Source: Malacoraja senta (lineage: Eukaryota). From it: a stretch of 64,000 nucleotides of DNA. Below, one piece after another: positions 1 through 64,000 of the stretch (positions within the stretch are counted from its first letter, which is position 1; every line of letters begins with the position of its first letter). The position numbers and the translations under genes are program-made. The DNA lies in contig CM075980.1 in NCBI GenBank assembly GCA_038087875.1, forward strand, positions 9,300,001 to 9,364,000, read 5' to 3'. The notes under the pieces are model-generated. The model was not told where the DNA came from. It worked only from the letters and a program-made list of their open reading frames with translations, and made no database searches.

Positions 1-1481
1 GAATGAGCAAAATATATGATTCTTGATGATCTACATTGATATCCTACACCCAGTTCCAAGTCGAACATATCCATGCTTTGTCCCCATTTTCCTTTCCCCC
101 GCGAGGCTTCGTTTGCGTTTGATGGGCGACGGGTATTTTGGAAATACAGGTCGGCGTTTAGTGTTTCATCAACGCAGTATTCCTCAACCTCCATACGAGC
201 TTGGATATTTGGCCCAGCAAGCTCCTGCCATCACATCTTCGCGGCGCCACGTGGTTTATTTACACTCAGAAATGACAAGGAACAATAATCTTGCTGATAG
301 TCCCTCCCCACGAACCCCTATTCGCCAACGACACATCTTCCCTACTCTGGAACCATTGGTGCTGGCCAGCGGCAGATCCGTCGATGGTTCTTTCCTGGGA
401 TCCTGAAACTCATCCCGTTGTTCAATGGCTTTAATGTTCACATCAATGGTAGGCTCTTCTGCGTTCCGGCTGAATTTGGTGAGATTATGTTGGTTCTGGT
501 ACAGTGGAATTGCAATGCAGTTTGTGGAAGTAGGTTGGTCAGACCAGGCATGAAGGACAATTTACATGTTAAAATTGTTCCACTTCCAACGGTGTCAGAT
601 GGTGTAACCTGAATCCAATGAATTCCAAAGGTGTAACCTGAATCAAATAATCCACATTTTTAAATGACCTTTAAAATAAATAAATTTGAAATATATGTAT
701 AAAACTGCAACAGTTTCAGAAGGAAATGTCACTTCCTAATAAAAAAAAAAGAGCGCGGGTCTAAAATTTGGTCAACAGAGATGGCTTTTGAGGTCAGCTA
801 CAAGGAGGAGTACAAAGTAGTGAGATCAATATATGTTGGTGTGAACTTCCAGAGATTTGGGATTTGCCAGGTGAAGACTGATGCCAATAATACAAATAGT
901 TAAAGCCAGGGATGCTTTCAGGTCCACAATTTGAGACCTGCTGCTCTTTCCAGTTGATATATTCTTTGTGTCTGATCAGCTATTTATTAAAAATGTTCCT
1001 CCTATTGAGGTAGTTAGTCTGGTGAAATTGATAATGGGGTTTTCAATGAAATTAGGCGAGAATCAAAATATAGAACTACATCTTTAAAAGGTGCCTCGAC
1101 TGCAACCCACTGTGATATATATTCAATTGCATTGCTGTACTTTAGTAAATTTCACCAGTTGTTATATCCACCATGTACTGCATTTACAACTGATAAGTCT
1201 GCGTAACAACCTGGGGGCTCTCGTGAAAATTCTCATTTTTTCTGCAATTTGGTTGTCTTCCGGAAGAAAACCCAGAGGGAAATATCTCTCATTCCCGGTT
1301 AGACTTAATTTCACAGAAGAAATGGTAGTACAAGTCTCGCATAATATTACGTAAATAAATGATTGGAAAGTTTATGAAATTGCATTTATTTGAATGCATA
1401 TCATTCGTAAATAACAATATAATTGGGAACAATTCCTATGCTTATATGATCACAAGTGGATGGATCTCAGTTCACAACCGT

Positions 1482-1752
1482 TGGTTCTTGATTCTCCTAC
1501 TCTGGTAAAAGAGTAGAGAACGAAGGTTTAAGGTGAGAGGGGAATGATTTAATAGGAACCTAAGGGGCAACATTTTCGCACAGAGGTTGGTGAGTATATG
1601 GAACGAGCTGCCACAAGAGGTAGTTCAAACAGGTACTATAACAACATTAAAAAAAACATTTGGCCAGGTACATTGATAGGAAAGGTTTAGAGGGATACGG
1701 GCCAAACGCGGGCAGGTGGGACTCGTTGGGCCGAAGGGCTGTTTCCCTACTG
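1482..1752 (+). mobile_element. CR1-clade LINE 3' fragment with short inverted 5' piece (copies ~18352-18623, 35717-35988, 53854-54124)
   Basis: + strand reads like the CR1 ORF2 end (FKVRG..F.QR.VSIWNELP.EVV) and ends in GGGCCGAAGGGCTGTTTCC. The minus strand at 1482-1512 matches the adjacent LLPRVGESRT segment. Confidence 0.8.
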
Positions 1753-2499
1753 AATAACTCCAAGTGATAAATGCTGACAGCGGATCTGCAGAAATCATCC
1801 GGACCTGTACAAAAAGAAGCCCAGTTGGCAGAGGAATGCGGGGGCTGGTGAGCAGGAACACTTATCTCTGTATCGTAAAATAAAGTTGTCTGGCCGCTCA
1901 CAGTAACCCAAGATGTAGCTTCGAGTAAATTTTCACCCTGCATGATGTGGCGCTGCATTCGACGATCTTCTGTGGTACCTGCCGTTATCTTGCTCTTAGA
2001 TGCTGAATCAATCCAAAATAGTGACATCATCTGCAGCACCTTTGGGATATTTACAGTTCTTGTCATTTATGGGGAGGCAAATGCAAACTGCTTGTGTTAA
2101 AATACTGGTATTGCCCAAATGTTCGTCTCTGTGCCGTACAGTCTTGCAACAGTAGATGGCAGCATTGCATCGGTTATGAAATAATGTTAATTTATTGCGG
2201 AGATAGGACAAATTGTCAATTATCACTGTAGCAATATTACGATAATGTGCATGCCCATAAACCCATCTAATGTCTACTAATTTGGCGATTATGGGTGTGG
2301 ATGCGAATATACTAAGTGAGGAGCGGCTTTAACTTTTGACACATGACAGTAAAAAAGACGGAGGCAATAAACTTACTGAATGCTCAATTGCACTTGGAGA
2401 AACAAACACAAAATATTTTTCCGCGTAAGTGCAATTCATAGTGACATAGTCTTAAAAAAAGAGTTCGGACAAACAACATACAAGCAGCTCGCTCTGGAT

Positions 2500-3368
2500 A
2501 AAGGATGTAATAGGCTGGGTGAGTGGGGAAATGCATGGCAGATGCAATATAATGTGGATAAATGTGAGGTTATCCACTTTGGTGGCAAAAACATGAAAGT
2601 AGACTATCATCTAAATGGTGGCCGCTTAGGAAAAGGGGAGATGCAACCTGGGTGTCATGGTACACCAGTCATTGAAAGTAGGCATGCAGGTGCAGCAGGC
2701 AGTGAAGAAAGCGAATGGTATGTTAGCATTCATAGCAAAAGGAGTTGAGTATAGGAGCAGGGAGGTTCTAGTGCAGTTGTACAGGGTCTTGGTGAGACCA
2801 CACCTGGAGTATTGCGTACAGTTTTGGTCTCCAAATCTGAGGAAAGACATTCTTGCCATAGAGGGAGTACAGAGAAGGTTCACCAGACTGATTCCTGGGA
2901 TGTCAGGACTTTCATATGACGAAAGACTGGATAGACTCGGCTTGTACTCGCTAGAATTTAGAAGATTGAGGGGGGATCTTATAGAAACGTACAGAATTCT
3001 TAAGGGGTTGGACAGGCTAGATGCAGGAAGATTGTTCCCGATGTTGGGGAAGTCCAGGACAAGGGGTCACAGTTTAAGGATAAAGGGGAAATCCTTTAGG
3101 ACCGAGATGAGAAAAACATTTTTCACACAGAGAGTGGTGAATCTCTGGAACTCTCTGCCACAGAAGGTAGTTGAGGCCAGTTCATTGGCTATATTTAAGA
3201 GGGAGTTAGATGTGGCCCTTGTGGCTAAAGGGATCAGGGGGTATGGAGAGAAGGCAGGTACAGGATACTGAGTTGGATGATCAGCCATGATCATATTGAA
3301 TGGCGGTGCAGGCTCGAAGGGCAGAATGGCCTACTCCTGCACCTATTTTCTATGTTTCTATGTTTCTA
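2500..3368 (+). mobile_element. CR1 (HER1-like) LINE, 5'-truncated: RT C-terminus + 3'UTR
   Basis: ORFs 2380-2748 and 2657-3271 contain CR1 motifs WQMQYNVDKCEVIHFG, VRPHLEYCVQFWSP, FTQRVVNLWNSLP. Ends in a (TTTCTATG)n-type tail at ~3345-3368. Confidence 0.93.
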
Positions 3369-5499
3369 ATAGAAATCGACCGCGTGGGCAGAAGACACTG
3401 ATGCAGTCTCCGATTATAACGGTAGATGGTGGTGCAGTACCATACTTCTGTGCTGAAGCTCAACCCGCCAATTCTGAAATGGGTCAACCGCAATATTGTG
3501 TCTCTGAGCTCACGTATAGGCCAGACCAGCAATAATTGGACTATTTTCCCCTTCAAGGATATATTTGGGATCCAGTTGATTTGTAATAATCAATCATACA
3601 CCGTGATGTTTCTTTTGAAAGATTCCACACACTTAACAGAATTTAGATTCCACACGTTCTCTTTTAAAATAGGTCTGGATATATGGTCAATGCCTGTGCG
3701 TTCGTAATGTTGTGATTTCGGTTCGATAACATTGCTTATCTGCACTTCCTTCACCTTTGCAGGGAGCGATTTTGCGGAATCTTTCACTGCATAAAAATAT
3801 TCTCCTTTCACAGTTTTCTGATTCTGCTACGGTCTAACCAACTGACAGCTAACCTCTCCGCTTACTCAATACTATGTTCTTTGCAACCCAACATATATCA
3901 CAGGTTTTGCTCACTACTCTCGCGATGTATCTTTCTACCTTGCCAGATGCGTGCTCATGAACCTAAAGTTCCTCTGTTCCTGCGCACTATGAACTACATT
4001 GCCCCCTCCCCGCCTTCCATACACGAGGCAAAATGTCCTAGCTCATACTTCTCTGTGAGAGATTTCATCCATCACTCATCTCCTCGTTCTCCTGTCATAT
4101 TTAAGTTTAAAGTGCACGCTGAGTACTCCTTTCTCTCTCCTGCGTGTAAGCCTCTATTCTATCACGATTGTCGATGTGAATATATTGCTGTCGGTAGAGA
4201 ACTCAACTAGATATGGGGATAGAGGAGAATGAAATAATTGGCCAAAATGTTCGTGCATTTTGAATGTGAATAATAAGAATGTTACCTTATATATCTCCGG
4301 GAGAGCCTTTAATTTTTTCCCGACAAACATGAAGACAGTTGCAAACAGCATTTTGTACATTTGATTGGGTTTGCTTTATCTATGACTTGCCCAAAATCGA
4401 AGCTCTAGACCATGCAGAGTGGTTGCTTTGAATTTATTGTTGCTATTCTCCATTACATGGTTTATTGTATTTGATGGACCTGTTCGGCAGATTCTGAGTA
4501 ATTGTGGGGCTGGAGACACATACAATTTAGACTTTTCCTTCTTAAAGTAACTGAAATTACTTTTAATTACAACCCAATAGCGTCATGCTCGCGTTACCAA
4601 TTCCAGCTTTTAATTTCAGATTTACTTTAACTCTGATATCAGCGCCAAATCACAGAATTATATTGAATTCAGTTATCTCCAATTGAGCTGAATATCAAAA
4701 AGACTACAGGTAAGATACGTGATTCATTAATGCAAAGAATATTAATGTTTGTTTTGCGTCTTATTCTGTCACGAACGGACAATAATGGTGTTCCACGTTG
4801 GACTGGGGAGAATAACACGAAATATACATGAATATGATTCTCCACTTCCATTAGTGACATTACTTCAGACCCCCATGAGCTGCATTTGCCATCTACATCC
4901 TCCATTCAGATGTCCGCACTCACCAAGCTTATTTCTTCAGATCTGGCCTGGCAGCTGTCTCCAGCTCTCTGCAAGGAGACCCTGAAAGCGGGCTCGGACT
5001 GGGGTGAGCAGGTCTGAGAGAGCCGCGGCAACGGACTTGCCCTTGAACCAGGCATGATACATCCATCCCGAGGTTTCCATGTCCTCTAGAGATGCTGCAC
5101 GACCCGCTGAGTTTATCTAGCACATTGTGTTTTTTTTAAATCAGCAGCTGAAGTTCTCAGTACCCCCCAAGGTTTCCATCTATAAATTTGCCAAGGTGTT
5201 TGGTTCTGAATATCAATGAAAGTCATAAAGATTTAAAAAAACGACGGCATGAGATGAACGCTATTCTCTTAAAAGAAACAAACAGAAAATCAAATTACAT
5301 CTCATTTAACACTGAGAACTCTTGCTTGCAGAAACATCGCAGGCACGTGGACTGAGACAGAAAAAAAACATAGGAACAAATTATACATCAATTATACATA
5401 CAAATCTGAAAGAAACAAACAAGATTGCGTCCAAAAACACAATTAAAAAAAACATGTCGATAGGAAGGAATGTGGAAGGAATGGGGCATGGTGACCCTT

Positions 5500-6090
5500 T
5501 GTGGAGGCAAGATTAGGGTTATGTAGGTCGTTCCAAAAACTGGATATTTGTAGGCAAGTAACTGTTCTTGAACCGGGTGGTGTACTTGCTGTAGTAGATC
5601 TGTAAAAGTTTGTTGGAGTATTTGGAGACATAAAGTATTTCTTTAAAATTCTTTGAAAGTAGAAGCATTGGCGCTCCTTCGTGGATGCATTTGTTTGCTG
5701 GGCCCGAGACGACATCCACGATGTTAATGCCGTGAATTTAAAGCTAATAACTCTCTCCACCACTGCTCCACCAAAAACAAACTGGCCTGAGGTCCCCGGA
5801 CTTCCTCTTTCTGAAGTCAGCGACCACTTCGGTCTTGTTGCTTTGGAGCGAAAGGTTGTTGTTCTGACACCACTCAACCAAGTGTTCCATCTCTCTTCAT
5901 GTTGACGCAGCACCATCAGTGATTCGTCCAAACAGAATGGTGTTGGGGGTGGATAAATAGATGACTTTGGAGCTGTGGGTGTAAAGGAAGTAGCCATGGG
6001 TGTAAAGGAAGTAGAACAGGGTGCAAAGCACGCAGCCTTGAGATGCACTGTGTTGATGATCAATGGGGAGGAGATGATGTTCCCCATCCG
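5500..6090 (-). mobile_element. Decayed Rex1/Babar-type LINE RT C-terminal remnant (copies ~22350-22950, 41970-42560, 57830-58420)
   Basis: Minus-strand peptides such as TTRFKNSYLPT resemble the C-terminus of the near-intact element at 36926-39665 (TTRFRNSYFPT). Multiple frameshifts. Confidence 0.7.
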
Positions 6091-6747
6091 CACTCGGTCA
6101 CGAAGCTAATTCACCAAACAGTAAAATGGTGACTAAGCTGATTGTAACCTCTGATGTGCGGTCCCATCCACCTCTGTAACATATCACTACCCACCTTGTT
6201 TATTAGGAATATTTCTACCTTTGAAAAATAATAAAGACTGCTTCTAGCACATTTTCAGAAACGTAATTGATGAGGCTTTCTCCATTCTGATAAATATGTT
6301 TGTTTCTTCACTTTTGAAGTAGGCATTTATTTTTGTGTAACCGGTGACGTTTAGTTTTAGATTACCCCAGACGAATTGTCCTCGCCCTTCACATGCTGTT
6401 AAGACCCCGCATGATCACCTGTGCTTCAATTAAAGCACCTCTCACGCTTCTAACCGTCGAGCAATTCCTCATAAAACAACTCATTCGTTGCAGATATGGG
6501 TCCACTAGTAATCATTTTCTGAATTGCTTCAACCGCATTTACATTTCAATACTCTGCTCGATTCTGCGATAAAGTTTAAGTGAAGCACTATCAACCTCTC
6601 TCTTTTGCATTCGTTTTTTCTGGCGTAAGATGCTAACACTGTTACCTTTCATAGGTAGTTGTTGTACCTCATTCCAGCCTGTTGCGAATCCTACCAGGGA
6701 ACCGACATAATTCTGCATCTCAAAACACTGCAAACTGTGATAATGTA

Positions 6748-6838
6748 AATAAGAAGGGCCTCGACCCGAAACGTCACCTATTCCTTCTCTCCAGAGATGC
6801 TGCCTGTCCCGCTGAGTTACTCCAGTCTTTTGTGTCTA
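6748..6838 (+). mobile_element. Penelope-like element terminal-repeat fragment (copies ~23597, 43197, 59073)
   Basis: AGAAGGGCCTCGACCCGAAACGTCACC...CAGAGATGCTGCCTGTCCCGCTGAGTTACTCCAG resembles, from recall, an abundant elasmobranch Penelope-like terminal repeat with a hammerhead-like core. Not database-checked. Confidence 0.65.
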
Positions 6839-7154
6839 TATTGTAAAGAACATTATTTTATATCATTTACCCTTCCAAAATTGACATTTCACATGTTCCC
6901 ACATCGTGCATTTACCAGGCATTTGCCCATTCACTGGAACTATCCACGTGCACGGCGGCCTTGTTTGGTTCTTCATGTCATTAGCAAATTCAACAGCCAG
7001 ACATTTTTCAGCCGTGTGTATACATTTTTGGAAATTGTGGCTCCAGCACTGATCTATGAGGCACATAAGTTTTTGCATCTTTCCAACCAGAAATTAGCCT
7101 GTTTATGCGTTTTCTATATTTCCAACTGATCGCCCAATGTTCTGTTCTTCCGAT

Positions 7155-8245
7155 GACCATAAACATCAGGACTCTTAGGAAATAGGAGCAGAATAAGGCC
7201 ATTCGGTCCTTCGAGCAGCACCTCCGTTCAATATGATCATGGCTGATCATCCAAAATCAGTACCCCGTACCTGCTTTCTCCCACATCTCATGATTCCGTC
7301 AGCCCTAAAAGCTATATCTAACTCTCTCTTGAACATATCCAGTGAATTGGCCTCCACTGCCTTCAGTGGCAGAGAATACAACAGATGCACAACTCGCTGG
7401 GTAAAAATGTGTTTCCGCATCTCAGTCCTAAATGCCCTACCCCTTATTTTTAAACGGCGACCCCTGGTTCTTGACTCCCCTAACATCGGGCATATATTAC
7501 CTGCATCTAACGCATCCAATCCCTTAAGAATGTTATATCTTTCTATAAGAACCCCTCTCAGCCAACCGAATTCCAGTGCATATAAGCCCAGTCAATCATT
7601 TGTCAGTTCCACCATACCGGGAATTAATCTGGTGAACCTACGTTGCACTCCCTCAATAGCAAGAATGTCCTTCTTCAAATTAGGCAACTAAAACGGCACA
7701 CATTTTTCCAGGTGTGGTTTCGCCAGGGCCCTGCAGTAGGTCCACCTTTCTCCAATACTCAAATCCTCTCGCTATGAAGGCCAACATGTAATTTGCTTTC
7801 TTCACTGCCTGCTGTACCTGCATGCTTTCTTTCAGTGACTGATGTTCAAGAACACCCAGGTCTCGTTGCATCTCCCCTTTCCCTAATCTGACACCATTGA
7901 GATAATAATCTGACCTTGTTTTTGCCACCAAAGTGGATAACCTCATATTTATCCACACAATACTGCATATGCCATGCATCTGCCCACTCACCCATCTTGT
8001 CCGTCACCCTGCAGCCTCATAGCATCTTCCTCGCAGCTCACACTGCCACCCAGCTTTGTGTGATCCGCAAACTTGGAGATGTTACATTTAATTCCTTCAT
8101 CATCGTCAATATATATTGTAAATAACCGAGGTCCCATCACTGAGTCTTGTGGCACTCCACTAGTCACTGCTTGCCATTCTGAAAAGAACCCACTAATTCC
8201 TAATCTTTCCTTCCTGTCTGCCATACAGTTCTCCATCCGTCAATA
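7155..8245 (-). mobile_element. CR1 LINE 3' ~1.1 kb, degraded
   Basis: Minus-strand ORFs carry KFADHTKLGGSV (YADD-region equivalent), QVQQAVKKAN and FTQRVV motifs, followed by a CR1 3'UTR. Confidence 0.9.
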
Positions 8246-8387
8246 CCCTACCCGCAATATTACCGTATTATTTACCATATCAACCTTTGATTCATCTCCT
8301 TAACAAATGCCTGCTCGAAATTATATCTGCCTGGCATAGTACTTCTTCAAAGCCTTCCGTTAAGTTGGCGAAACATCGTTCATGAAT

Positions 8388-9095
8388 TCATAGATTGTAG
8401 GAGGGGAATTAGGCTATTCGGCCCATCAATTCTACCCCACCATTCTATCACGCTTGATTTATCTTTTCTTCTCAACCCCATTCTCCTGACTTCTTCTCAT
8501 AACCCTTAACATAGTTACTAATCAACAACCACTCAATCTCCACCTTAAAAATATCAATTGACTTGGCTTCCACAGCCTTCTGTGGCAATGAATTCCACAG
8601 ATTTACCACCCTCTCACTAAAGGATTTCCTCCTCATCTCCTTTTTAAATGGACGTGCTTTTATTCTGAGGCTTTCACCTCTGGTCCTAGACTCCCCCGCT
8701 CGGCGAAACATCCACTCCACATCCACTCTATCCAGGCCTTCACAATTCGGTTAATTTCAATGAGGTCTCTCCCCTCTCATCTTCATAAACTATATAGCGA
8801 GCACGGATCCAGTGCCGTCAAACGCTCATCACACGTTAACCCAATTATGCCTGGGATCACCCTCGTAAACCTCCTCTGGACCCTCTCCAATGCCAGCTCA
8901 TCCTTCCTCAGATTGGAGCCCAAAACTGCTCACAACACTCCAAATGCGGTCTGACCAGTGCCTTATAAAGGCTCAGCATTACATCCCTGTTTTTGTATTT
9001 TGTTTTTGTGTTCTGGCCCTCTCGAAAGAAATGCTTTTCTTGCTGCCGACTTGTAAATTAACTTTTGGGAAATCCTGCACTGGCACTCCTGAGCC
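8388..9095 (-). mobile_element. Second CR1 subfamily 3' fragment, degraded
   Basis: Minus ORF 8472-8726 (GESRTRG..L.IK..F..EMRR..FSERVVNLWNSLPQKAV) plus an upstream RPHLEYCVQFW-equivalent region. Confidence 0.85.
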
Positions 9096-9730
9096 CCTTT
9101 GCTCTCTCTTTATCAACAACATTTTAACTTTTGCGAGATAATCTGGATCATTTTGTCAGTACCCTTTATATCGTTTTGGTAACAGCTTCCAATATTTCTC
9201 CAGGACAGATGTGCAACCAACTGGCCTGCGGTGGACGACTTTCTGTCTCTCTTCCTTTCTGAACGTCCATGGTAGTGTTGAAATAAAAAAAATCAAACCA
9301 ATGAATTCAGTACTGCAAGGGAATTAATTAAGACTCTAGAATGAAATACAATACATCTCAACGCCCTGTCAGCCCGATGAAAAATTACCATTTAAATAAT
9401 CTGCCATTTCCATATTCCCCTTTAATTATACGACTGCGAATTATTTGTAGGAAAAGGACAAATGTATTATTTTATACTTATTTTGGGAGCTTAAGGGGAT
9501 TATTGCAAAGTCTGTACAGTCCCATCATTCAACACAGCTGACCCCTTTTACTCAGTAAATAAGAGCCTGCTCTCACACAACAGTTCCCGTCTGAGTCTCA
9601 GAGCTTCTCTCCCCCTCCCCCCGCCGCCGTTGAGATCACCGTTGTCTGCTATTCTCCTCCCACTTAAAAGAATATGAATATTTCTTTCTCCCAAAGGGCT
9701 GGAGCTGCAGAAATCTCATTTTACACCGAG

Positions 9731-9820
9731 CCAATAATTCAGTGAATCGATGTGACGTGGATAAAGATTTGGCATGAATAATTAATAATTAGTGACGTTG
9801 GGATGCTGAAGACTTTAAAA
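9731..9820 (+). promoter_or_regulatory. IgL cluster 1 promoter: CCAAT (9731), TGACGT CRE half-sites (9753, 9793), octamer-like ATTTGGCAT (9767-9775), TATA-like TTTAAAA (9814)
   Basis: Motifs read directly, 65-155 bp upstream of the leader ATG. The same arrangement occurs in all four units. Function is inferred. Confidence 0.7.
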
Positions 9821-9884
9821 GAGAAGCGTCGAAAGGGCTCAAAACCTCGCTTGTGTAGCAAAATATTCCTTTATCACCTTCGAC

Positions 9885-9930
9885 ATGGCTGCATGGGTTT
9901 GGGTTCTCGCCTTGGTGACCTGTTTCCACT
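9885..9930 (+). CDS. IGL: Ig lambda light chain cluster 1, leader exon (MAAWVWVLALVTCFH + 1 nt)
   Basis: ATG in GACATGG context, hydrophobic signal peptide, GTGAGT donor at 9931, 94-nt phase-1 intron in frame with the V exon. Confidence 0.93.
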
Positions 9931-10024
9931 GTGAGTAGAGCGCAGAATGATTAATGTTGTATCGTTTTACAATCTGCTGTGTTTTTTCTAATGGTTCTGT
10001 ATATTTATCTGTTTTTTCTATCAG

Positions 10025-10372
10025 GTATATACGCGGAGACTACCTTGACTCAGGTCCCGGCTATATCAACCTCGCCGGGAAAAACCGTCAAAATCACCTG
10101 TACCCTGTCAGGGGGCAGGATCGGTAGCTACTACACGAGCTGGTACTGGCAGAAGCCGGACAGCAGCCCTGTGTTCGTGTGGTATGAAGGCTCCACCAGA
10201 GGCACCGGAATTCCAGACAGATTCACGGGTTCCGTGGACTCATCCATTAACCAAATGCATTTAACCATCACCAACGTGCAATCGGAGGACGCTGCCGATT
10301 ATTACTGTGGTGCGTGTCACAGCAGTAACTACAAATTCACCTTTGGGAGAGGAACCAAACTGAATCTAAGCA
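10025..10372 (+). CDS. IGLV: Ig lambda (type II/NS3-like) germline-joined VJ exon, cluster 1 (CDR3 GACHSSNYKFT)
   Basis: CAG acceptor at 10022-10024. Ig V motifs ITC, WYWQKP, DYYC continue in frame into FGRGTKLNLS with no RSS between V and J. GTAAGT donor at 10373. Confidence 0.97.
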
Positions 10373-10467
10373 GTAAGTAAAATATTCACGTTTTGATACA
10401 ACGAATCGTTGAACTTAGGTTTTGCTTTCCCTCATAAATCCTCGGTAGAAAGATCATCTTAAACCTA

Positions 10468-10619
10468 AGTAGAACACAACGGGTCAGCTAGCATCTCAGG
10501 TAGACGTATGGATGGGCAATATTTCGTGTCGGAACAAAGTCTCTTTGGGAGACTGTACCGAAAGGAAAATCGTCGTTCTATGTCCTCCAGAGATGCTGTC
10601 GGATCCGCTGTGCTGTACT
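10468..10619. repeat. Imperfect ~75-bp-arm inverted repeat (two Penelope-like termini head to head) in J-C intron; copies 27300-27451, ~48590-48750, 62792-62943
   Basis: Centre AGTCTC-TTTGG-GAGACT (10538-10554). Outer arms match 23/30 (GAGATGCTAGCTGACCCGTTGTGTTCTACT vs GAGATGCTGTCGGATCCGCTGTGCTGTACT). Confidence 0.75.
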
Positions 10620-12224
10620 CAAGATGGCAACTTGTTTCTCCTACGTGAACTTGGTGTTTATGATCCTTTATCTCCATCCCTACAACACTCCGAGAAATCT
10701 GCGCTCACCTAACCGTGGCTTCTTGATCATCGTGGAATTTAACGCCTTCACATACTGACAGTTGTGCTTCAAAGTTGTTAAATTCTGGAATGATATCATC
10801 AAGCTCTATTTTCTCCTTTCTTCCCCGATGTTCATGAAACCTGTTCCTTTAACAGAAATACCGATTCTCTGATTTGAAGTATCCTCAAATGGCGGGTTTC
10901 GTCCGAGACTGCTGCTATTGATCACTTTGCTTCAATATAAGCGTAATGCAAACGAAAACTGTTGCCGTTTCCTGAAGAAATGTTCGGGAAATTATGAGAT
11001 TTTATTAGTTTTCGGTATATTGTGGATACGGAGAATACCAACTCTGACAGTGGGCCAAATCGAATCATTGGAAGCATCCAAATGAAAGTTAATAAACATT
11101 TGGCAAGGGATGTTGGTGAATTAAATGGGATATTTTTTAAATTGCAAATACCCATTAGGGCAACTTGCGCGAAGTTGATTTCTGATCGTTTTAATGATAC
11201 CATGAGGGTGAAGTGGCGTTTCGACGGGTTTACATGCGCTCCCGACAACAGCGCTAAAACTAATTGTCAAGGAAAAGGTAAAAAAACAAATATTTAAACG
11301 CTTCGCACGGCACCATTTCAATTCCCTTTACGCGAAAGTGTGGAGGATTGTTGCAAGTCTGATTCAGCTCCGAAATTAGAAACAAGAGCAGAACCGTATT
11401 CGGGTTCATTTCTCGTTCAGCTAGCCATTGCCACCTTAGCTGATCACATTTGTGTGGATATGCCGTCAGACACTTTGTACCCACCTTGTAGTACCTGCAA
11501 GGGATTTTGATGCTGGTTCTCCGATTGTCATCGAGCGTATGATGCAGCAGAAAACACAGCCTGTTCATTATGCTGTTAAACATGATCCCTCTGATTGTTG
11601 ATTTTATTTACGGGCAGGCAGTTGGTAGACCGACATGTTAAAAAGCTTAAAAGAGCGAGACATCATTTTGCCATTTTCGGATAAATTAGTGCAGAAATGG
11701 GCACACAAGTATACGAGGTTATTGCTGAATTGCCTAGAATCGAAAGATTGGAAGGATATATTACAGCTTTAAATTCAGCTTTAGCTTGATATGGTTTTTT
11801 AAGTCCGAATATGTTGGATGTTAAACCCAGAGCTGTCTCGATATGTGTCAGAAGGTATTTGAATCTGACAAAACATTTCCTGAGTTTTACCTTTCATATT
11901 GCTGACCGCCACAATCCTTGAATCAATGGACTTTCTGGACGATGTGGAAGATTCACTAATAAGTAACATTCTAAAGACTATTCCGGGAAAGAATTGGGAT
12001 TACTGTTTAAACAAGCATTAATTTGGAAATGCTGCTCATTCTGCCAGGATGAGGTGTGATTCCATTTTTCCTTCCCGTTTCCATGATCTGAAGAAAATCG
12101 TAGGCCACATGTTTTACCAAACCTCGGATATTCGCACAGTAAAAATTAACTTATCATGTTTCTGCTGTATAAAATGAGGTTTATAAATCAACGGTAATTG
12201 TAAAGCCAGTGCAGTACACCGCCA

Positions 12225-12700
12225 TAGAGCCACAGTCATAGAGTTATGCAGCGGTGGAACAGTCCTGAAGTCCACCTATTTCATGCCGACCGAGGTGCCC
12301 TACTTGAGCTGGTCCCATTTGCGCGTGCCAGGTCCATATCTCTTTGATCCTTTCTTATCCAAGTATTAATTGAAATGTTTTTTTAAATGGTGTTATTGTA
12401 CCTGCCTCATCAACTTCGCCGGGGAACTCTTTCCATGGAGTCAACGCATTATGTGTACAAATGTTGCACTGAACCTAAACCCTCTAATTCTTCATTCTCC
12501 TATTATGGGGAAAACCATAAGTATTCCGTGCGCTAACCCTATGTATTCCCCTCGCGATTTTGTATACCGCCATGCGATCACCCTAAGGACTTCTACATAC
12601 CAAGGACTAACGTCCTCGCATGTCCAATCTATGCCTATAGTTCAGGCGTTCGAAACCTGGCACCGTCGTCGTAAATCTTGCCTGGAGTCGTTCCAACTGA
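12225..12700 (-). mobile_element. Old, highly decayed CR1 3' end in J-C intron (copies ~29060-29540, 50350-50800)
   Basis: Patchy similarity to the reverse complement of the CR1 3' fragment at 1513-1752 (e.g. AAATGTTTTTTTAAATGGTGTTATTGTACCTGCCTCA). Confidence 0.65.
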
Positions 12701-12767
12701 ATCGATTCTGACTTTTAACGTCAACTGATAAATAACTCACTTGAATTTATTTCAATTCTATTTTCAG

Positions 12768-13090
12768 GTCCGCGGCCCCCCACCGTTTCCATTCTGGCGC
12801 CTTCAATGGGTGAAGTCACCGCAAAAAGTACCGCCACCCTGGTGTGTTTGGTGAGCGGGTTCAATCCGGGCGCTGTTGACATTGAATGGACCGTAGACGG
12901 CAGTGCGAGAAGTAATGGCGCTGCGACCAGCCGGGTCCAGCAGGAGAAGGACAACTCGTTCAGTGCGAGCAGTTACCTGACTCTGCCAGCCTCCGACTGG
13001 AACTCACACGACCTTTACTCCTGTGTGGTTAAACACGAAACCCAGGCAAACCCGATTAAGGCCAATATCGCCAGATCCAGTTGCCTCTAA
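12768..13090 (+). CDS. IGLC: Ig lambda light chain constant exon, cluster 1
   Basis: TTTTCAG acceptor (12761-12767). Phase-1 join gives S-PRPPTVSILAPS..ATLVCLVSGF..IEWTVDG..SSYLTL..YSCVVKHE..SSCL-stop with a penultimate Cys. Confidence 0.97.
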
Positions 13091-13269
13091 TTCAAAGGAT
13101 GAAATTCCCGATTTGCTACATTTCTTTGTAAATTAATCCAATATTCAGATATCGAATGTTCGCTTTAACAGGGTATTTGTTCAAACGCAGCACGTGTGCA
13201 TTTTGTTGCCTTGAATGCGCTGTCCGTATTTTACGATGAACTGAAAAACAATAATGTAACATTTAATGC

Positions 13270-13275
13270 AATAAA
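13270..13275 (+). terminator. Candidate polyadenylation signal AATAAA, cluster 1
   Basis: 180 nt after the C stop and conserved in clusters 2 and 3. A second AATAAA lies at 13341. Confidence 0.7.
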
Positions 13276-14069
13276 CCCGATTATTCTATTTACGATGCAT
13301 CGTTGTCATTTTACTGTGCAAATGTCCTTGCCTTCAATAGAATAAAAACAATAATGTCCGATGATGCCAGTGTATATAAACTGTCATTTAGTGAAACGTC
13401 GTTATATTTCAAATAAACTGCGTTTTCATGATTGATGATGATCCATGTGTTAGGACAGCTGAAGGGACTGCTTGCAAGTACCCCCCCGATTGAAGAAATT
13501 AGGTGCAAATCCGTGTCTCCTATTTTGGATATACCAGAAATACGGAAGGGCAGTCCGTTACGCTAATATGCTTAAATGACCCAAATGTCTCAAATCGATC
13601 CGCACAAAATATCACAATGTATCAGTTTATTCCATGAAAACGCGATGAAAAGTGTGGTTTGACGAATTCGTAAACCGCGGCATTACCGTGGTCCTAACTC
13701 AGCTCAACATGAATCACCAGAAGTGGTCATATATTTAAACAATGTAACGAGAGGAATAAAGTTCAGGCTCGGCGGGGTGAGCGCTAGACTCATCTTGAAG
13801 GGGGGCTTCGCGCCAACAATTAACCGAAGTAAAAGTAGTTACTTCGCGATTCCCAGAAATGGGATAAACAGCTTTCGGGATATGGCAACTGCTTGGATGT
13901 TCTTCTCTGGGAATTAAAAAAATGTTTAACAGGAGGAATAAATTGGGAGAATTTATGTACTGTGGCTGGGGAAAATCTGCTTCCGATGTGGGTAAGTCCT
14001 ATCTGGAGAGACCCTCCAGTATGATGTCAATTTCCAGTCATAAAATAACAGGTTGGGGACGTGTGCTGT

Positions 14070-14365
14070 CTATTTTCACCCCATCCCTTCCTCCACGGTT
14101 ATCATTCACTCCCTTTCCCCCTTATTTTATGGCTGATTTCACTTCTTGTTCACCCCCAGCCTTTGCCAAGTAACCCCCACCGCCATCTGCTAATCAATCC
14201 CCTCTCACATGTATCCACCTATCACTTGGCAGGCTGTATTACACCTCATATCTATTTTCCAGCTTTCTCCCCTCTGTTCCAATTACTCTGCAGAAGGTTC
14301 TCAACCTGAAATGATGCCTCGCCATTCTAATCAGATGTTGCCTGACCCGGCGAGTCATGTAGAGT
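14070..14365 (+). mobile_element. Penelope-like 3' terminal region with degenerate hammerhead core (copies ~30905-31200, 52180-52475)
   Basis: Pyrimidine-rich stretch, then CTGCAGAAGGTTCTCAACCTGAAA and CAGATGTTGCCTGACCCGGCGAGT, related to the terminus at 6748-6838. Confidence 0.6.
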
Positions 14366-15058
14366 CCAATGGCGATGTCTTGTTTTGCTGGATTTGTCCG
14401 GTATTATGATTACCTCTCTGATCGAATTTACCTCTTCAATCCACTTCTTGTCAGAAAAAACATAATCTCGGAGGCCCCATTAATTAAATAGAGAGCCGAG
14501 ATTAGAAAGTGAGAGTAGAAAGAAAAGTAACGTTTTATCCTTAAATATATACTATTTTCATTTTCTTGAATCAGCTTTTTCAACGATATAATTAATTTAC
14601 AAAGTGAGATTTTTTTAAAGAGACAAAACTCGTATTTTATAGTCTTACAGCCGCTTGTAAAATTGAAGTAATTAGGCGGGGAAAGCCTCAAAGTTAGTGA
14701 CAGAAGGAGAAACTCCGTCCTCAGCATTACCCTCTCTTGATCCAGGGCCAAGGCTTGATTGCTGGCGTGCATGAAGCGGACAACTCCTGGGGCCTTGTGG
14801 CTACCTTCCGCATCCGAAGCAGGCAAATCTGGACGGACGGCGGACCACATCTGGAACAATTCGCATGATATACGATTACAATTCGATACCCAACATTCTC
14901 ACAATTCCACTTGTGAAGCTCACTACGTATATTTATCAGTTAATGCAAAAGTCGTTACAAAGCCACAAATGACCGATATTTCCCACCATGGCCACGGTAC
15001 ATTATGATTCGTTCTTCACTAAAGGCTGGAGCTACGAACGTTTCCAAACAACGGAGAG

Positions 15059-15351
15059 GGGCACATTGGCCCAGCGCTGGAGGTGCTGCCTCACAGCGCC
15101 AGGGACCCGGGTTCAATCCCGACTATGGCTGCTGTCTGTATGAAATTTGTACATTCTCCCCAGAGCCGCGTGGGATTTATCTGGGTGCTCCGGTTTCCTC
15201 CCACGTTCCACAGACGTACAGATATTTTTAGATTAATTGCCTTCTGTAAATTGTCCCTATTGGATGGATATACTGTATGGGCTGATTGCTGGTCGGTGTT
15301 GACTCGATTAGCCGAAGGGCCTGTTTCCACGCTGTACTGAAGTAAACTAAA
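15059..15351 (+). mobile_element. tRNA-derived V-SINE (HE1-like)
   Basis: A box TGGCCCAGCGC (15067), B box GGTTCAATCCC (15110), V-domain core GGGTGCTCCGGTTTCCTCCCAC, CR1-type 3' tail GCCGAAGGGCCTGTTTCC and (TAAAC)n end. Confidence 0.88.
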
Positions 15352-15472
15352 CACTTGCGTCCACGAACTTACTGGATTGGAATGCTCGTCCGTTTCTTCA
15401 CTTCCTAGTTCAGTTGCAAAAATAAGACAAAGTGTCTTATTTGTCCCGACAACTGTGCGCCCCCCCCCCCCC

Positions 15473-15676
15473 CAGCGTCAGAGACACGGGTTCGATCTCG
15501 GCTACAGGAGCTTCTCTGTACGGAGTTTGTACGTGCACACCGTGACCTGCGTGGGGTTTCTCCGAGAACTTCGGTTTCCTCCCACACTCCAAAGGATAGT
15601 GTTAATGTACGGGGATCGCTCGTTGATGCGGACTCGGTGGGATGACTGGCCTGATTCCGCTATATCTCTAAACTAA
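15473..15676 (+). mobile_element. Second V-SINE, A box deleted in this unit
   Basis: B box GGTTCGATCTC and core CGGTTTCCTCCCACACTCCAAAG present. The unit-2 homologue (32796-33045) has ~120 bp more upstream, including the A box. Confidence 0.85.
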
Positions 15677-15899
15677 ACGAATGCCTTTGAAACAGGCTGT
15701 CGCTTTACAGTCCAACTTCATCATACCCTTCTCCCAACCCATTCAATGCCAGAGCTTGTACTAGACTTTGTTGAACATAACAAAGTCGCTGACAGATCAG
15801 AGCAGTAATTCCACAAACATTTGCATGTAAACAGAAACCCCTTTTATTTATTCCCCATCTGAACCGTAATTCCACGATTAAACATCGATATCGCCAAAA

Positions 15900-16445
15900 C
15901 GACGCAGGTCGGTGGACTCATCGATCGTGTTCCACTCGCGGAGACATGAGTTCCCTGGGCCTCATCTTTTACCCCACCAGCCTCTGCATCCAACACATAA
16001 TTCACAGACATTTTCGTCACCTCCCAACGTGATCCCACCACTAAGCACATCTTCCAATCTCCAACCTTTTCCGCATTCCGCAGAGACCATTCCCTCCGCA
16101 ACTCCTTGGTTCACTCATCGCTTTCCACTGAAGCAAATGTCCTTATTCCTCCACCGTCAGCTCCACCCAGCGACCTCGGCAGTGAGATTCACATGCACCT
16201 CCTCTAACCTTCTCTCCTCGATCTGGTGTTCCGGATGTGGGCTACTGAACATCGGCTAGACCAAGCGTAGACTCGGCGACCGTTTAACTGAACTTGCGAA
16301 GGCCTACTAGATCTCCCGGTGGCTAGCCCCTTTAACACCCCCCCCCTTCCCATTACACTGACCTTTCCGGCCTGGGCCTCCTCCATTGTCAGAGCGTGTG
16401 TACACGTACATTGGAGGAATAGCAACACATTTCGCTCGGGTAGCT
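15900..16445 (+). mobile_element. Penelope-like element GIY-YIG endonuclease remnant
   Basis: Translation RFTCTSSNLLSSIWCSGCGLLNIG*TKRRLGDR and DLSGLGLLHCQS..TLEE resembles the PLE GIY-YIG domain, interrupted by stops. Confidence 0.8.
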
Positions 16446-16449
16446 GATT

Positions 16450-16830
16450 GGTCACCTATCCTCACAGATTGTGGTCCGTTGGTCAGGAGGGTACTGATTC
16501 CGTTCCAATAGTTTGGAGATGAGCTTGCTTAGGATAATGGTATTGAAAGCAGGGCTCTGGTCTATGAATATGAGTCTATTGTAGGTGCTCGTCTCATCCA
16601 GATGTTCTAGGGACAAGTGTAGGTGCCAGAGAGATGGCATCAGCAGTGGACCTGTTGTGGTAGTAGGTGAACTGCTGTAGATCAAGGCTGCTTGGTAGGC
16701 TGAATCTAGCCGCTCCAGAAGCAATTCGTAATGGTGGATGTCAAGACATCTGGACGGTAGTCATTAAGGCATGAGATCTCGATGTTGTTTGGCATCGAGG
16801 AGATAGTGGTTTTCTTGATGCATGTCGGTA
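16450..16830 (-). mobile_element. Rex1/Babar RT fragment, decayed
   Basis: Minus peptides [28 protein letters not shown] align with [34 protein letters not shown] of the element at 36926. Confidence 0.8.
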
Positions 16831-19368
16831 CCTCAGAATTAATTCCCGGTCTACAACTAGACCAGTCCCGTTCACCAGAAAGAGCATGATTTTTCGATGA
16901 TCAACATTGATATCCTACACCCAGTAGCAAGTCGAACATATCCATGCTTTGACCCCATTTTCCTTTCCCCCGCGAGGCTTCGTTTGCGTTTGATGGGCGA
17001 CGAGTATTTTGGAAATACTGGTCAGCGTTTAGTGTTTCATCAACGCAGTATTCCTCACCCTCCATACGAGCTTGGATATTTGGCCCAGCAAGCTCCTGCC
17101 ATCACACCTTCGCGGCGCCACTTGGTTTATTTACACTCAGAAATGACAAGGAACAATAATCTTGCTGATAGTCCCTCCCCACGAACCCCTATTCGCCAAC
17201 GACATCTCTTCCCTACTCTAGAACCATTGGTGCTGGCCAGTGGCAGATCCGTCGATGGTTCTTTCCTGGGATCCTTAAACTCATCCCGTTGTTCCATGGC
17301 TTTAATGTTCACATCAATGGTAGGCTCTTCTGCGTTCCGGCTGTATTTCGTAAGATTATGTTGGTTCTGGTACAGTGAAATTGCAATGCAGTTTGTGGAA
17401 GTAGGTTGGCCAGACCAGGCATGAAGGACAATTTACATGGTAAAATTGTTCCACTTCCAACGGTGTCAGATGGTGTAACCTGAATCCAATGAATTCCAAT
17501 GGTGTAACCTGAATACAATAATTCACATTTTTAAATGACCTTTAAAATAAATAAATTTGAAATATATGTATAAAACTGCAACAGTTTCAGAAGGAAATGT
17601 CACTTCCTAATAAAAAAAAAGAGCAGGGGTCTAAAATTTGGTCAACAGAGATGGCTTTTGAGGTCAGCTACAAGGAGGAGTACAAAGTAGTGAGATGAAG
17701 ATATGTTTGTGTGAACTTCCAGAGATTTGGGATTTGCCAGGTGAAGACTGACGCCAATAATAAAAATAGTTAAAGCCAGGGATGCTTTTAGGTCCAGAAT
17801 TTGAGACCTCCTGCTCTTTCCAGTTGATATATTCTTTGTGCCTGATCAGCTATTTATTAAAAATGTTCCTCCTATTGAGGTAGTTAGTCTGGTGAAATGA
17901 ATAATGGGGTTTTCAATGAAATTAGGCGAGAATCAAAATATAGAACTATATCTTTTAAAGGTGCCTCGACTGCAAGCTACTGTGATATATATTCAATTGC
18001 ATTGCTGTACTTTAGTAAATTTCACCAGTTGTTATATCCATCATGTACTGCATTTACAACTCATAAGTCTGCGTAACAACCTGGGGGCTCTCGTGAAAAC
18101 TCACATTTGTTCTGCAATTTGGTTGTCTTCCGGAAGAAAACGCAGAGGGAAATATCTCTTATTCCCGGTTAGACTTAATTTCACAGAAGAAATGGTAGTA
18201 CAAGTCTCGCATAATATTACGTAAATAAATGATTGGAAAGTTTATGAAATTGCATTTATTTGAAAGCATATCATTCGTAAATAACAATATAATTGGGAAC
18301 AATTCCTATGCTTAAATGATCACAAGTGGATGGATCTCAGTTCACAACCGTTGGTTCTTGATTCTCCTACTCTGGGTAAAAGAGTAGAGGACGAAAGTTT
18401 AAGGTGAGAGGGGAATGATTTAATAGTAACCTGAGGGGCAACATTTTCGCACAGAGGTTGGTGAGTATATGGAACGAACTGCCACAAGAGGTAGTTCAAA
18501 CAGGTACTATAACAACATTTAAAAAAACATTTGGCCAGGTACATTGATAGGAAAGGTTTAGAGGGATACGGGCCAAACGCGGGCAGGTGGGACTCGTTGG
18601 GCCGAAGGGCTGTTTCCCTACTGAATAACTCCAAGTGATACATGCTTACAGCGGATCTGCAGAAATCATCGGTACCTGTACAAAAAGAAGCCCAGTTGGA
18701 AGAGGAATGCGGGTGCTGTTGAGCAGGAGCACTCATCTCTGTATCTTAAAATAAAGTTGTCTGGCGGCTCACAATAACCCAAGATGTAGCTTCGAGTAAA
18801 TTTTCATCCTGCATGATGTGGCGCAGCTTCGACGATGTTCTGTGGTCCCTGCCGTTATCTTGCTCCTAGATGCTGAATCAATCCAAAAATAGGGACATCA
18901 TCTGCAGCACCTTTGGGATATTCACAGTTCTTGTCATTTGTGGGGAGGCAAATGCAAACTGCTTGATGTGAAAATACTGGTATTGCCCAAATGTTCGTCT
19001 CTGTGCCGTACAGTCTTACAACAGTAGATGGCAGCATTGCATCGGTTATGAAATAATGTTCATTTATTGCGGAGATAGGACAAATGGTCAATTATCACTG
19101 TAGCAAAATTACGATAATGTGCTTGCCCATAAACCCATCTAATGTCTACTCATTTAGCGATTATGGGTGTGGATGCGAATATACTAAGTGAGGAGCGGCT
19201 TTAACTTTTGACACATGACAGTAAAAAAGACGGAGGAAATAAACTTACTGAATGCTCGCACGTGGAGAAACAAACACAAAATATTTTTCCTCGTAAGTGC
19301 AATTCATAGTGACATAGTATTAAAAAAAGAGTTCGGACAAACAACATACAAGCAGCTCGCTCTGGGTA

Positions 19369-20240
19369 AAGGATGTAATAGGCTGGGTGAGTGGGCAAAT
19401 GCATGGCAGATGCAGTATAATCTGGATAAATGTGAGGTTATCCACTTTGGTGGCAAAAACAGGAAAGTAGACTATTATCTAAATGGTGGCCGATTAGGAA
19501 AAGGGGAGATGCAACGAGACCTGGGTGTCATGGTACACCAGTCATTGAAAGTAGGCATGCAGGTGCAGCAGGCAGTGAAGAAAGCGAATGGTATGATAGC
19601 ATCCATAGCAAAATGATTTGAGTATAGGAGCAGGGAGGTTCTACTGCAGTTTTACAGGGTCTTGGTGAGACCACACCTGGAGTATTACGTACAGTTTTGG
19701 TCTCCAAATCTGAGGAAAGACATTCTTGCCATAGAGGGAGTACAGAGAAGGTTCACCAGACTAATTCCTGGGATGTCAGGACTTTCATATGAAGAAAGAC
19801 TGGATAGACTCGGCTTGTACTCGCTAGAATTTAGAAGATTGAGGGGGGATCTTATAGAAACTTTAAACATTCTTAAGGGCTGGACAGACTAGATGCAGGA
19901 AGATTGTTCCCGATGTTGGGGAAGTCCAGGACAAGGGGTCACAGTTTAAGGATAATGGGGAAATCCTTTAGGACCGAGATGAGAAAAACATTTTTCACAC
20001 AGAGAGTGGTGAATCTCTGGAACTCTCTGCCACAGAAGGTAGTTGAGGCCAGTTCATTGGCTGTATTTAAGAGGGAGTTAGATGTGGCCCTTGTGGCTAA
20101 AGGGATCAGGGGGTACGGAGAGAAGGCAGGTACAGGATACTGAGTTGGATGATCAGCCATGATCATATTGAATGGCGGTGCAGGCTCGAAGGGCCGAATG
20201 GCCTGCACCTGCACCTATTTTCTATGTTTCTATGTTTCTA
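19369..20240 (+). mobile_element. CR1 LINE 3' fragment, unit 2 copy
   Basis: Homologue of 2500-3368 (ORFs 19215-19616, 19662-19892, 19904-20143) with extra stops and frameshifts. Confidence 0.92.
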
Positions 20241-23200
20241 ATAGAAATCTACCGCGTGGGCAGAAGATACTGATGCAGTCTCCGATTATAACGGTAGATG
20301 GCGGTGCAGTACCTTACTTCTGTGCTGAAGCTCAACACGCCAATTCTGAAATGGGTCAACCGCAATATTATGTGTCTGAGCTCACGTATAGACCAGACCA
20401 GCAATAATTGGATTATTTTCCCCTTGAAGGATATATTTGGGATCCAGTTGTTTTGTAATAATCAATCAAACACCGTGATGTTTCTTTTGAAAGATTCTAG
20501 ACACTTAACAGAATTTAGATTCCACATGTTCTCTTTTGAAAGGCCTCTGCGTTCGTAATGATGTGATTTCGGTTTGATACCATTGCTTATCTGCACTTCC
20601 TTCACCTTTGCAGGGAGCGATTTGGCGGAATCTTTCACTGCATAAAAATATTCTCCTTTCACAGTTTTCTGATTCTGCTACGGTATAACCAGCTCGAGAG
20701 CTAACCTCTCCGGTTACTCAATACTATGTTCTTTGCAACCCAACATATATCACAGGTTTTGCTCACTACTCTCGCGATGTATCTTTCTACCTTGCCAGAT
20801 GTGTGCTCATGAACCTAAAGTCCCTCTGTTCCTGCGCACTATGAACTACATTGCCCCCCCCCCCCGCCTTCCATACACGAGGCAAAATTTCCTAGCTCAT
20901 ACTTCTCTGTGAGAGATTCCATTCATTATTCATCTGCTCATTCTCGTGTCATATTTAAATTTGAAGTGCACGCAGAGTACTCCTCTCTCTCTCTGCTGCG
21001 TGTAAGCCGCTATTCTATCACGATTGTCGATGTGAATATATTGCTGTCGGTAGAGAACTCAACTAGGTATGGGAATAGAGGAGAATGAAATAATTGGCCA
21101 AAATGTTCGTGCATACTGAATGTGAATAATAAGAATGTTACCTTATATATCTCCGGGAGAGCCTTTAATTTCCCCCCCGACAAACATGAAGACAGTTGCA
21201 AACAGGATTTTGTACATTTGATTGTGTTTGCTTTATCTATGACTAGCCCAAAATCGAAGCTCTGGACAATGCGGAGTGGTTGCTTTGAATTTATTGTTGC
21301 TATTCTCCATTACATAGTTTATTGTATTTGATGGACCTGTTCGGCAAATTCTGAGTAATTGTGGGTCTGGAGTCACATACATTTTAGACTTTTCCTTCTT
21401 AAAGTAACTGAAATCACTTTTAATTACAACCCAATAGCGTCATGCTTGCGTTACCAATTCCAGCTTTTAATTTCAGATTTACTTTAACTCTGATATCAGC
21501 GCCATATCACAGAATTATATTGAATTCAGTTATCTCCAATTGAGCTGAATATCAAAAAGACTACAGGTAAGATACGTGATTCATTAATTCAAAGAATATT
21601 AATGTTTGTTTTGCGTCTTATTCTATCACGAATGCACAATAATGGCGTTCCACGTTGAACTGGGGAGAAGAACACGAAATATACATGAATATCATTCTCC
21701 ACTTCCATTAGTGACATTACTTCAGACCTCCATGAGCTGCATTTGCCATCTACATCTACCATTCAGATGTCCGCACTCACCAAGCTTATTTCTTCAGATC
21801 TGGCCTGGCAGTTGTCTCCAGCTTTCTGCAAGGAGACCCTGAACGCGGGCTCGGACTGGGGTGAGTAGGTCTGAGAGAGCCGCGGCAACGGACTTGCCCT
21901 TGTGACAGGCAGGCTACATCCATCCCCAGATTTCCATGTCCTCTAGAGATGCTGCACGACCCGCTGAGTTTCTCCAGCACATTGTGTTTTTTTTAAATCA
22001 GCAGCTGAAGTTGTCAGTACCCCCCAAGGTTTCCATCTATAAATTTGCCAAGGTGTTTGGTTCTGAATATCAATGAAAGTCATAAAGATAAAAAATACGA
22101 CGGCATGAGATGAACGCTATTCTCTTAAAAGAAACAAACAGAAAATCAAATTACATCTCATTTAACACTGAGAACTCTTGCTTGCAGAAACATCGCAGGC
22201 ACGTGGACTGAGACAGAAAAAAACACACAGGAACAAATTATACATCAATTATACATACAAATCTGAAAGAAACAAACAAGATTGCGTCCTAAAACATAAT
22301 AATATAAAACATGTCGATAGTGTGCAAGGAATGGGGCATGGTGTCCCTTTGTTGAGGCACGATTAGGGTTATGTAGGTCGTTCCAAAAACTGGATAGTTG
22401 TAGGCAAGTAACTGTTCTTGAACCGGCTGGTGTACTTTCTGTAGTAGATCTGTAAAAGTTTGTTGGAGTATTTGGAGACATAAAGTATTTCTTTAAAATT
22501 CTTTGAAAGTAGAAGCATTGGCGCTCCTTCGTGGATGCATTTGTTTGCTGGGCCTGGGACAAGTCATCCACGATGTTAATGCCGTGAATTTAAAGCTGAT
22601 AACTCTCTCCACCACTGCTCCACCAAAAACAAACTGGGCTGAGGTCCCCGGACTTCCTCTTTCTGAAGCCAGCGACCACTTCGGTCTTGTTGCTTTGGAG
22701 CGAAAGGTTGTTGTTCTGACTCCACTCAACCAAGTGTTCATCTCTCTTTATGTTCACGCAGCACCATCAGCGATTCATCAAAACAGAATGGTGTCGGGGG
22801 TGAATTAATAGATGACTTTGGAGCTGTGGGTGTAAAGGAAGTAGCCATGGGTGTAAAGAAAGTAGAACAGGGTGCAAAGCACGCAGCCTTGAGATGGTCA
22901 ATGGGGAGGAGATGATGGTCAATGGGGAGGAGATGATGTTCCCCATCCGCACTCGGTCACTTGAAGCTAATTCACCAAACAGTAAAATGGAGACTAATCT
23001 GATTGTAACCTCTGATGTGCGGTCCCATCCACCTCTGTAACATATCACTACCCACCTTGTTTATTAGGAATATTTATACCTTTGAAAAATAATACCACAT
23101 TTTCAGAAACGTAATTGATGAGGCTTTCTCCATTCTGATAGATATGTTTGTTTCTTCACTTTTGAAGTAGGCATTTATTTTTGTGTAACCGGTGACGTTT

Positions 23201-24002
23201 AGTTTTAGATTACCCCAGACGAATTGTCCTCGCCCTTCACATGCTGTTAAGACCCAGCATAATCACATGTGCTTCAATTAAAGCACCTCTCACGCTTCTA
23301 ACCGTCGAGCAATTCCTCATAAGACAACTCACTCGTTGCAGATATGGGTCTACTGGTAATCATTTTCTGAATTGCTTCAAAGGCATTTACATTTCAATAC
23401 TCTGTTCGATTCTGCGATAAAGTATAACTGAAGCACTATCAACCTCTCCCTTTTGCATTCGTTTTTTCTGGTGTAAGATGCTAACACTGTTACCTTTCAT
23501 AGGTAGTTGTTGTAGCTCATTCCAGCCTGTTGCGAATCCTACCAGGGAACCGAAATAATTCTGCATCTCAAAACACTGCAAACTGTCATAATGTAAATAA
23601 GAAGGGGCTCGACCCGAAACGTCACCCATTCCTTCTCTCCAGAGATGCTGCCTGTCCCGCTGAGTTACTCCAGTCTTTTGTGTCTATATTGTAAAGAACA
23701 TTATTTTATATCATTTACCCTTCCAAAATTGACATTTCACATGTTCCCACATCGTGCATTTACCAGGCATTTGCCCATTCACTGGAACTATCCACATGCA
23801 CGGCGGCCTTGTTTGGTTCTTCATGTCATTAGCAAATTCAACAGCCAGACATTTTTCAGCCGTGTGTATACATTTTTGGAAATTGGGTCTCCAGCACTGA
23901 TCTATGAGGTACATAAGTTTTTGCATCTTTCCAACCAGAAATTAGCCTGTTTATGCGTTTTCTATATTTCCAACTGATCGCCCAATGTTCTGTTCTTCCG
24001 AT

Positions 24003-25087
24003 GACCATAAACATCAGGACTCTTAGGAAATAGGAGCAGGAGTAGGCCATTCGGTCCTTCGAGCAGCACCTCCATTCAATATGATCATGGCTGATCATCC
24101 AAAATCAGTACCCCGTACCTGCTTTCTCCCACACCCCTTGATTCCGTCAGCCCTAAAAGCTATATCTCTCTTGAACATATCCAGTGAATTGGCCTCCACT
24201 GCCTTCAGTGGCAGAGAATACAACAGATTCACAACTCTCTGGGTAAAAATGTGTTTCCGCATCTCAGTCCTAAATGCCCTACCCCTTATTTTTAAACGGC
24301 GACCCCTGGTTCTTGATTCCCCTAACATCGGGCATATGTTACCTGCATCTAACGCATCCAATCCCTTAAGAATGTTATATCTTTCTATAAGAACCCCTCT
24401 CAGCCTTCCGAATTCCAGTGCATATAAGCCCAGTCAATCATTTGTCAGTTCCACCATACCGGGAATTAATCTGGTGAACCTACGTTGCACTCCCTCAATA
24501 GCAAGAATGTCCTTCTTCAAATTAGGCAACTAAAACGGCACACATTTCTCCAGGTGTGGTCTCACCAGGGCCCTGCAGTAGGTCCACCTTTCTCCAATAC
24601 TCAAATCCTCTCGCTATGAAGGCCAACATGCAATTTGCTTTCTTCACTGCCTGCTGTACCTGCATGCTTTCTTTCAGTGACTGATGTTCAAGGACACCCA
24701 GGTCTCGTTGCACCTCCCCTTTCCCTAATCTGACACCATTGAGATAATAATCTGACCTTGTTTTTGCCACCAAAGTGGATAACCTCATATTTATCCACAC
24801 AATACTGCATCTGCCACGCATCTGCCCACTCACCCATCTTGTCCGTCACCCTGCAGCCTCATAGCATCTTCCTCGCAGCTCACACTGCCACCCAGCTTTG
24901 TGTGGTCCGCAAACTTGGAGATGTTACATTTAATTCCTTCATCATCGTCAATATATATTGTAAATAACCGAGGTCCCATCACTGAGTCTTGTGGCACTCC
25001 ACTAGTCACCGTCTGCCATTCTGAAAAGAACCCACTAATTCCTACTCTTTGCTTCCTGTCTGCCATACAGTTCTCCATCCGTCAATA
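24003..25087 (-). mobile_element. CR1 LINE 3' fragment, unit 2 copy
   Basis: Homologue of 7155-8245. Confidence 0.88.
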
Positions 25088-25229
25088 CCCTACCCGCAAT
25101 ATTACCGTATTATTTACCATATCAACCTTTGATTCATCTCCTTAACAAATGCCTGCTCGAAATTATATCTGCCTGGGATGGTACTTCTTCAAAGCCTTCC
25201 GTTAAGTTGGTGAAACATCGTTCATGAAT

Positions 25230-25925
25230 TCATAGATTGTAGGAGGAGAATTAGGCTATTCGGCCCATCAATTCTACCCCGCCATTCTATCACGCTTGAT
25301 TTATCTTTTCTTCTCAACCCCATTCTCCTGACTTCTTCTCATAACCCTTAACATAGTTACTAATCAACAACCACTCAATCTCCACCTTAAAAATATCAAT
25401 TGACTTGGCTTCCACAGCCTTCTGTGGCAATGAATTCCACAGATTCACCACCCTCTCACTAAAGGATTTCCTCCTCATCTCCTTTTTCAAATAGACGTGC
25501 TTTTATTCTGAGGCTTTCACCTCTGGTCCTAGACTCCCCCGCTCGGCGAAACATCCACTCCACATCCACTCTATCCAGGCCTTCACAATTCGGTTAATTT
25601 CAATGATGTCTCTCCCCTCTCATCCTCATAAACTATATAGCGAGCACGGATCCAGTGCCGTCAAACGCTCATCACACGTTAACCCAATTATCCCTGGGAT
25701 CACCCTCGTAAACCTCCTCTGGACCCTCTCCAATGCCAGCTCATCCTTCCTCAGATTGGAGCCCAAAACTGCTCACAACACTCCAAATGCGGTCTGACCA
25801 GTGCCTTAGCATTGCATCCCTGTTTTTGTATTTTGTTTTTGTGTTCTGGCCCTCTCGAAAGAAATGCTTTCCTTGCTGCCGACTTGTAAATTAATTTTTG
25901 GGAAATCCTGCACCAGCACTCCTGA
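25230..25925 (-). mobile_element. Second CR1 subfamily fragment, unit 2 copy
   Basis: Homologue of 8388-9095. Confidence 0.83.
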
Positions 25926-26562
25926 GCCCCTTTGCTCTCTCTTTATCAACAACATTTTAATTTTTGCGAGATAATCTGGATCATTTTGTCAGTACCCTTT
26001 ATATCGTTTTGGTAACATCTTCCAATATTTCTCCAGGACAGATGTGCAACCAACTGGCCTTCGGTGGACGATTTTCTGTCTCTCTTCCTTTCTGAACGTC
26101 CATGGTAGTTTTGAAATTAAAAAAATCAAACCAATGAATTCAGTACTGCAAGGGAATTAATTAAGACTCTAGAATGAAATACAATACATCTCAACGCCCT
26201 GTCAGCCCGATGAAAAATTACCATTTAAATAATCTGCCATCTCCATATTCCCCTTTAATTATACTACTGCGAATTATTTGTAGGAAAAGGACAAATGTAT
26301 TATTTTATACTTATTTGGGAGCTTAAGGGGATTAGTGCAAAGTCTGTACAGTCCCATCATTCAACACAGCTGACCCCTTTTACTCAGTAAATAAGAGCCT
26401 GCTCTCACACAACAGTTCCCGTCTGAGTCTCAGAGCTTCTCTCCCCCTCCCCCCGCCGCCGTTGAGATCACCGTTGTCTGCTATTCTCCTCCCACTTAAA
26501 ACAATATTAATATTTCTTTCTCCCAAAGGGCTGGAGCTGCAGAAATCTCATTTTACACCGAG

Positions 26563-26652
26563 CCAATAATTCAGTGAATCGATGTCACGTGGATAAAGAT
26601 TTGGCATGAATAATTAATAATTAGTGACGTTGGGATGCTGAAGACTTTAAAA
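26563..26652 (+). promoter_or_regulatory. IgL cluster 2 promoter: CCAAT, CACGTG (26586), ATTTGGCAT (26599), TGACGT, TTTAAAA
   Basis: Positional homologue of the cluster 1 promoter. The distal site reads GTCACGTG rather than GTGACGTG. Confidence 0.7.
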
Positions 26653-26716
26653 GAGAAGCGTCGAAAGGGCTCAAAACCTCGCTTGTGTAGCAAAATATTG
26701 CTTTATCACCTTCGAC

Positions 26717-26762
26717 ATGGCTGCATGGGTTTGGGTTCTCGCCTTGGTGACCTGTTTCCACT
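26717..26762 (+). CDS. IGL: Ig lambda cluster 2 leader exon
   Basis: MAAWVWVLALVTCFH + T, GTGAGT donor at 26763. Confidence 0.93.
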
Positions 26763-26856
26763 GTGAGTAGAGCGCAGAATGATTAATGTTGTATCGCTTT
26801 ACAATCTGCTGTGTTTTATCTAATGGTTCTGTATATTTATCTGTTTTTTCTATCAG

Positions 26857-27204
26857 GTATAAACGCGGAGACTACCTTGACTCAGGTCCCGGCTATATCA
26901 ACCTCGCCGGGAAAAACCGTCAAAATCACCTGTACCCTGTCAGGAGGCAGCATCGGTAGCTACTACACGAGCTGGTACTGGCAGAAGCCGGACAGCAGCC
27001 CTGTCTTCGTGTGGTATGGAAGCTCCACCAGAGGCACCGGAATTCCAGACAGATTCACGGGTTCCGTGGACTCATCCATTAACCAAATGCATTTAACCAT
27101 CACCAACGTGCAATCGGAGGATGCTGCCGATTATTACTGTGGTGTGCAGGACCACAGTAACTACAAATTCACCTTTGGGAGAGGAACCAAACTGAATCTA
27201 AGCA
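26857..27204 (+). CDS. IGLV: Germline-joined VJ exon, cluster 2 (CDR3 GVQDHSNYKFT)
   Basis: CAG acceptor 26854-26856, open V+J frame, GTAAGT donor at 27205. Confidence 0.97.
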
Positions 27205-29601
27205 GTAAGTAAAATATTCACGTTTTGATACAACGAATCGTTGAACTTAGGTTTTGCTTTCCTTCATAAATCCTCGGTAGAAAGATCATATTAAACCTAA
27301 GTAGAACACAACGGGTCAGCTAGCATCTCCGGTAGACGTATGGATGGGCAATATTTCGTGTCGGAACAAAGTCTCTTTGGGAGACTGTACCGAAAGGAAA
27401 ATCGTCGTTCTATGTCCTCCAGAGATGCTGTCGGATCCGCTGTGCTGTACTCAAGATGGCAACTTGTTTCTCCTACGTGAACTTGGTGTTTAAGATCCTT
27501 TATCTCCATCCCTACAACACTCCGAGAAATCTGCGCTCACCTAACCGTGGCTTCTTGATCATCGTGGAATTTAACGCCTTCACATACTGACAGTTGTGCT
27601 TCAAAGTTGTTAAATTCTGGAATGATATCCTGAAGCTCTATTTTCCCCTTTCTTCCCCGATGTTCATGAAACCTGCTCCTTTAACAGAAATACCGATTCT
27701 CTGATTTGAAGTATCCTCAAATGGCGGGTTTCGTCCGAGACTGCTGCTATTGATCACTTTGCTTCAATATAAGCGTAATGCAAACGAAAACTGTTGCCGT
27801 TTCCTGAAGAAATGTTCGGGAAATTATGAGATTTTATTAGTTTTCGGTATATTGTGGATACGGAGAATACCAACTCTGACAGTGGGCCAAATAGAATCAT
27901 TGGAAGCATCCAAATGAAAGTTAATAAACATTTGGCAAGGGATGTTGGTGAATTAAATGGGATATTTTTAAAATTGCAAATACCCATTAGGGCAGCTTGC
28001 GCGAAGTTGATTTCTGATCGTTTTAATGATACCATGAGGGTGAAGTGGCGTTTCGACGGGTTTACATGCGCTCCCGACAACAGCGCTAAAACTAATTGTC
28101 AAGGAAAAGGTAAAAAAACAAATATTTAAACGCTTCGCACGGCACCATTTCAATTCCCTTTACGCGAAAGTGTGGAGGATTGTTGCAAGTCTGATTCAGC
28201 TCCGAAATTAGAAACAAGAGCAGAACCGTATTCGGGTTCATTTCTCCTTCAGCTCGCCATTGCCACCTTAGCTGATCACATTTGTGTGGATATGCCGCCA
28301 GACTCTTTGTACCCACCTTGTAGAACCTGCAAGGGATTTTGATGCTGGTTCTCCGATTGTCATCGAGTGTATGATATAGCAGAAAACACAGACTGTTCAT
28401 TATGCTGTTAAACATGATCCCTGTGATTGTTGATGTTATTTACGGGCAGGCATTTGGTAGACCGACATGTTAAAAGGCTTAAAAGAGCGAGACATCATTT
28501 TGCCATTTTCGGATAAATTAGTGCAGAAATGGGCACACAAGTATACGAGGTTATTGCTGAATTGCCTAGAATCGAAAGATTGGAAGGATATATTACAGCG
28601 TCTTTAAATTCAGCATTAGCTTGATATGTTTTTTAAGTCCGAATATGTTGGATGTTAAACCCAGAGCTGTCTTGATATGTGTCAGAAGGAATTTGAATCT
28701 GACAAAACATTTCTTTAGTTTTACCTTTCATATTGCTGACCGCCACAATCCTTGAATCAATGGACTTTCTGGACGATGTGGAAGATTCACTAATAAGTAA
28801 CATTCTAAAGACTATTCCGGGAAAGAATTGGGATTACTGTTTAAACAAGCATTGATTTGGAAATGCTGCTCATTCTGCCAGGATGAGTTGTGATTCCATT
28901 TTTCCTTCCCGTTTCCATGATCTGAAGAAAATCGTAGGCCACATGTTTTACCAAACCTCGGATATTCGCACAGTAAAAATTAACTTATCATGTTTCTGCT
29001 GTATAAAATGAGGTTTATAAATCAACGGTAATTGTAAAGCCAGTGCAGTACACCGCCATAGAGCCACAGTCATCGAGTTATGCAGCGGTGGAACAGTCCT
29101 GAAGTCCACTTATTTCATGCCGACCGAGATGCCCTACTTGAGCTGGTCCCATTTGCGCGTGCCAGGCCCATATCTCTTTGAACCTTTCTTATCCAAGTAT
29201 TAATTCAAATGTTTTTTTAAATGGTGTTATTGTACCTGCCTCATCAACTTCGCCGGGGAACTCTTTCCATGGAGTCAACGCATTATGTGTACAAATGTTG
29301 CACTGAACCTAAACCCTCTAATTCTTCATTCTCCTACTATGGGGAAAACCATAAGTATTCCGTGCGCTAACCCTATGTATTCCCCTCGCGATTTTGTATA
29401 CCGCCATGCGATCACCCTAAGGACTTCTACATACCAAGGACTAACGTCCTCGCATGACCAATCTATGCCTATAGTTCAGGCGTTCGAAACCTGGCACCGT
29501 CGTCGTAAATCTTGCCTGGAGTCGTTCCAACTGAATCGATTCTGACTTTTAACGTCAACTGATAAATAACTCACTTGAATTTATTTCAATTCTATTTTCA
29601 G

Positions 29602-29924
29602 GTCCGCGGCCCCCCACCGTTTCGATTCTGGCGCCTTCAATGGGTGAAGTCACCGCAAAAAGTACTGCCACCCTGGTGTGTTTGGTGAGCGGGTTCAATC
29701 CGGGCGCTGTTGACATTGAATGGACCGTAGACGGCAGTGCGAGAAGTGATGGCGCTGCGACCAGCCGGGTCCAGCAGGAGAAGGACAACTCGTTCAGTGC
29801 GAGCAGTTACCTGACTCTGCCAGCCTCCGACTGGAACTCACACGACCTTTACTCCTGTGTGGTTAAACACGAAACCCAGGCAAACCCGATTAAGGCCAAT
29901 ATCGCCAGATCCAGTTGCCTCTAA
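29602..29924 (+). CDS. IGLC: Ig lambda constant exon, cluster 2
   Basis: AG acceptor 29600-29601. Only 3 nt differ from C1 over 323 nt (one N>D). Confidence 0.97.
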
Positions 29925-30103
29925 TTCAAAGGATGAAATTCCCGATTTGCTACATTTCTTTGTAAATTAATCCAATATTCAGATATCGAATGTTCGCTTT
30001 AACAGGGTATTTGTTCAAACGCAGCACGTGTGCATTTTGTTGCCTTGTATGCGCTGTCCGTATTTTACGATGAATTAAAAAACAATAATGTAACATTTAA
30101 TGC

Positions 30104-30109
30104 AATAAA
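30104..30109 (+). terminator. Candidate polyA signal, cluster 2
   Basis: AATAAA homologous to 13270. Confidence 0.7.
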
Positions 30110-31308
30110 GCCGATTATTCTATTTACGATGCATCGTTGTCATTTTCTGTGCAAATGTCCTTGCCTTCAATAGAATAAAAACAATAATGTCCGATGATGC
30201 CAGTGTATATAAACTGGCATTTAGTGAAACGTCGTTATATTTCAAATAAACTGCGTTTTCATGATTGATGATGATCCATGTGTTAGGACAGCTGAAGGGA
30301 CTGCTTGCAAGTACCCCCGATTGAAGAAATTAGGTGCAAATCCGTGTCTCCTATTTTGGATATCCCAGAAATACGGAAGGGCAGTCTTGGCATTACGCTA
30401 ATATGCTTAAATGACACAAATGTCTCTAATCGATCCGCACAAAATATCACAATATATCAGTTTATTCCATGAAAACGCGATGAAAAGTGTGGTTTGACGA
30501 ATTCGTAAACCGCGGCATTACCGTGGTCTTAAGTCAGCTCAACATTAATCACCAGAAGTGGTCATATATTTAAACAGTATAACGAGAGGAATAAAGTTCA
30601 GGCTCGGCGGGGTGAGCGCTAGACTCATCTTGAAGGGGGGCTTCGCGCCAACAATTAACCGAAGTAAAAGTAGTTACTTCGCGATTCCCAGAAATGGGAT
30701 AAACAGCTTTCGGGATATGGCAACTGCTTGGATGTTCTTCTCTGGGAATTAAAAAAATGTTTAACAGGAGGAATAAATTGGGAGAATTTATGTACTGTGG
30801 CTGGGGAAAATCTGCTTCCGATGTGGGTAAGTCCTATCTGGAGAGACCCTCCAGTATGATGTCAATTTCCAGTCATAAAATAACAGGTTGGGGACGTGTG
30901 CTGTCTATTTTCACCCCATCCCTTCCTCGACGGTTATCATTCACTCCCTTTCCCCCTTATTTTATGGCTGATTTCACATCTTGTTCCCTTTTCACCCCCA
31001 GCCTTTGCCAATTTACCCCCACCGCCATCTGCTAATCAATCCCCTCTCACATGTATCCACCTATCACTTGGCAGGCTGTATCACACCTCATATCTATTTT
31101 CAGCTTTCTCCCCTCTGTTCCAATTAGTCTGCAGAAGGTTCTCAACCTGAAATGATGCCTCGCCATTCTAATCAGATGTTGCCTGACCCGGCGAGTCATG
31201 TAGAGTCCAATGGCGAAGTCTTGTTTTGCTGGATTTGTCCGGTATTATGATTACCTCTCTGATCGAATTTACCTCTTCAATCCACTTCTTGTCAGAAAAA
31301 ACATAATC

Positions 31309-31663
31309 GGGGGGATGATAGTTGAAGAGTTGGTATGTCCTATTTACGTGATGCTCAAAAAAAAAAAACATTTGTTTTTCTTTTTTTCTCTCTCTCTTTT
31401 CTTTTCTTAGGGCCTATTTCTTAACTCTTTTTTTTTTTTGTTTTTAATTTCGCTTTCATAGGGTCCTCGTCCTTTTTTTTTTTTGTTGTTACATTTTCTA
31501 CACTTTTCTACACTTGCACTTTTTCCTTCACTTTCTTCTCTCTTTCAATCTTTTCTTTCTTTAGCGTAAAAAAAATAAAATAAAGGGAGTACATTAATTG
31601 TAAGAAGATATAAATGACGAGTATTAATGTATGTGGCTGTGATGTAATGTACTTCTAATAAAT

Positions 31664-31700
<37 letters not shown>
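31309..31700 (+). mobile_element. Unit-2-specific polyadenylated retroposed insert with 13-bp target-site duplication
   Basis: TSD AAAAAACATAATC at 31296-31308 and 31701-31713, AATAAA at 31657, uninterrupted A-run 31672-31706. Empty site at ~14455 and ~52570. Confidence 0.9.
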
Positions 31701-31707
<7 letters not shown>

Positions 31708-32314
31708 ATAATCTCGGAGGCCCCATTAATTAAATAGAGAGCCGAGATTAGAAAGTGAGAGTAGAAAGAAAAGTAACGTTTTATCCGTAAATATATACTA
31801 TTTTCATTTTCTTGAATCAGCTTTTTCAACGATATAATTAATTTACAAAATGTGATTTTTTTTATAGAGACAAATCTCGTATTTCATAGTTTTACAGCCC
31901 CTTTTAAAATTGAAGTAATTAGGTGGGGAAAGCCTCAAAGTTAGTGACAGAAGGAGAAGCTCCGTCCTCAGCATTCCCCTCTCTTGTTGCAGGGCCAGGG
32001 CTAGATTGCTTGTTCCAGGGCCAGCGCATGAAGCCGACAACTCCTGGGGCCTTGTGGCTACCTTCTGCATCCGAAGCAGGTAAATGTGGATGGGCGGTGG
32101 ACCACATCTTGAAAAATTCGCATGATATTCGATTACAATTCGATACACAACATTCTCACAATTCCACTTGTGAAGCACTCTACGTATATTTATCAGTTAA
32201 TGCATTTGTCGTTACAAAGCCATAAATGACCGATATTTTCCACCATGTCCACGGTACATTATGATTCGTTCTTCACTAAAGGCTGGAGCTACGAACGTTT
32301 TCAAACAAGGGAGC

Positions 32315-32608
32315 GGGGCACATTGGCCCAGCGGTGGAGCTGCTGCCTCATAGCGCCAGGGACCTGGGTTCAATCCCGACTACGGGTGCTGTCTGTATGA
32401 AATTTGTACATTCTCCCCGAAGCCGCGTGGGATTTCTCTGGGTGCTCCGGTTTCCTCCCACGTTCCAAAGACGTCCAGATATTTTTAGATTTTTTACCTT
32501 CTGTAAATTGTCCCTATTGGATAGATATACTGTATGGGCTGATTGCTGGTCGGTGTTGACTCGATTAGCCGAAGGGCCAGTTTCCACGCTGTACTGAAGT
32601 AAACTAAA
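32315..32608 (+). mobile_element. V-SINE (HE1-like), unit 2 copy A
   Basis: A box TGGCCCAGCGG, B box GGTTCAATCCC, V core and CR1-type tail. Confidence 0.88.
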
Positions 32609-32795
32609 CACTCCCGTCCACGAACTTACTGGATTGGAATGCTCGTCCGTTTCTTCACTTCCCAGTTCAGTTGCAAAAATAAGACAAAGTGTCTTATTTG
32701 CCCCGACAACAGCGCCCCCGCCCACTCCCCATCAACCCCTGAACCTCCCAGGGATCTATTCTTGGTCCCTCCAATTCACATCACACTAATTCATA

Positions 32796-33045
32796 GGCGG
32801 GCGGTGGCGCAGCGGTAGAGTTGCTGCGTTACAGCGCTTACAGCGCCAGAGACACGGGTTCGCACCCGGCTACAGGAGCTTCTCTGTACGGAATTTGTAC
32901 GTTCTCACCGTGACCTGCGTGGGGTTTCTCCGAGAGCTTCGGTTTCCTCCCACACTCCAAAGGATAGTGTTAATGTGCGGGGGTCGATCGTCGATGCGGA
33001 CTCGGTGGGCCGACGGGCCTGATTCCGCTATATATCTAAACTAAA
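32796..33045 (+). mobile_element. V-SINE (HE1-like), unit 2 copy B, full length
   Basis: A box TGGCGCAGCGG, B box GGTTCGCACCC, V core and (TAAAC)n end. Confidence 0.88.
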
Positions 33046-33259
33046 CGAATGCCTTTGAAACAGGCTGTCGCTTTACAGTCCAACCTCATCATACCCTTCT
33101 CCCAACCCATTCAATGCCAGAGCTTGGACTAGACTTTGCTGAACATAACAAAGTCTCTGACAGATCAGAGCAGTAATTCCACAAACATTTGCATGAAAAC
33201 AGAAAACCCTTTTATTTACTCCCCATCTGAACCGTAATTCCACGATTAAACACGGATAT

Positions 33260-33810
33260 CGCCAAAACGACGCAGGTCGGTGGACTCATCGATCGTGTTC
33301 CACTCGCGGAGACATGAGTTCCCTGTGCCTCATCTTTCACCCCAGCAGCCTCTGCATCCAACACATAACTCTCAGACATTTTCGTCACCTCCCAAGGTGA
33401 TCCCACCACTAAGCACCTCTTCCAATCTCCAACCTTTTCCGCATTTCACAGATACCATTCCCTCCGCAACTCATTCATCGCTTTCCACTGAAGCATCTGT
33501 CCTTATTCCTCCACCCTCAGGTCCACCCAGCGACCTCGGCAGTGAGATTCACATGCACCGCCTCTATCCTTATCTCCTCGATCTGGTGTTCCGGATGTGG
33601 GCTACTGAACATCGGCTAGACCAAGCGTAGACTCGGCGACCGTTTAACTGAAATTGCGAAGGGCTACTAGATCTCCCGGTGGCTAGCCCCTTTAACACCC
33701 CCCCCTTCCCATTACACTGACCTTTCCGGCCTGGGCCTCCTCCATTGTCAGAGCGAGTGTACACGCACATTGGAGGAATAGGAACACATTTCGCTCGGGT
33801 AGTTGATTGG
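33260..33810 (+). mobile_element. Penelope-like GIY-YIG remnant, unit 2 copy
   Basis: Homologue of 15900-16445. Confidence 0.78.
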
Positions 33811-33814
33811 TCAC

Positions 33815-34200
33815 CTATCCTCACAGAAAGTGGTCCGTTGGTCAGGAGGGTGCTGATTCCGTTCCAATAGTTTGGAGATGAGCTTGCTTATGATAATGGT
33901 ATTGAAAGCAGGGCTCTAGTCTATGAATAGGAGTCTGATGTAGGTGCTCGTCCTCATCCAGATGTTCTAGGGACAAGTGTAGGTGCCAGAGAGATGGCAT
34001 CAGCAGTGGACCTGTTGTGGTAGTAGGTGAACTGCTGTAGACCAAGGCTGCTTGGTAGGCTGAATCTAGCTGCTCTAGAAGCAATTCGTAATGGTGGATG
34101 TCAAGACATGTGGACGATAGTCATTAAGGCATGAGATCTCGATTTTCTTTGGCACCGAGGAGATAGTGGTCTTCTTGACGCATATCCGTATCTCAGAATT
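33815..34200 (-). mobile_element. Rex1/Babar RT fragment, unit 2 copy
   Basis: Minus ORFs 33842-34084 and 34075-34311 ([19 protein letters not shown]) match RT motifs VPKKSKVTCLNHYRPVALT. Confidence 0.8.
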
Positions 34201-36736
34201 AATTCCGGGTCTACAATTAGACCTGTCTCCTTCACCAGAAAGAGCAAAATATATGATTCTTGATGATCTACATTGATATCCTACACCCAGTTCCAAGTCG
34301 AACATATCCATGCTTTGTCCCCATTTTCCTTTCCCCGCGAGGCTTCGTTTGCGTTTGATGGGCGACGGGTATTTTGGAAATACAGGTCGGCGTTTAGTGT
34401 TTCATCAACGCAGTATTCCTCAACCTCCATACGAGCTTGGATATTTGGCCCAGCAAGCTCCTGCCATCACATCTTCGCGGCGCCACGTGGTTTATATACA
34501 CTCAGAAATGACAAGGAACAATAATCTTGCTGATAGTCCCTCCCCACGAACCCCTATTCGCCAACGACATCTCTTCCCTACTCTAGAACCATTGGTGCTG
34601 GCCAGTGGCAGATCCCGTCGATGGTTCTTTCCAGGGATCCTGAAATTCATCCCGTTGTTCAATGGCTTTAATGTTCACATCAATGGTAGGCTCTTCTGTG
34701 TTCCGGCTGTATTTGGTGAGATTATGTTGGTTCTGGTACAGTGAAATTGCAATGCAGTTTGTGGAAGGAGGTTGGCCAGACCAGGCATGAAGGACAATTT
34801 ACATGTTGAAATTGTTCCATTTCCAACGGTGTCAGATGGTGTAACTTGAATCCAATGAATTCCAATGGTGTAACCTGAATACAATAATCCACATTTTTAA
34901 ATTACCTTTAAAATAAATAAATTTGAAATATATTTATAAAACTGCAACAGTTTCAGAAGGAAATGTCACTTCCTATTAAAAAAAAAGAGCAGGAGTCTAA
35001 AATTTGGTCAACAGAGATGGCTTTTGAGGTCAGCTACAAGGAGGAGTGCAAAGTAGTGAGATGAATATATGTTGGTGTGAACTTCCAGAGATTTGGGATT
35101 TGCCAGGTGAAGACTGACGCCAATAATAAAAATAGTTAAAGCCAGGGATGCTTTTAGGTCCAGAATTTGAGACCTCCCGCTCTTTCCAGTTTATATATTC
35201 TTTGTGTCTGATCAGCTATTTATTTAAAAATGTTCCTTCTATTGAGGTAGTTAGTCTGGTGAAATGAATAATGGGGTTTTCAATGAAATTAGGCGAGAAT
35301 CGAATTATAGAACTATATCTTTTAAACGTGCCTCGACTGCAAGCTACTGTGATATATATTCAATTGCATTGCTGTACTTTAGTAAATTTCACCAGTTGTT
35401 ATATCCATCATGTACTACATTTACAACTCAAAAGTCTGCGTAACAACCTGGGGGCTCTCGTGAAAATTCTCATTTGATCTGCAATTTGGTTGTCTTCCGG
35501 AAGAAAACCCAGAGGGAAATATCTCTCATTCCCGGTTAGACTTAATTTCACAGAAGAAATGGTAGTACGTCTCGCATAATATTACGTAAATAAATGATTG
35601 GAAAGTTTATGAAATTGCATTTATTTGAATGCATATCATTCGTAAATAACAATATAATTGGGAACAATTCCTATGCTTATATGATCACAAGTGGATGGAT
35701 CTCAGTTCACAACCGTTGGTTCTTGATTGTCCTACTCTGGGTAAAAGAGTAGAGAACGAAGGTTTAAGGTGAGAGGGGAATGATTTAATAGGAACCTGAG
35801 GGGCAACATTTTCGCACAGAGGTTGGTGAGTATATGGAACGAGCTGCCACAAGAGGTAGTTCAAACAAGTACTATAACAACATTTAAAAAAACATTTGGC
35901 CAGGTACATTGATAGGAAAGGTTTAGAGGGATACGGGCCAAACGCGGGCAGGTGGGACTCGTTGGGCCGAAGGGTTGTTTCCCTACTGAATATATCCAAG
36001 TGATACATGCTTACAGCGAATCTGCAGAAATCATCGGGACCTGTACAAAAAGAAGCCCAGTTGGAAGAGGAATGCGGGTGCTGTTGAGCAGGAGCACTCA
36101 TCTCTGTATCTTAAAATAAAGTTGTCTGGCCGCTCACAATAACCCAAGATGTAGCTTCGAGTAAATTTTCACCCTGCATGATGTGGCGTAGCTTCGACGA
36201 TGTTCTGTGGTCCCTGCCGTTATCTTGCTCCTAGATGCTGAATCAATCCAAAAATAGTGACATCATCTGCAGCACCTTTGGGATATTTACAGGTCTTGTC
36301 ATTTATGGGGAGGCAAATTCAAACTGCTTGATGTGAAAATACTGGTATTGCCCAAATGTTCGTCTCTGTGCCGTACAGACTTGCAACATTAGATGGCAGC
36401 ATTGCATCGGTTATGAAATAATGTTCATTTATTGCGGAGATAGGACAAATGGTCAATTATCTCTGTAGCAATATTACGATAATGTGATTGCCCATAAACC
36501 CATCTAATGTCTACTCATTTGGCGATTATGGGTGTAGATGCGAATATACTAAGTGAGGAGCGGCTTTAACATTTGACACATGACAGTAAAAAAGACGGAG
36601 GCAATAAACTTACTGAATGCTCAATTGCACTTGGAGAAACAAACACAAAATATTTTTCCTCGTAAGTGCAATTCATAGTGACATAGTCTTAAAAAAAGAG
36701 TTCGGACAAACAACATACAAGCAGCTCGCTCTGGGT

Positions 36737-36925
36737 AAAGGATGTAATAGGCTGGGTGAGTGGGCAAATGCATGGCAGATGCAGTATAATGTGGATAAAT
36801 ATGAGGTTATCCACTTTGGTGGCAAAAACAGAAACGTAGACTATTATCTAAATGGTGGCCGATTAGGAAAAGAGGAGATGCAACGAGACCTGGGTGTCAA
36901 GGTACACCAGTCATTGAAAGTAGGC
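36737..36925 (+). mobile_element. Left part of unit-3 CR1 copy, interrupted by Rex1 insertion (right part 39666-39845)
   Basis: WQMQYNVDK.EVIHFGG motif. Sequence matches 2500-2683, then switches abruptly at 36926. Confidence 0.9.
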
Positions 36926-39665
36926 CTTAAGGGCAAGGCTGCTTTATCAAAGGGAGCTGAAGGAATGCTCTGTGTTCTGTTTCACAGAGACATGGCTCAC
37001 CCCCAGCTCCCCAGACTCAGTGGTCCAGCCTGAAGATTTCTCCATCCACCGTATGGACCGTACACTGGCATCTGGGAAAGGGAGAGGATGGGGCGTCTGC
37101 CTCGCGGTCAACTCTGCGTGGTGCTCAGACGTGGCAGTCCTGTCCAACTCCTGCTCTCCACACCTAGAACATCTGGCGGTGAAGTGCCGTCCCTTCTACC
37201 TTCCAAGGGAATTCACCTCCATCATCATGACCGCGGTCTACATCCCACCCCAGGCTGACGTCCGTCTGGCACTGGAGGAGCTGCACGGCGTGGTCAACAA
37301 ATACCAGACGTCTTACCCCAAGGCGTTCACCACCATAGCTGGGGACTTCAATAAGGTAAACCAAAAGAAATCACTCTCTAACTTCCACCAACATGACTCC
37401 TGCTGCACCAGAGGACCAAACACCCTCGACCACTGCTACACCACCATCAAGAATGCCTATCGCTCTATCCCTCGCCCTCACTTCGGTAAATCCGACCATA
37501 CCGCGGTGCTGCTTCTTCCTGCCTACAGGCAGCAATTAAAGAGCGCACCCCCAGAGGTGAGGACAGTACAGAGCTGGTCGGGGGGAGGGGGGGGGGTGGC
37601 AGGGGAACAACTCCAGGACTGTTTGGAGTCTGTAGACTGGCCAATGTTCAAGGACTCGGCAACGGACCTGAACGAATACGCCACAGTCGTTACAGACTTC
37701 ATTAAGAAGTGTGTGGAGGACTGCATCCCCACCAAAACCTTCCGAGCGTTTCCCAATCAGAAACCTTGGATGAACTTTGAGATCTGCACTCTTCTGAAGT
37801 CCAGACACCGGGCATTCATGTCTGATGATACAGTGGCCTACAAGAAGTCCAGATACGCCCTTGGTAAGGCCATCAAAAAGGCCAAAAGGGGCTTCTGCTC
37901 CAAACTGGAGGAAGAGACAGATGTTCAGCGGCTGTGGCAGGGCCTGAATGCAATCACCTCTTACAAGTCGAAATCAGTAGGCAGCTTGAATGTCGGCGAA
38001 ACATCACTCCCTGATGAACTCAATGCGTTCTATGCACGCTTTGATAGGGAGAACACCGATGTGCCTTCCCCAGCCCCCATTCGCTGTGATGGTATTTCAT
38101 TCTCAGTCACAGAGGCCGACGTCAGGAAATCCTTCAGAGGGGTGAATCCTCGAAAAGCACCTGGACCTGGTGGTATACCTGGTCGTGTTCTAAAAACCTG
38201 TGCGGACCAACTGGCTGGAGTTTTTACGGACATTTTCAACCTCTCACTTCTGAGGTCTGAGGTTCCCACCTGCTTCAAAAGGGCATCAATTATACCAGTG
38301 CCCAAGAAGAGTAAGGTGACGTGCCTCAATCACTATCGACCTGTGGCACTAACGCCTGTGGTGATGAAGTGCTTTGAGAGGTTGATCATGACGCAGATCA
38401 ACTCTTACCTCGACAAAAACCTGGACCCACTGCAGTTCGCTTACCGCCACAACAGATCAACGGTAGATGCGATCTTGCTGGCCCTCCACTCCGCTCTGGA
38501 CCACTTGGACAACAAAAACTCATATGTCAGGCTGTTATTCATCGATTACAGCTCGGCATTTAATACAATCATCCCCTCCAAGCTGGTTACCAAACTCGCA
38601 GAACTGGGTCTCTGCGCATCCCTCTGCAATTGGATCCTCGACTTCCTCACTCTCAGACCACAGTCTGTTCGTATTGGTGGAAATGTGTCAGACTCGATAA
38701 CAATCAGCACGGGAGCACCTCAAGGCTGCGTACTCAGCCCCATGCTGTACTCACTCTATACTCATGACTGTGTAGCCGGACATAGTGCGAACTCCATCAT
38801 CAAGTTCGCTGATGACACCACTGTTGTGGGACGTATCACTGATGGGGATGAGTCAGAGTATAGAAGAGAGATCGAGCAACTGTCCATATGGTGCCAGCAC
38901 AATAACCTGGCCCTCAACACCAGCAAAACCAAGGAACTGATTGTGGACTTTGGAAGGAGTAGGATGGGGACCCACAGTCCCGTTTATATCAACTGGTCGA
39001 TGGTTGAAAGGGTCAAGAGCTTCAAATTCGTGGGCGTGCACATCTCTGAAGATCTTTCCTGGTCCGAGAACACTGATGCTATTATTTAGAAAGCACATCA
39101 GCGCCTCTACTTCCTGAGAAGATTACGGAGAGTCGGTTTGTCAAGGAGGACTCTCTCTAACTTCTATAGGTGCACAGTAGAGAGCATGCTGACCGGTTGC
39201 ATCGTGGCTTGGTTCGGCAACTTGAGCGCCCTGGAGAGGAAAAGACTACAAAAAGTAGTAAACACTGCCCAGTCCATCATCGGCTCTGACCTCACTTCCA
39301 TCGAGGGGATCTATCACAGTCGCTGCCTCAAAAAGGCTGGCAGTATCATCAAGGACCCACACCATCCTGGCCACACACTCATCTCCCTACTATCTTCAGG
39401 TAGAAGGTACAGGAGCCTGAAGACTGCAACGACCAGGTTCAGGAATAGCTACTTCCCCACAGCCATCAGGCTATTAAACCTGGCTCGGACATAACACTGA
39501 ACTTTATTAGCCAATACTGATATTTGCACTTTATCAGTATATTGACCCATGTGTGTATATATTTATACAATGCCTTGTAGTCAATGCCTACTATCTTCTG
39601 TTGTGCTGAAGCAAAGCAAGAATTTCATTGTCCTATCTGGGACATATGACAATAAACTCACTTGA
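36926..39665 (+). mobile_element. Near-intact 5'-truncated Rex1/Babar-clade LINE (APE endonuclease + RT), unit-3-specific
   Basis: Frame open from 36927 to 39494 except one TAG at 39087-39089. Motifs TETWL, CRPFYLPREF, AVYIPP, GDFN, DPLQFAYR, GAPQGCVLSP, KFADDT, QRLYFLRRL. 3' AATAAA at 39651. Clade assignment is by motif recall. Confidence 0.93.
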
Positions 39666-42600
39666 CTATATTTAAGAGGGAGTTAGACGTGGCCCTTGTG
39701 GCTAAAGGGATCAGGGGTTATGGAGAGAAGGCAGGTACAGAATACTGAGTTGGATGATCAGCCATGATCATATTGAATGGCGGTGCAGGCTCGAAGGGCC
39801 GAATGGCCTACTCCTGCACCTATTTTCTATGTTTCTATATTTCTAATAGAAATCGACCGCGTGGGCAGAAGATACTGATGCAGTATTCGATTATAACGGT
39901 AGATGGCGGTGCAGTAACTTACTTCTGTGCTGAAGCTCAACACGCCAATTCTGAAATGGGTCAACCGCAATATTGTGTGTCTGAGCTCACGTATAGACCA
40001 GACCAGCAATAATTGGATTATTTTCCCCTTGAAGGATATATTTGGGATCCAGTTGTTTTGTAATAATCAATCAAACACCGTGATGTTTCTTTTGAAAGAT
40101 TCTAGACACTTAACAGAATTTAGATTCCACACGTTCTCTTTTGAAATAGGTCTGGACATATGGTCAAGGCCTCTGCGTTCGTAATGATGTGATTTCGGTT
40201 TGATACCATTGCTTATCTGCACTTCCTTCACCGTTGCAGGGAGCGATTGGGCGGAATCTTTCACTGCATAAAAATATTCTCCTTTCACTGTTTTCTGATT
40301 CTGCTACGGTCTAACCAGCTTGACAGCTTACTCAATACTATGTTCTTTGCAACCCAACATATATCACAGGTTTTGCTCACTACTCTCGCGATGTATCTTT
40401 CTACCTTGCCAGGTGTGTGCTCATGAACCTAAAGTCCCTCGGTTCCTGCGCACTATGAACTACATTGCCCCCCCCCCCCCGCCTTCCATACACGAGGCAA
40501 AATTTCCTAGCTCATACTTCTCTGTGAGAGATTTCATCCATCATTCATCTGATCGTTCTCCTGTCATATTTAAGTTTAAAGTGCACGCTGAGTACTCTTC
40601 TCTCTCTCCTGCGTGTAAGCCGCTATTCTATCACGATTGTCGATGTGAATATATTGCTGTCGGTAGAGAACTCAACTAGATATGGGGATAGAGGAGAATG
40701 AAATAATTGGCCAAAATGTTCGTGCATACTGAATGTGAATAATAAGAATGTTACCTTATATATCTCCGCGAGAGCCTTTAATTTTTTCCCCGACAAACAT
40801 GAAGACAGTTGCAAACAGGATTTTGTACATTTGATTGTGTTTGCTTTATCTATGACTTGCCCGAAATCGAAGCTCTGGACAATGCAGAGTGGTTGCTTTG
40901 AATTTATTGTTGCTATTCTCCATTACACAGTTTATTGTATTTGAAGGACCTGTTCGGCAAATTCTGAGTAATTGTGGGTCTGGAGACACATACATTTTAG
41001 ACTTTTCCTTCTTAAAGTAACTGAAGTTACTTTTAATTACAACCCAATAGCGTCATGCTCGCGTTACCAATTCCAGCTTTTAATTTCAGATTTACTTTAA
41101 CTCTGATATCAGCGCCAAATCACAGAATTATATTGAATTCAGTTATCTCCAATTGAGCTGAATATCAAAAAGATTACAGGTAAGATACGTGATTCATTAA
41201 TTCAAAGAATATTAATGTTTGTTTTGCGTCTTATTCTATCACGAATGGACAATAATGGTGTTCCACGTTGGACTGGGGAGTAGAACACGAAATATACATG
41301 AATATCCTTCTCCACTTCCACTAGTGACATTACTTCAGACCTTCATGAGCTGCATTTGCCATCTACATCCACCATTCAGATGTCCGCACTCACCAAGCTT
41401 ATTTCTTCAGATCTGGGCTGGCAGCTGTCTCCAGCTTTCTGCAAGGAGACCCTGAACGCGGGCTCGGACTGGGGTGAGTAGGTCTGAGAGAGCCGCGGCA
41501 ACGGACTTGCCTTTGAGACAGGCAGGATACATCCATCCCCAGGTTTCCATGTCCTCTAGAGATGCTGCACGACCCGCTGAGTTTCTCCAGCACATTGTGT
41601 TTTTTTTAATCAGCAGCTGAAGTTCTCAGTACCCCCCAAAGTTTCCATCTATAAATTTGCCAAGGTGTTTGGTTCTGAATTTCAATGAAAGTCATCAAGA
41701 ATAAAAAATACGACGGCATGAGATGAACGCTATTCTCTGAAAAGAAACAAACAGAAAATCAAATTATATCTCATTTAACACTGAGAACTCTTGTTTGCAG
41801 AAACATCGCAGGCACGTGGACTGAGACAGAAAAAAACCCACAGGAAAAAATGATACATCAATTATACATACAAATCTGAAAGAAACAAACAAGATTGCGT
41901 CCAAAACATAATAATACAAAATATGTCAATAGTGTGCAAGGAATGGGGCATGGTGTCCCTTTGTTGAGGCAAGATTAGGGTTATGTAGCTCCTTACAAAA
42001 ACTGGATAGTTGTAGGCAAGTAACTGTTCTTGAACCGGGTGGTGTACTTTCTATAGTAGATCTGTAAAAGTTTGTTTGGAGTATTTGGAGATATAAAATA
42101 TTTATTTAAAATTCTTTGAAAGTAGAAGCATTGGCGCTCCTTCGTGGATGCATTTGTTTGCTGGGCCCGAGACAAGTCATCCACGATGTTAATGCCGTGA
42201 ATTTAAAGCAGATAACTCTCTCCACCACTGCTCCATCAAAAACAAACTGGCCTGAGGTCCCCGGACTTCCTCTTTCTGAAGTCACCGACCACTTCGGTCT
42301 TTTTGCTTTGGAGCGAAAGGTTGTTGTTCTGACACCACTCAACCAAGTGTTCCGTCTCTCTTCATGTTGACGCAGTGATTCATCCAAACAGAATGGTGTT
42401 GGGGGTGGATCAATAGATGACTTTGGAGCTGTGGGTGTAAAGGAAGTAGCCATGGGTGTAAAGGAAGTAGAACAGGGTGCGAAGAACGCAGCCTTGAGAT
42501 GCACTGTGTTGATGGTCAATGGGGAGGAGATGATGTTCGCCATCCGCACTCGGTGACTTGAAGCTAATTCACCAAACAGTAAAATGGAGACTAATCTGAT

Positions 42601-43599
42601 TGTAACCTCTGATGTGCGGTCCCATCCACCTCTGTAACATATCACTACCCACCTTGTTTATTAGGAATATTTCTACCTTTGAAAAATAATACCACATTTT
42701 CAGAAACGTAATTGATGAGGCTTTCTCCATTCTGATAGATATGTTTGTTTCTTCACTTTTGAAGTAGGCATTTATTTTTGTGTAACCGGTGACGTTTAGT
42801 TTTAGATTACCCCAGACGAATTGTCCTCGCCCTTCACATGCTGATAAGACCCCGCATAATCACCTGTGCTTCAATTAAAGCACCTCTCACGCTTCTAACC
42901 GTCGAGCAATTCCTCATAAGACAACTCACTCGTTGCAGATATGGGTCTACTAGTAATCATTTTCTGAATTGCTTCAAAGGCATTTACATTTCAATACTCT
43001 GTTCGATTCTGCGATAAAGTATAACTGAAGCACTATCAACCTCTCTCTTTTGCATTCGTTTTTTCTGGCGTAAGATGCTAACACTGTTACCTTTCCTAGG
43101 TAGTTGTTGTACCACGTTCTAGCCTGTGGCGAATCCTCACCAGCAAACTGAAATAATTCTGCATCTCTAAACACTGCAAACTGTCATAATGTAAATATGA
43201 AGGGCCTCGACCCGAAACGTTAATCATCCCTTCTCTCCAGAGATGCTGCGTCCCGCTGCGTTACTCCAGCTGTTTGTATCTATATTGGAAAGAACATTAT
43301 TTTATACCACTTACCCAGCCAAACTTGACATTGCACATGTTCCCACATCTCGCATTTACCAGGCCTTTGCCCATTCACTGGAACTATCCACATACTCGGT
43401 GGCCTTGTTTCGTTCTTCATGAGATTAACAAATTCAACAGCCATACATTTTTTTTTAGCATTTTTGGAAATTTGGAAATTGGGGTTCCAGCACTGATCTA
43501 TGAGGCACTTCAGTTTTTACATCTTTCCAACCACAATTTTGCCTGTTTATGCATGTTCTATGTTTCCAACTAATCGCCCAATGTTCTTTTCTTAACCAT

Positions 43600-44690
43600 A
43601 CTTACCAGGACTTAGAAATCGGGGGCAGAGTAGGCTATTCGGCCCTTCGAGCAGCACCGCCATTCAATATGATCATGGATGATCATCCAAAATCAGTACC
43701 CCGTTCCTGCTTTCTCCTCATATCCCATGATTCCATCAGCCCTAAAAGCTATATCTAACTCTCTCTTGAATACTCCCAATGAATTGGCCTCCACTGCCTT
43801 CTGTGGCAGAGAATTCCACAGATTCACGTATCGGCGTAAAAAAGTGTTTCAGCATCTCTGTCCTAAATGGCCTACCCCTTTTTTTTAAACAGGGACCCCT
43901 GGTTCTGGATTCCCGCCAACATCGGGAACATTTTACCTGCATCCAGCTTATCCAATCCCTTAAGAATGTTATATGTTTCTATAAGATAACCTCTCATCTT
44001 TCAAAATTCCAGTGCATATAAGCCCACTCGATGATATGTCAGTTCCATTAATCTGGTGAATTTACGTTGCACTCCCTCAATAGCAAGAATGTCCTTCCTC
44101 AAATTTGGAGACCAAAACTGCACACAATACTCCAGGTGTGGTCTCACTAGGGCCCTGTACAACTGCAGTAGGACCACCTTGCTCCTATACTCAAATCCTC
44201 TCGCTATGAAGGCCAACGTGCCATTCGCTTCTCTTCACTGCCGACTGCATCTTCATGCTTTCTTTCAGTGGCTGATGTTCAAGGACACCCAGGTCTCGTT
44301 GCACCCTCCCTTTCCCATATCTGACACCATTTAGATAATAATCTGCCTTCTTCTTGCCACCAAAGTGGATAACCCCACATTTATCCACGTTATACTGCAG
44401 CTGCCATGCATCTGCCCATTCACCCATCCTATCCATGACACCCTGCAGCCTCATAGCATCCTCCTCGCAGCTCACACTGCAACCCAGCTTTGTGTGATCA
44501 GCAAACATGGAGATGTTACATTTAATTCCTTCATCTTAATCGTTAATATATATTGTTAATAACTGAGGTCCCATCACTGAGCCTTGCTGCACCGCACTAG
44601 TCACTGCCTGTCATTCTGAAAAGGACCCGTTAATTCCTACTCTTTGCTTCCTGTCTGCCATTCAGTTCTCCATGCATGTCAATACCTACC
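43600..44690 (-). mobile_element. CR1 LINE 3' fragment, unit 3 copy
   Basis: Minus ORFs 44001-44216 ([19 protein letters not shown]) and 44191-44508. Confidence 0.9.
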
Positions 44691-44819
44691 CCCAATATTA
44701 CCACAGTATTTACCATATCAACCTTTGATTCCTCACCTCCTCAAATGCCTGCTCGAAATTATATCTGCCTGGCATGGTACTTCTTCAAAGCCTTTCGGTA
44801 AATTGGTGAAACATCCTTC

Positions 44820-46420
44820 ATAAATTCATAAATTATAGGACCAGAATTAGGCATTTCGGCTCACTAATTCTACCCCGCCATTCTATAACGCTTGATTTAT
44901 CTCTCCCTCTCAACTCCAATCTCGTGACTTCTTCCCATAACCCTTAACACTCTTACTAATCAACAACCAATCAATCTCCACCTTAAAAATATCCATTGAC
45001 TTGGCTTCCACAGCTTTCTGTGGCAATGAATTTTGCAGATTTACCACCCTCTGACTAAAGGAAATCCTCCTCATCACCTTTTGTAAATGTATGTCCTTTT
45101 ATTCCGAGGCATCCACTCCACATCCACTCTATCCAGGCCTTTCACAATTCGGGTAGTTTCAATGAGGTCTCTCCCCTCTCATCCTTATAAACTATTCTGC
45201 GAGCATGGATCCAGTGCCGTCAAACGCTCATCACACGTTAACCCAATTGAATGAATGAATAGGTTTATTCGCCAAGTATGTACACATACAGGGAATTTGT
45301 CTTGGTGCTCCGCTCGCAAGCAACAACACGACATTCAGTAAACCATTAAGAATAAAACATTTATTAAAACATTAAGAATAAAACATCGTAGATTAAACAT
45401 GTGAATGAAATAAAATACCAGAGCAAAAGGAGGCTACCGACTTTTAGTTATTGAGTAGAGCTACTGCTCGTGGAAAAAATGCTGTTTTTATGTCTGACTG
45501 TGGCGGCTTTGACAGTCCAGAATCGCCTTCCAGAGGGAAGAGCTTCAAAGAGTTTGTGGCCAGGGTGAGAGGGGTCAGAGATGATCTTACTGGCTCGCTT
45601 CCTGGCCCTTACAGTGTACAGTTCGTCAATGGGGGGAAGGTTGCAGCTGATCGAACGATTCCCTGCAGCCTCCGGATGTCGTGCTTGGTGGCTGAGCCAA
45701 ACCAAACCATGATGGAGAAAGTGAGGACAGACTCGACGATGGCAGTATAGAATTAAACCATCATTGCCTGTGGCAGAATATGTTTCCTCAGCTGCCGCAG
45801 GAAGTACATCCTCTGTTGGGCCTTTTTGACTGTCGAGTCGATGGTGGCTCCCCATTTAAGGTCCTTGGAGATGATGGTTCCAAGGAACTTAAAGGACTCC
45901 GCAGATGTGACTGTGTTGTTGTTAATGGTGAGTGGGGGTGGGGGGGGGGTGGGGAGATGGGGAGCTCTCCAAAGGTCTATTATCAATTCCACCATCTTAA
46001 GAGCATTGAGCTCCAGACTGTTACGAAGAAACCAGGTCGCCAGCTGTGTCATTTCCTGTCTGTAGGCAGATTCCACCCCATCCTGGATCAGTCCAATCAG
46101 GGTTGTGTCGCCCCATGGGATCCCTGGGATCCCTGGGATCACCCTCGTAAACCTCCTCTGGACCCTCTCCAACGCCAGCTCGTCCTTCCTCAGATTGGAG
46201 CCCAAAACTGTTCACAACACTCCAAATGCGGTCTGACCAGTGCCTTATAAAGGCTCGGCATTACATCCCTGTTTTTGTATTTTGTTTTTGTGTTCTGGCC
46301 CACTCGAAAGAAATGCTAGCATTGCATTCGCCTTCCTGACTACCGACTTGTAAATTAACTTTTGGGGAATCCTGCACCAGCACTCCCAAGCCCCTTCGCA
46401 CCTATCATTTCAGAAATTTC
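44820..46420 (-). mobile_element. Second CR1 subfamily fragment, unit 3 copy, split by a Rex1 insertion at 45249-46128
   Basis: Homologue of 8388-9095. Flanks ...GTTAACCCAATT and ATCCCTGGGATCACCCTC... are nearly contiguous in unit 2. Confidence 0.82.
45249..46114 (-). mobile_element. 5'-truncated Rex1/Babar LINE (RT C-terminus + 3'UTR), unit-3-specific
   Basis: Minus ORF 45753-46205: DTTLIGLI..ESAYRQE..SFKFLG..KKAQQRMYFLRQL. 3' AATAAA and (ATTC)3 tail at 45249-45260. Confidence 0.9.
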
Positions 46421-47860
46421 TCTCTTTCTCAACAATATTTTGACTTTTGCGAGATGACCTTATTGACCATTTTGTCAGCACCCTTCATATCGTTTTAGTA
46501 ACAGCTTGCAATATTTTTGTCTCTCTTCCTTTCTGAATGAAAATGATCACCAAGGAACGTCCATGGTAGTTTTAAAATAAAAACTCAAAGCAATGAATTC
46601 AGCGCTGCAATGGGATGAATTAAGATTCTAGAATGAAATACAACACATCTTAAGACCCTATCAGCCCGTGGCTCTATCAACTTCCTAATGATTGCAGCTT
46701 TTGTGAGTTTGTTCCTTGCTTCCACTACCATGTCTGCAGCCGTTTCTGGGATGTTGTCCCTGTTCTGTAGTGCAGACCGATGAAAAATTACAGTTTACAT
46801 TATCTCTCATCTCCATATTCCCCTTTAATTTTACACAGACCCCCTGCTTCAGACCATTGTCCACTGTATGTTGTAATAACAACGACATAAATTCTTATTA
46901 TCATGCATTTACACTTCTAGCTGGCTTCCAACAATACTTTAATATTTTCGTACCCATTGAACCCTTCATCATATTTTTTTATAATTCGCTGTTCAATTTA
47001 CTGATTTCCATTCAACTTTGCTCATAGAAAATGTTTTTGCTCTTAGTTTAATGCTGACTTTAACATGTTTAGATAATCGTGGATGTGTCATGCACTTGGA
47101 TTTTATTTCTTGTGGCACGTGTGTAGTTTCTGTCTTTTGAATGCTCACATTGAAAGCTTCCGTCTACATCTGGAATTTCCGATATTTTAATTGAATTTGT
47201 TAGTGGACTTCAAGTTCAAGTTCACATTTAGTGTCACACGTACCAATTATGGTACAGTGATATTTGAGTTACCGTGCTGCCATACATGTAAAAAGAACAC
47301 AACACTTTCAGCTGGCTCCGTTCCATGGCATGCATTTACCCCTCTACAGCATTCCTTCACTCCCTCACACTTCAACTTCAATTAATTATGCATTGTTCTT
47401 CCCATGCCCTTCAATTCGACCGTCTGAAGCGTCAAAGTCTTCTCGTTCTCTCGCACCGCGATGAAGACATAGTAACAGACTCTCATGTGCCGTTTAATTT
47501 GACCATTAAAGTGGACACTATAAATACATTGAAGGGGCTAATGGTGGAATGGTGACTTGAGATATTACACGACTGCGAATTATTTGAAGGAAAAGGGAAA
47601 TGTATTATTTTATAATTATTTGGGAGCTTAAGGGGATTAGTGCAAAGTCTCTATAGTCCCATCATTGAACGCAACTGACCTTTTACTCAGTAAATAAGGG
47701 CCTGCTCTCACACAACAGTCTGAGTCTCAGAGCTTCCCTCCCCCCTCCACCCGCCGCCGTTGAGTTCACCGTTGTCTGCTATTCTCCTCCCACTTAAAAC
47801 AATATTAATATTTCTTTCTCCCAATGGACTGGAGCTGCAGAAATATCATTTTACACCGAG

Positions 47861-47949
47861 CCAATAATTCAGTGAATCGATGTCACGTGGATAAAGATTA
47901 GCATGAATAATTAATAATTAGTGACGTTGGGATGCTGAAGACTTTAAAA
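47861..47949 (+). promoter_or_regulatory. IgL cluster 3 promoter: CCAAT, CACGTG (47884), octamer variant ATTAGCAT (47897), TGACGT, TTTAAAA
   Basis: Positional homologue of the other promoters. Confidence 0.7.
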
Positions 47950-48013
47950 GAGAAACTTCGGAAGGGCTCAAAACCGCGCTTGTGCAGCAAAATATTCATT
48001 TTTCACCTTCGAC

Positions 48014-48059
48014 ATGGCTGAATGGGTTTGGGTTCTTGCCTTGGTGACCTGTTTCCACT
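48014..48059 (+). CDS. IGL: Ig lambda cluster 3 leader exon (MAEWVWVLALVTCFH + T)
   Basis: ATG at 48014, GTGAGT donor at 48060, 94-nt intron. Confidence 0.93.
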
Positions 48060-48153
48060 GTGAGTAGAGCGCAGAATGATTAATGTTGTATCGTTTTACA
48101 TTTTACTGTGTTTTTTCTAATGGTTCTGTATATTTATCTATTTTTTCTATCAG

Positions 48154-48495
48154 CTATAAACGCGGAGATTACCTTGACTCAGGACCCGGCTATATCAACC
48201 TCGCCGGGAACAACCGTCAAAATCACCTGTATCCTGTCAGGGGGCAGCGTCAGTAGCTACGACAGGAGCTGGTACTGGCAGAAGCCGGACAGCACCCCTG
48301 TCTTCGTGTGGTATCAAAGCTCCACCAGAGGCACCGGAATTCCAGACAGATTCACGGGTTCCACGGACTCATCCACGAACCAAATGCATTTAACCATCAC
48401 CAACGTGCAATCGGAGGACGCTGCCGATTATTACTGTGGTGTGTGGGATGGCAGTAAATTCACCTTTGGGAGAGGAACCAAACTGAATCTAAGCA
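48154..48495 (+). CDS. IGLV: Germline-joined VJ exon, cluster 3 (CDR3 GVWDGSKFT, 2 aa shorter)
   Basis: CAG acceptor 48151-48153, open frame, GTAAGT donor at 48496. Confidence 0.97.
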
Positions 48496-50869
48496 GTAAG
48501 TAAAGTATTCACGGTGTGAAACACGAATCTTTGAACTTAGGTTTTGCTTTCCATCATAAATCCTCGGTAGAAAGATCCTATTAGACCTAAGTAGAACACA
48601 ACGGGTCAGCCAGCATCTCCGGTAGACGATGGGCAATGTTTCATGTCGGAACCTTTGCGAGACTTTCCCGAACGGTAATATCATCTTTCTATGTCCTCCA
48701 GAGATGCTGTCTGATCCGCTGGATTATTTCAGCACTTTGTGTTGTACTTAAGATGCCAACAATCGCGGTTCCTTGTTTCTCCTACGTGAACTTGTTTTAT
48801 TTTAAATTTTCCTTTCCCTCCATCCCTACAACACATCGAGAAATCTGCGCTCACCTTACCGTGGCTTCTTGATCATCGTGGAATTTAACGCCTTCACATA
48901 CTGACAGCTGTGCTTCAAATGCGAAGTTGTTCAATTCTGGAATGATATCCTGAAGCTCTATTTTCCCCCTTTCTTTCCTGATGTTCATGAAACATGCTCC
49001 TTTAACAGAAATACCGATTCTCTGATTTGAAGTATCCTCAAGTGGCGGTTTCGTCCGAGACTGCTGCTATTGATCACTTTGCTTCAATATAAGGGTAATG
49101 CAAACGAAAACTGTTGCCGTTACTTGAAAAAATGCACGGGAAATTATGAGATTTTATTAGCTTACCGTATATTGTGGACACGGAGAATATCAAATCTGAG
49201 AGTGGACCAAATAGAATCATTGGAGCATTCAAAGGAAAGTTAATAAACATTTGGCAAGGGATGTTGGTGAATTTAAATGGGATAGTTTTTAAATTGTAAA
49301 TACCCATTAGGTCAAATGGCGCGGTTGATTTTTGATCGTTTTAATGATACCATCAGGGTGAAGTGTCGTTTCGACAGGTTTAAATGCGCTCCCTCAAACA
49401 GCGCTAAAACTAATTGTCAGGGAAAAGGTAAAAAACAAATATTTAAACGCTTCGCACGGAACCATTTCAATTCCCTTTACGCGAAAGTGTGGAGGATTGT
49501 TGCAAGTCTGATTCAGGTCCGAAATTAGAAACACGAGCAAAACCGTATTCGGGTTCATTTCTCGTTCAGCTACCTTAGCTACCTACATTTGTGTGGATAT
49601 GCCGTCATACTCTTTGTACCCACCTTGTAGAACCTGCAGGGGATTTTGATGCTGGTTCTCCGATTGTCATCGAGTGTATGAAATAGTAGAAAACGCAGAC
49701 TGTCTATTAAACATGCTCCCTCTGTTGATTTTTTTTACGGGCAGGCAGTTGGTAGACCGACATGTCAAAAAGCTTAAAAGAGCGAGACATAATGTTGCCA
49801 TTTTCGGATAAATTAGTGCAGAAATGGGCACACAAGTATACGAGGTTATTGCTGAATTGCCCAGAATCGAAAGATTGGAAGGATGTATTACAGCGTCTTT
49901 AAATTCAGCATTAACTTGAAATGTTTTTTGAAAATCCGAATATATTGGATGTTAAACCCAGAGCTGTCTGGATATGTGTCAGAAGGAATTTGAATCTGAC
50001 CAAAACATTTCTTTAGTTTTACCTTTCATTTTTCCGACCGCCACCATCCTTGAATCATGGACTTTCTGGACGATGTGGAAGATTCACTAATAACATTCTA
50101 AAGACTATTCCGGGAAAGAATTGGGATTACTATTTAAACAAACATTAATTTGGAAATGCTGCTCATTCTGCCAGGATGAGTTGTAATTCCATTTTTTCCT
50201 TCCCGTTTCCATGATCTGAAGAAAATCATGTAGGCTACATGTTTTACCAAACCTCGGATATTCGCACAGTAAAAATTAACTTATCATGTTTCTGCTGTAT
50301 AAAATGAGGTTTATAAATCAACGGCAATTGTAAAGCCAGTGCAGTACACGGCCATAGAGCCACGGAGTTATGCAGCGGTGGAACAGTCCTTGTCCACCTA
50401 TTTCATGCCGACCGAGGTGCCGTACTTGAGCTAGTCTCATTTGCGCATGCCAGGCCCATATCTCTTTGAACATTTCTTATCCAAATGTTTTAAAAAAAAA
50501 TGTTTTTGTTGTACCTCATCAACTTCTCTGGGGAACTCTTTCCATGGAGTCAACGCCTTATGTGTACAAATGTTGCCCTGATTCTAAGCCCTCTAATTAT
50601 TCGTTCTCCTACTACGGGGAAAAGACTCCGTTCGCTAACCCTATGTATTCCCCTCGCGAATGTGTACACCGCCATGCGATAACCCTAAGGTCTTCTACAC
50701 TCCAAGGAGTAACGTCCTAGCATATCCAATCTATGCCTATAGTTCAGGCGCTCGAAACCTGGCACCGTCGACATAAATTTTGTCTGGAGTCATTCCAGCT
50801 GAATCGATTCTGGCTTTTAACGACAACTGATAAATAATTCACTTGTATTTATTTCAATGCTATTTCCAG

Positions 50870-51192
50870 GTCCGCGGCCCCCCACCGTTTCCATTCTGGC
50901 GCCATCAATGGGTGAAGTCACCGCAAAAAGTACCGCCACCCTGGTGTGTTTGGTGAGCGGGTTCAATCCGGGCGCTGTGGACATTGAATGGACCGTAGAC
51001 GGCAGTGCGAGAAGTGACGGCGCTGCGACCAGCCGGGTCCAGCAGGAGAAGGACAACTCGTTCAGTGCGAGCAGTTACCTGACTCTGCCAGCCTCCGACT
51101 GGAACTCACACGAGCTTTACTCCTGTGTGGTTAAACACGAAACCCAGGCGACCCCGATTAAGGCGAATATCGCCAGATCCAGTTGCCTCTAA
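50870..51192 (+). CDS. IGLC: Ig lambda constant exon, cluster 3
   Basis: CCAG acceptor to 50869. 323 nt, 8 nt differences from C1, 3 amino-acid changes. Confidence 0.97.
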
Positions 51193-51371
51193 TTCAATGG
51201 ATCAAATTCCCGATTTGCTACATTTCTTTGTAAATTAATCCAATATTCAGATATCGAATGTTCGCTTTAACAGTGTATTTGTTCAAACGCACCATGTGTG
51301 CATTTTGTTGCATTGAATGCGCTGTCCGTATTTTACGGTGAACTGACAAACAATAATGTAACATTTAATGC

Positions 51372-51377
51372 AATAAA
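51372..51377 (+). terminator. Candidate polyA signal, cluster 3
   Basis: AATAAA homologous to 13270. Confidence 0.7.
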
Positions 51378-52683
51378 CCCGATTATTCTATTTACGATGC
51401 ATCGTTGTCATTTTTTGTGCAAATGTCCTTGCCTTCAATAGAATTTAAAAAATAATGTCCGAACAGCGCGGCAGTGTGTATAAACTGGCATTTTGTGAAA
51501 CTTCGTTATATTTCAAATAAACTGCGTTTTCATGATTGATGATGATCCATGTGTTAGGACAGCTGAAGGGACTGCTTGCAAGTACCCCCGATTGAAGAAA
51601 TTAGGTGCAAATCCGTGTTTCCTATTTTGGATATCCCAGAAATACGGAAGTGCAGTCTTGGCATTACGCTAATATGCTTAAATGACCCAAATGTCTCTAA
51701 TCGATCCGCACTAAATATCACAATATATCAGTTTATTCCATGAAAAACGCGATGAAAAGTGTGCTTTGACGAATTAGTTAACCGCGGCATTACCGTGGTC
51801 TTAAATCAGCTCAACATTAATCACCAGAAGTGGCGATATATTTAAACAGTATAACGAGAGGAATAAAGTTCAGGCTCGGCGGGGTGAGCGCTCGACTCAT
51901 CTTGAAGGGGGGCTTCGCACCAACAATTAACCGAAGTAAAAGTCGTTACTTCGCGATTCCCAGAAATGGGATAAACAGCTTTCGGGATATGGCAACTGCT
52001 TGGATGTTATTCTCTGGGAATTTAAAAAAAGTTTAACAGAGGGAATAAATTGTGAAAAGTGATGTACTGTGGCTGGGGAAAATCTGCTTCCGATGTGGGT
52101 AAATCCTATCTGGAGAGACCCTCCAGTACGATGTCAATTTCCAGTAGTAAAATAACAGGTTGGGGACGGGTGCTGTCTATTTTCACCCTATCCCTTCCTC
52201 CACGGTTATCATTCACTCCCTTTCCCCCTTATTTTGTGGCTGATTTCACTTCCTGTTCCCTTTCCCCCCCAGGTCTTTGCCAACTAAACCCCTACCCCCA
52301 TCTGCTAATCAACCCCCTCTCACATGTATCCACCTATCACTTGGCAGGCTGTATCACACCTCATATCTATTTTCCAGCTTTCTCCCCTCTGTTCCAATTA
52401 GTCTGCAGAAGGTTCTCGACCTGAAATGACGCCTCACCACTCTAATCAGATGTTGCCTGACCCGGCGAGTCATGTTGAGTCCAATGGCGAAATCTTGTTT
52501 TGCTGGATTTGTCCGGTATTATGACCACCTCTCTGATCGAATTTACCTCTTCAAACCACTTCTTGTCAGACAAAGCATAATCTCGGAGGCCCCATTAATT
52601 AAATGGAGAACAGAGATTAGAAAGTAAGAGTAGAAAGAAAAGTATCGTTTTATCCTTAAATACATACTATTTTCATTTTCTTG

Positions 52684-53016
52684 CAAACCACCTTTTCCAG
52701 TCTCTCCCTTCAGGGAGGCGCCTTAGGTCACTTGCTACAAAATCCACCCGTTTTAAAAACAGTTTCTTCCCCTCAGCAATAAGAACACTTAATTCCCTCC
52801 AATAACTTAATAACTTTTTGACTTTGATGTATACAGTGTCTTGTCTATGGTTTTTGTCTGTTCTTTTGCACTATGAGATTTGTGATTTGTGATGTGCTTT
52901 ATTATTATTGTTGTTAATGTGCTAAAGCAGTGTACCATCATGTACCGAACCCAATTACCACCAACCCTGGTCGTGTGGCAAATAAAGTTTCTATTCTATT
53001 CTATTCTATATTCGAT
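52684..53016 (+). mobile_element. Short Rex1/Babar 3' fragment at the unit 3/4 junction
   Basis: Encodes ANHLFQSLPSGRRLRSLATKSTRFKNSFFPSAIRTLN*, similar to the end of the 36926 element. AATAAA at 52981, (CTATT)3 tail at 52991-53005. Confidence 0.87.
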
Positions 53017-54871
53017 TACTGGTCAGCGTTTAGTGTTTCATCAACGCAGTATTCCTCAACCTCCATGCGAGCTTGGATATTTGGCCCAGCAAGCTCCTGC
53101 CGTCACATCTCCGCGGCGCCACGTGGTTTATTTACAGTCAGAAATGACAACGAACAATAATCTTGCTGAGAGTTCCTCCCCACGAACCCCTATTCGCCAA
53201 CGACATCTCTTCCCTACTCTAGAACCATTGGCGCTGGCCAGTGGCAGGCCCGCCGATGGTTCTTTCCTGGAATCCTGAAACCCATCCCGTTGTTCAATGG
53301 CTTTAATGTTCGCATCAATGGTAGGTTCTTCTGCGTTCCGGCTGTATTTGGTGAGATTATGTTGGTTCTGGTACAGTGGAATTGCAATGCAGTTTGTGGA
53401 AGTAGGTTGGTCAGACCAGGCATGAAGGACAATTTACATGTTAAAATTGTTCCACTTCCAATGTTGTCAGATGGTGTAAGTTGAATCCAATGAATTCCAA
53501 TGGTGTAACCTGAATCCAATAATCCACATTTTTAAATTACCATCATACACTGCATTTACAACTCATAAGTCTGCGTAACAACCTGGGAGCTCTCGTGAAA
53601 ATTCTCATTTGTTCTACAATTTGGTTGTCTTCCGGAAGGAAACCCAGAGGGAAATATCTCTCATTCCCGGTTAGATTTAATTTCACAGAAGAAATGGTAG
53701 TACAAGTCTCACATAATATTACATAAATAAATGATTGGAAAGATTATGAAATTGCATTTATTTGAATGCAGATCATCCGTGAATAACAATATAATTGGGA
53801 ACAATACCTATGCATATATGATCACAAGTGGATGGATCGCAGTTCACAACCGCTGGTTCTTGATTCTCCTACTCTGGGTAAAAGAGTAGAGGACGTAGGT
53901 TTAAGGTGAGAGAGGAATAATTTAATAGGAACCCGAGGGGCAACATTTTCGCACAAAGGTTGGTGAGTATATGGAATGAGCTGTCACAAGAGGTAGTTCA
54001 AACAGGTACTATTACAACATTTAATAAACATTTGGACATGTACATTGATAGGAAAGGTTTAAAGGGATACGGGCCAAACGCGAGCAGGTGGGACTCGTTG
54101 GGCCGAAGGGCTGTTTCCCTACTGAATAACTCCGTGATACATGCTTACAGCGGATCTGCAGAAATCATCGGGACCTGTACATAAAGAAGCCCAGTTGGCA
54201 GAGGAATGCGGGTGCTGTTGAGTAGGAACACTTATCTCTGTATCGTAAAATAAAGTTGTCTGGCCGCTCACAATAACCCAAGATGTAGCTTCGCGTAAAT
54301 GTTCATCCTGCAAGATGTGGCGCTGCATTCGACGATCTTCTGTGGTCCCTGCCGTTATCTTGCTCTTAGATGCTGAATCAATCGAAAAATAGTGACATCA
54401 TCTGCAGCACCTTTGGGATATTTACAGTTCTTGTCATTTATGGGGAGGCAAATGCAAACTGCTTGATGTGAAAATGCTGGTATTGCCCAAATGTTCGTCT
54501 CTGTGCCGTACAGTCTTGTAACAGTAGATGGCAGCATTGCATCGGTTATGAAATAATGTTCATTTATTGCGGAGATAGGACAAATGGTCAATTATCACTG
54601 TAGCAAAATTACGATAATGTGCTTGCCCATAAACCCATCTAATGTCTACTCATTTGGCGATTATGGGTGTGGATGCGAATATACTAAGTGAGGAGCGGCT
54701 TTGACTTTTGACACATGACAGTAAAAAAGACGGAGGCAATAAACTTACTGAATGCTCAATTGCACTTGGAGAAACAAACACAAAATATTTTTCCTCGTAA
54801 TGGCAATTCATAGTGACATAGTCTTAAAAAAAGAGTTCGGACAAACAACATACAAGCAGCTCGCTCTGGGT

Positions 54872-55741
54872 AAAGGATGTAATAGGCTGGGTGAGTGGGC
54901 AAATAAATGCATGGCAGATGTAGTATAATGTGGATAAATGTGAGGTTATCCACTTTGGTGGCAAAAACAGGAAAGTAGAGTATTAGGAGGCCGATTAGGA
55001 AAAGGGGAGATGCAACGAGACCTGGGTCTCATGGTACACCAGTCATTGAAAGTAGGCATGGAGGTGCAGCAGGCAGTGAAGAAAGCGAATGGTATGATAG
55101 CATTCATAGCAAAAGGATTTGAGTATAGGAGCAGGGAGGTTCTACTGCAGTTGTACAGGGTCTTGGTGAGACCACACCGGGAGTATTACGTACAGTTTTG
55201 GTCTCCAAATCTGAGGAAAGACATTCTTGCCATAGAGGGAGTACAGAGAAGGTTCACCAGACTAATTCATGGGATGTCAAGACTTTCATATGAAGAAAGA
55301 CTGGATAGACTCGGCTTGTACTCGCTAGAATTTAGAAGATTGAGGGGGGTTCTTATAGAAACTATAAAAATTCTTAAGGGTTGGACAGGCTGGATGCAGG
55401 AAGATTGTTCCCGATGTTGGGGAAGTCCAGGACAAGGGGTCACAGTTTAAGGATAAAGGGGAAATCCTTTAGGACCGAGATGAGAAAAACATTTTTCACA
55501 CAGAGAGTGGTGAATCTCTGGAACTCTCTGCCACAGAAGGTAGTTGAGGCCAGTTCATTGGCTGTATTTAAGAGGGTGTTAGATGTGGCCCTTGTGGCTA
55601 AAGGGATCAGGGGGTATGGAGAGAAGGCAGGTACAGGATACTGAGTTGGATGATCAGCCATGATCATATTGAATGGCGGTGCAGGCTCGAAGGGCCGAAT
55701 GGCCTAAACCTGCACCTATTTTCTATGTTTCTATGTTTCTA
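54872..55741 (+). mobile_element. CR1 LINE 3' fragment, unit 4 copy
   Basis: Homologue of 2500-3368 (ORFs 55010-55450, 55381-55644). Confidence 0.92.
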
Positions 55742-58700
55742 ATAGAAATCGACCGCGTGGGCAGAAGATACTGATGCAGTCTCCGATTATAACGGTAGAT
55801 GGCGGTGCAGTACCATACTTCTGTGCTGAAGCTCAACACGCCAATTCTGAAATGGGTCAACTGCAATATTATGTGTCTGAGCTCACGTATAGACCAGACC
55901 AGCAATAATTGGATTATTTTCCCCTTGAAGGATATATTTGGGATCCAGTTGTTTTGTAATAATCAATCAAACACCGTGATGTTTCTTTTGAAAGATTCTA
56001 GACACTTAACAGAATTTAGATTCCACATGTTCTCTTTTGAAAGGCCTCTGCGTTCGTAATGATGTGATTTCGGTTTGATACCATTGCTTATCTGCACTTC
56101 CTTCACCTTTGCAGGGAGCGATTTTACGGAATCTTTCACTGGATATAAATATTCTCCTTTCACGGTTTTCTGATTCTGCTACGGTATAACCAGCTTGAGA
56201 GCTAACCTCTCCGGTTACTCAATACTATGTTCTTTGCAACCCAACATATATCACAGGTTTTGCTCACTACTCTCGCGATGTATCTTTTTACCTTGCCAGA
56301 TGTGTGCTCATGAACCTAAAGTCCCTCTGTTCCTGCGCACTATGAACTACATTGCCCCCCCCCCCCGCCTTCCATACACGAGGCAAAATTTCCTAGCTCA
56401 TACTTCTCTGTGAGAGATTTCATCCATCATTCATCTGCTCATTCTCGTGTCATATTTAAATTTGAAGTGCACGCTGAGTACTCCTCTCTCTCTCCTGCGT
56501 GTAAGCCGCTATTCTATCACGATTGTCGATGTGAATATATTGCTGTCGGTAGAGAACTCAACTAGGTATAGGGATAGAGGAGAATGAAATAATTGGCCAA
56601 AATGTTCGTGCATACTGAATGCGAATAATAAGAATGTTACCTTATATATCTCCGGGAGAGCCTTTAATTTTTTCCCCAACAAACATGAAGACAGTTGCAA
56701 ACAGGATTTTGTACATTTGATTGTGTTATCTATGACTTGCCCAAAATCACTGGATGCAAATTGCTTTGAATTTATTGTTGCTACTCTCCATTACATAGTT
56801 TATTGTATTCGCTGGACCTGTTCGGCAAATTCTGAGTAATTGTGGGTCTGGAGTCACATACATTTTAGACTTTTCCTTCTTAAAGTAACTGAAATCACTT
56901 TTAATTACAACTCAATAGCGTCATGCTTGCGTTACCAATTCCAGCTTTTAATTTCAGATTTACTTTAACTCTGATATCAGCGCCAAATCACAGAATTATA
57001 TTGAATTCAGTTATCTCCAATTGTGCTGAATATCAAAAAGACTACAGGTAATACGTGATTCATTAATTCAAAGAATATTAATGTTTGTTTTGCGTCTTAT
57101 TCTATCACGAATGCACAATAATGGCGTTCCACGCTGGACTGGGGAGAAGAACACGAAATATACATGAATATCATTCTCCACTTCCATTAGTGACATTACT
57201 TCAGACCTCCATAAGCTGCATTTGCCATCTACATCCACCATTCAGATGTCCGCACTCACCAAGCTTATTTCTTCAGATCTGGCCTGGCAGCTATCTCCAG
57301 CTTTCTGCAAGGAGACCCTGAACGCGGGCTTGGACTGGGGTGAGTAGGTCTGAGGGTGCCGCGGCAACGGACTTGCCCTTGAGACAGGCAGGATACATCC
57401 ATCCCCAGGTTTCCATGTCCTCTAGAGATGCTGCACGACCCGCTGAGTTTCTCCAGCACATTGTGTTTTAAAAAAAATCAGCAGCTGAAGTTCTCAGTAC
57501 CCCCCAAGGTTTCCATCTATAAATTTGCCAAGGTGTTTGGTTCTGAATATCAATGAAAGTCATAAAGATAAAAAATACGGCGGCATGAGATGAACGCTAT
57601 TCTCTTAAAAGAAACAAACAGAAAATCAAATTACATCTCATTTAACACTGAGAACTCTTGCTTGCAGAAACATCGCAGGCACGTGGACTGAGACAGAAAA
57701 AACACACAGGAACAAATTATACATCAATTATACATACAAATCTGAAAGAAACAAACAAGATTGCGTCCTAAAACATAACAATATAAAACATGTCGATAGT
57801 GTGCAAGGAATGGGGCATGGTGTCCCTTTGTTGAGGCAAGATTAGGGTTATGTAGGTCCTTCCAAAAACTGGATAGTTGTAGGCAAGTAACTGTTCTTGA
57901 ACCGGGTGGTGTACTTTCTGTAGTAGATCTGTAAAAGTTTGTTGGAATATTTGGAGACATAAAGTATTTCTTTAAAATTCTTTGAAAGTAGAAGCATTGG
58001 CGCTCTTCCGTGGATGCATTTGTTTGCTGGGCCCGAGACAAGTCATCCACGATGTTAATGCCGTGAATTTAAAGCTGATAACTCTCTCCACCACTGCTCC
58101 ACCAAAAACAAACTGGGCTGAGGTCCCCGGACTTCCTCTTTCTGAAGTCAGCGACCACTTCGGTCTTGTTGCTTTGGAGCGAAAGGTTGTTGTTCTGACA
58201 CCACTCAACCAAGTGTTCCGTCTCTCTTCATGTTGACGCAGCACCATCAGTGATTCGTCCAAACAGAATGGTGTTGGGGGTGGATAAATAGATGACTTTG
58301 GAGCTGTGGGTGTAAAGGAAGTAGCCATGGGTGTAAAGGAAGTAGAACAGGGTGCAAAGCACGCAGCCTTGAGATGCACTGTGTTGATGATCAATGGGGA
58401 GGAGATGATGTTCCCCATCCGCACTCGGTCACGAAGCTAATTCACCAAACAGTAAAATGGTGACTAAGCTGATTGTAACCTCTGATGTGCGGTCCCATCC
58501 AGCTCTGTAACATATCACTACCCACCTTGTTTATTAGGAATATTTCTACCTTTGAAAAATAATAAAGACTGCTTCTAGCACATTTTCAGAAACGTAATTG
58601 ATGAGGCTTTCTCCATTCTGATAAATATGTTTGTTTCTTCACTTTTGAAGTAGGCATTTATTTTTGTGTAACCGGTGACGTTTAGTTTTAGATTACCCCA

Positions 58701-59479
58701 GACGAATTGTCCTCGCCCTTCACATGCTGTTAAGACCCCGCATAATCACCTGTGCTTCAATTAAAGCACCTCTCACGCTTCTAACCGTCGAGCAATTCCT
58801 CATAAAACAACTCACTCGTTGCAGATATGGGTCCACTAGTAATCATTTTCTGAATTGCTTCAACCGCATTTACATTTCAATACTCTGCTCGATTCTGCGA
58901 TAAAGTTTAAGTGAAGCACTATCAACCTCTCTCTTTTGCATTCGTTTTTTCAGGCGTAAGATGCTAACACTGTTACCTTTCATAGGTAGTTGTTGTACCT
59001 CATTCCAGCCTGTTGCGAATCCTACCAGGGAACCGACATACTTCTGCATCTCAAAACACTGCAAACTGTCATAATGTAAATAAGAAGGGCCTCGACCCGA
59101 AACGTCACCTATTCCTTCTCTCCAGAGATGCTGCCTGTCCCGCTGAGTTACTCCAGTCTTTTGTGTCTATATTGTAAAGAACATTATTTTATATCATTTA
59201 CCCTTCCAAAATTGACATTTCACATGTTCCCACATCGTGCATTTACCAGGCATTTGCCCATTCACTGGAACTATCCACATGCACGGCGGCCTTGTTTGGT
59301 TCTTCATGTCATTAGCAAATTCAACAGCCAGACATTTTTCAGCCGTGTTTATACATTTTTGGAAATTGTGGCTCCAGCACTGATCTATGAGGCACATACC
59401 TTTTTGCATAACCAGAAATTAGCCTGTTTATGCGTTTTCTATATTTCCAACTGATCGCCCAATGTTCTGTTCTTCCGAT

Positions 59480-60570
59480 GACGATAAACATCAGGACTCT
59501 TAGGAAATAGGAGCAGGATAAGGCCATTCGGTCCTTCGAGCAGCACCTCCGTTCAATATGATCATGGCTGATCATCCAAAATCAGTACCCCGTACCTGCT
59601 TTCTCCCACATCTCATGATTCCGTCAGCCCTGAAAGCTATATCTAACTCTCTCTTGAACATATCCAGTGAATTGGCCTCCACTGCCTTCAGTGGCAGAGA
59701 ATACAACAGATGCACAACTCGCTGGGTAAAAATGTGTTTCCGCATCTCAGTCCTAAATGCCCTACCCCTTATTTTTAAACGGCGACCCCTGGTTCTTGAC
59801 TCCCCTAACATCGGGCATATATTACCTGCATCTAACGCATCCAATCCCTTAAGAATGTTATATCTTTCTATAAGAACCCCTCTCAGCCAACCGAATTCCA
59901 GTGCATATAAGCCCAGTCAATCATTTGTCAGTTCCACCATACCGGGAATTAATCTGGTGAACCTACGTTGCACTCCCTCAATAGCAAGAATGTCCTTCTT
60001 CAAATTAGGCAACTAAAACGGCACACATTTTTCCAGGTGTGGTTTCGCCAGGGCCCTGCAGTAGGTCCACCTTTCTCCAATACTCAAATCCTCTCGCTAT
60101 GAAGGCCAACATGTAATTTGCTTTCTTCACTGCCTGCTGTACCTGCATGCTTTCTTTCAGTGACTGATGTTCAAGGACACACAGGTCTCGTTGCACCTCC
60201 CCTTTCCCTAATCTGACACCATTGAGATAATAATCTGACCTTGTTTTTGCCACCAAAGTGGATAACCTCATATTTATCCACACAATACTGCATATGCCAT
60301 GCATCTGCCCACTCACCCATCTTGTCCGTCACCCTGCAGCCTCATAGCATCTTCCTCGCAGCTCACACTGCCACCCAGCTTTGTGTGATCCGCAAACTTG
60401 CAGATGTTACATTTAATTCCTTCATCATCGTCAATATATATTGTATATAACCGAGGTCCCATCACTGAGTCTTGTGGCACTCCACTAGTCACTGCTTGCC
60501 ATTCTGAAAAGAACCAACTAATTCCTACTCTTTGCTTCCTGTCTGCCATACAGTTCTCCATCCGTCAATA
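59480..60570 (-). mobile_element. CR1 LINE 3' fragment, unit 4 copy
   Basis: Near-identical to 7155-8245. ORF 59572-59844 is identical in protein to 7247-7519. Confidence 0.9.
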
Positions 60571-60712
60571 CCCTACCCGCAATATTACCGTATTATTTAC
60601 CATATCAACCTTTGATTCATCTCCTTAACAAATGCCTGCTCGAAATTATATCTGCCTGGCATGGTACTTCTTCAAAGCCTTCCGTTAAGTTGGCGAAACA
60701 TCGTTCATGAAT

Positions 60713-61420
60713 TCATAGATTGTAGGAGGGGAATTAGGCTATTCGGCCCATCAATTCTACCCCACCATTCTATCACGCTTGATTTATCTTTTCTTCTCAA
60801 CCCCATTCTCCTGACTTCTTCTCATAACCCTTAATATAGTTACTAATCAACAACCACTCAATCTCCACCTTAAAAATATCAATTGACTTGGCTTCCACAG
60901 CCTTCTGTGGCAATGAATTCCACAGATTTACCACCCTCTCACTAAAGGATTTCCTCCTCATCTCCTTTTTAAATGGACGTGCTTTTATTCTGAGGCTTTC
61001 ACCTCTGGTCCTAGACTCCCCCGCTCGGCGAAACATCCACTCCACATCCACTCTATCCAGGCCTTCACAATTCGGTTAATTTCAATGAGGTCTCACCCCT
61101 CTCATCTTCATAAACTATATAGCGAGCACGGATCCAGTGCCGTCAAACGCTCATCACACGTTAACCCAATTATGCCTGGGATCACCCTCGTAAACCTCCT
61201 CTGGACCCTCTCCAATGCCAACTCATCCTTCCTCAGATTGGAGCCCAAAACTGCTCACAACACTCCAAATGCGGTCTGACCAGTGCCTTATAAAGGCTCA
61301 GCATTACATCCCTGTTTTTGTATTTTGTTTTTGTGTTCTGGCCCTCTCGAAAGAAATGCTTTCCTTGCTGCCGACTTGTAAATTAACTTTTGGGAAATCC
61401 TGCACCAGCACTCCTGAGCC
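60713..61420 (-). mobile_element. Second CR1 subfamily fragment, unit 4 copy
   Basis: Homologue of 8388-9095. Confidence 0.83.
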
Positions 61421-62054
61421 CCTTTGCTCTCTCTTTATCAACAACATTTTAACTTTTGCGAGATAATCTGGATCATTTTGTCAGTACCCTTTATATCGTT
61501 TTGGTAACAGCTTCCAATATTTCTCCAGGACAGATGTGCAACCAACTGGCCTGCGGTGGACGACTTTCTGTCTCTCTTCCTTTCTGAACGTCCATGGTAG
61601 TGTTGAAATAAAAAAAATCAAACCAATGAATTCAGTACTGCAAGGGAATTAATTAAGACTCTAGAATGAAATACAATACATCTCAACGCCCTGTCAGCCC
61701 GATGAAAAATTACCATTTAAATAATCTGCCATTTCCATATTCCCCTTTAATTATACGACTGCGAATTATTTGTAGGAAAAGGACAAATGTATTATTTTAT
61801 ACTTATTTGGGAGCTTAAGGGGATTATTGCAAAGTCTGTACAGTCCCATCAATCAACACAGCTGATCCCTTTTACTCAGTAAATAAGAGCCTGCTCTCAC
61901 ACAACAGTTCCCGTCTGAGTCTCAGAGCTTCTCTCCCCCTCCCCCCGCCGCCGTTGAGATCACCGTTGTCAGCTATTCTCCTCCCACTTAAAACAATATG
62001 AATATTTCTTTCTCCCAAAGGGCTGGAGCTGCAGAAATCTCATTTTACACGGAG

Positions 62055-62144
62055 CCAATAATTCAGTGAATCGATGTGACGTGGATAAAGATTTTGCATG
62101 AATAATTAATAATTAGTGACGTTGGGATGCTGAAGACTTTAAAA
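62055..62144 (+). promoter_or_regulatory. IgL cluster 4 promoter: CCAAT, TGACGT (62077), ATTTTGCAT (62091), TGACGT, TTTAAAA
   Basis: Positional homologue of the other promoters. Confidence 0.7.
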
Positions 62145-62208
62145 GAGAAGCGTCGAAAGGGCTCAAAACCTCGCTTGTGTAGCAAAATATTGGTTTATCA
62201 CCTTCGAC

Positions 62209-62254
62209 ATGGCTGCATGGGTTTGGGTTCTCGCCTTGGTGACCTGTTTCCACT
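62209..62254 (+). CDS. IGL: Ig lambda cluster 4 leader exon
   Basis: MAAWVWVLALVTCFH + T, GTGAGT donor at 62255. Confidence 0.93.
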
Positions 62255-62348
62255 GTGAGTAGAGCGCAGAATGATTAATGTTGTATCGTTTTACATTCTG
62301 CTGTGTTTTTTCTAATTGTTCTGTATATTTATCTGTTTTTTCTATCAG

Positions 62349-62696
62349 GTATAAACGCGGAGACTACCTTGACTCAGGTCCCGGCTATATCAACCTCGCC
62401 GGGAAAAAACGTCAAAATCACCTGTACCCTGTCAGGGGGCAGCATCGGTAGCTACTACACGAGCTGGTACTGGCAGAAGCCGGACAGCAGCCCTGTCTTC
62501 GTGTGGTATGGAAGCTCCACCAGAGGCACCGGAATTCCAGACAGATTCACGGGTTCCACGGACTCATCCATTAACCAAATGCATTTAATCATCACCAACG
62601 TGCAATCGGAGGACGCGGCCGATTATTACTGTGGTGTGTGGGACAACAGTAACTACAAATTCACCTTTGGGAGAGGAACCAAACTGAATCTAAGCA
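62349..62696 (+). CDS. IGLV: Germline-joined VJ exon, cluster 4 (CDR3 GVWDNSNYKFT); C exon expected ~1.1 kb beyond the window end
   Basis: CAG acceptor 62346-62348, open frame, GTAAGT donor at 62697. The J-C intron continues to 64000. Confidence 0.97.
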
Positions 62697-64000
62697 GTAA
62701 GTAAAATATTCACGTTTTGATACAACGAATCGTTGAACTTAGGTTTTGCTTTCCTTCATAAATCCTCGGTAGAAAGATCATATTAAACCTAAGTGGAACA
62801 CAACGGGTCAGCTAGCATCTCCGGTAGACGTATGGATGGGCAATATTTCGTGTCGGAACAAAGTCTCTTTGGGAGACTGTACCGAAAGGAAAATCGTCGT
62901 TCTATGTCCTCCAGAGATGCTGTCGGATCCGCTGTGCTGTGCTCAAGATGGCAACTTGTTTCTCCTACGTGAACTTGGTGTTTAAGATCCTTTATCTCCA
63001 TCCCTACAACACTCCGAGAAATCTGCGCTCACCTAACCGTGGCTTCTTGATCATCGTGGAATTTAACGCCTTCACATACTGACAGTTGTGCTTCAAAGTT
63101 GTTAAATTCTGGAATGATATCCTGAAGCTCTATTTTCCCCTTTCTTCCCCGATGTTCATGAATCCTGTTCCTTTAACAGAAATACAGATTTTCTCATTTG
63201 AAGTATCCTGAAATGGCGGGTTTCGTCCGAGACTGCTGCTATTGATCACTTTGCTTCAATATAAGCGTAATGCAAACGAAAATTGTTGCCGTTTCCTGAA
63301 GAAATGTTCGGGAAATTATGAGATTTTATTAGTTTTCGGTATATTGTGGATACGGAGAATACCAACTCTGACAGTGGGCCAAATAGAATCATTGGAAGCA
63401 TCCAAATGGAAGTTAATAAACATTTGGCAAGGGATGTTGGTGAATTAAATGGGATATTTTTAAAATTGCAAATACCCATTAGGGCAAATTGCGCGAAGTT
63501 GATTTCTGATCGTTTTAATGATACCATGAGGGTGAAGTGGCGTTTCGACAGGTTTACATGGGCTCCCGACAACAGCGCTAAAACTAATTGTCAAGGAAAA
63601 GGTAAAAAAACTAATATTTAAACGCTTCGCACGGCACCATTTCAATTCCCTTTACGCGAAAGTGTGGAGGATTGTTGCAAGTCTGATTCAGCTCCGAAAT
63701 TAGAAACAAGAGCAGAACCGTATTCGGGTTCATTTCTCCTTCAGCTCACCATTGCCACCTTAGCTGATCACATTTGTGTGGATATGCCGTCAGACTCTTT
63801 GTACCCACCTTGTAGAACCTGCAAGGGATTTTGATGCTGGTTCTCCGATTGTCATCGAGTGTATGATATAGCAGAAAACACAGACTGTTCATTATGCTGT
63901 TAAACATGATCCCTCTGATTGTTGATGTTATTTACGGGCAGGCAGTTGGTAGACCGACATGTTAAAAAGCTTAAAAGAGCGAGACATCATTTTGCCATTT

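Follow-up and report, generated by a model that had tools for sequence, protein, structure and literature searches.

Are the V and J segments of the four neighboring light-chain clusters at this locus fused in the inherited DNA, how were the copies produced, and how could a B cell come to express one of them? Light chains that are already joined in the germline serve in textbooks as the exception to the RAG assembly of antibody genes, and they bear both on the origin of V(D)J recombination and on the way a B cell chooses one receptor gene among many equivalents. Our analysis of the window (i.e., the whole 64-kb stretch of DNA under study) indicates that the clusters are very probably four neighboring paralogues of the cartilaginous-fish lambda (type II, NS3-type) cluster family, with V and J fused in inherited DNA. 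The finding is in itself already known, since, according to reviews, each cartilaginous fish studied has all of its lambda/type II genes in germline-joined form (PMC5192425, PMC4279169); for sharks and skates, this configuration has been recognised as normal since the 1990s, and the background given in an earlier sequence-only reading of this DNA (cluster organisation in chondrichthyans, germline-joined type II/lambda genes) agrees with these reviews. The window brings no new principle and provides a clean base-level example of whole-unit amplification, of a join that precedes the duplications and of CDR diversification. Note that our literature search found no account of a lambda array in skate at the scale of a genome.

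Anatomy of the four clusters

All four lambda light-chain clusters lie on the + strand, with VJ-to-VJ distances of 16,832, 21,297 and 14,195 bases (Table 1). The sequence-only reading had described four co-oriented clusters 14–21 kb apart over positions 9885–62696, and the exon coordinates bear this out, the span running from the first ATG to the last base of the fourth VJ exon. Each cluster follows the order leader exon, 94-nt intron, in-frame fused VJ exon, 2.4 kb intron and C exon, and the leader, fused VJ and single C of one cluster span about 3.4 kb. All four leader exons begin with ATG and end in phase 1 at CACT/GTGAGT (the slash marks the exon boundary), all four VJ exons combine the acceptor TCTATCAG/ with the donor AGCA/GTAAGT in phase 1, and the C exons show the acceptor CAG/GT, a phase in agreement and a TAA stop (3/3), followed in each case by AATAAA 180 nt past the stop codon. 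In addition, Pfam recognised a V-set domain in 4/4 VJ exons (E 1e-15 to 2e-17) and a C1-set domain in 3/3 C exons (E 2e-25 to 5e-25). The splice sites had been called intact, as had the three visible C exons with their polyA signals, and both statements hold, since all donors, acceptors and phases agree and every C exon carries its C1-set domain, TAA and AATAAA.

When the leader, VJ and C exons were queried one by one, without a joined L-VJ-C model, tblastn against the window returned exactly 4, 4 and 3 copies and no extra V, C or leader fragment; thus, no pseudogene is seen, as previously claimed. The window contains no N runs. The architecture is that of a secreted light chain, with one V, one C1-set domain, a C-terminal Cys (SSCL-stop) for the H-L bond and no transmembrane exon, and tblastn detected no other Ig exon downstream in the window. 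A surrogate light chain or a non-rearranging receptor was rejected, since the V matches lambda, the C tail is that of a light chain and further exons are lacking. Likewise, the clusters are not retrocopies, because both introns are retained. Upstream of each leader, a putative promoter block carries a TATA-like box and an octamer-like motif; the exact octamer is absent from 4/4 promoters, clusters 3 and 4 deviating from it by a single mismatch and clusters 1 and 2 by the insertion of one base.

Table 1. Features of the window, with positions counted from its first letter.
Feature	Position	Strand	Remarks
Repeat unit 1	1-16870	+	about 16.9 kb
Repeat unit 2	starts about 16871	+	phase-equivalent
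Repeat unit 3	starts about 34238	+	phase-equivalent
Repeat unit 4	starts about 52873	+	phase-equivalent; cut by window end
Promoter region, cluster 1	9760-9825	+	putative; degenerate octamer-like motif 9760-9786, TATA-like box 9813-9825
Promoter block, cluster 2	26592-26657	+	putative; same block
Promoter block, cluster 3	47890-47954	+	putative; same block
Promoter block, cluster 4	62084-62149	+	putative; same block
Leader exon, cluster 1	9885-9930	+	ATG to phase-1 donor CACT/GTGAGT
Fused VJ exon, cluster 1	10025-10372	+	CDR3 GACHSSNYKFT; J motif FGRGTKLNL; donor AGCA/GTAAGT; V-set E 1.1e-15
C exon, cluster 1	12768-13090	+	C1-set E 1.9e-25; ends SSCL-stop; AATAAA 13270-13275
Leader exon, cluster 2	26717-26762	+	ATG start, phase-1 donor
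Fused VJ exon, cluster 2	26857-27204	+	CDR3 GVQDHSNYKFT
C exon, cluster 2	29602-29924	+	AATAAA 30104-30109
Leader exon, cluster 3	48014-48059	+	two substitutions relative to the other leaders
Fused VJ exon, cluster 3	48154-48495	+	most divergent VJ; CDR3 GVWDGSKFT, two codons shorter
C exon, cluster 3	50870-51192	+	AATAAA 51372-51377
Leader exon, cluster 4	62209-62254	+	ATG start, phase-1 donor
Fused VJ exon, cluster 4	62349-62696	+	CDR3 GVWDNSNYKFT; C exon past window end
LINE-type retroelement piece	36972-39494	+	open 705-aa reverse-transcriptase ORF, RVT_1 E 1.4e-31; only in unit 3 spacer
CpG-undepleted domain, unit 1	9635-14135		coextensive with transcription unit 1
CpG-undepleted domain, unit 2	about 26467-30967		same pattern
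CpG-undepleted domain, unit 3	about 47764-52264		same pattern
CpG-undepleted domain, unit 4	about 61959 to window end		same pattern

The V-J junction and the growth of the array

V and J are fused in frame in the assembled DNA of all four clusters, yielding four open VJ exons. A scan of both strands of the window for RSSs (heptamer with ≤1 mismatch, spacer of 12 or 23 ± 1, nonamer with ≤2 mismatches) returned four matches, with ~1.5 expected by chance; all four are minus-strand matches that overlap the leader exon and the adjoining donor, and none lies at or near any V-J junction. The in-frame V-J fusion without RSS, as first reported from the letters, is therefore what the open exons and the scan show. 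The junction codons SNYKFTFG are common to three of the four copies, which makes the join older than the duplications; the copies received the fused junction by inheritance, not by a separate joining event in each of them.

A different origin would be that the fused genes are relics of an ancestral V gene that was never split, instead of products of germ-cell RAG joining and subsequent duplication. Such relics would fit the absence of a recognisable RSS trace or of P/N-like additions at the junctions, but bony vertebrates have split lambda genes, and Criscitiello and Flajnik are said to have held in 2007 that lambda is older than the split between cartilaginous and bony fish, both of which count against this origin. 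Among cartilaginous fish, split lambda genes are not known from any species (PMC5192425, PMC4279169), which also speaks for relics, whereas for the joined NS4 genes of the nurse shark an origin from split genes through RAG-like germ-cell joining has been demonstrated (PMC2193156). The window alone cannot decide between the two origins; taking the comparative evidence into account, we consider a never-split ancestry unlikely.

Whatever the origin of the join, colinearity covers entire units (unit lengths of about 16.9, 17.4 and 18.6 kb), spacers and shared retroelement fragments included, at 91–96% identity. Indeed, self-alignment paired 16-14467 with 16886-31308 (96.4%), 1-2683 with 34238-36925 (95.8%) and 1168-11676 with 53540-64000 (96.5%), and unit 3 displayed about 91% identity to the other units. 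This unit-wide colinearity supports the proposal that the whole TE-laden ~17 kb block is the unit of amplification, and the array grew by tandem duplication, most simply through unequal crossing-over, of whole 17–19 kb units together with their retroelement debris. Colinearity is interrupted between 36925 and 39658, at the LINE-type piece of unit 3, which was inserted after the unit duplication.

It could be argued that the copy number was inflated by the assembly, with haplotypes or mis-joined repeats placed in tandem and fewer real clusters, since the assembly of 17 kb tandem repeats with 96% identity is difficult and the contigs of independent runs are fragmented here, with many other letters. 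However, the units differ by 3.5–9%, by the 2.5 kb LINE insertion and by other kb-scale indels, and are thus far beyond allelic difference. Moreover, every V protein is distinct, and run X1 contains a 426-nt stretch from the intron of unit 3 with one difference, whereas the other units differ from it by about 8%. An inflated array is therefore very unlikely, and we retain four real clusters.

The four V proteins are all different, with 82–93% pairwise identity to unit 1, in line with the statement that every V is different. The pN/pS ratio between copies reached 2.5 in the CDRs, as compared with 0.83 in the frameworks and 0.05–0.2 in C, and, when unit 1 is compared with unit 2, the VJ exon shows lower identity (96.0%) than the flanking introns (97.9–98.3%). 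These ratios suggest that selection diversified the CDRs while C and the frameworks stayed fixed. The innate-like, pre-made repertoire proposed by the sequence-only reading fits these CDR-focused replacement differences, as well as the joined light chains of skate, which are expressed and carry CDR-biased replacement differences (Anderson et al. 1995, PMC2192082).

Isotype and probable germline state

Named sequence matches as well as PDB matches place the V domain among those of lambda/type II. All named matches of the VJ exon are lambda: sandbar shark comes first, with an immunoglobulin lambda light chain (73%) and a lambda VJ fragment (67%), and mammalian lambda V next. The V frameworks and the J motif FG.GTKLNL are common to the window copies and sandbar shark lambda, and, among single-domain PDB entries, V domains of human lambda-6 matched best. 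The C exon alone does not separate lambda from kappa. Indeed, the atlas search with the C exon placed an ‘Ig lambda chain C region’ cluster first at 0.97, with a kappa C cluster also at 0.97, and its PDB matches were mostly multi-domain heavy chains. A word search with the C exon returned only two ‘hypothetical proteins’ (Aeromonas and Salmonella entries, 72–74% identity, in the length range of a single exon), which look like fish DNA that was probably mislabelled in bacterial assemblies.

These limits of the C exon, which by itself does not separate light-chain isotypes, leave some room for type I (sigma-2/sigma-cart), the other germline-joined skate isotype, whose genes are also all joined in skate (PMC5192425, PMC2192082). 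However, the VJ exon matched no type I or sigma-2 entry at E ≤ 1e-8, so that, judged by the names of its matches, the V does not belong to type I/sigma-2; the sandbar shark and mammalian lambda matches, the human lambda V domains in PDB and the top-ranked lambda C cluster in the atlas all point the other way, making a type I identity highly improbable.

From the assembly, we infer that the joined DNA of these lambda clusters is germline (non-somatic). That it was instead taken from rearranged lymphocytes, with V and J still split in the germline, could draw on the unstated tissue source of the assembly and on the short run contigs, of which no listed piece bridges a V-J junction, but it is hardly credible: all four clusters are joined, three of them have identical junction codons, although within units that match at 96% over >10 kb, so that a polyclonal lymphocyte population could not assemble in this way, the window holds no RSS or spare J, the three runs with depth at the junction list no joint or loose end there, and the literature has these genes joined in non-lymphoid DNA (PMC5192425, PMC4279169, PMC2435157).

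Cluster choice and comparison with known systems

CpG dinucleotides are retained over each gene, with an observed/expected ratio of 0.91 over 15.5 kb of gene bodies vs 0.60 over 48.5 kb of spacers. The four CpG-retaining domains measure roughly 4.3 kb each, starting at the promoter and ending shortly beyond the poly(A) site; bearing on these domains, CpG-to-TpG/CpA differences between units were 8.2% against 13.2%. Such retention suggests low methylation in germ cells. GC-biased gene conversion is unlikely as its cause, because the G+C of gene bodies is not raised (0.42, vs 0.43 in spacers). A bolder proposal, which we regard as doubtful, is that the domains mark an unmethylated or open state of every lambda cluster in germ cells and thereby explain germ-line RAG access. 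If so, the choice of a cluster by a B cell could not rest on the demethylation of one copy and would have to act later, either via a promoter-enhancer complex or on the receptor.

We infer expression, hypermutation and cluster choice along the following lines. Each cluster would form a complete transcription unit (TATA-like box and degenerate octamer, leader, VJ, C and poly(A) signal), from which a light chain could be made by transcription and splicing alone, with no need of RAG cutting. Combinatorial and junctional diversity would then be absent, diversity would come from many inherited copies whose CDRs diverged under selection, and, according to the literature, somatic hypermutation would probably add to it later. 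Runs X1, X2, X24 and X3 yielded short DNA-like contigs that cover introns and contain no leader-VJ or VJ-C joints, and our run search found no RNA run containing this stretch. As the sequence-only reading pointed out, the exclusion of the other clusters in a B cell is not explained by the sequence, and we agree that cluster choice is not visible there; the question is an already-known one, not new, and it calls for expression and chromatin data rather than sequence. By analogy with shark heavy-chain clusters, single clusters would most likely be activated rarely and at random, and selection would then act on the receptor. For nurse shark NS3, which is non-rearranging and germline-joined, the proposed model is that few clusters are activated per B cell (PMC2435157).

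The mouse pre-rearranged VJ-lambda1 knock-in (Oberdoerffer et al. 2003, PMC2193966) likewise carries a ready-made lambda gene, the expression of which is set by developmentally timed transcription and not by rearrangement, and it offers a working model for the switching on of such genes; unlike a natural array with dozens of equivalent neighbors, however, the knock-in consists of one engineered gene, placed in a translocon locus where receptor editing is available. The NS4 genes of nurse shark (kappa/type III; Lee et al. 2000, PMC2193156) share the germline fused VJ and the cluster organisation, but include both split and recently joined members, so that RAG-type joining could be reconstructed (PMC2193156), whereas the window holds no split relative and its join is older than the duplications. 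The type I genes of Raja erinacea (sigma-2/sigma-cart; Anderson et al. 1995, PMC2192082) are similar in being all joined, with many paralogues and with amino-acid differences concentrated in the CDRs, replacement exceeding silent changes; they are of another isotype, the window V domains matching lambda. The closest likeness is to the type II (lambda, NS3) clusters of sandbar, horned and nurse shark, skate and ratfish, which have the same layout without RSS and a C1-set C domain with a Cys-containing tail, and those of sandbar shark share V frameworks and J motif with the window copies (73% identity). There is no categorical difference between these clusters and those of the window, the lambda isotype of the window C domain being presumptive. 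To this picture of type II, the window adds the 14–21 kb spacing, the co-duplicated, retroelement-rich spacers and a CpG-retaining domain for each gene.

Gene anatomy and V-J junctions of the four clusters

The ORF listing, combined with direct reading of the window (which holds no N runs), identified four near-identical gene starts, all on the plus strand. Each cluster opens with a leader exon of 46 nt, closed by a phase-1 donor (CACT/GTGAGT), and an intron of 94 nt, whose acceptor is rich in pyrimidines, leads to a VJ exon of 342-348 nt, which runs uninterrupted from framework 1 through the Cys-CDR3 to the J motif FGRGTKLNL and closes on a consensus donor (AGCA/GTAAGT). In three of the four clusters, a C exon of 323 nt lies ~2.4 kb 3′ of VJ, starts with CAG/GT in a phase that agrees with the VJ donor, encodes a C1-set domain with a C-terminal SSCL-stop and is followed by AATAAA 180 nt 3′ of the stop; the C exon of cluster 4 would be expected past base 64000. 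Pfam searches recovered the V-set domain in all four VJ exons (E 1e-15 to 2e-17) and the C1-set domain in all three C exons (E 2e-25 to 5e-25). Since tblastn searches of the entire window with leader, VJ and C returned exactly 4, 4 and 3 copies and no gene fragment of any of them, the window contains no pseudogene, as the sequence-only reading had claimed, and no surplus piece of V, J or C either; the limits given in that reading for the germline-joined array, 9885 and 62696, are exactly the first ATG and the final base of the fourth VJ exon. Note that unit 1 carries an extra cysteine within its CDR3 (GACHSS…, 10312-10320), which the other three units lack.

The junctions had also been described as free of recombination signal sequences (RSSs), and both the scan and direct reading agree. 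The window was scanned on both strands for a heptamer with at most one mismatch, a spacer of 12 or 23 +/−1 nt and a nonamer with at most two mismatches, and no RSS was found at or near the V-J junction in any of the four clusters. The scan gave four matches (~1.5 expected by chance), each with a perfect heptamer, a 22-nt spacer and a nonamer with two mismatches; these are one ancestral occurrence copied four times. The CDR3 of cluster 2 contains a heptamer-like string (6/7), but direct reading found no nonamer-like sequence at either spacing.

Coordinates of features in the four clusters and their repeat blocks
Feature	Position	Strand	Description
RSS-like strings	9896-9933, 26728-26765, 48025-48062, 62220-62257	minus	over leader exon and splice donor; the sole ones in the window
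Unit 1 vs unit 2	16-14467 = 16886-31308		96.4% identity (self-alignment)
Unit 1 vs unit 4	1168-11676 = 53540-64000		96.5% identity (self-alignment)
LINE-type element	36972-39494	plus	unit 3 only; open 705-aa ORF (36972-39089) with full RVT_1 domain
CpG-undepleted domains	9635-14135, 26467-30967, 47764-52264, 61959-64000		~4.3 kb each, one per cluster, the last cut by the window end
Octamer-like promoter motif	9760-9786, 26592-26618, 47890-47915, 62084-62110		imperfect in all four units

Isotype and age of the join

The leader, VJ and C exons were searched singly. The best named relatives of the VJ exon both come from the sandbar shark, an ‘immunoglobulin lambda light chain’ at 73% identity and a lambda VJ fragment at 67%; next in rank were an Ig-like domain of a chimaera and lambda V regions of mammals. 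The alignment showed that frameworks and the J motif are common to the VJ exon and sandbar shark lambda, and the best single-domain PDB matches were human lambda-6 V domains. The C exon gave a less specific picture. Its PDB matches were mostly heavy chains, and the atlas search ranked a lambda C cluster first with a kappa C cluster at equal score. A word search returned only two bacterial-filed, mislabelled entries, ‘hypothetical proteins’ of Aeromonas veronii and Salmonella enterica (72-74% identical; query 12767-13087), which most likely represent fish DNA contaminating bacterial assemblies. The genes are thus filed as lambda (type II) from the V domain and cluster linkage; the C exon alone does not type the isotype. 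Skate type I (sigma-2) genes are likewise all joined and could account for such clusters, but the VJ-exon matches included no type I entry, which speaks against this assignment.

The lambda clusters appear to have inherited their joined state. The junction codons (…SNYKFTFG) are common to three units and the remaining one is a variant with an in-frame two-codon deletion at the same spot, so the join is older than the duplications. This age of the join, together with the joined state of all four copies within distinct, diverged units, makes it very unlikely that the assembled DNA is of somatic origin. A retrocopy origin is ruled out by the presence of both introns in the clusters.

Amplification and divergence of the repeat block

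Self-alignment showed that entire units are colinear, beyond the genes alone, and this colinearity, which includes spacers and retroelement debris, supports the earlier proposal that the whole block is the amplified unit. Phase-equivalent points at ~1, 16871, 34238 and 52873 define units of ~16.9, 17.4 and 18.6 kb, and the debris common to the spacers includes a ~840-nt piece found in both orientations (~77% identity). The LINE-type element occurs in unit 3 alone and was therefore inserted after unit duplication; it may come from a recently active family, and this piece, with other kb-scale indels, explains the uneven gene spacing (14-21 kb). Unit similarity does not track adjacency, since units 1, 2 and 4 lie at roughly equal distances from one another, with unit 3 standing apart (~91% identity to the others), so that the history was not a simple one-by-one duplication.

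Two other repeats lie around cluster 3. Just 3′ of it, 52622-53015 reaches word depths of ~160,000-170,000 in X1 and 6,000-10,700 in X2 but almost zero in X3 (sequencing runs, X3 being from another organism), and resembles an interspersed repeat that is lineage-restricted and present in very many copies. A ~200-nt repeat in the J-C intron (48682-48878) is found again 3′ of the C exon (52228-52424); all three organisms compared carry it in high copy (depth of hundreds to thousands), and contigs jump between both sites. A search for sequencing runs containing the stretch turned up no RNA run, and the four runs compared over 47500-53400 gave short contigs only, which cover introns and spacers without spliced joints. 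As X1 contains 426 nt of the unit-3 intron that differ at a single position, against ~8% for the other units, unit 3 is present in at least this data set, and X1 may derive from the sample used for the assembly.

In the comparison of units 1 and 2, identity is 96.0% in the VJ exon, lower than in its flanking introns (97.9% and 98.3%), and 99.1% in the C coding sequence, higher than in those introns. Summed over pairs, the CDRs displayed a pN of 0.124 vs a pS of 0.050 (ratio 2.5), with a pN/pS of 0.83 in frameworks and 0.05-0.2 in C exon pairs. The groupings of the units conflict at a few sites. At VJ codon 70 (10234-10235 and equivalents), for instance, a two-base Val-to-Thr change is common to units 3 and 4, although by its flanks unit 4 belongs with units 1 and 2, and other sites group 1+3 vs 2+4, which hints at patchy conversion between copies, or at parallel change or selection.

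CpG retention, promoters and known light-chain systems

CpG observed/expected remains at 0.85-1.2 from ~250 nt 5′ of the ATG to ~4 kb 3′, just beyond the poly(A) signal, and is 0.3-0.7 in spacers, the transitions being sharp, at about −250 and +4000 relative to the ATG (pooled, 0.91 in gene bodies vs 0.60 in spacers, at a G+C of 0.42 vs 0.43). In addition, the share of CpG sites with CpG-to-TpG/CpA differences between units is 8.2% within gene bodies vs 13.2% in spacers, a comparison of paralogous units at equal overall divergence in which the pairs are not independent. The simplest reading of these sequence patterns would be that germ-cell methylation is low across each transcription unit, along with its 2.4 kb intron. 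Gene-body G+C is not raised, which makes GC-biased conversion an unlikely cause of the CpG retention. As for the promoters, the octamer-like motif varies by unit (units 1 and 2 have one inserted base, 3 and 4 a single mismatch), and a TATA-like box 27 nt 3′ of it is identical across the four.

Altogether, the sequence-only reading holds in both its observation and its interpretation. The germline-joined lambda array is an established phenomenon: according to reviews, every cartilaginous fish studied has its lambda/type II genes germline-joined, with widely varying numbers of clusters (PMC5192425; PMC4279169), nurse shark NS3 has been described as non-rearranging and germline-joined (PMC2435157), joining in germ cells by RAG-like activity has been argued for nurse shark NS4 (PMC2193156), and chromosome-level work places same-isotype clusters together (PMC12227049). 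The exclusion question is likewise already recognised. A shark heavy-chain study proposed that few clusters are active per cell, the promoter-enhancer complex rarely forming (PMC2435157), and a pre-joined lambda knocked into the mouse was switched on through developmentally timed transcription (PMC2193966). Finally, a 1995 study of joined skate light chains (PMC2192082) reported the same pattern of copy differences as the clusters of the window display.

Follow-up and report, generated by a model that had tools for sequence, protein, structure and literature searches.

Four germline-joined light-chain clusters

The window (i.e., the whole stretch of 64,000 nucleotides of Malacoraja senta DNA analysed here) holds four immunoglobulin (Ig) lambda (type II) light-chain clusters of this skate, arranged in tandem with a unit spacing of 16–19.6 kb (n = 4 clusters), and in each of them the VJ exon is joined in the germline. 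The same layout recurs along the array: a leader exon, then a VJ exon, and one C1-set C exon, which lies 2.4 kb downstream of the VJ exon. The leader exon of the first cluster (9885–9930, plus strand) begins with ATG, is hydrophobic and ends at a GTGAGT donor; it aligns in all four units, with equivalents at 26717–26762, 48014–48059 and 62209–62254. The VJ exons, all on the plus strand, are V1 (10025–10372), V2 (26857–27204), V3 (48154–48495) and V4 (62349–62696). In all four the reading frame stays open from FR1 across FGRGTKLNL as far as a splice donor (GTAAGT in V1), V and J forming one exon with no RSS between them. V3 is the most divergent copy, with a CDR3 6 nt shorter, V2 carries a private CDR3 doublet (TGG>CAG, 27147–27148), and V4 is nearest to the probable ancestral CDR3 state, TGG GAC AAC. 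V4 matches the Pfam V-set at E=2e-16, V1 being assigned as its paralogue, and the C exon of the first cluster (12768–13090, plus strand) matches the C1-set domain at E=5.6e-25, with corresponding C exons of further clusters at 29602–29924 and 50870–51192.

The best protein matches are Ig lambda or light chains by name, from Squalus, Carcharhinus plumbeus (sandbar shark), batoids and Amblyraja radiata, and 100 of the 112 V residues are identical to those of one A. radiata protein. These genes belong to the germline-joined Ig lambda (type II) clusters of cartilaginous fish. The window genes are close to Amblyraja, with a flank divergence of 5–10%. Multiple V-J-C clusters with fused V and J are also outlined for skate type I genes (Anderson et al. 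1995, PMC2192082) and for the sandbar-shark lambda/type II genes. According to the summary of the former, the type I copies differ mostly in their CDRs, replacements outnumbering silent changes; the differences between the window genes are likewise concentrated in CDRs, whereas their class is lambda/type II. Tandem doublets are absent from the abstract of that paper.

Adjacent differences between the V exons

Recounting the alignment of V2 and V3 reproduces the figures of the earlier note exactly: 17 mature codons differ, and five of them do so by adjacent double changes (GGA/CAA, GTG/ACG, ATT/ACG, CAG/TGG and CAC/GGC), beyond which V3 has a two-codon CDR3 deletion relative to V2. Relative to TGGGAC in the CDR3 of V4, V1 has TGTCAC and V2 has CAGGAC, and the C exons differ at three (first vs second cluster) and eight sites (first vs third), none of them adjacent, again as previously counted; with so few differences, however, the C exons are powerless as a tandem control. 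In pairwise comparisons, 29–48% of the differing V sites fall in runs of at least 2, compared with 9–11% of those in the non-coding flanks for close pairs and 19–22% for pairs with unit 3. When changes are assigned to lineages, 24 single changes and five doublets (17%) fall in the V exons, and no same-lineage run is longer than 2 nt.

The corresponding multi-base share of non-coding DNA is 3–7%, and the significance of the V excess varies with the choice of control. Against all non-coding DNA (667 singles, 51 multi-base events) it stands at Fisher P=0.058, and at P=0.003 when one hyperdivergent repeat block is left out (494 singles, 15 multi-base, i.e., about 3% or 15/509). Block permutation inside the exon predicts 0.8–1.7 doublets where five are observed (P=0.002–0.007), and a null with site rates taken from other skates predicts 0.8–1.2 (P=0.001–0.006). 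The short-branch lineages show an excess (3/14 vs 10/368 multi-base, P=0.009), and the lineage of unit 3 alone has none (2/13 vs 41/350). Perfectly linked doublets make up 4/33 variable columns in V and 9/139 in its immediate flanks (P=0.22), and the same comparison among A. radiata paralogues (2/49 in the exon vs 5/155 in the flanks) is not significant. Pairwise, other skates show multi-base events at 16% in the exon vs 7.6% in the flanks, and this enrichment of about 2-fold is seen again in A. radiata and Rhinoraja. In the non-coding DNA itself, adjacency is barely above chance once local density is allowed for (18 observed vs about 14 expected). The tandem pattern is thus real as described, as an excess of about 2-fold over the local flanks, made of five events and picked post hoc.

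Single steps, probable selection and exchange between copies

Intermediates were sought among 15 genes (the four window V exons and 11 lambda VJ exons from three skate species) and among contigs of sequencing runs, and single-step forms are present for five of the seven doublets. Those from other species may reflect convergence and need not be ancestral. In CDR2, codons 51–52 (10186–10191, plus strand) have three states, GAA GGC, GGA AGC and CAA AGC, each of which also occurs in other skate species, and the codon 51 path GGA-GAA-CAA passes through GAA, found in V1 and six other genes. The CDR3 hypervariable patch (codons 93–96, 10312–10323, plus strand) is variable in 10 of its 12 columns and contains three of the five same-lineage doublets; the V3-like short CDR3 length is shared by Rhinoraja genes and Ar4. 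Given in the probable order of their steps, the paths here would be TGG GAC - TGT GAC - TGT CAC, with TGT GAC in Ar1, Ar5 and Ar6, and GAC AAC - GAC GAC (Ar3) - GAC GGC (Rl3) - GAT GGC (V3, Ar4 and Le1). A further single-step path is AAC-AGC-GGC. In FR3, codon 71 (10247–10248, plus strand) has the ancestral ACG retained in V3 and the derived ATT in V1, V2 and V4, and the ATG of the path ACG-ATG-ATT is seen only in one short read contig of the unlabelled run X1, placed at 85% likeness (G at 27080, T kept at 27079). GTG>ACG at FR3 codon 67 (10234–10235, plus strand; ancestral GTG in V1 and V2, ACG in V3 and V4) and TGG>CAG of V2 lack an intermediate in all 15 genes. A CpG-transition step is part of four of the five same-lineage doublets, and CpG-involved columns are 2.4 times as variable as others (CpG observed/expected 0.67).

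The V-exon changes are nearly all CDR replacements. CDR pN is 0.10–0.14 within the close trio and 0.13–0.18 in comparisons with V3, as opposed to a flank divergence of 0.013–0.026 and 0.06–0.08 respectively, whilst the frameworks are constrained (FR pN 0–0.04); the pS estimates rest on just 0–2 silent changes. CDR replacement divergence is 5–8 times that of the introns, and within the close trio variable sites amount to 26% of CDR3 and 9.5% of CDR2, compared with about 2% of non-coding DNA and 2.1–3.6% of the first 500 bp of the J-C intron. Of the 33 columns that vary among the window genes, 18 do so in other skates too, where 7.6 would be expected. Selection is the probable cause of the CDR replacement excess. 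This excess and the intermediates make repeated hits under positive selection, which the earlier note had named as the main alternative to its own reading, the best-supported origin of the doublets.

The copies are also mosaics. Upstream of V1, over 2890–9754 in unit 1 coordinates, informative sites split the units as U1U3|U2U4 across 2890–5786 and as U1U4|U2U3 across 5926–9754, and from 9868 to 11603 the split pattern alternates over short distances, with about eight switches in 1.7 kb around V, intronic sites included. The codon 67 doublet is flanked by 10187 and 10322, sites of another split pattern. Codons 67 and 71, only 12 nt apart, violate the four-gamete test, since all four combinations exist: GTG/ATT in V1 and V2, ACG/ACG in V3, ACG/ATT in V4, and GTG/ACG in other skates and one contig of run X5. 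Together with the mosaic sites, these four combinations indicate that the copies exchange short tracts, and they favor templated conversion, raised earlier as a second option, as the shuffling mechanism. The flanks group by species, whilst CDR states are common to several species. Comparison of the four clusters of this genome assigned no patch to a specific donor and tract; the shared states are likely to stem from conversion and not from repeated mutation.

Origin and meaning of the doublets

The reading we favor, at a probability of roughly 70%, is that the adjacent V differences have built up step by step at hypervariable codons under selection and are shuffled among the copies by conversion. 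Point substitutions would arise one by one at antigen-contact codons (mainly codon 51 in CDR2 and codons 93–96 in CDR3), so that most adjacent-base differences would be end points of successive steps rather than single mutational events, and diversifying selection would maintain many alleles at those codons, several of which other skate species have as well. The flanks would be homogenised within species by unequal crossing-over and short-tract gene conversion, and the same exchange would shuffle old CDR and FR3 states between copies, which is why the exon differences may seem too many and too clumped for such young-looking flanks. CpG context may contribute part of the adjacency, although the effect measured here is only about 2.4-fold, and ordinary germline multinucleotide mutations may explain one or two doublets with no intermediate. 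In a sample of four genes from this genome, the five same-lineage doublets exceed the site-rate-heterogeneity nulls (0.8–1.7 expected, P=0.001–0.007), and independent stepwise hits alone under-predict adjacency.

That surplus and the two doublets with no intermediate count in favor of an account by ordinary multinucleotide mutations (e.g., by an error-prone translesion polymerase such as pol zeta), which would arise at a low genome-wide rate and be kept preferentially by selection in CDR and FR3 codons, where they lead to amino acids poorly reachable by single steps (W>Q, V>T). The non-coding DNA of this very locus contains such events, among them CCGT>CCAC, as at codon 67; double hits within codons are described in the literature (PMC7954308, PMC10336034), and tandem changes make up about 0.1–1% of human germline mutations (PMC8781386). 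As in the documented double-hit cases, adjacent changes within codons are over-represented here in a positively selected gene. Unlike in those cases, most of the skate doublets have intermediates, instantaneous double hits are needed for two codons at most, and the near-chance adjacency of the non-coding DNA indicates a low base rate, all of which leaves this account unlikely as the general one. Chance clumping, i.e., a few adjacent hits that need no particular cause and were spotted post hoc, is less likely again. The small number of events, the weak contrasts with all non-coding DNA and with the local flanks, and the unit 3 lineage would all suit it, but it sits badly with the short-branch lineages, with the permutation and site-rate nulls, and with the recurrence of the 2-fold enrichment in other skates.

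The earlier note had proposed that pre-joined V genes may be diversified in the germline by an AID/error-prone-polymerase-like process. In this form of the idea, the promoter-bearing VJ would be transcribed in germ cells and, through AID and error-prone repair, acquire inherited tandems of 2–5 nt. The share of contiguous V sites does superficially resemble the tandem share of about 40–60% in shark somatic hypermutation, and contiguous light-chain V differences of 2–3 nt are ascribed to the nurse shark (Lee et al. 2002, as related in PMC8781386 and PMC5931798). Lymphoid enzymes in shark germ cells also have a precedent in the RAG activity inferred from germline-joined genes (PMC2193156). The window differences depart from the nurse-shark process in lying between germline paralogues, off AID hotspots and with no spread into flanking introns, in decomposing into single steps, and in being shared across species. 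Variable G/C sites fall in WRC/GYW motifs no more often than invariant ones (5/19 vs 43/160, odds ratio about 1, at low power), none of the doublet G/C bases lies within such a hotspot, and WA/TW motifs take in 7/14 variable vs 70/155 invariant sites (also at low power).

Somatic hypermutation would also strike the introns flanking the VJ exon, i.e., the leader intron and the near end of the J-C intron. Here the leader intron and the initial 500 bp of the J-C intron have neither excess divergence nor a tandem excess: about 35 of their sites vary in the close trio, with a single tandem change. Perfectly linked doublets are not significantly more frequent in the exon than in the adjacent introns. 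The concentration of changes in CDR replacements and the age of the doublet states, common to several species, point the same way. The earlier note had itself held that single-step intermediates for most doublets would refute its proposal, and their presence for five of seven does so on its own terms. The germline hypermutation reading is not supported by the V-exon data, and we consider it extremely improbable. In a narrower form, in which only GTG>ACG and TGG>CAG would be true single-event tandem mutations of germ cells, left by transcription-linked repair, AID-initiated or otherwise error-prone, on a promoter-bearing pre-joined V, it is still very improbable; if true, the two changes would echo shark hypermutation in the germline.

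Stepwise hits under selection combined with exchange between copies place these genes beside other tandem immune families under concerted evolution and diversifying selection, with flanks homogenised within species, a mosaic signal and mobile short variable patches. Unlike the conversion from pseudo-V genes in the chicken (discussed in PMC2193156), which is somatic, the skate exchange would be germline and evolutionary. A germline hypermutation signature, if real, would make a lymphocyte mutator one of the forces acting on inherited antibody genes, and would bear on the old soma-to-germline debate and on how germline-joined genes originated. At hypervariable codons, however, paralogous V genes are expected to show adjacent differences, and V doublets should be read as a mutational signature only in the light of intermediates, intron controls and hotspot tests. 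The picture that the evidence favors for these skate light-chain genes is the conventional one, in which selection promotes diversity at antigen-contact codons and conversion acts among the tandem copies.

The germline-joined light-chain clusters

Four units, each 16-19.6 kb long, lie head to tail in the 64-kb window, beyond which the array extends in both directions, and each is built of three exons: a leader exon (9885-9930 in unit 1), a VJ exon (10025-10372, 26857-27204, 48154-48495 and 62349-62696 in units 1-4, hereafter V1-V4) whose frame runs unbroken from FR1 through FGRGTKLNL to a GTAAGT donor, and, about 2.4 kb 3′ of the VJ, a C exon (12768-13090, 29602-29924 and 50870-51192 in units 1-3; that of unit 4 falls outside the window). 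V-set and C1-set domains are present (Pfam), the top protein hits carry Ig lambda or light-chain names and come from Squalus, sandbar shark, batoids and skates, and V4 matches one Amblyraja radiata protein at 100 of 112 V residues. For the V and C frames of the window itself, exact look-up returned no database record. The clusters are germline-joined lambda (type II) light chains of skate; germline joining through RAG activity in germ cells has been argued for (PMC2193156).

Some variation among the units lies outside the exons. A LINE-type retrotransposon insertion, found in unit 3 only (36972-39089 on the + strand, within about 36.9-39.5 kb), carries an ORF of 705 aa matching reverse transcriptase (RVT_1, E=1.4e-31), and it is this insertion that stretches unit spacing to 19.6 kb. 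The octamer-like promoter element (9768-9778 and equivalents) reads ATTTGGCAT in units 1 and 2 and ATTTTGCAT in unit 4, and is shorter by one base, with TTAGCAT, in unit 3; judging by sequence, such differences might affect the expression of individual clusters. The short J-C intron stretch at 27406-27467, where contig depths sum to 10,000-137,000 in each of the four sequencing runs, is a very high-copy interspersed repeat.

Size and generality of the adjacency excess

The earlier note's counts of adjacent changes agree with our recount: between V2 and V3, 17 mature codons differ, five of them by adjacent doubles, the TGGGAC of V4 corresponds to TGTCAC in V1 and CAGGAC in V2, and the C exon differences, at 3 and 8 sites, include no adjacent pair, although so few differences (3-8) give these exons no power as a control. 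We took non-coding DNA, gap-masked, as the control, aligning the four whole units and then attributing every change to whichever copies carry it. In pairwise comparisons, 29-48% of the differing V sites fall in runs of at least two, against 9-11% of non-coding sites in close pairs (among units 1, 2 and 4) and 19-22% in pairs with unit 3. By lineage, the four V exons carry 24 single changes and five doublets with both changes in the same copy or copies (17%), compared with 667 singles and 51 multi-base events in all non-coding DNA (7.1%; Fisher P=0.058), or 494 singles and 15 multi-base events (2.9%; P=0.003) once a 2-kb repeat-derived block is set aside. This block (6700-8800 in unit 1, 43130-45100 in unit 3) is rich in 2-5 nt runs and supplies the majority of the non-coding ones, and any tandem-substitution control including it is dominated by it. 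Within the block unit 3 is about 13% off the other three units, and in the neighbouring DNA 3-6% different; the block represents a segment of much greater age or else another copy of the same repeat.

Shuffling the changes within exon blocks of 12-342 nt gives 0.8-1.7 expected adjacent pairs against five observed (P=0.002-0.007), and placing them by site variability taken from other skates only gives 0.8-1.2 (P=0.001-0.006); the excess remains even though both nulls allow for clumped variable sites. The immediate flanks, 600 bp upstream and 1200 bp downstream, give another picture: perfectly linked doublets are no commoner in the exon, at 4 per 33 variable columns versus 9 per 139 (P=0.22). 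Alignment artefact can be dismissed as the source of the exon doublets, the VJ alignment being ungapped except for one 6-nt indel, the control gap-masked and the repeat block analysed both ways. The adjacency excess is thus real, and it is modest, made of five events, dependent on the control and spotted post hoc.

The same 2-fold ratio of exon to flank is seen among the Amblyraja radiata and Rhinoraja paralogues, where multi-base events make up 16% in the exon versus 7.6% in the flanks (pairwise, the pairs being non-independent); perfectly linked doublets show no excess there (2/49 in exons, 5/155 in flanks). These genes show the adjacency pattern generally; it is not peculiar to the window.

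Single-step intermediates and probable exchange between copies

Lambda paralogues of A. radiata, Rhinoraja longicauda and Leucoraja erinacea, found by protein search and cluster look-up, supplied 11 further VJ exons with flanks from contigs, 15 genes in total; the polarity of changes is read from these 11, which come from three other species and are possibly non-orthologous. Single-step intermediates exist for five of the seven doublets, an outcome that the earlier note had itself named as refuting its reading. Codon 51 occurs as GGA, GAA, CAA and GCA, and GGA/CAA resolves into two steps via GAA, because GAA exists in V1 and six other genes. At codons 94-95 the common state is TGG GAC, three Amblyraja genes (1, 5 and 6) have TGT GAC, and the TGT CAC of V1 is one step on. 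Codons 95-96 form a single-step chain from GAC AAC through GAC GAC (Amblyraja gene 3) and GAC GGC (Rhinoraja gene 3) to GAT GGC (V3, Amblyraja gene 4, Leucoraja gene 1), with CAC (V2) and GGC (V3) on separate branches from AAC at codon 96. Codon 71 is ancestrally ACG (9 genes) and ATT in V1, V2 and V4, a derived state; ATG comes from one contig of a single unlabelled run (X1), which is weak evidence. The read contigs of the four runs, short and of mixed species, contributed only this state and one codon combination (GTG/ACG, below). No intermediate was found among the 15 genes for GTG>ACG at codon 67 (V3, V4) or TGG>CAG at codon 94 (V2). States common to several species could have arisen by convergence.

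A CpG-transition step is contained in four of the five same-lineage doublets (C GTG>C ATG, ACG>ATG, CGG>CAG, GAC GGC>GAT GGC). At non-coding columns that involve CpG, variability is raised 2.4-fold, with CpG observed/expected at 0.67, and this effect, itself moderate, favours sequential adjacent hits with short-lived intermediates. Two adjacent variable columns of the 5′ UTR (9868-9869 and equivalents) read CC in unit 1, GC in unit 2, GG in unit 4 and CA in unit 3, a series that on its face appears to be a non-coding adjacency made of single steps. In FR3 of V3 (48360-48380) the derived TCC ACG of codons 66-67 (from TCC GTG) repeats the TCC ACG found 12 nt further 3′ at codons 70-71; as an idea only, the codon 67 doublet, which lacks an intermediate, may be imagined to come from local quasi-repeat templating, the chance of such a match being about 1 in 9.

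Exchange between the copies is suggested by sites that split them two and two, arranged in long blocks (unit 1 coordinates). These join units 1 and 3 against 2 and 4 over 2890-5786, units 1 and 4 against 2 and 3 over 5926-9754, and switch about eight times over 9868-11603, intronic sites among them. Codons 67 and 71, only 12 nt apart, occur as GTG/ATT in V1 and V2, ACG/ACG in V3 and ACG/ATT in V4, and the fourth combination, GTG/ACG, in other skates and one contig of run X5, which calls for recombination or conversion within the exon, unless a doublet arose more than once, an improbable event. Templated conversion, offered in the earlier note as one of two sources of the tandem differences, thereby gains support as a shuffling mechanism. 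Flanks group by species (1.3-2.6% within units 1, 2 and 4, 5-10% against A. radiata, 8-11% against Rhinoraja), whereas two-codon CDR states are common to different species, so that the flanks are of more recent origin than the CDR alleles within them, or have been homogenised more strongly, and this alone makes the exon seem over-mutated and clumped beside the DNA around it.

Independent V-J joining does not account for the CDR3 doublets, as codons 93-96 are V-encoded, upstream of the presumed junction, where there is only a 6-nt length difference. AACTAC (10327-10332) is missing from V3 after 48456; the short form, common to all three Rhinoraja genes and Amblyraja gene 4, is an old length allele and not a recent deletion.

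Hypermutation or stepwise selection

Shark somatic hypermutation concentrates G:C changes at WRCH/DGYW, has a large tandem fraction and operates over the transcribed V region (PMC5931798, PMC8781386), and the idea of a somatic-mutation imprint in germline V genes has a precedent, albeit a controversial one (e.g., PMC5704389). The window does not match the shark process on the features tested below. Enrichment at WRC/GYW is lacking (5 of 19 variable versus 43 of 160 invariant G/C positions, a comparison of low power), and none of the G/C bases in doublets falls in such a hotspot. Among the three close copies (units 1, 2 and 4), the share of variable sites is about 2% in upstream DNA, 4.3% in the leader intron (4 of its 94 nt) and 2.1-3.6% in the J-C intron's first 500 bp, as opposed to 9.5% in CDR2 and 26% in CDR3, and one tandem change is seen in the 1.2 kb of that intron next to the VJ exon. 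Replacement divergence is 0.10-0.18 in the CDRs and 0-0.04 in the framework, with the flanks diverging by 0.013-0.026 among the close three and by 0.06-0.08 in unit 3. The extra variation is limited to replacement positions of antigen-contact codons, which is a pattern of selection and not of targeting. This, together with the absence of hotspot targeting, the background level of the introns and the single-step intermediates, leaves germline hypermutation unsupported.

The literature discusses double hits at selected codons (PMC7954308, PMC10336034), and skate type I germline-joined genes, as reported by Anderson et al. 1995 (PMC2192082), likewise have differences concentrated in CDRs with replacements exceeding silent changes. 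Ordinary multinucleotide mutation would be needed for two doublets at most. For the four genes of this Malacoraja senta genome, the best explanation, to which we give a probability of about 0.7, is that substitutions at V codons would have been selected stepwise and then shuffled among the copies by conversion.
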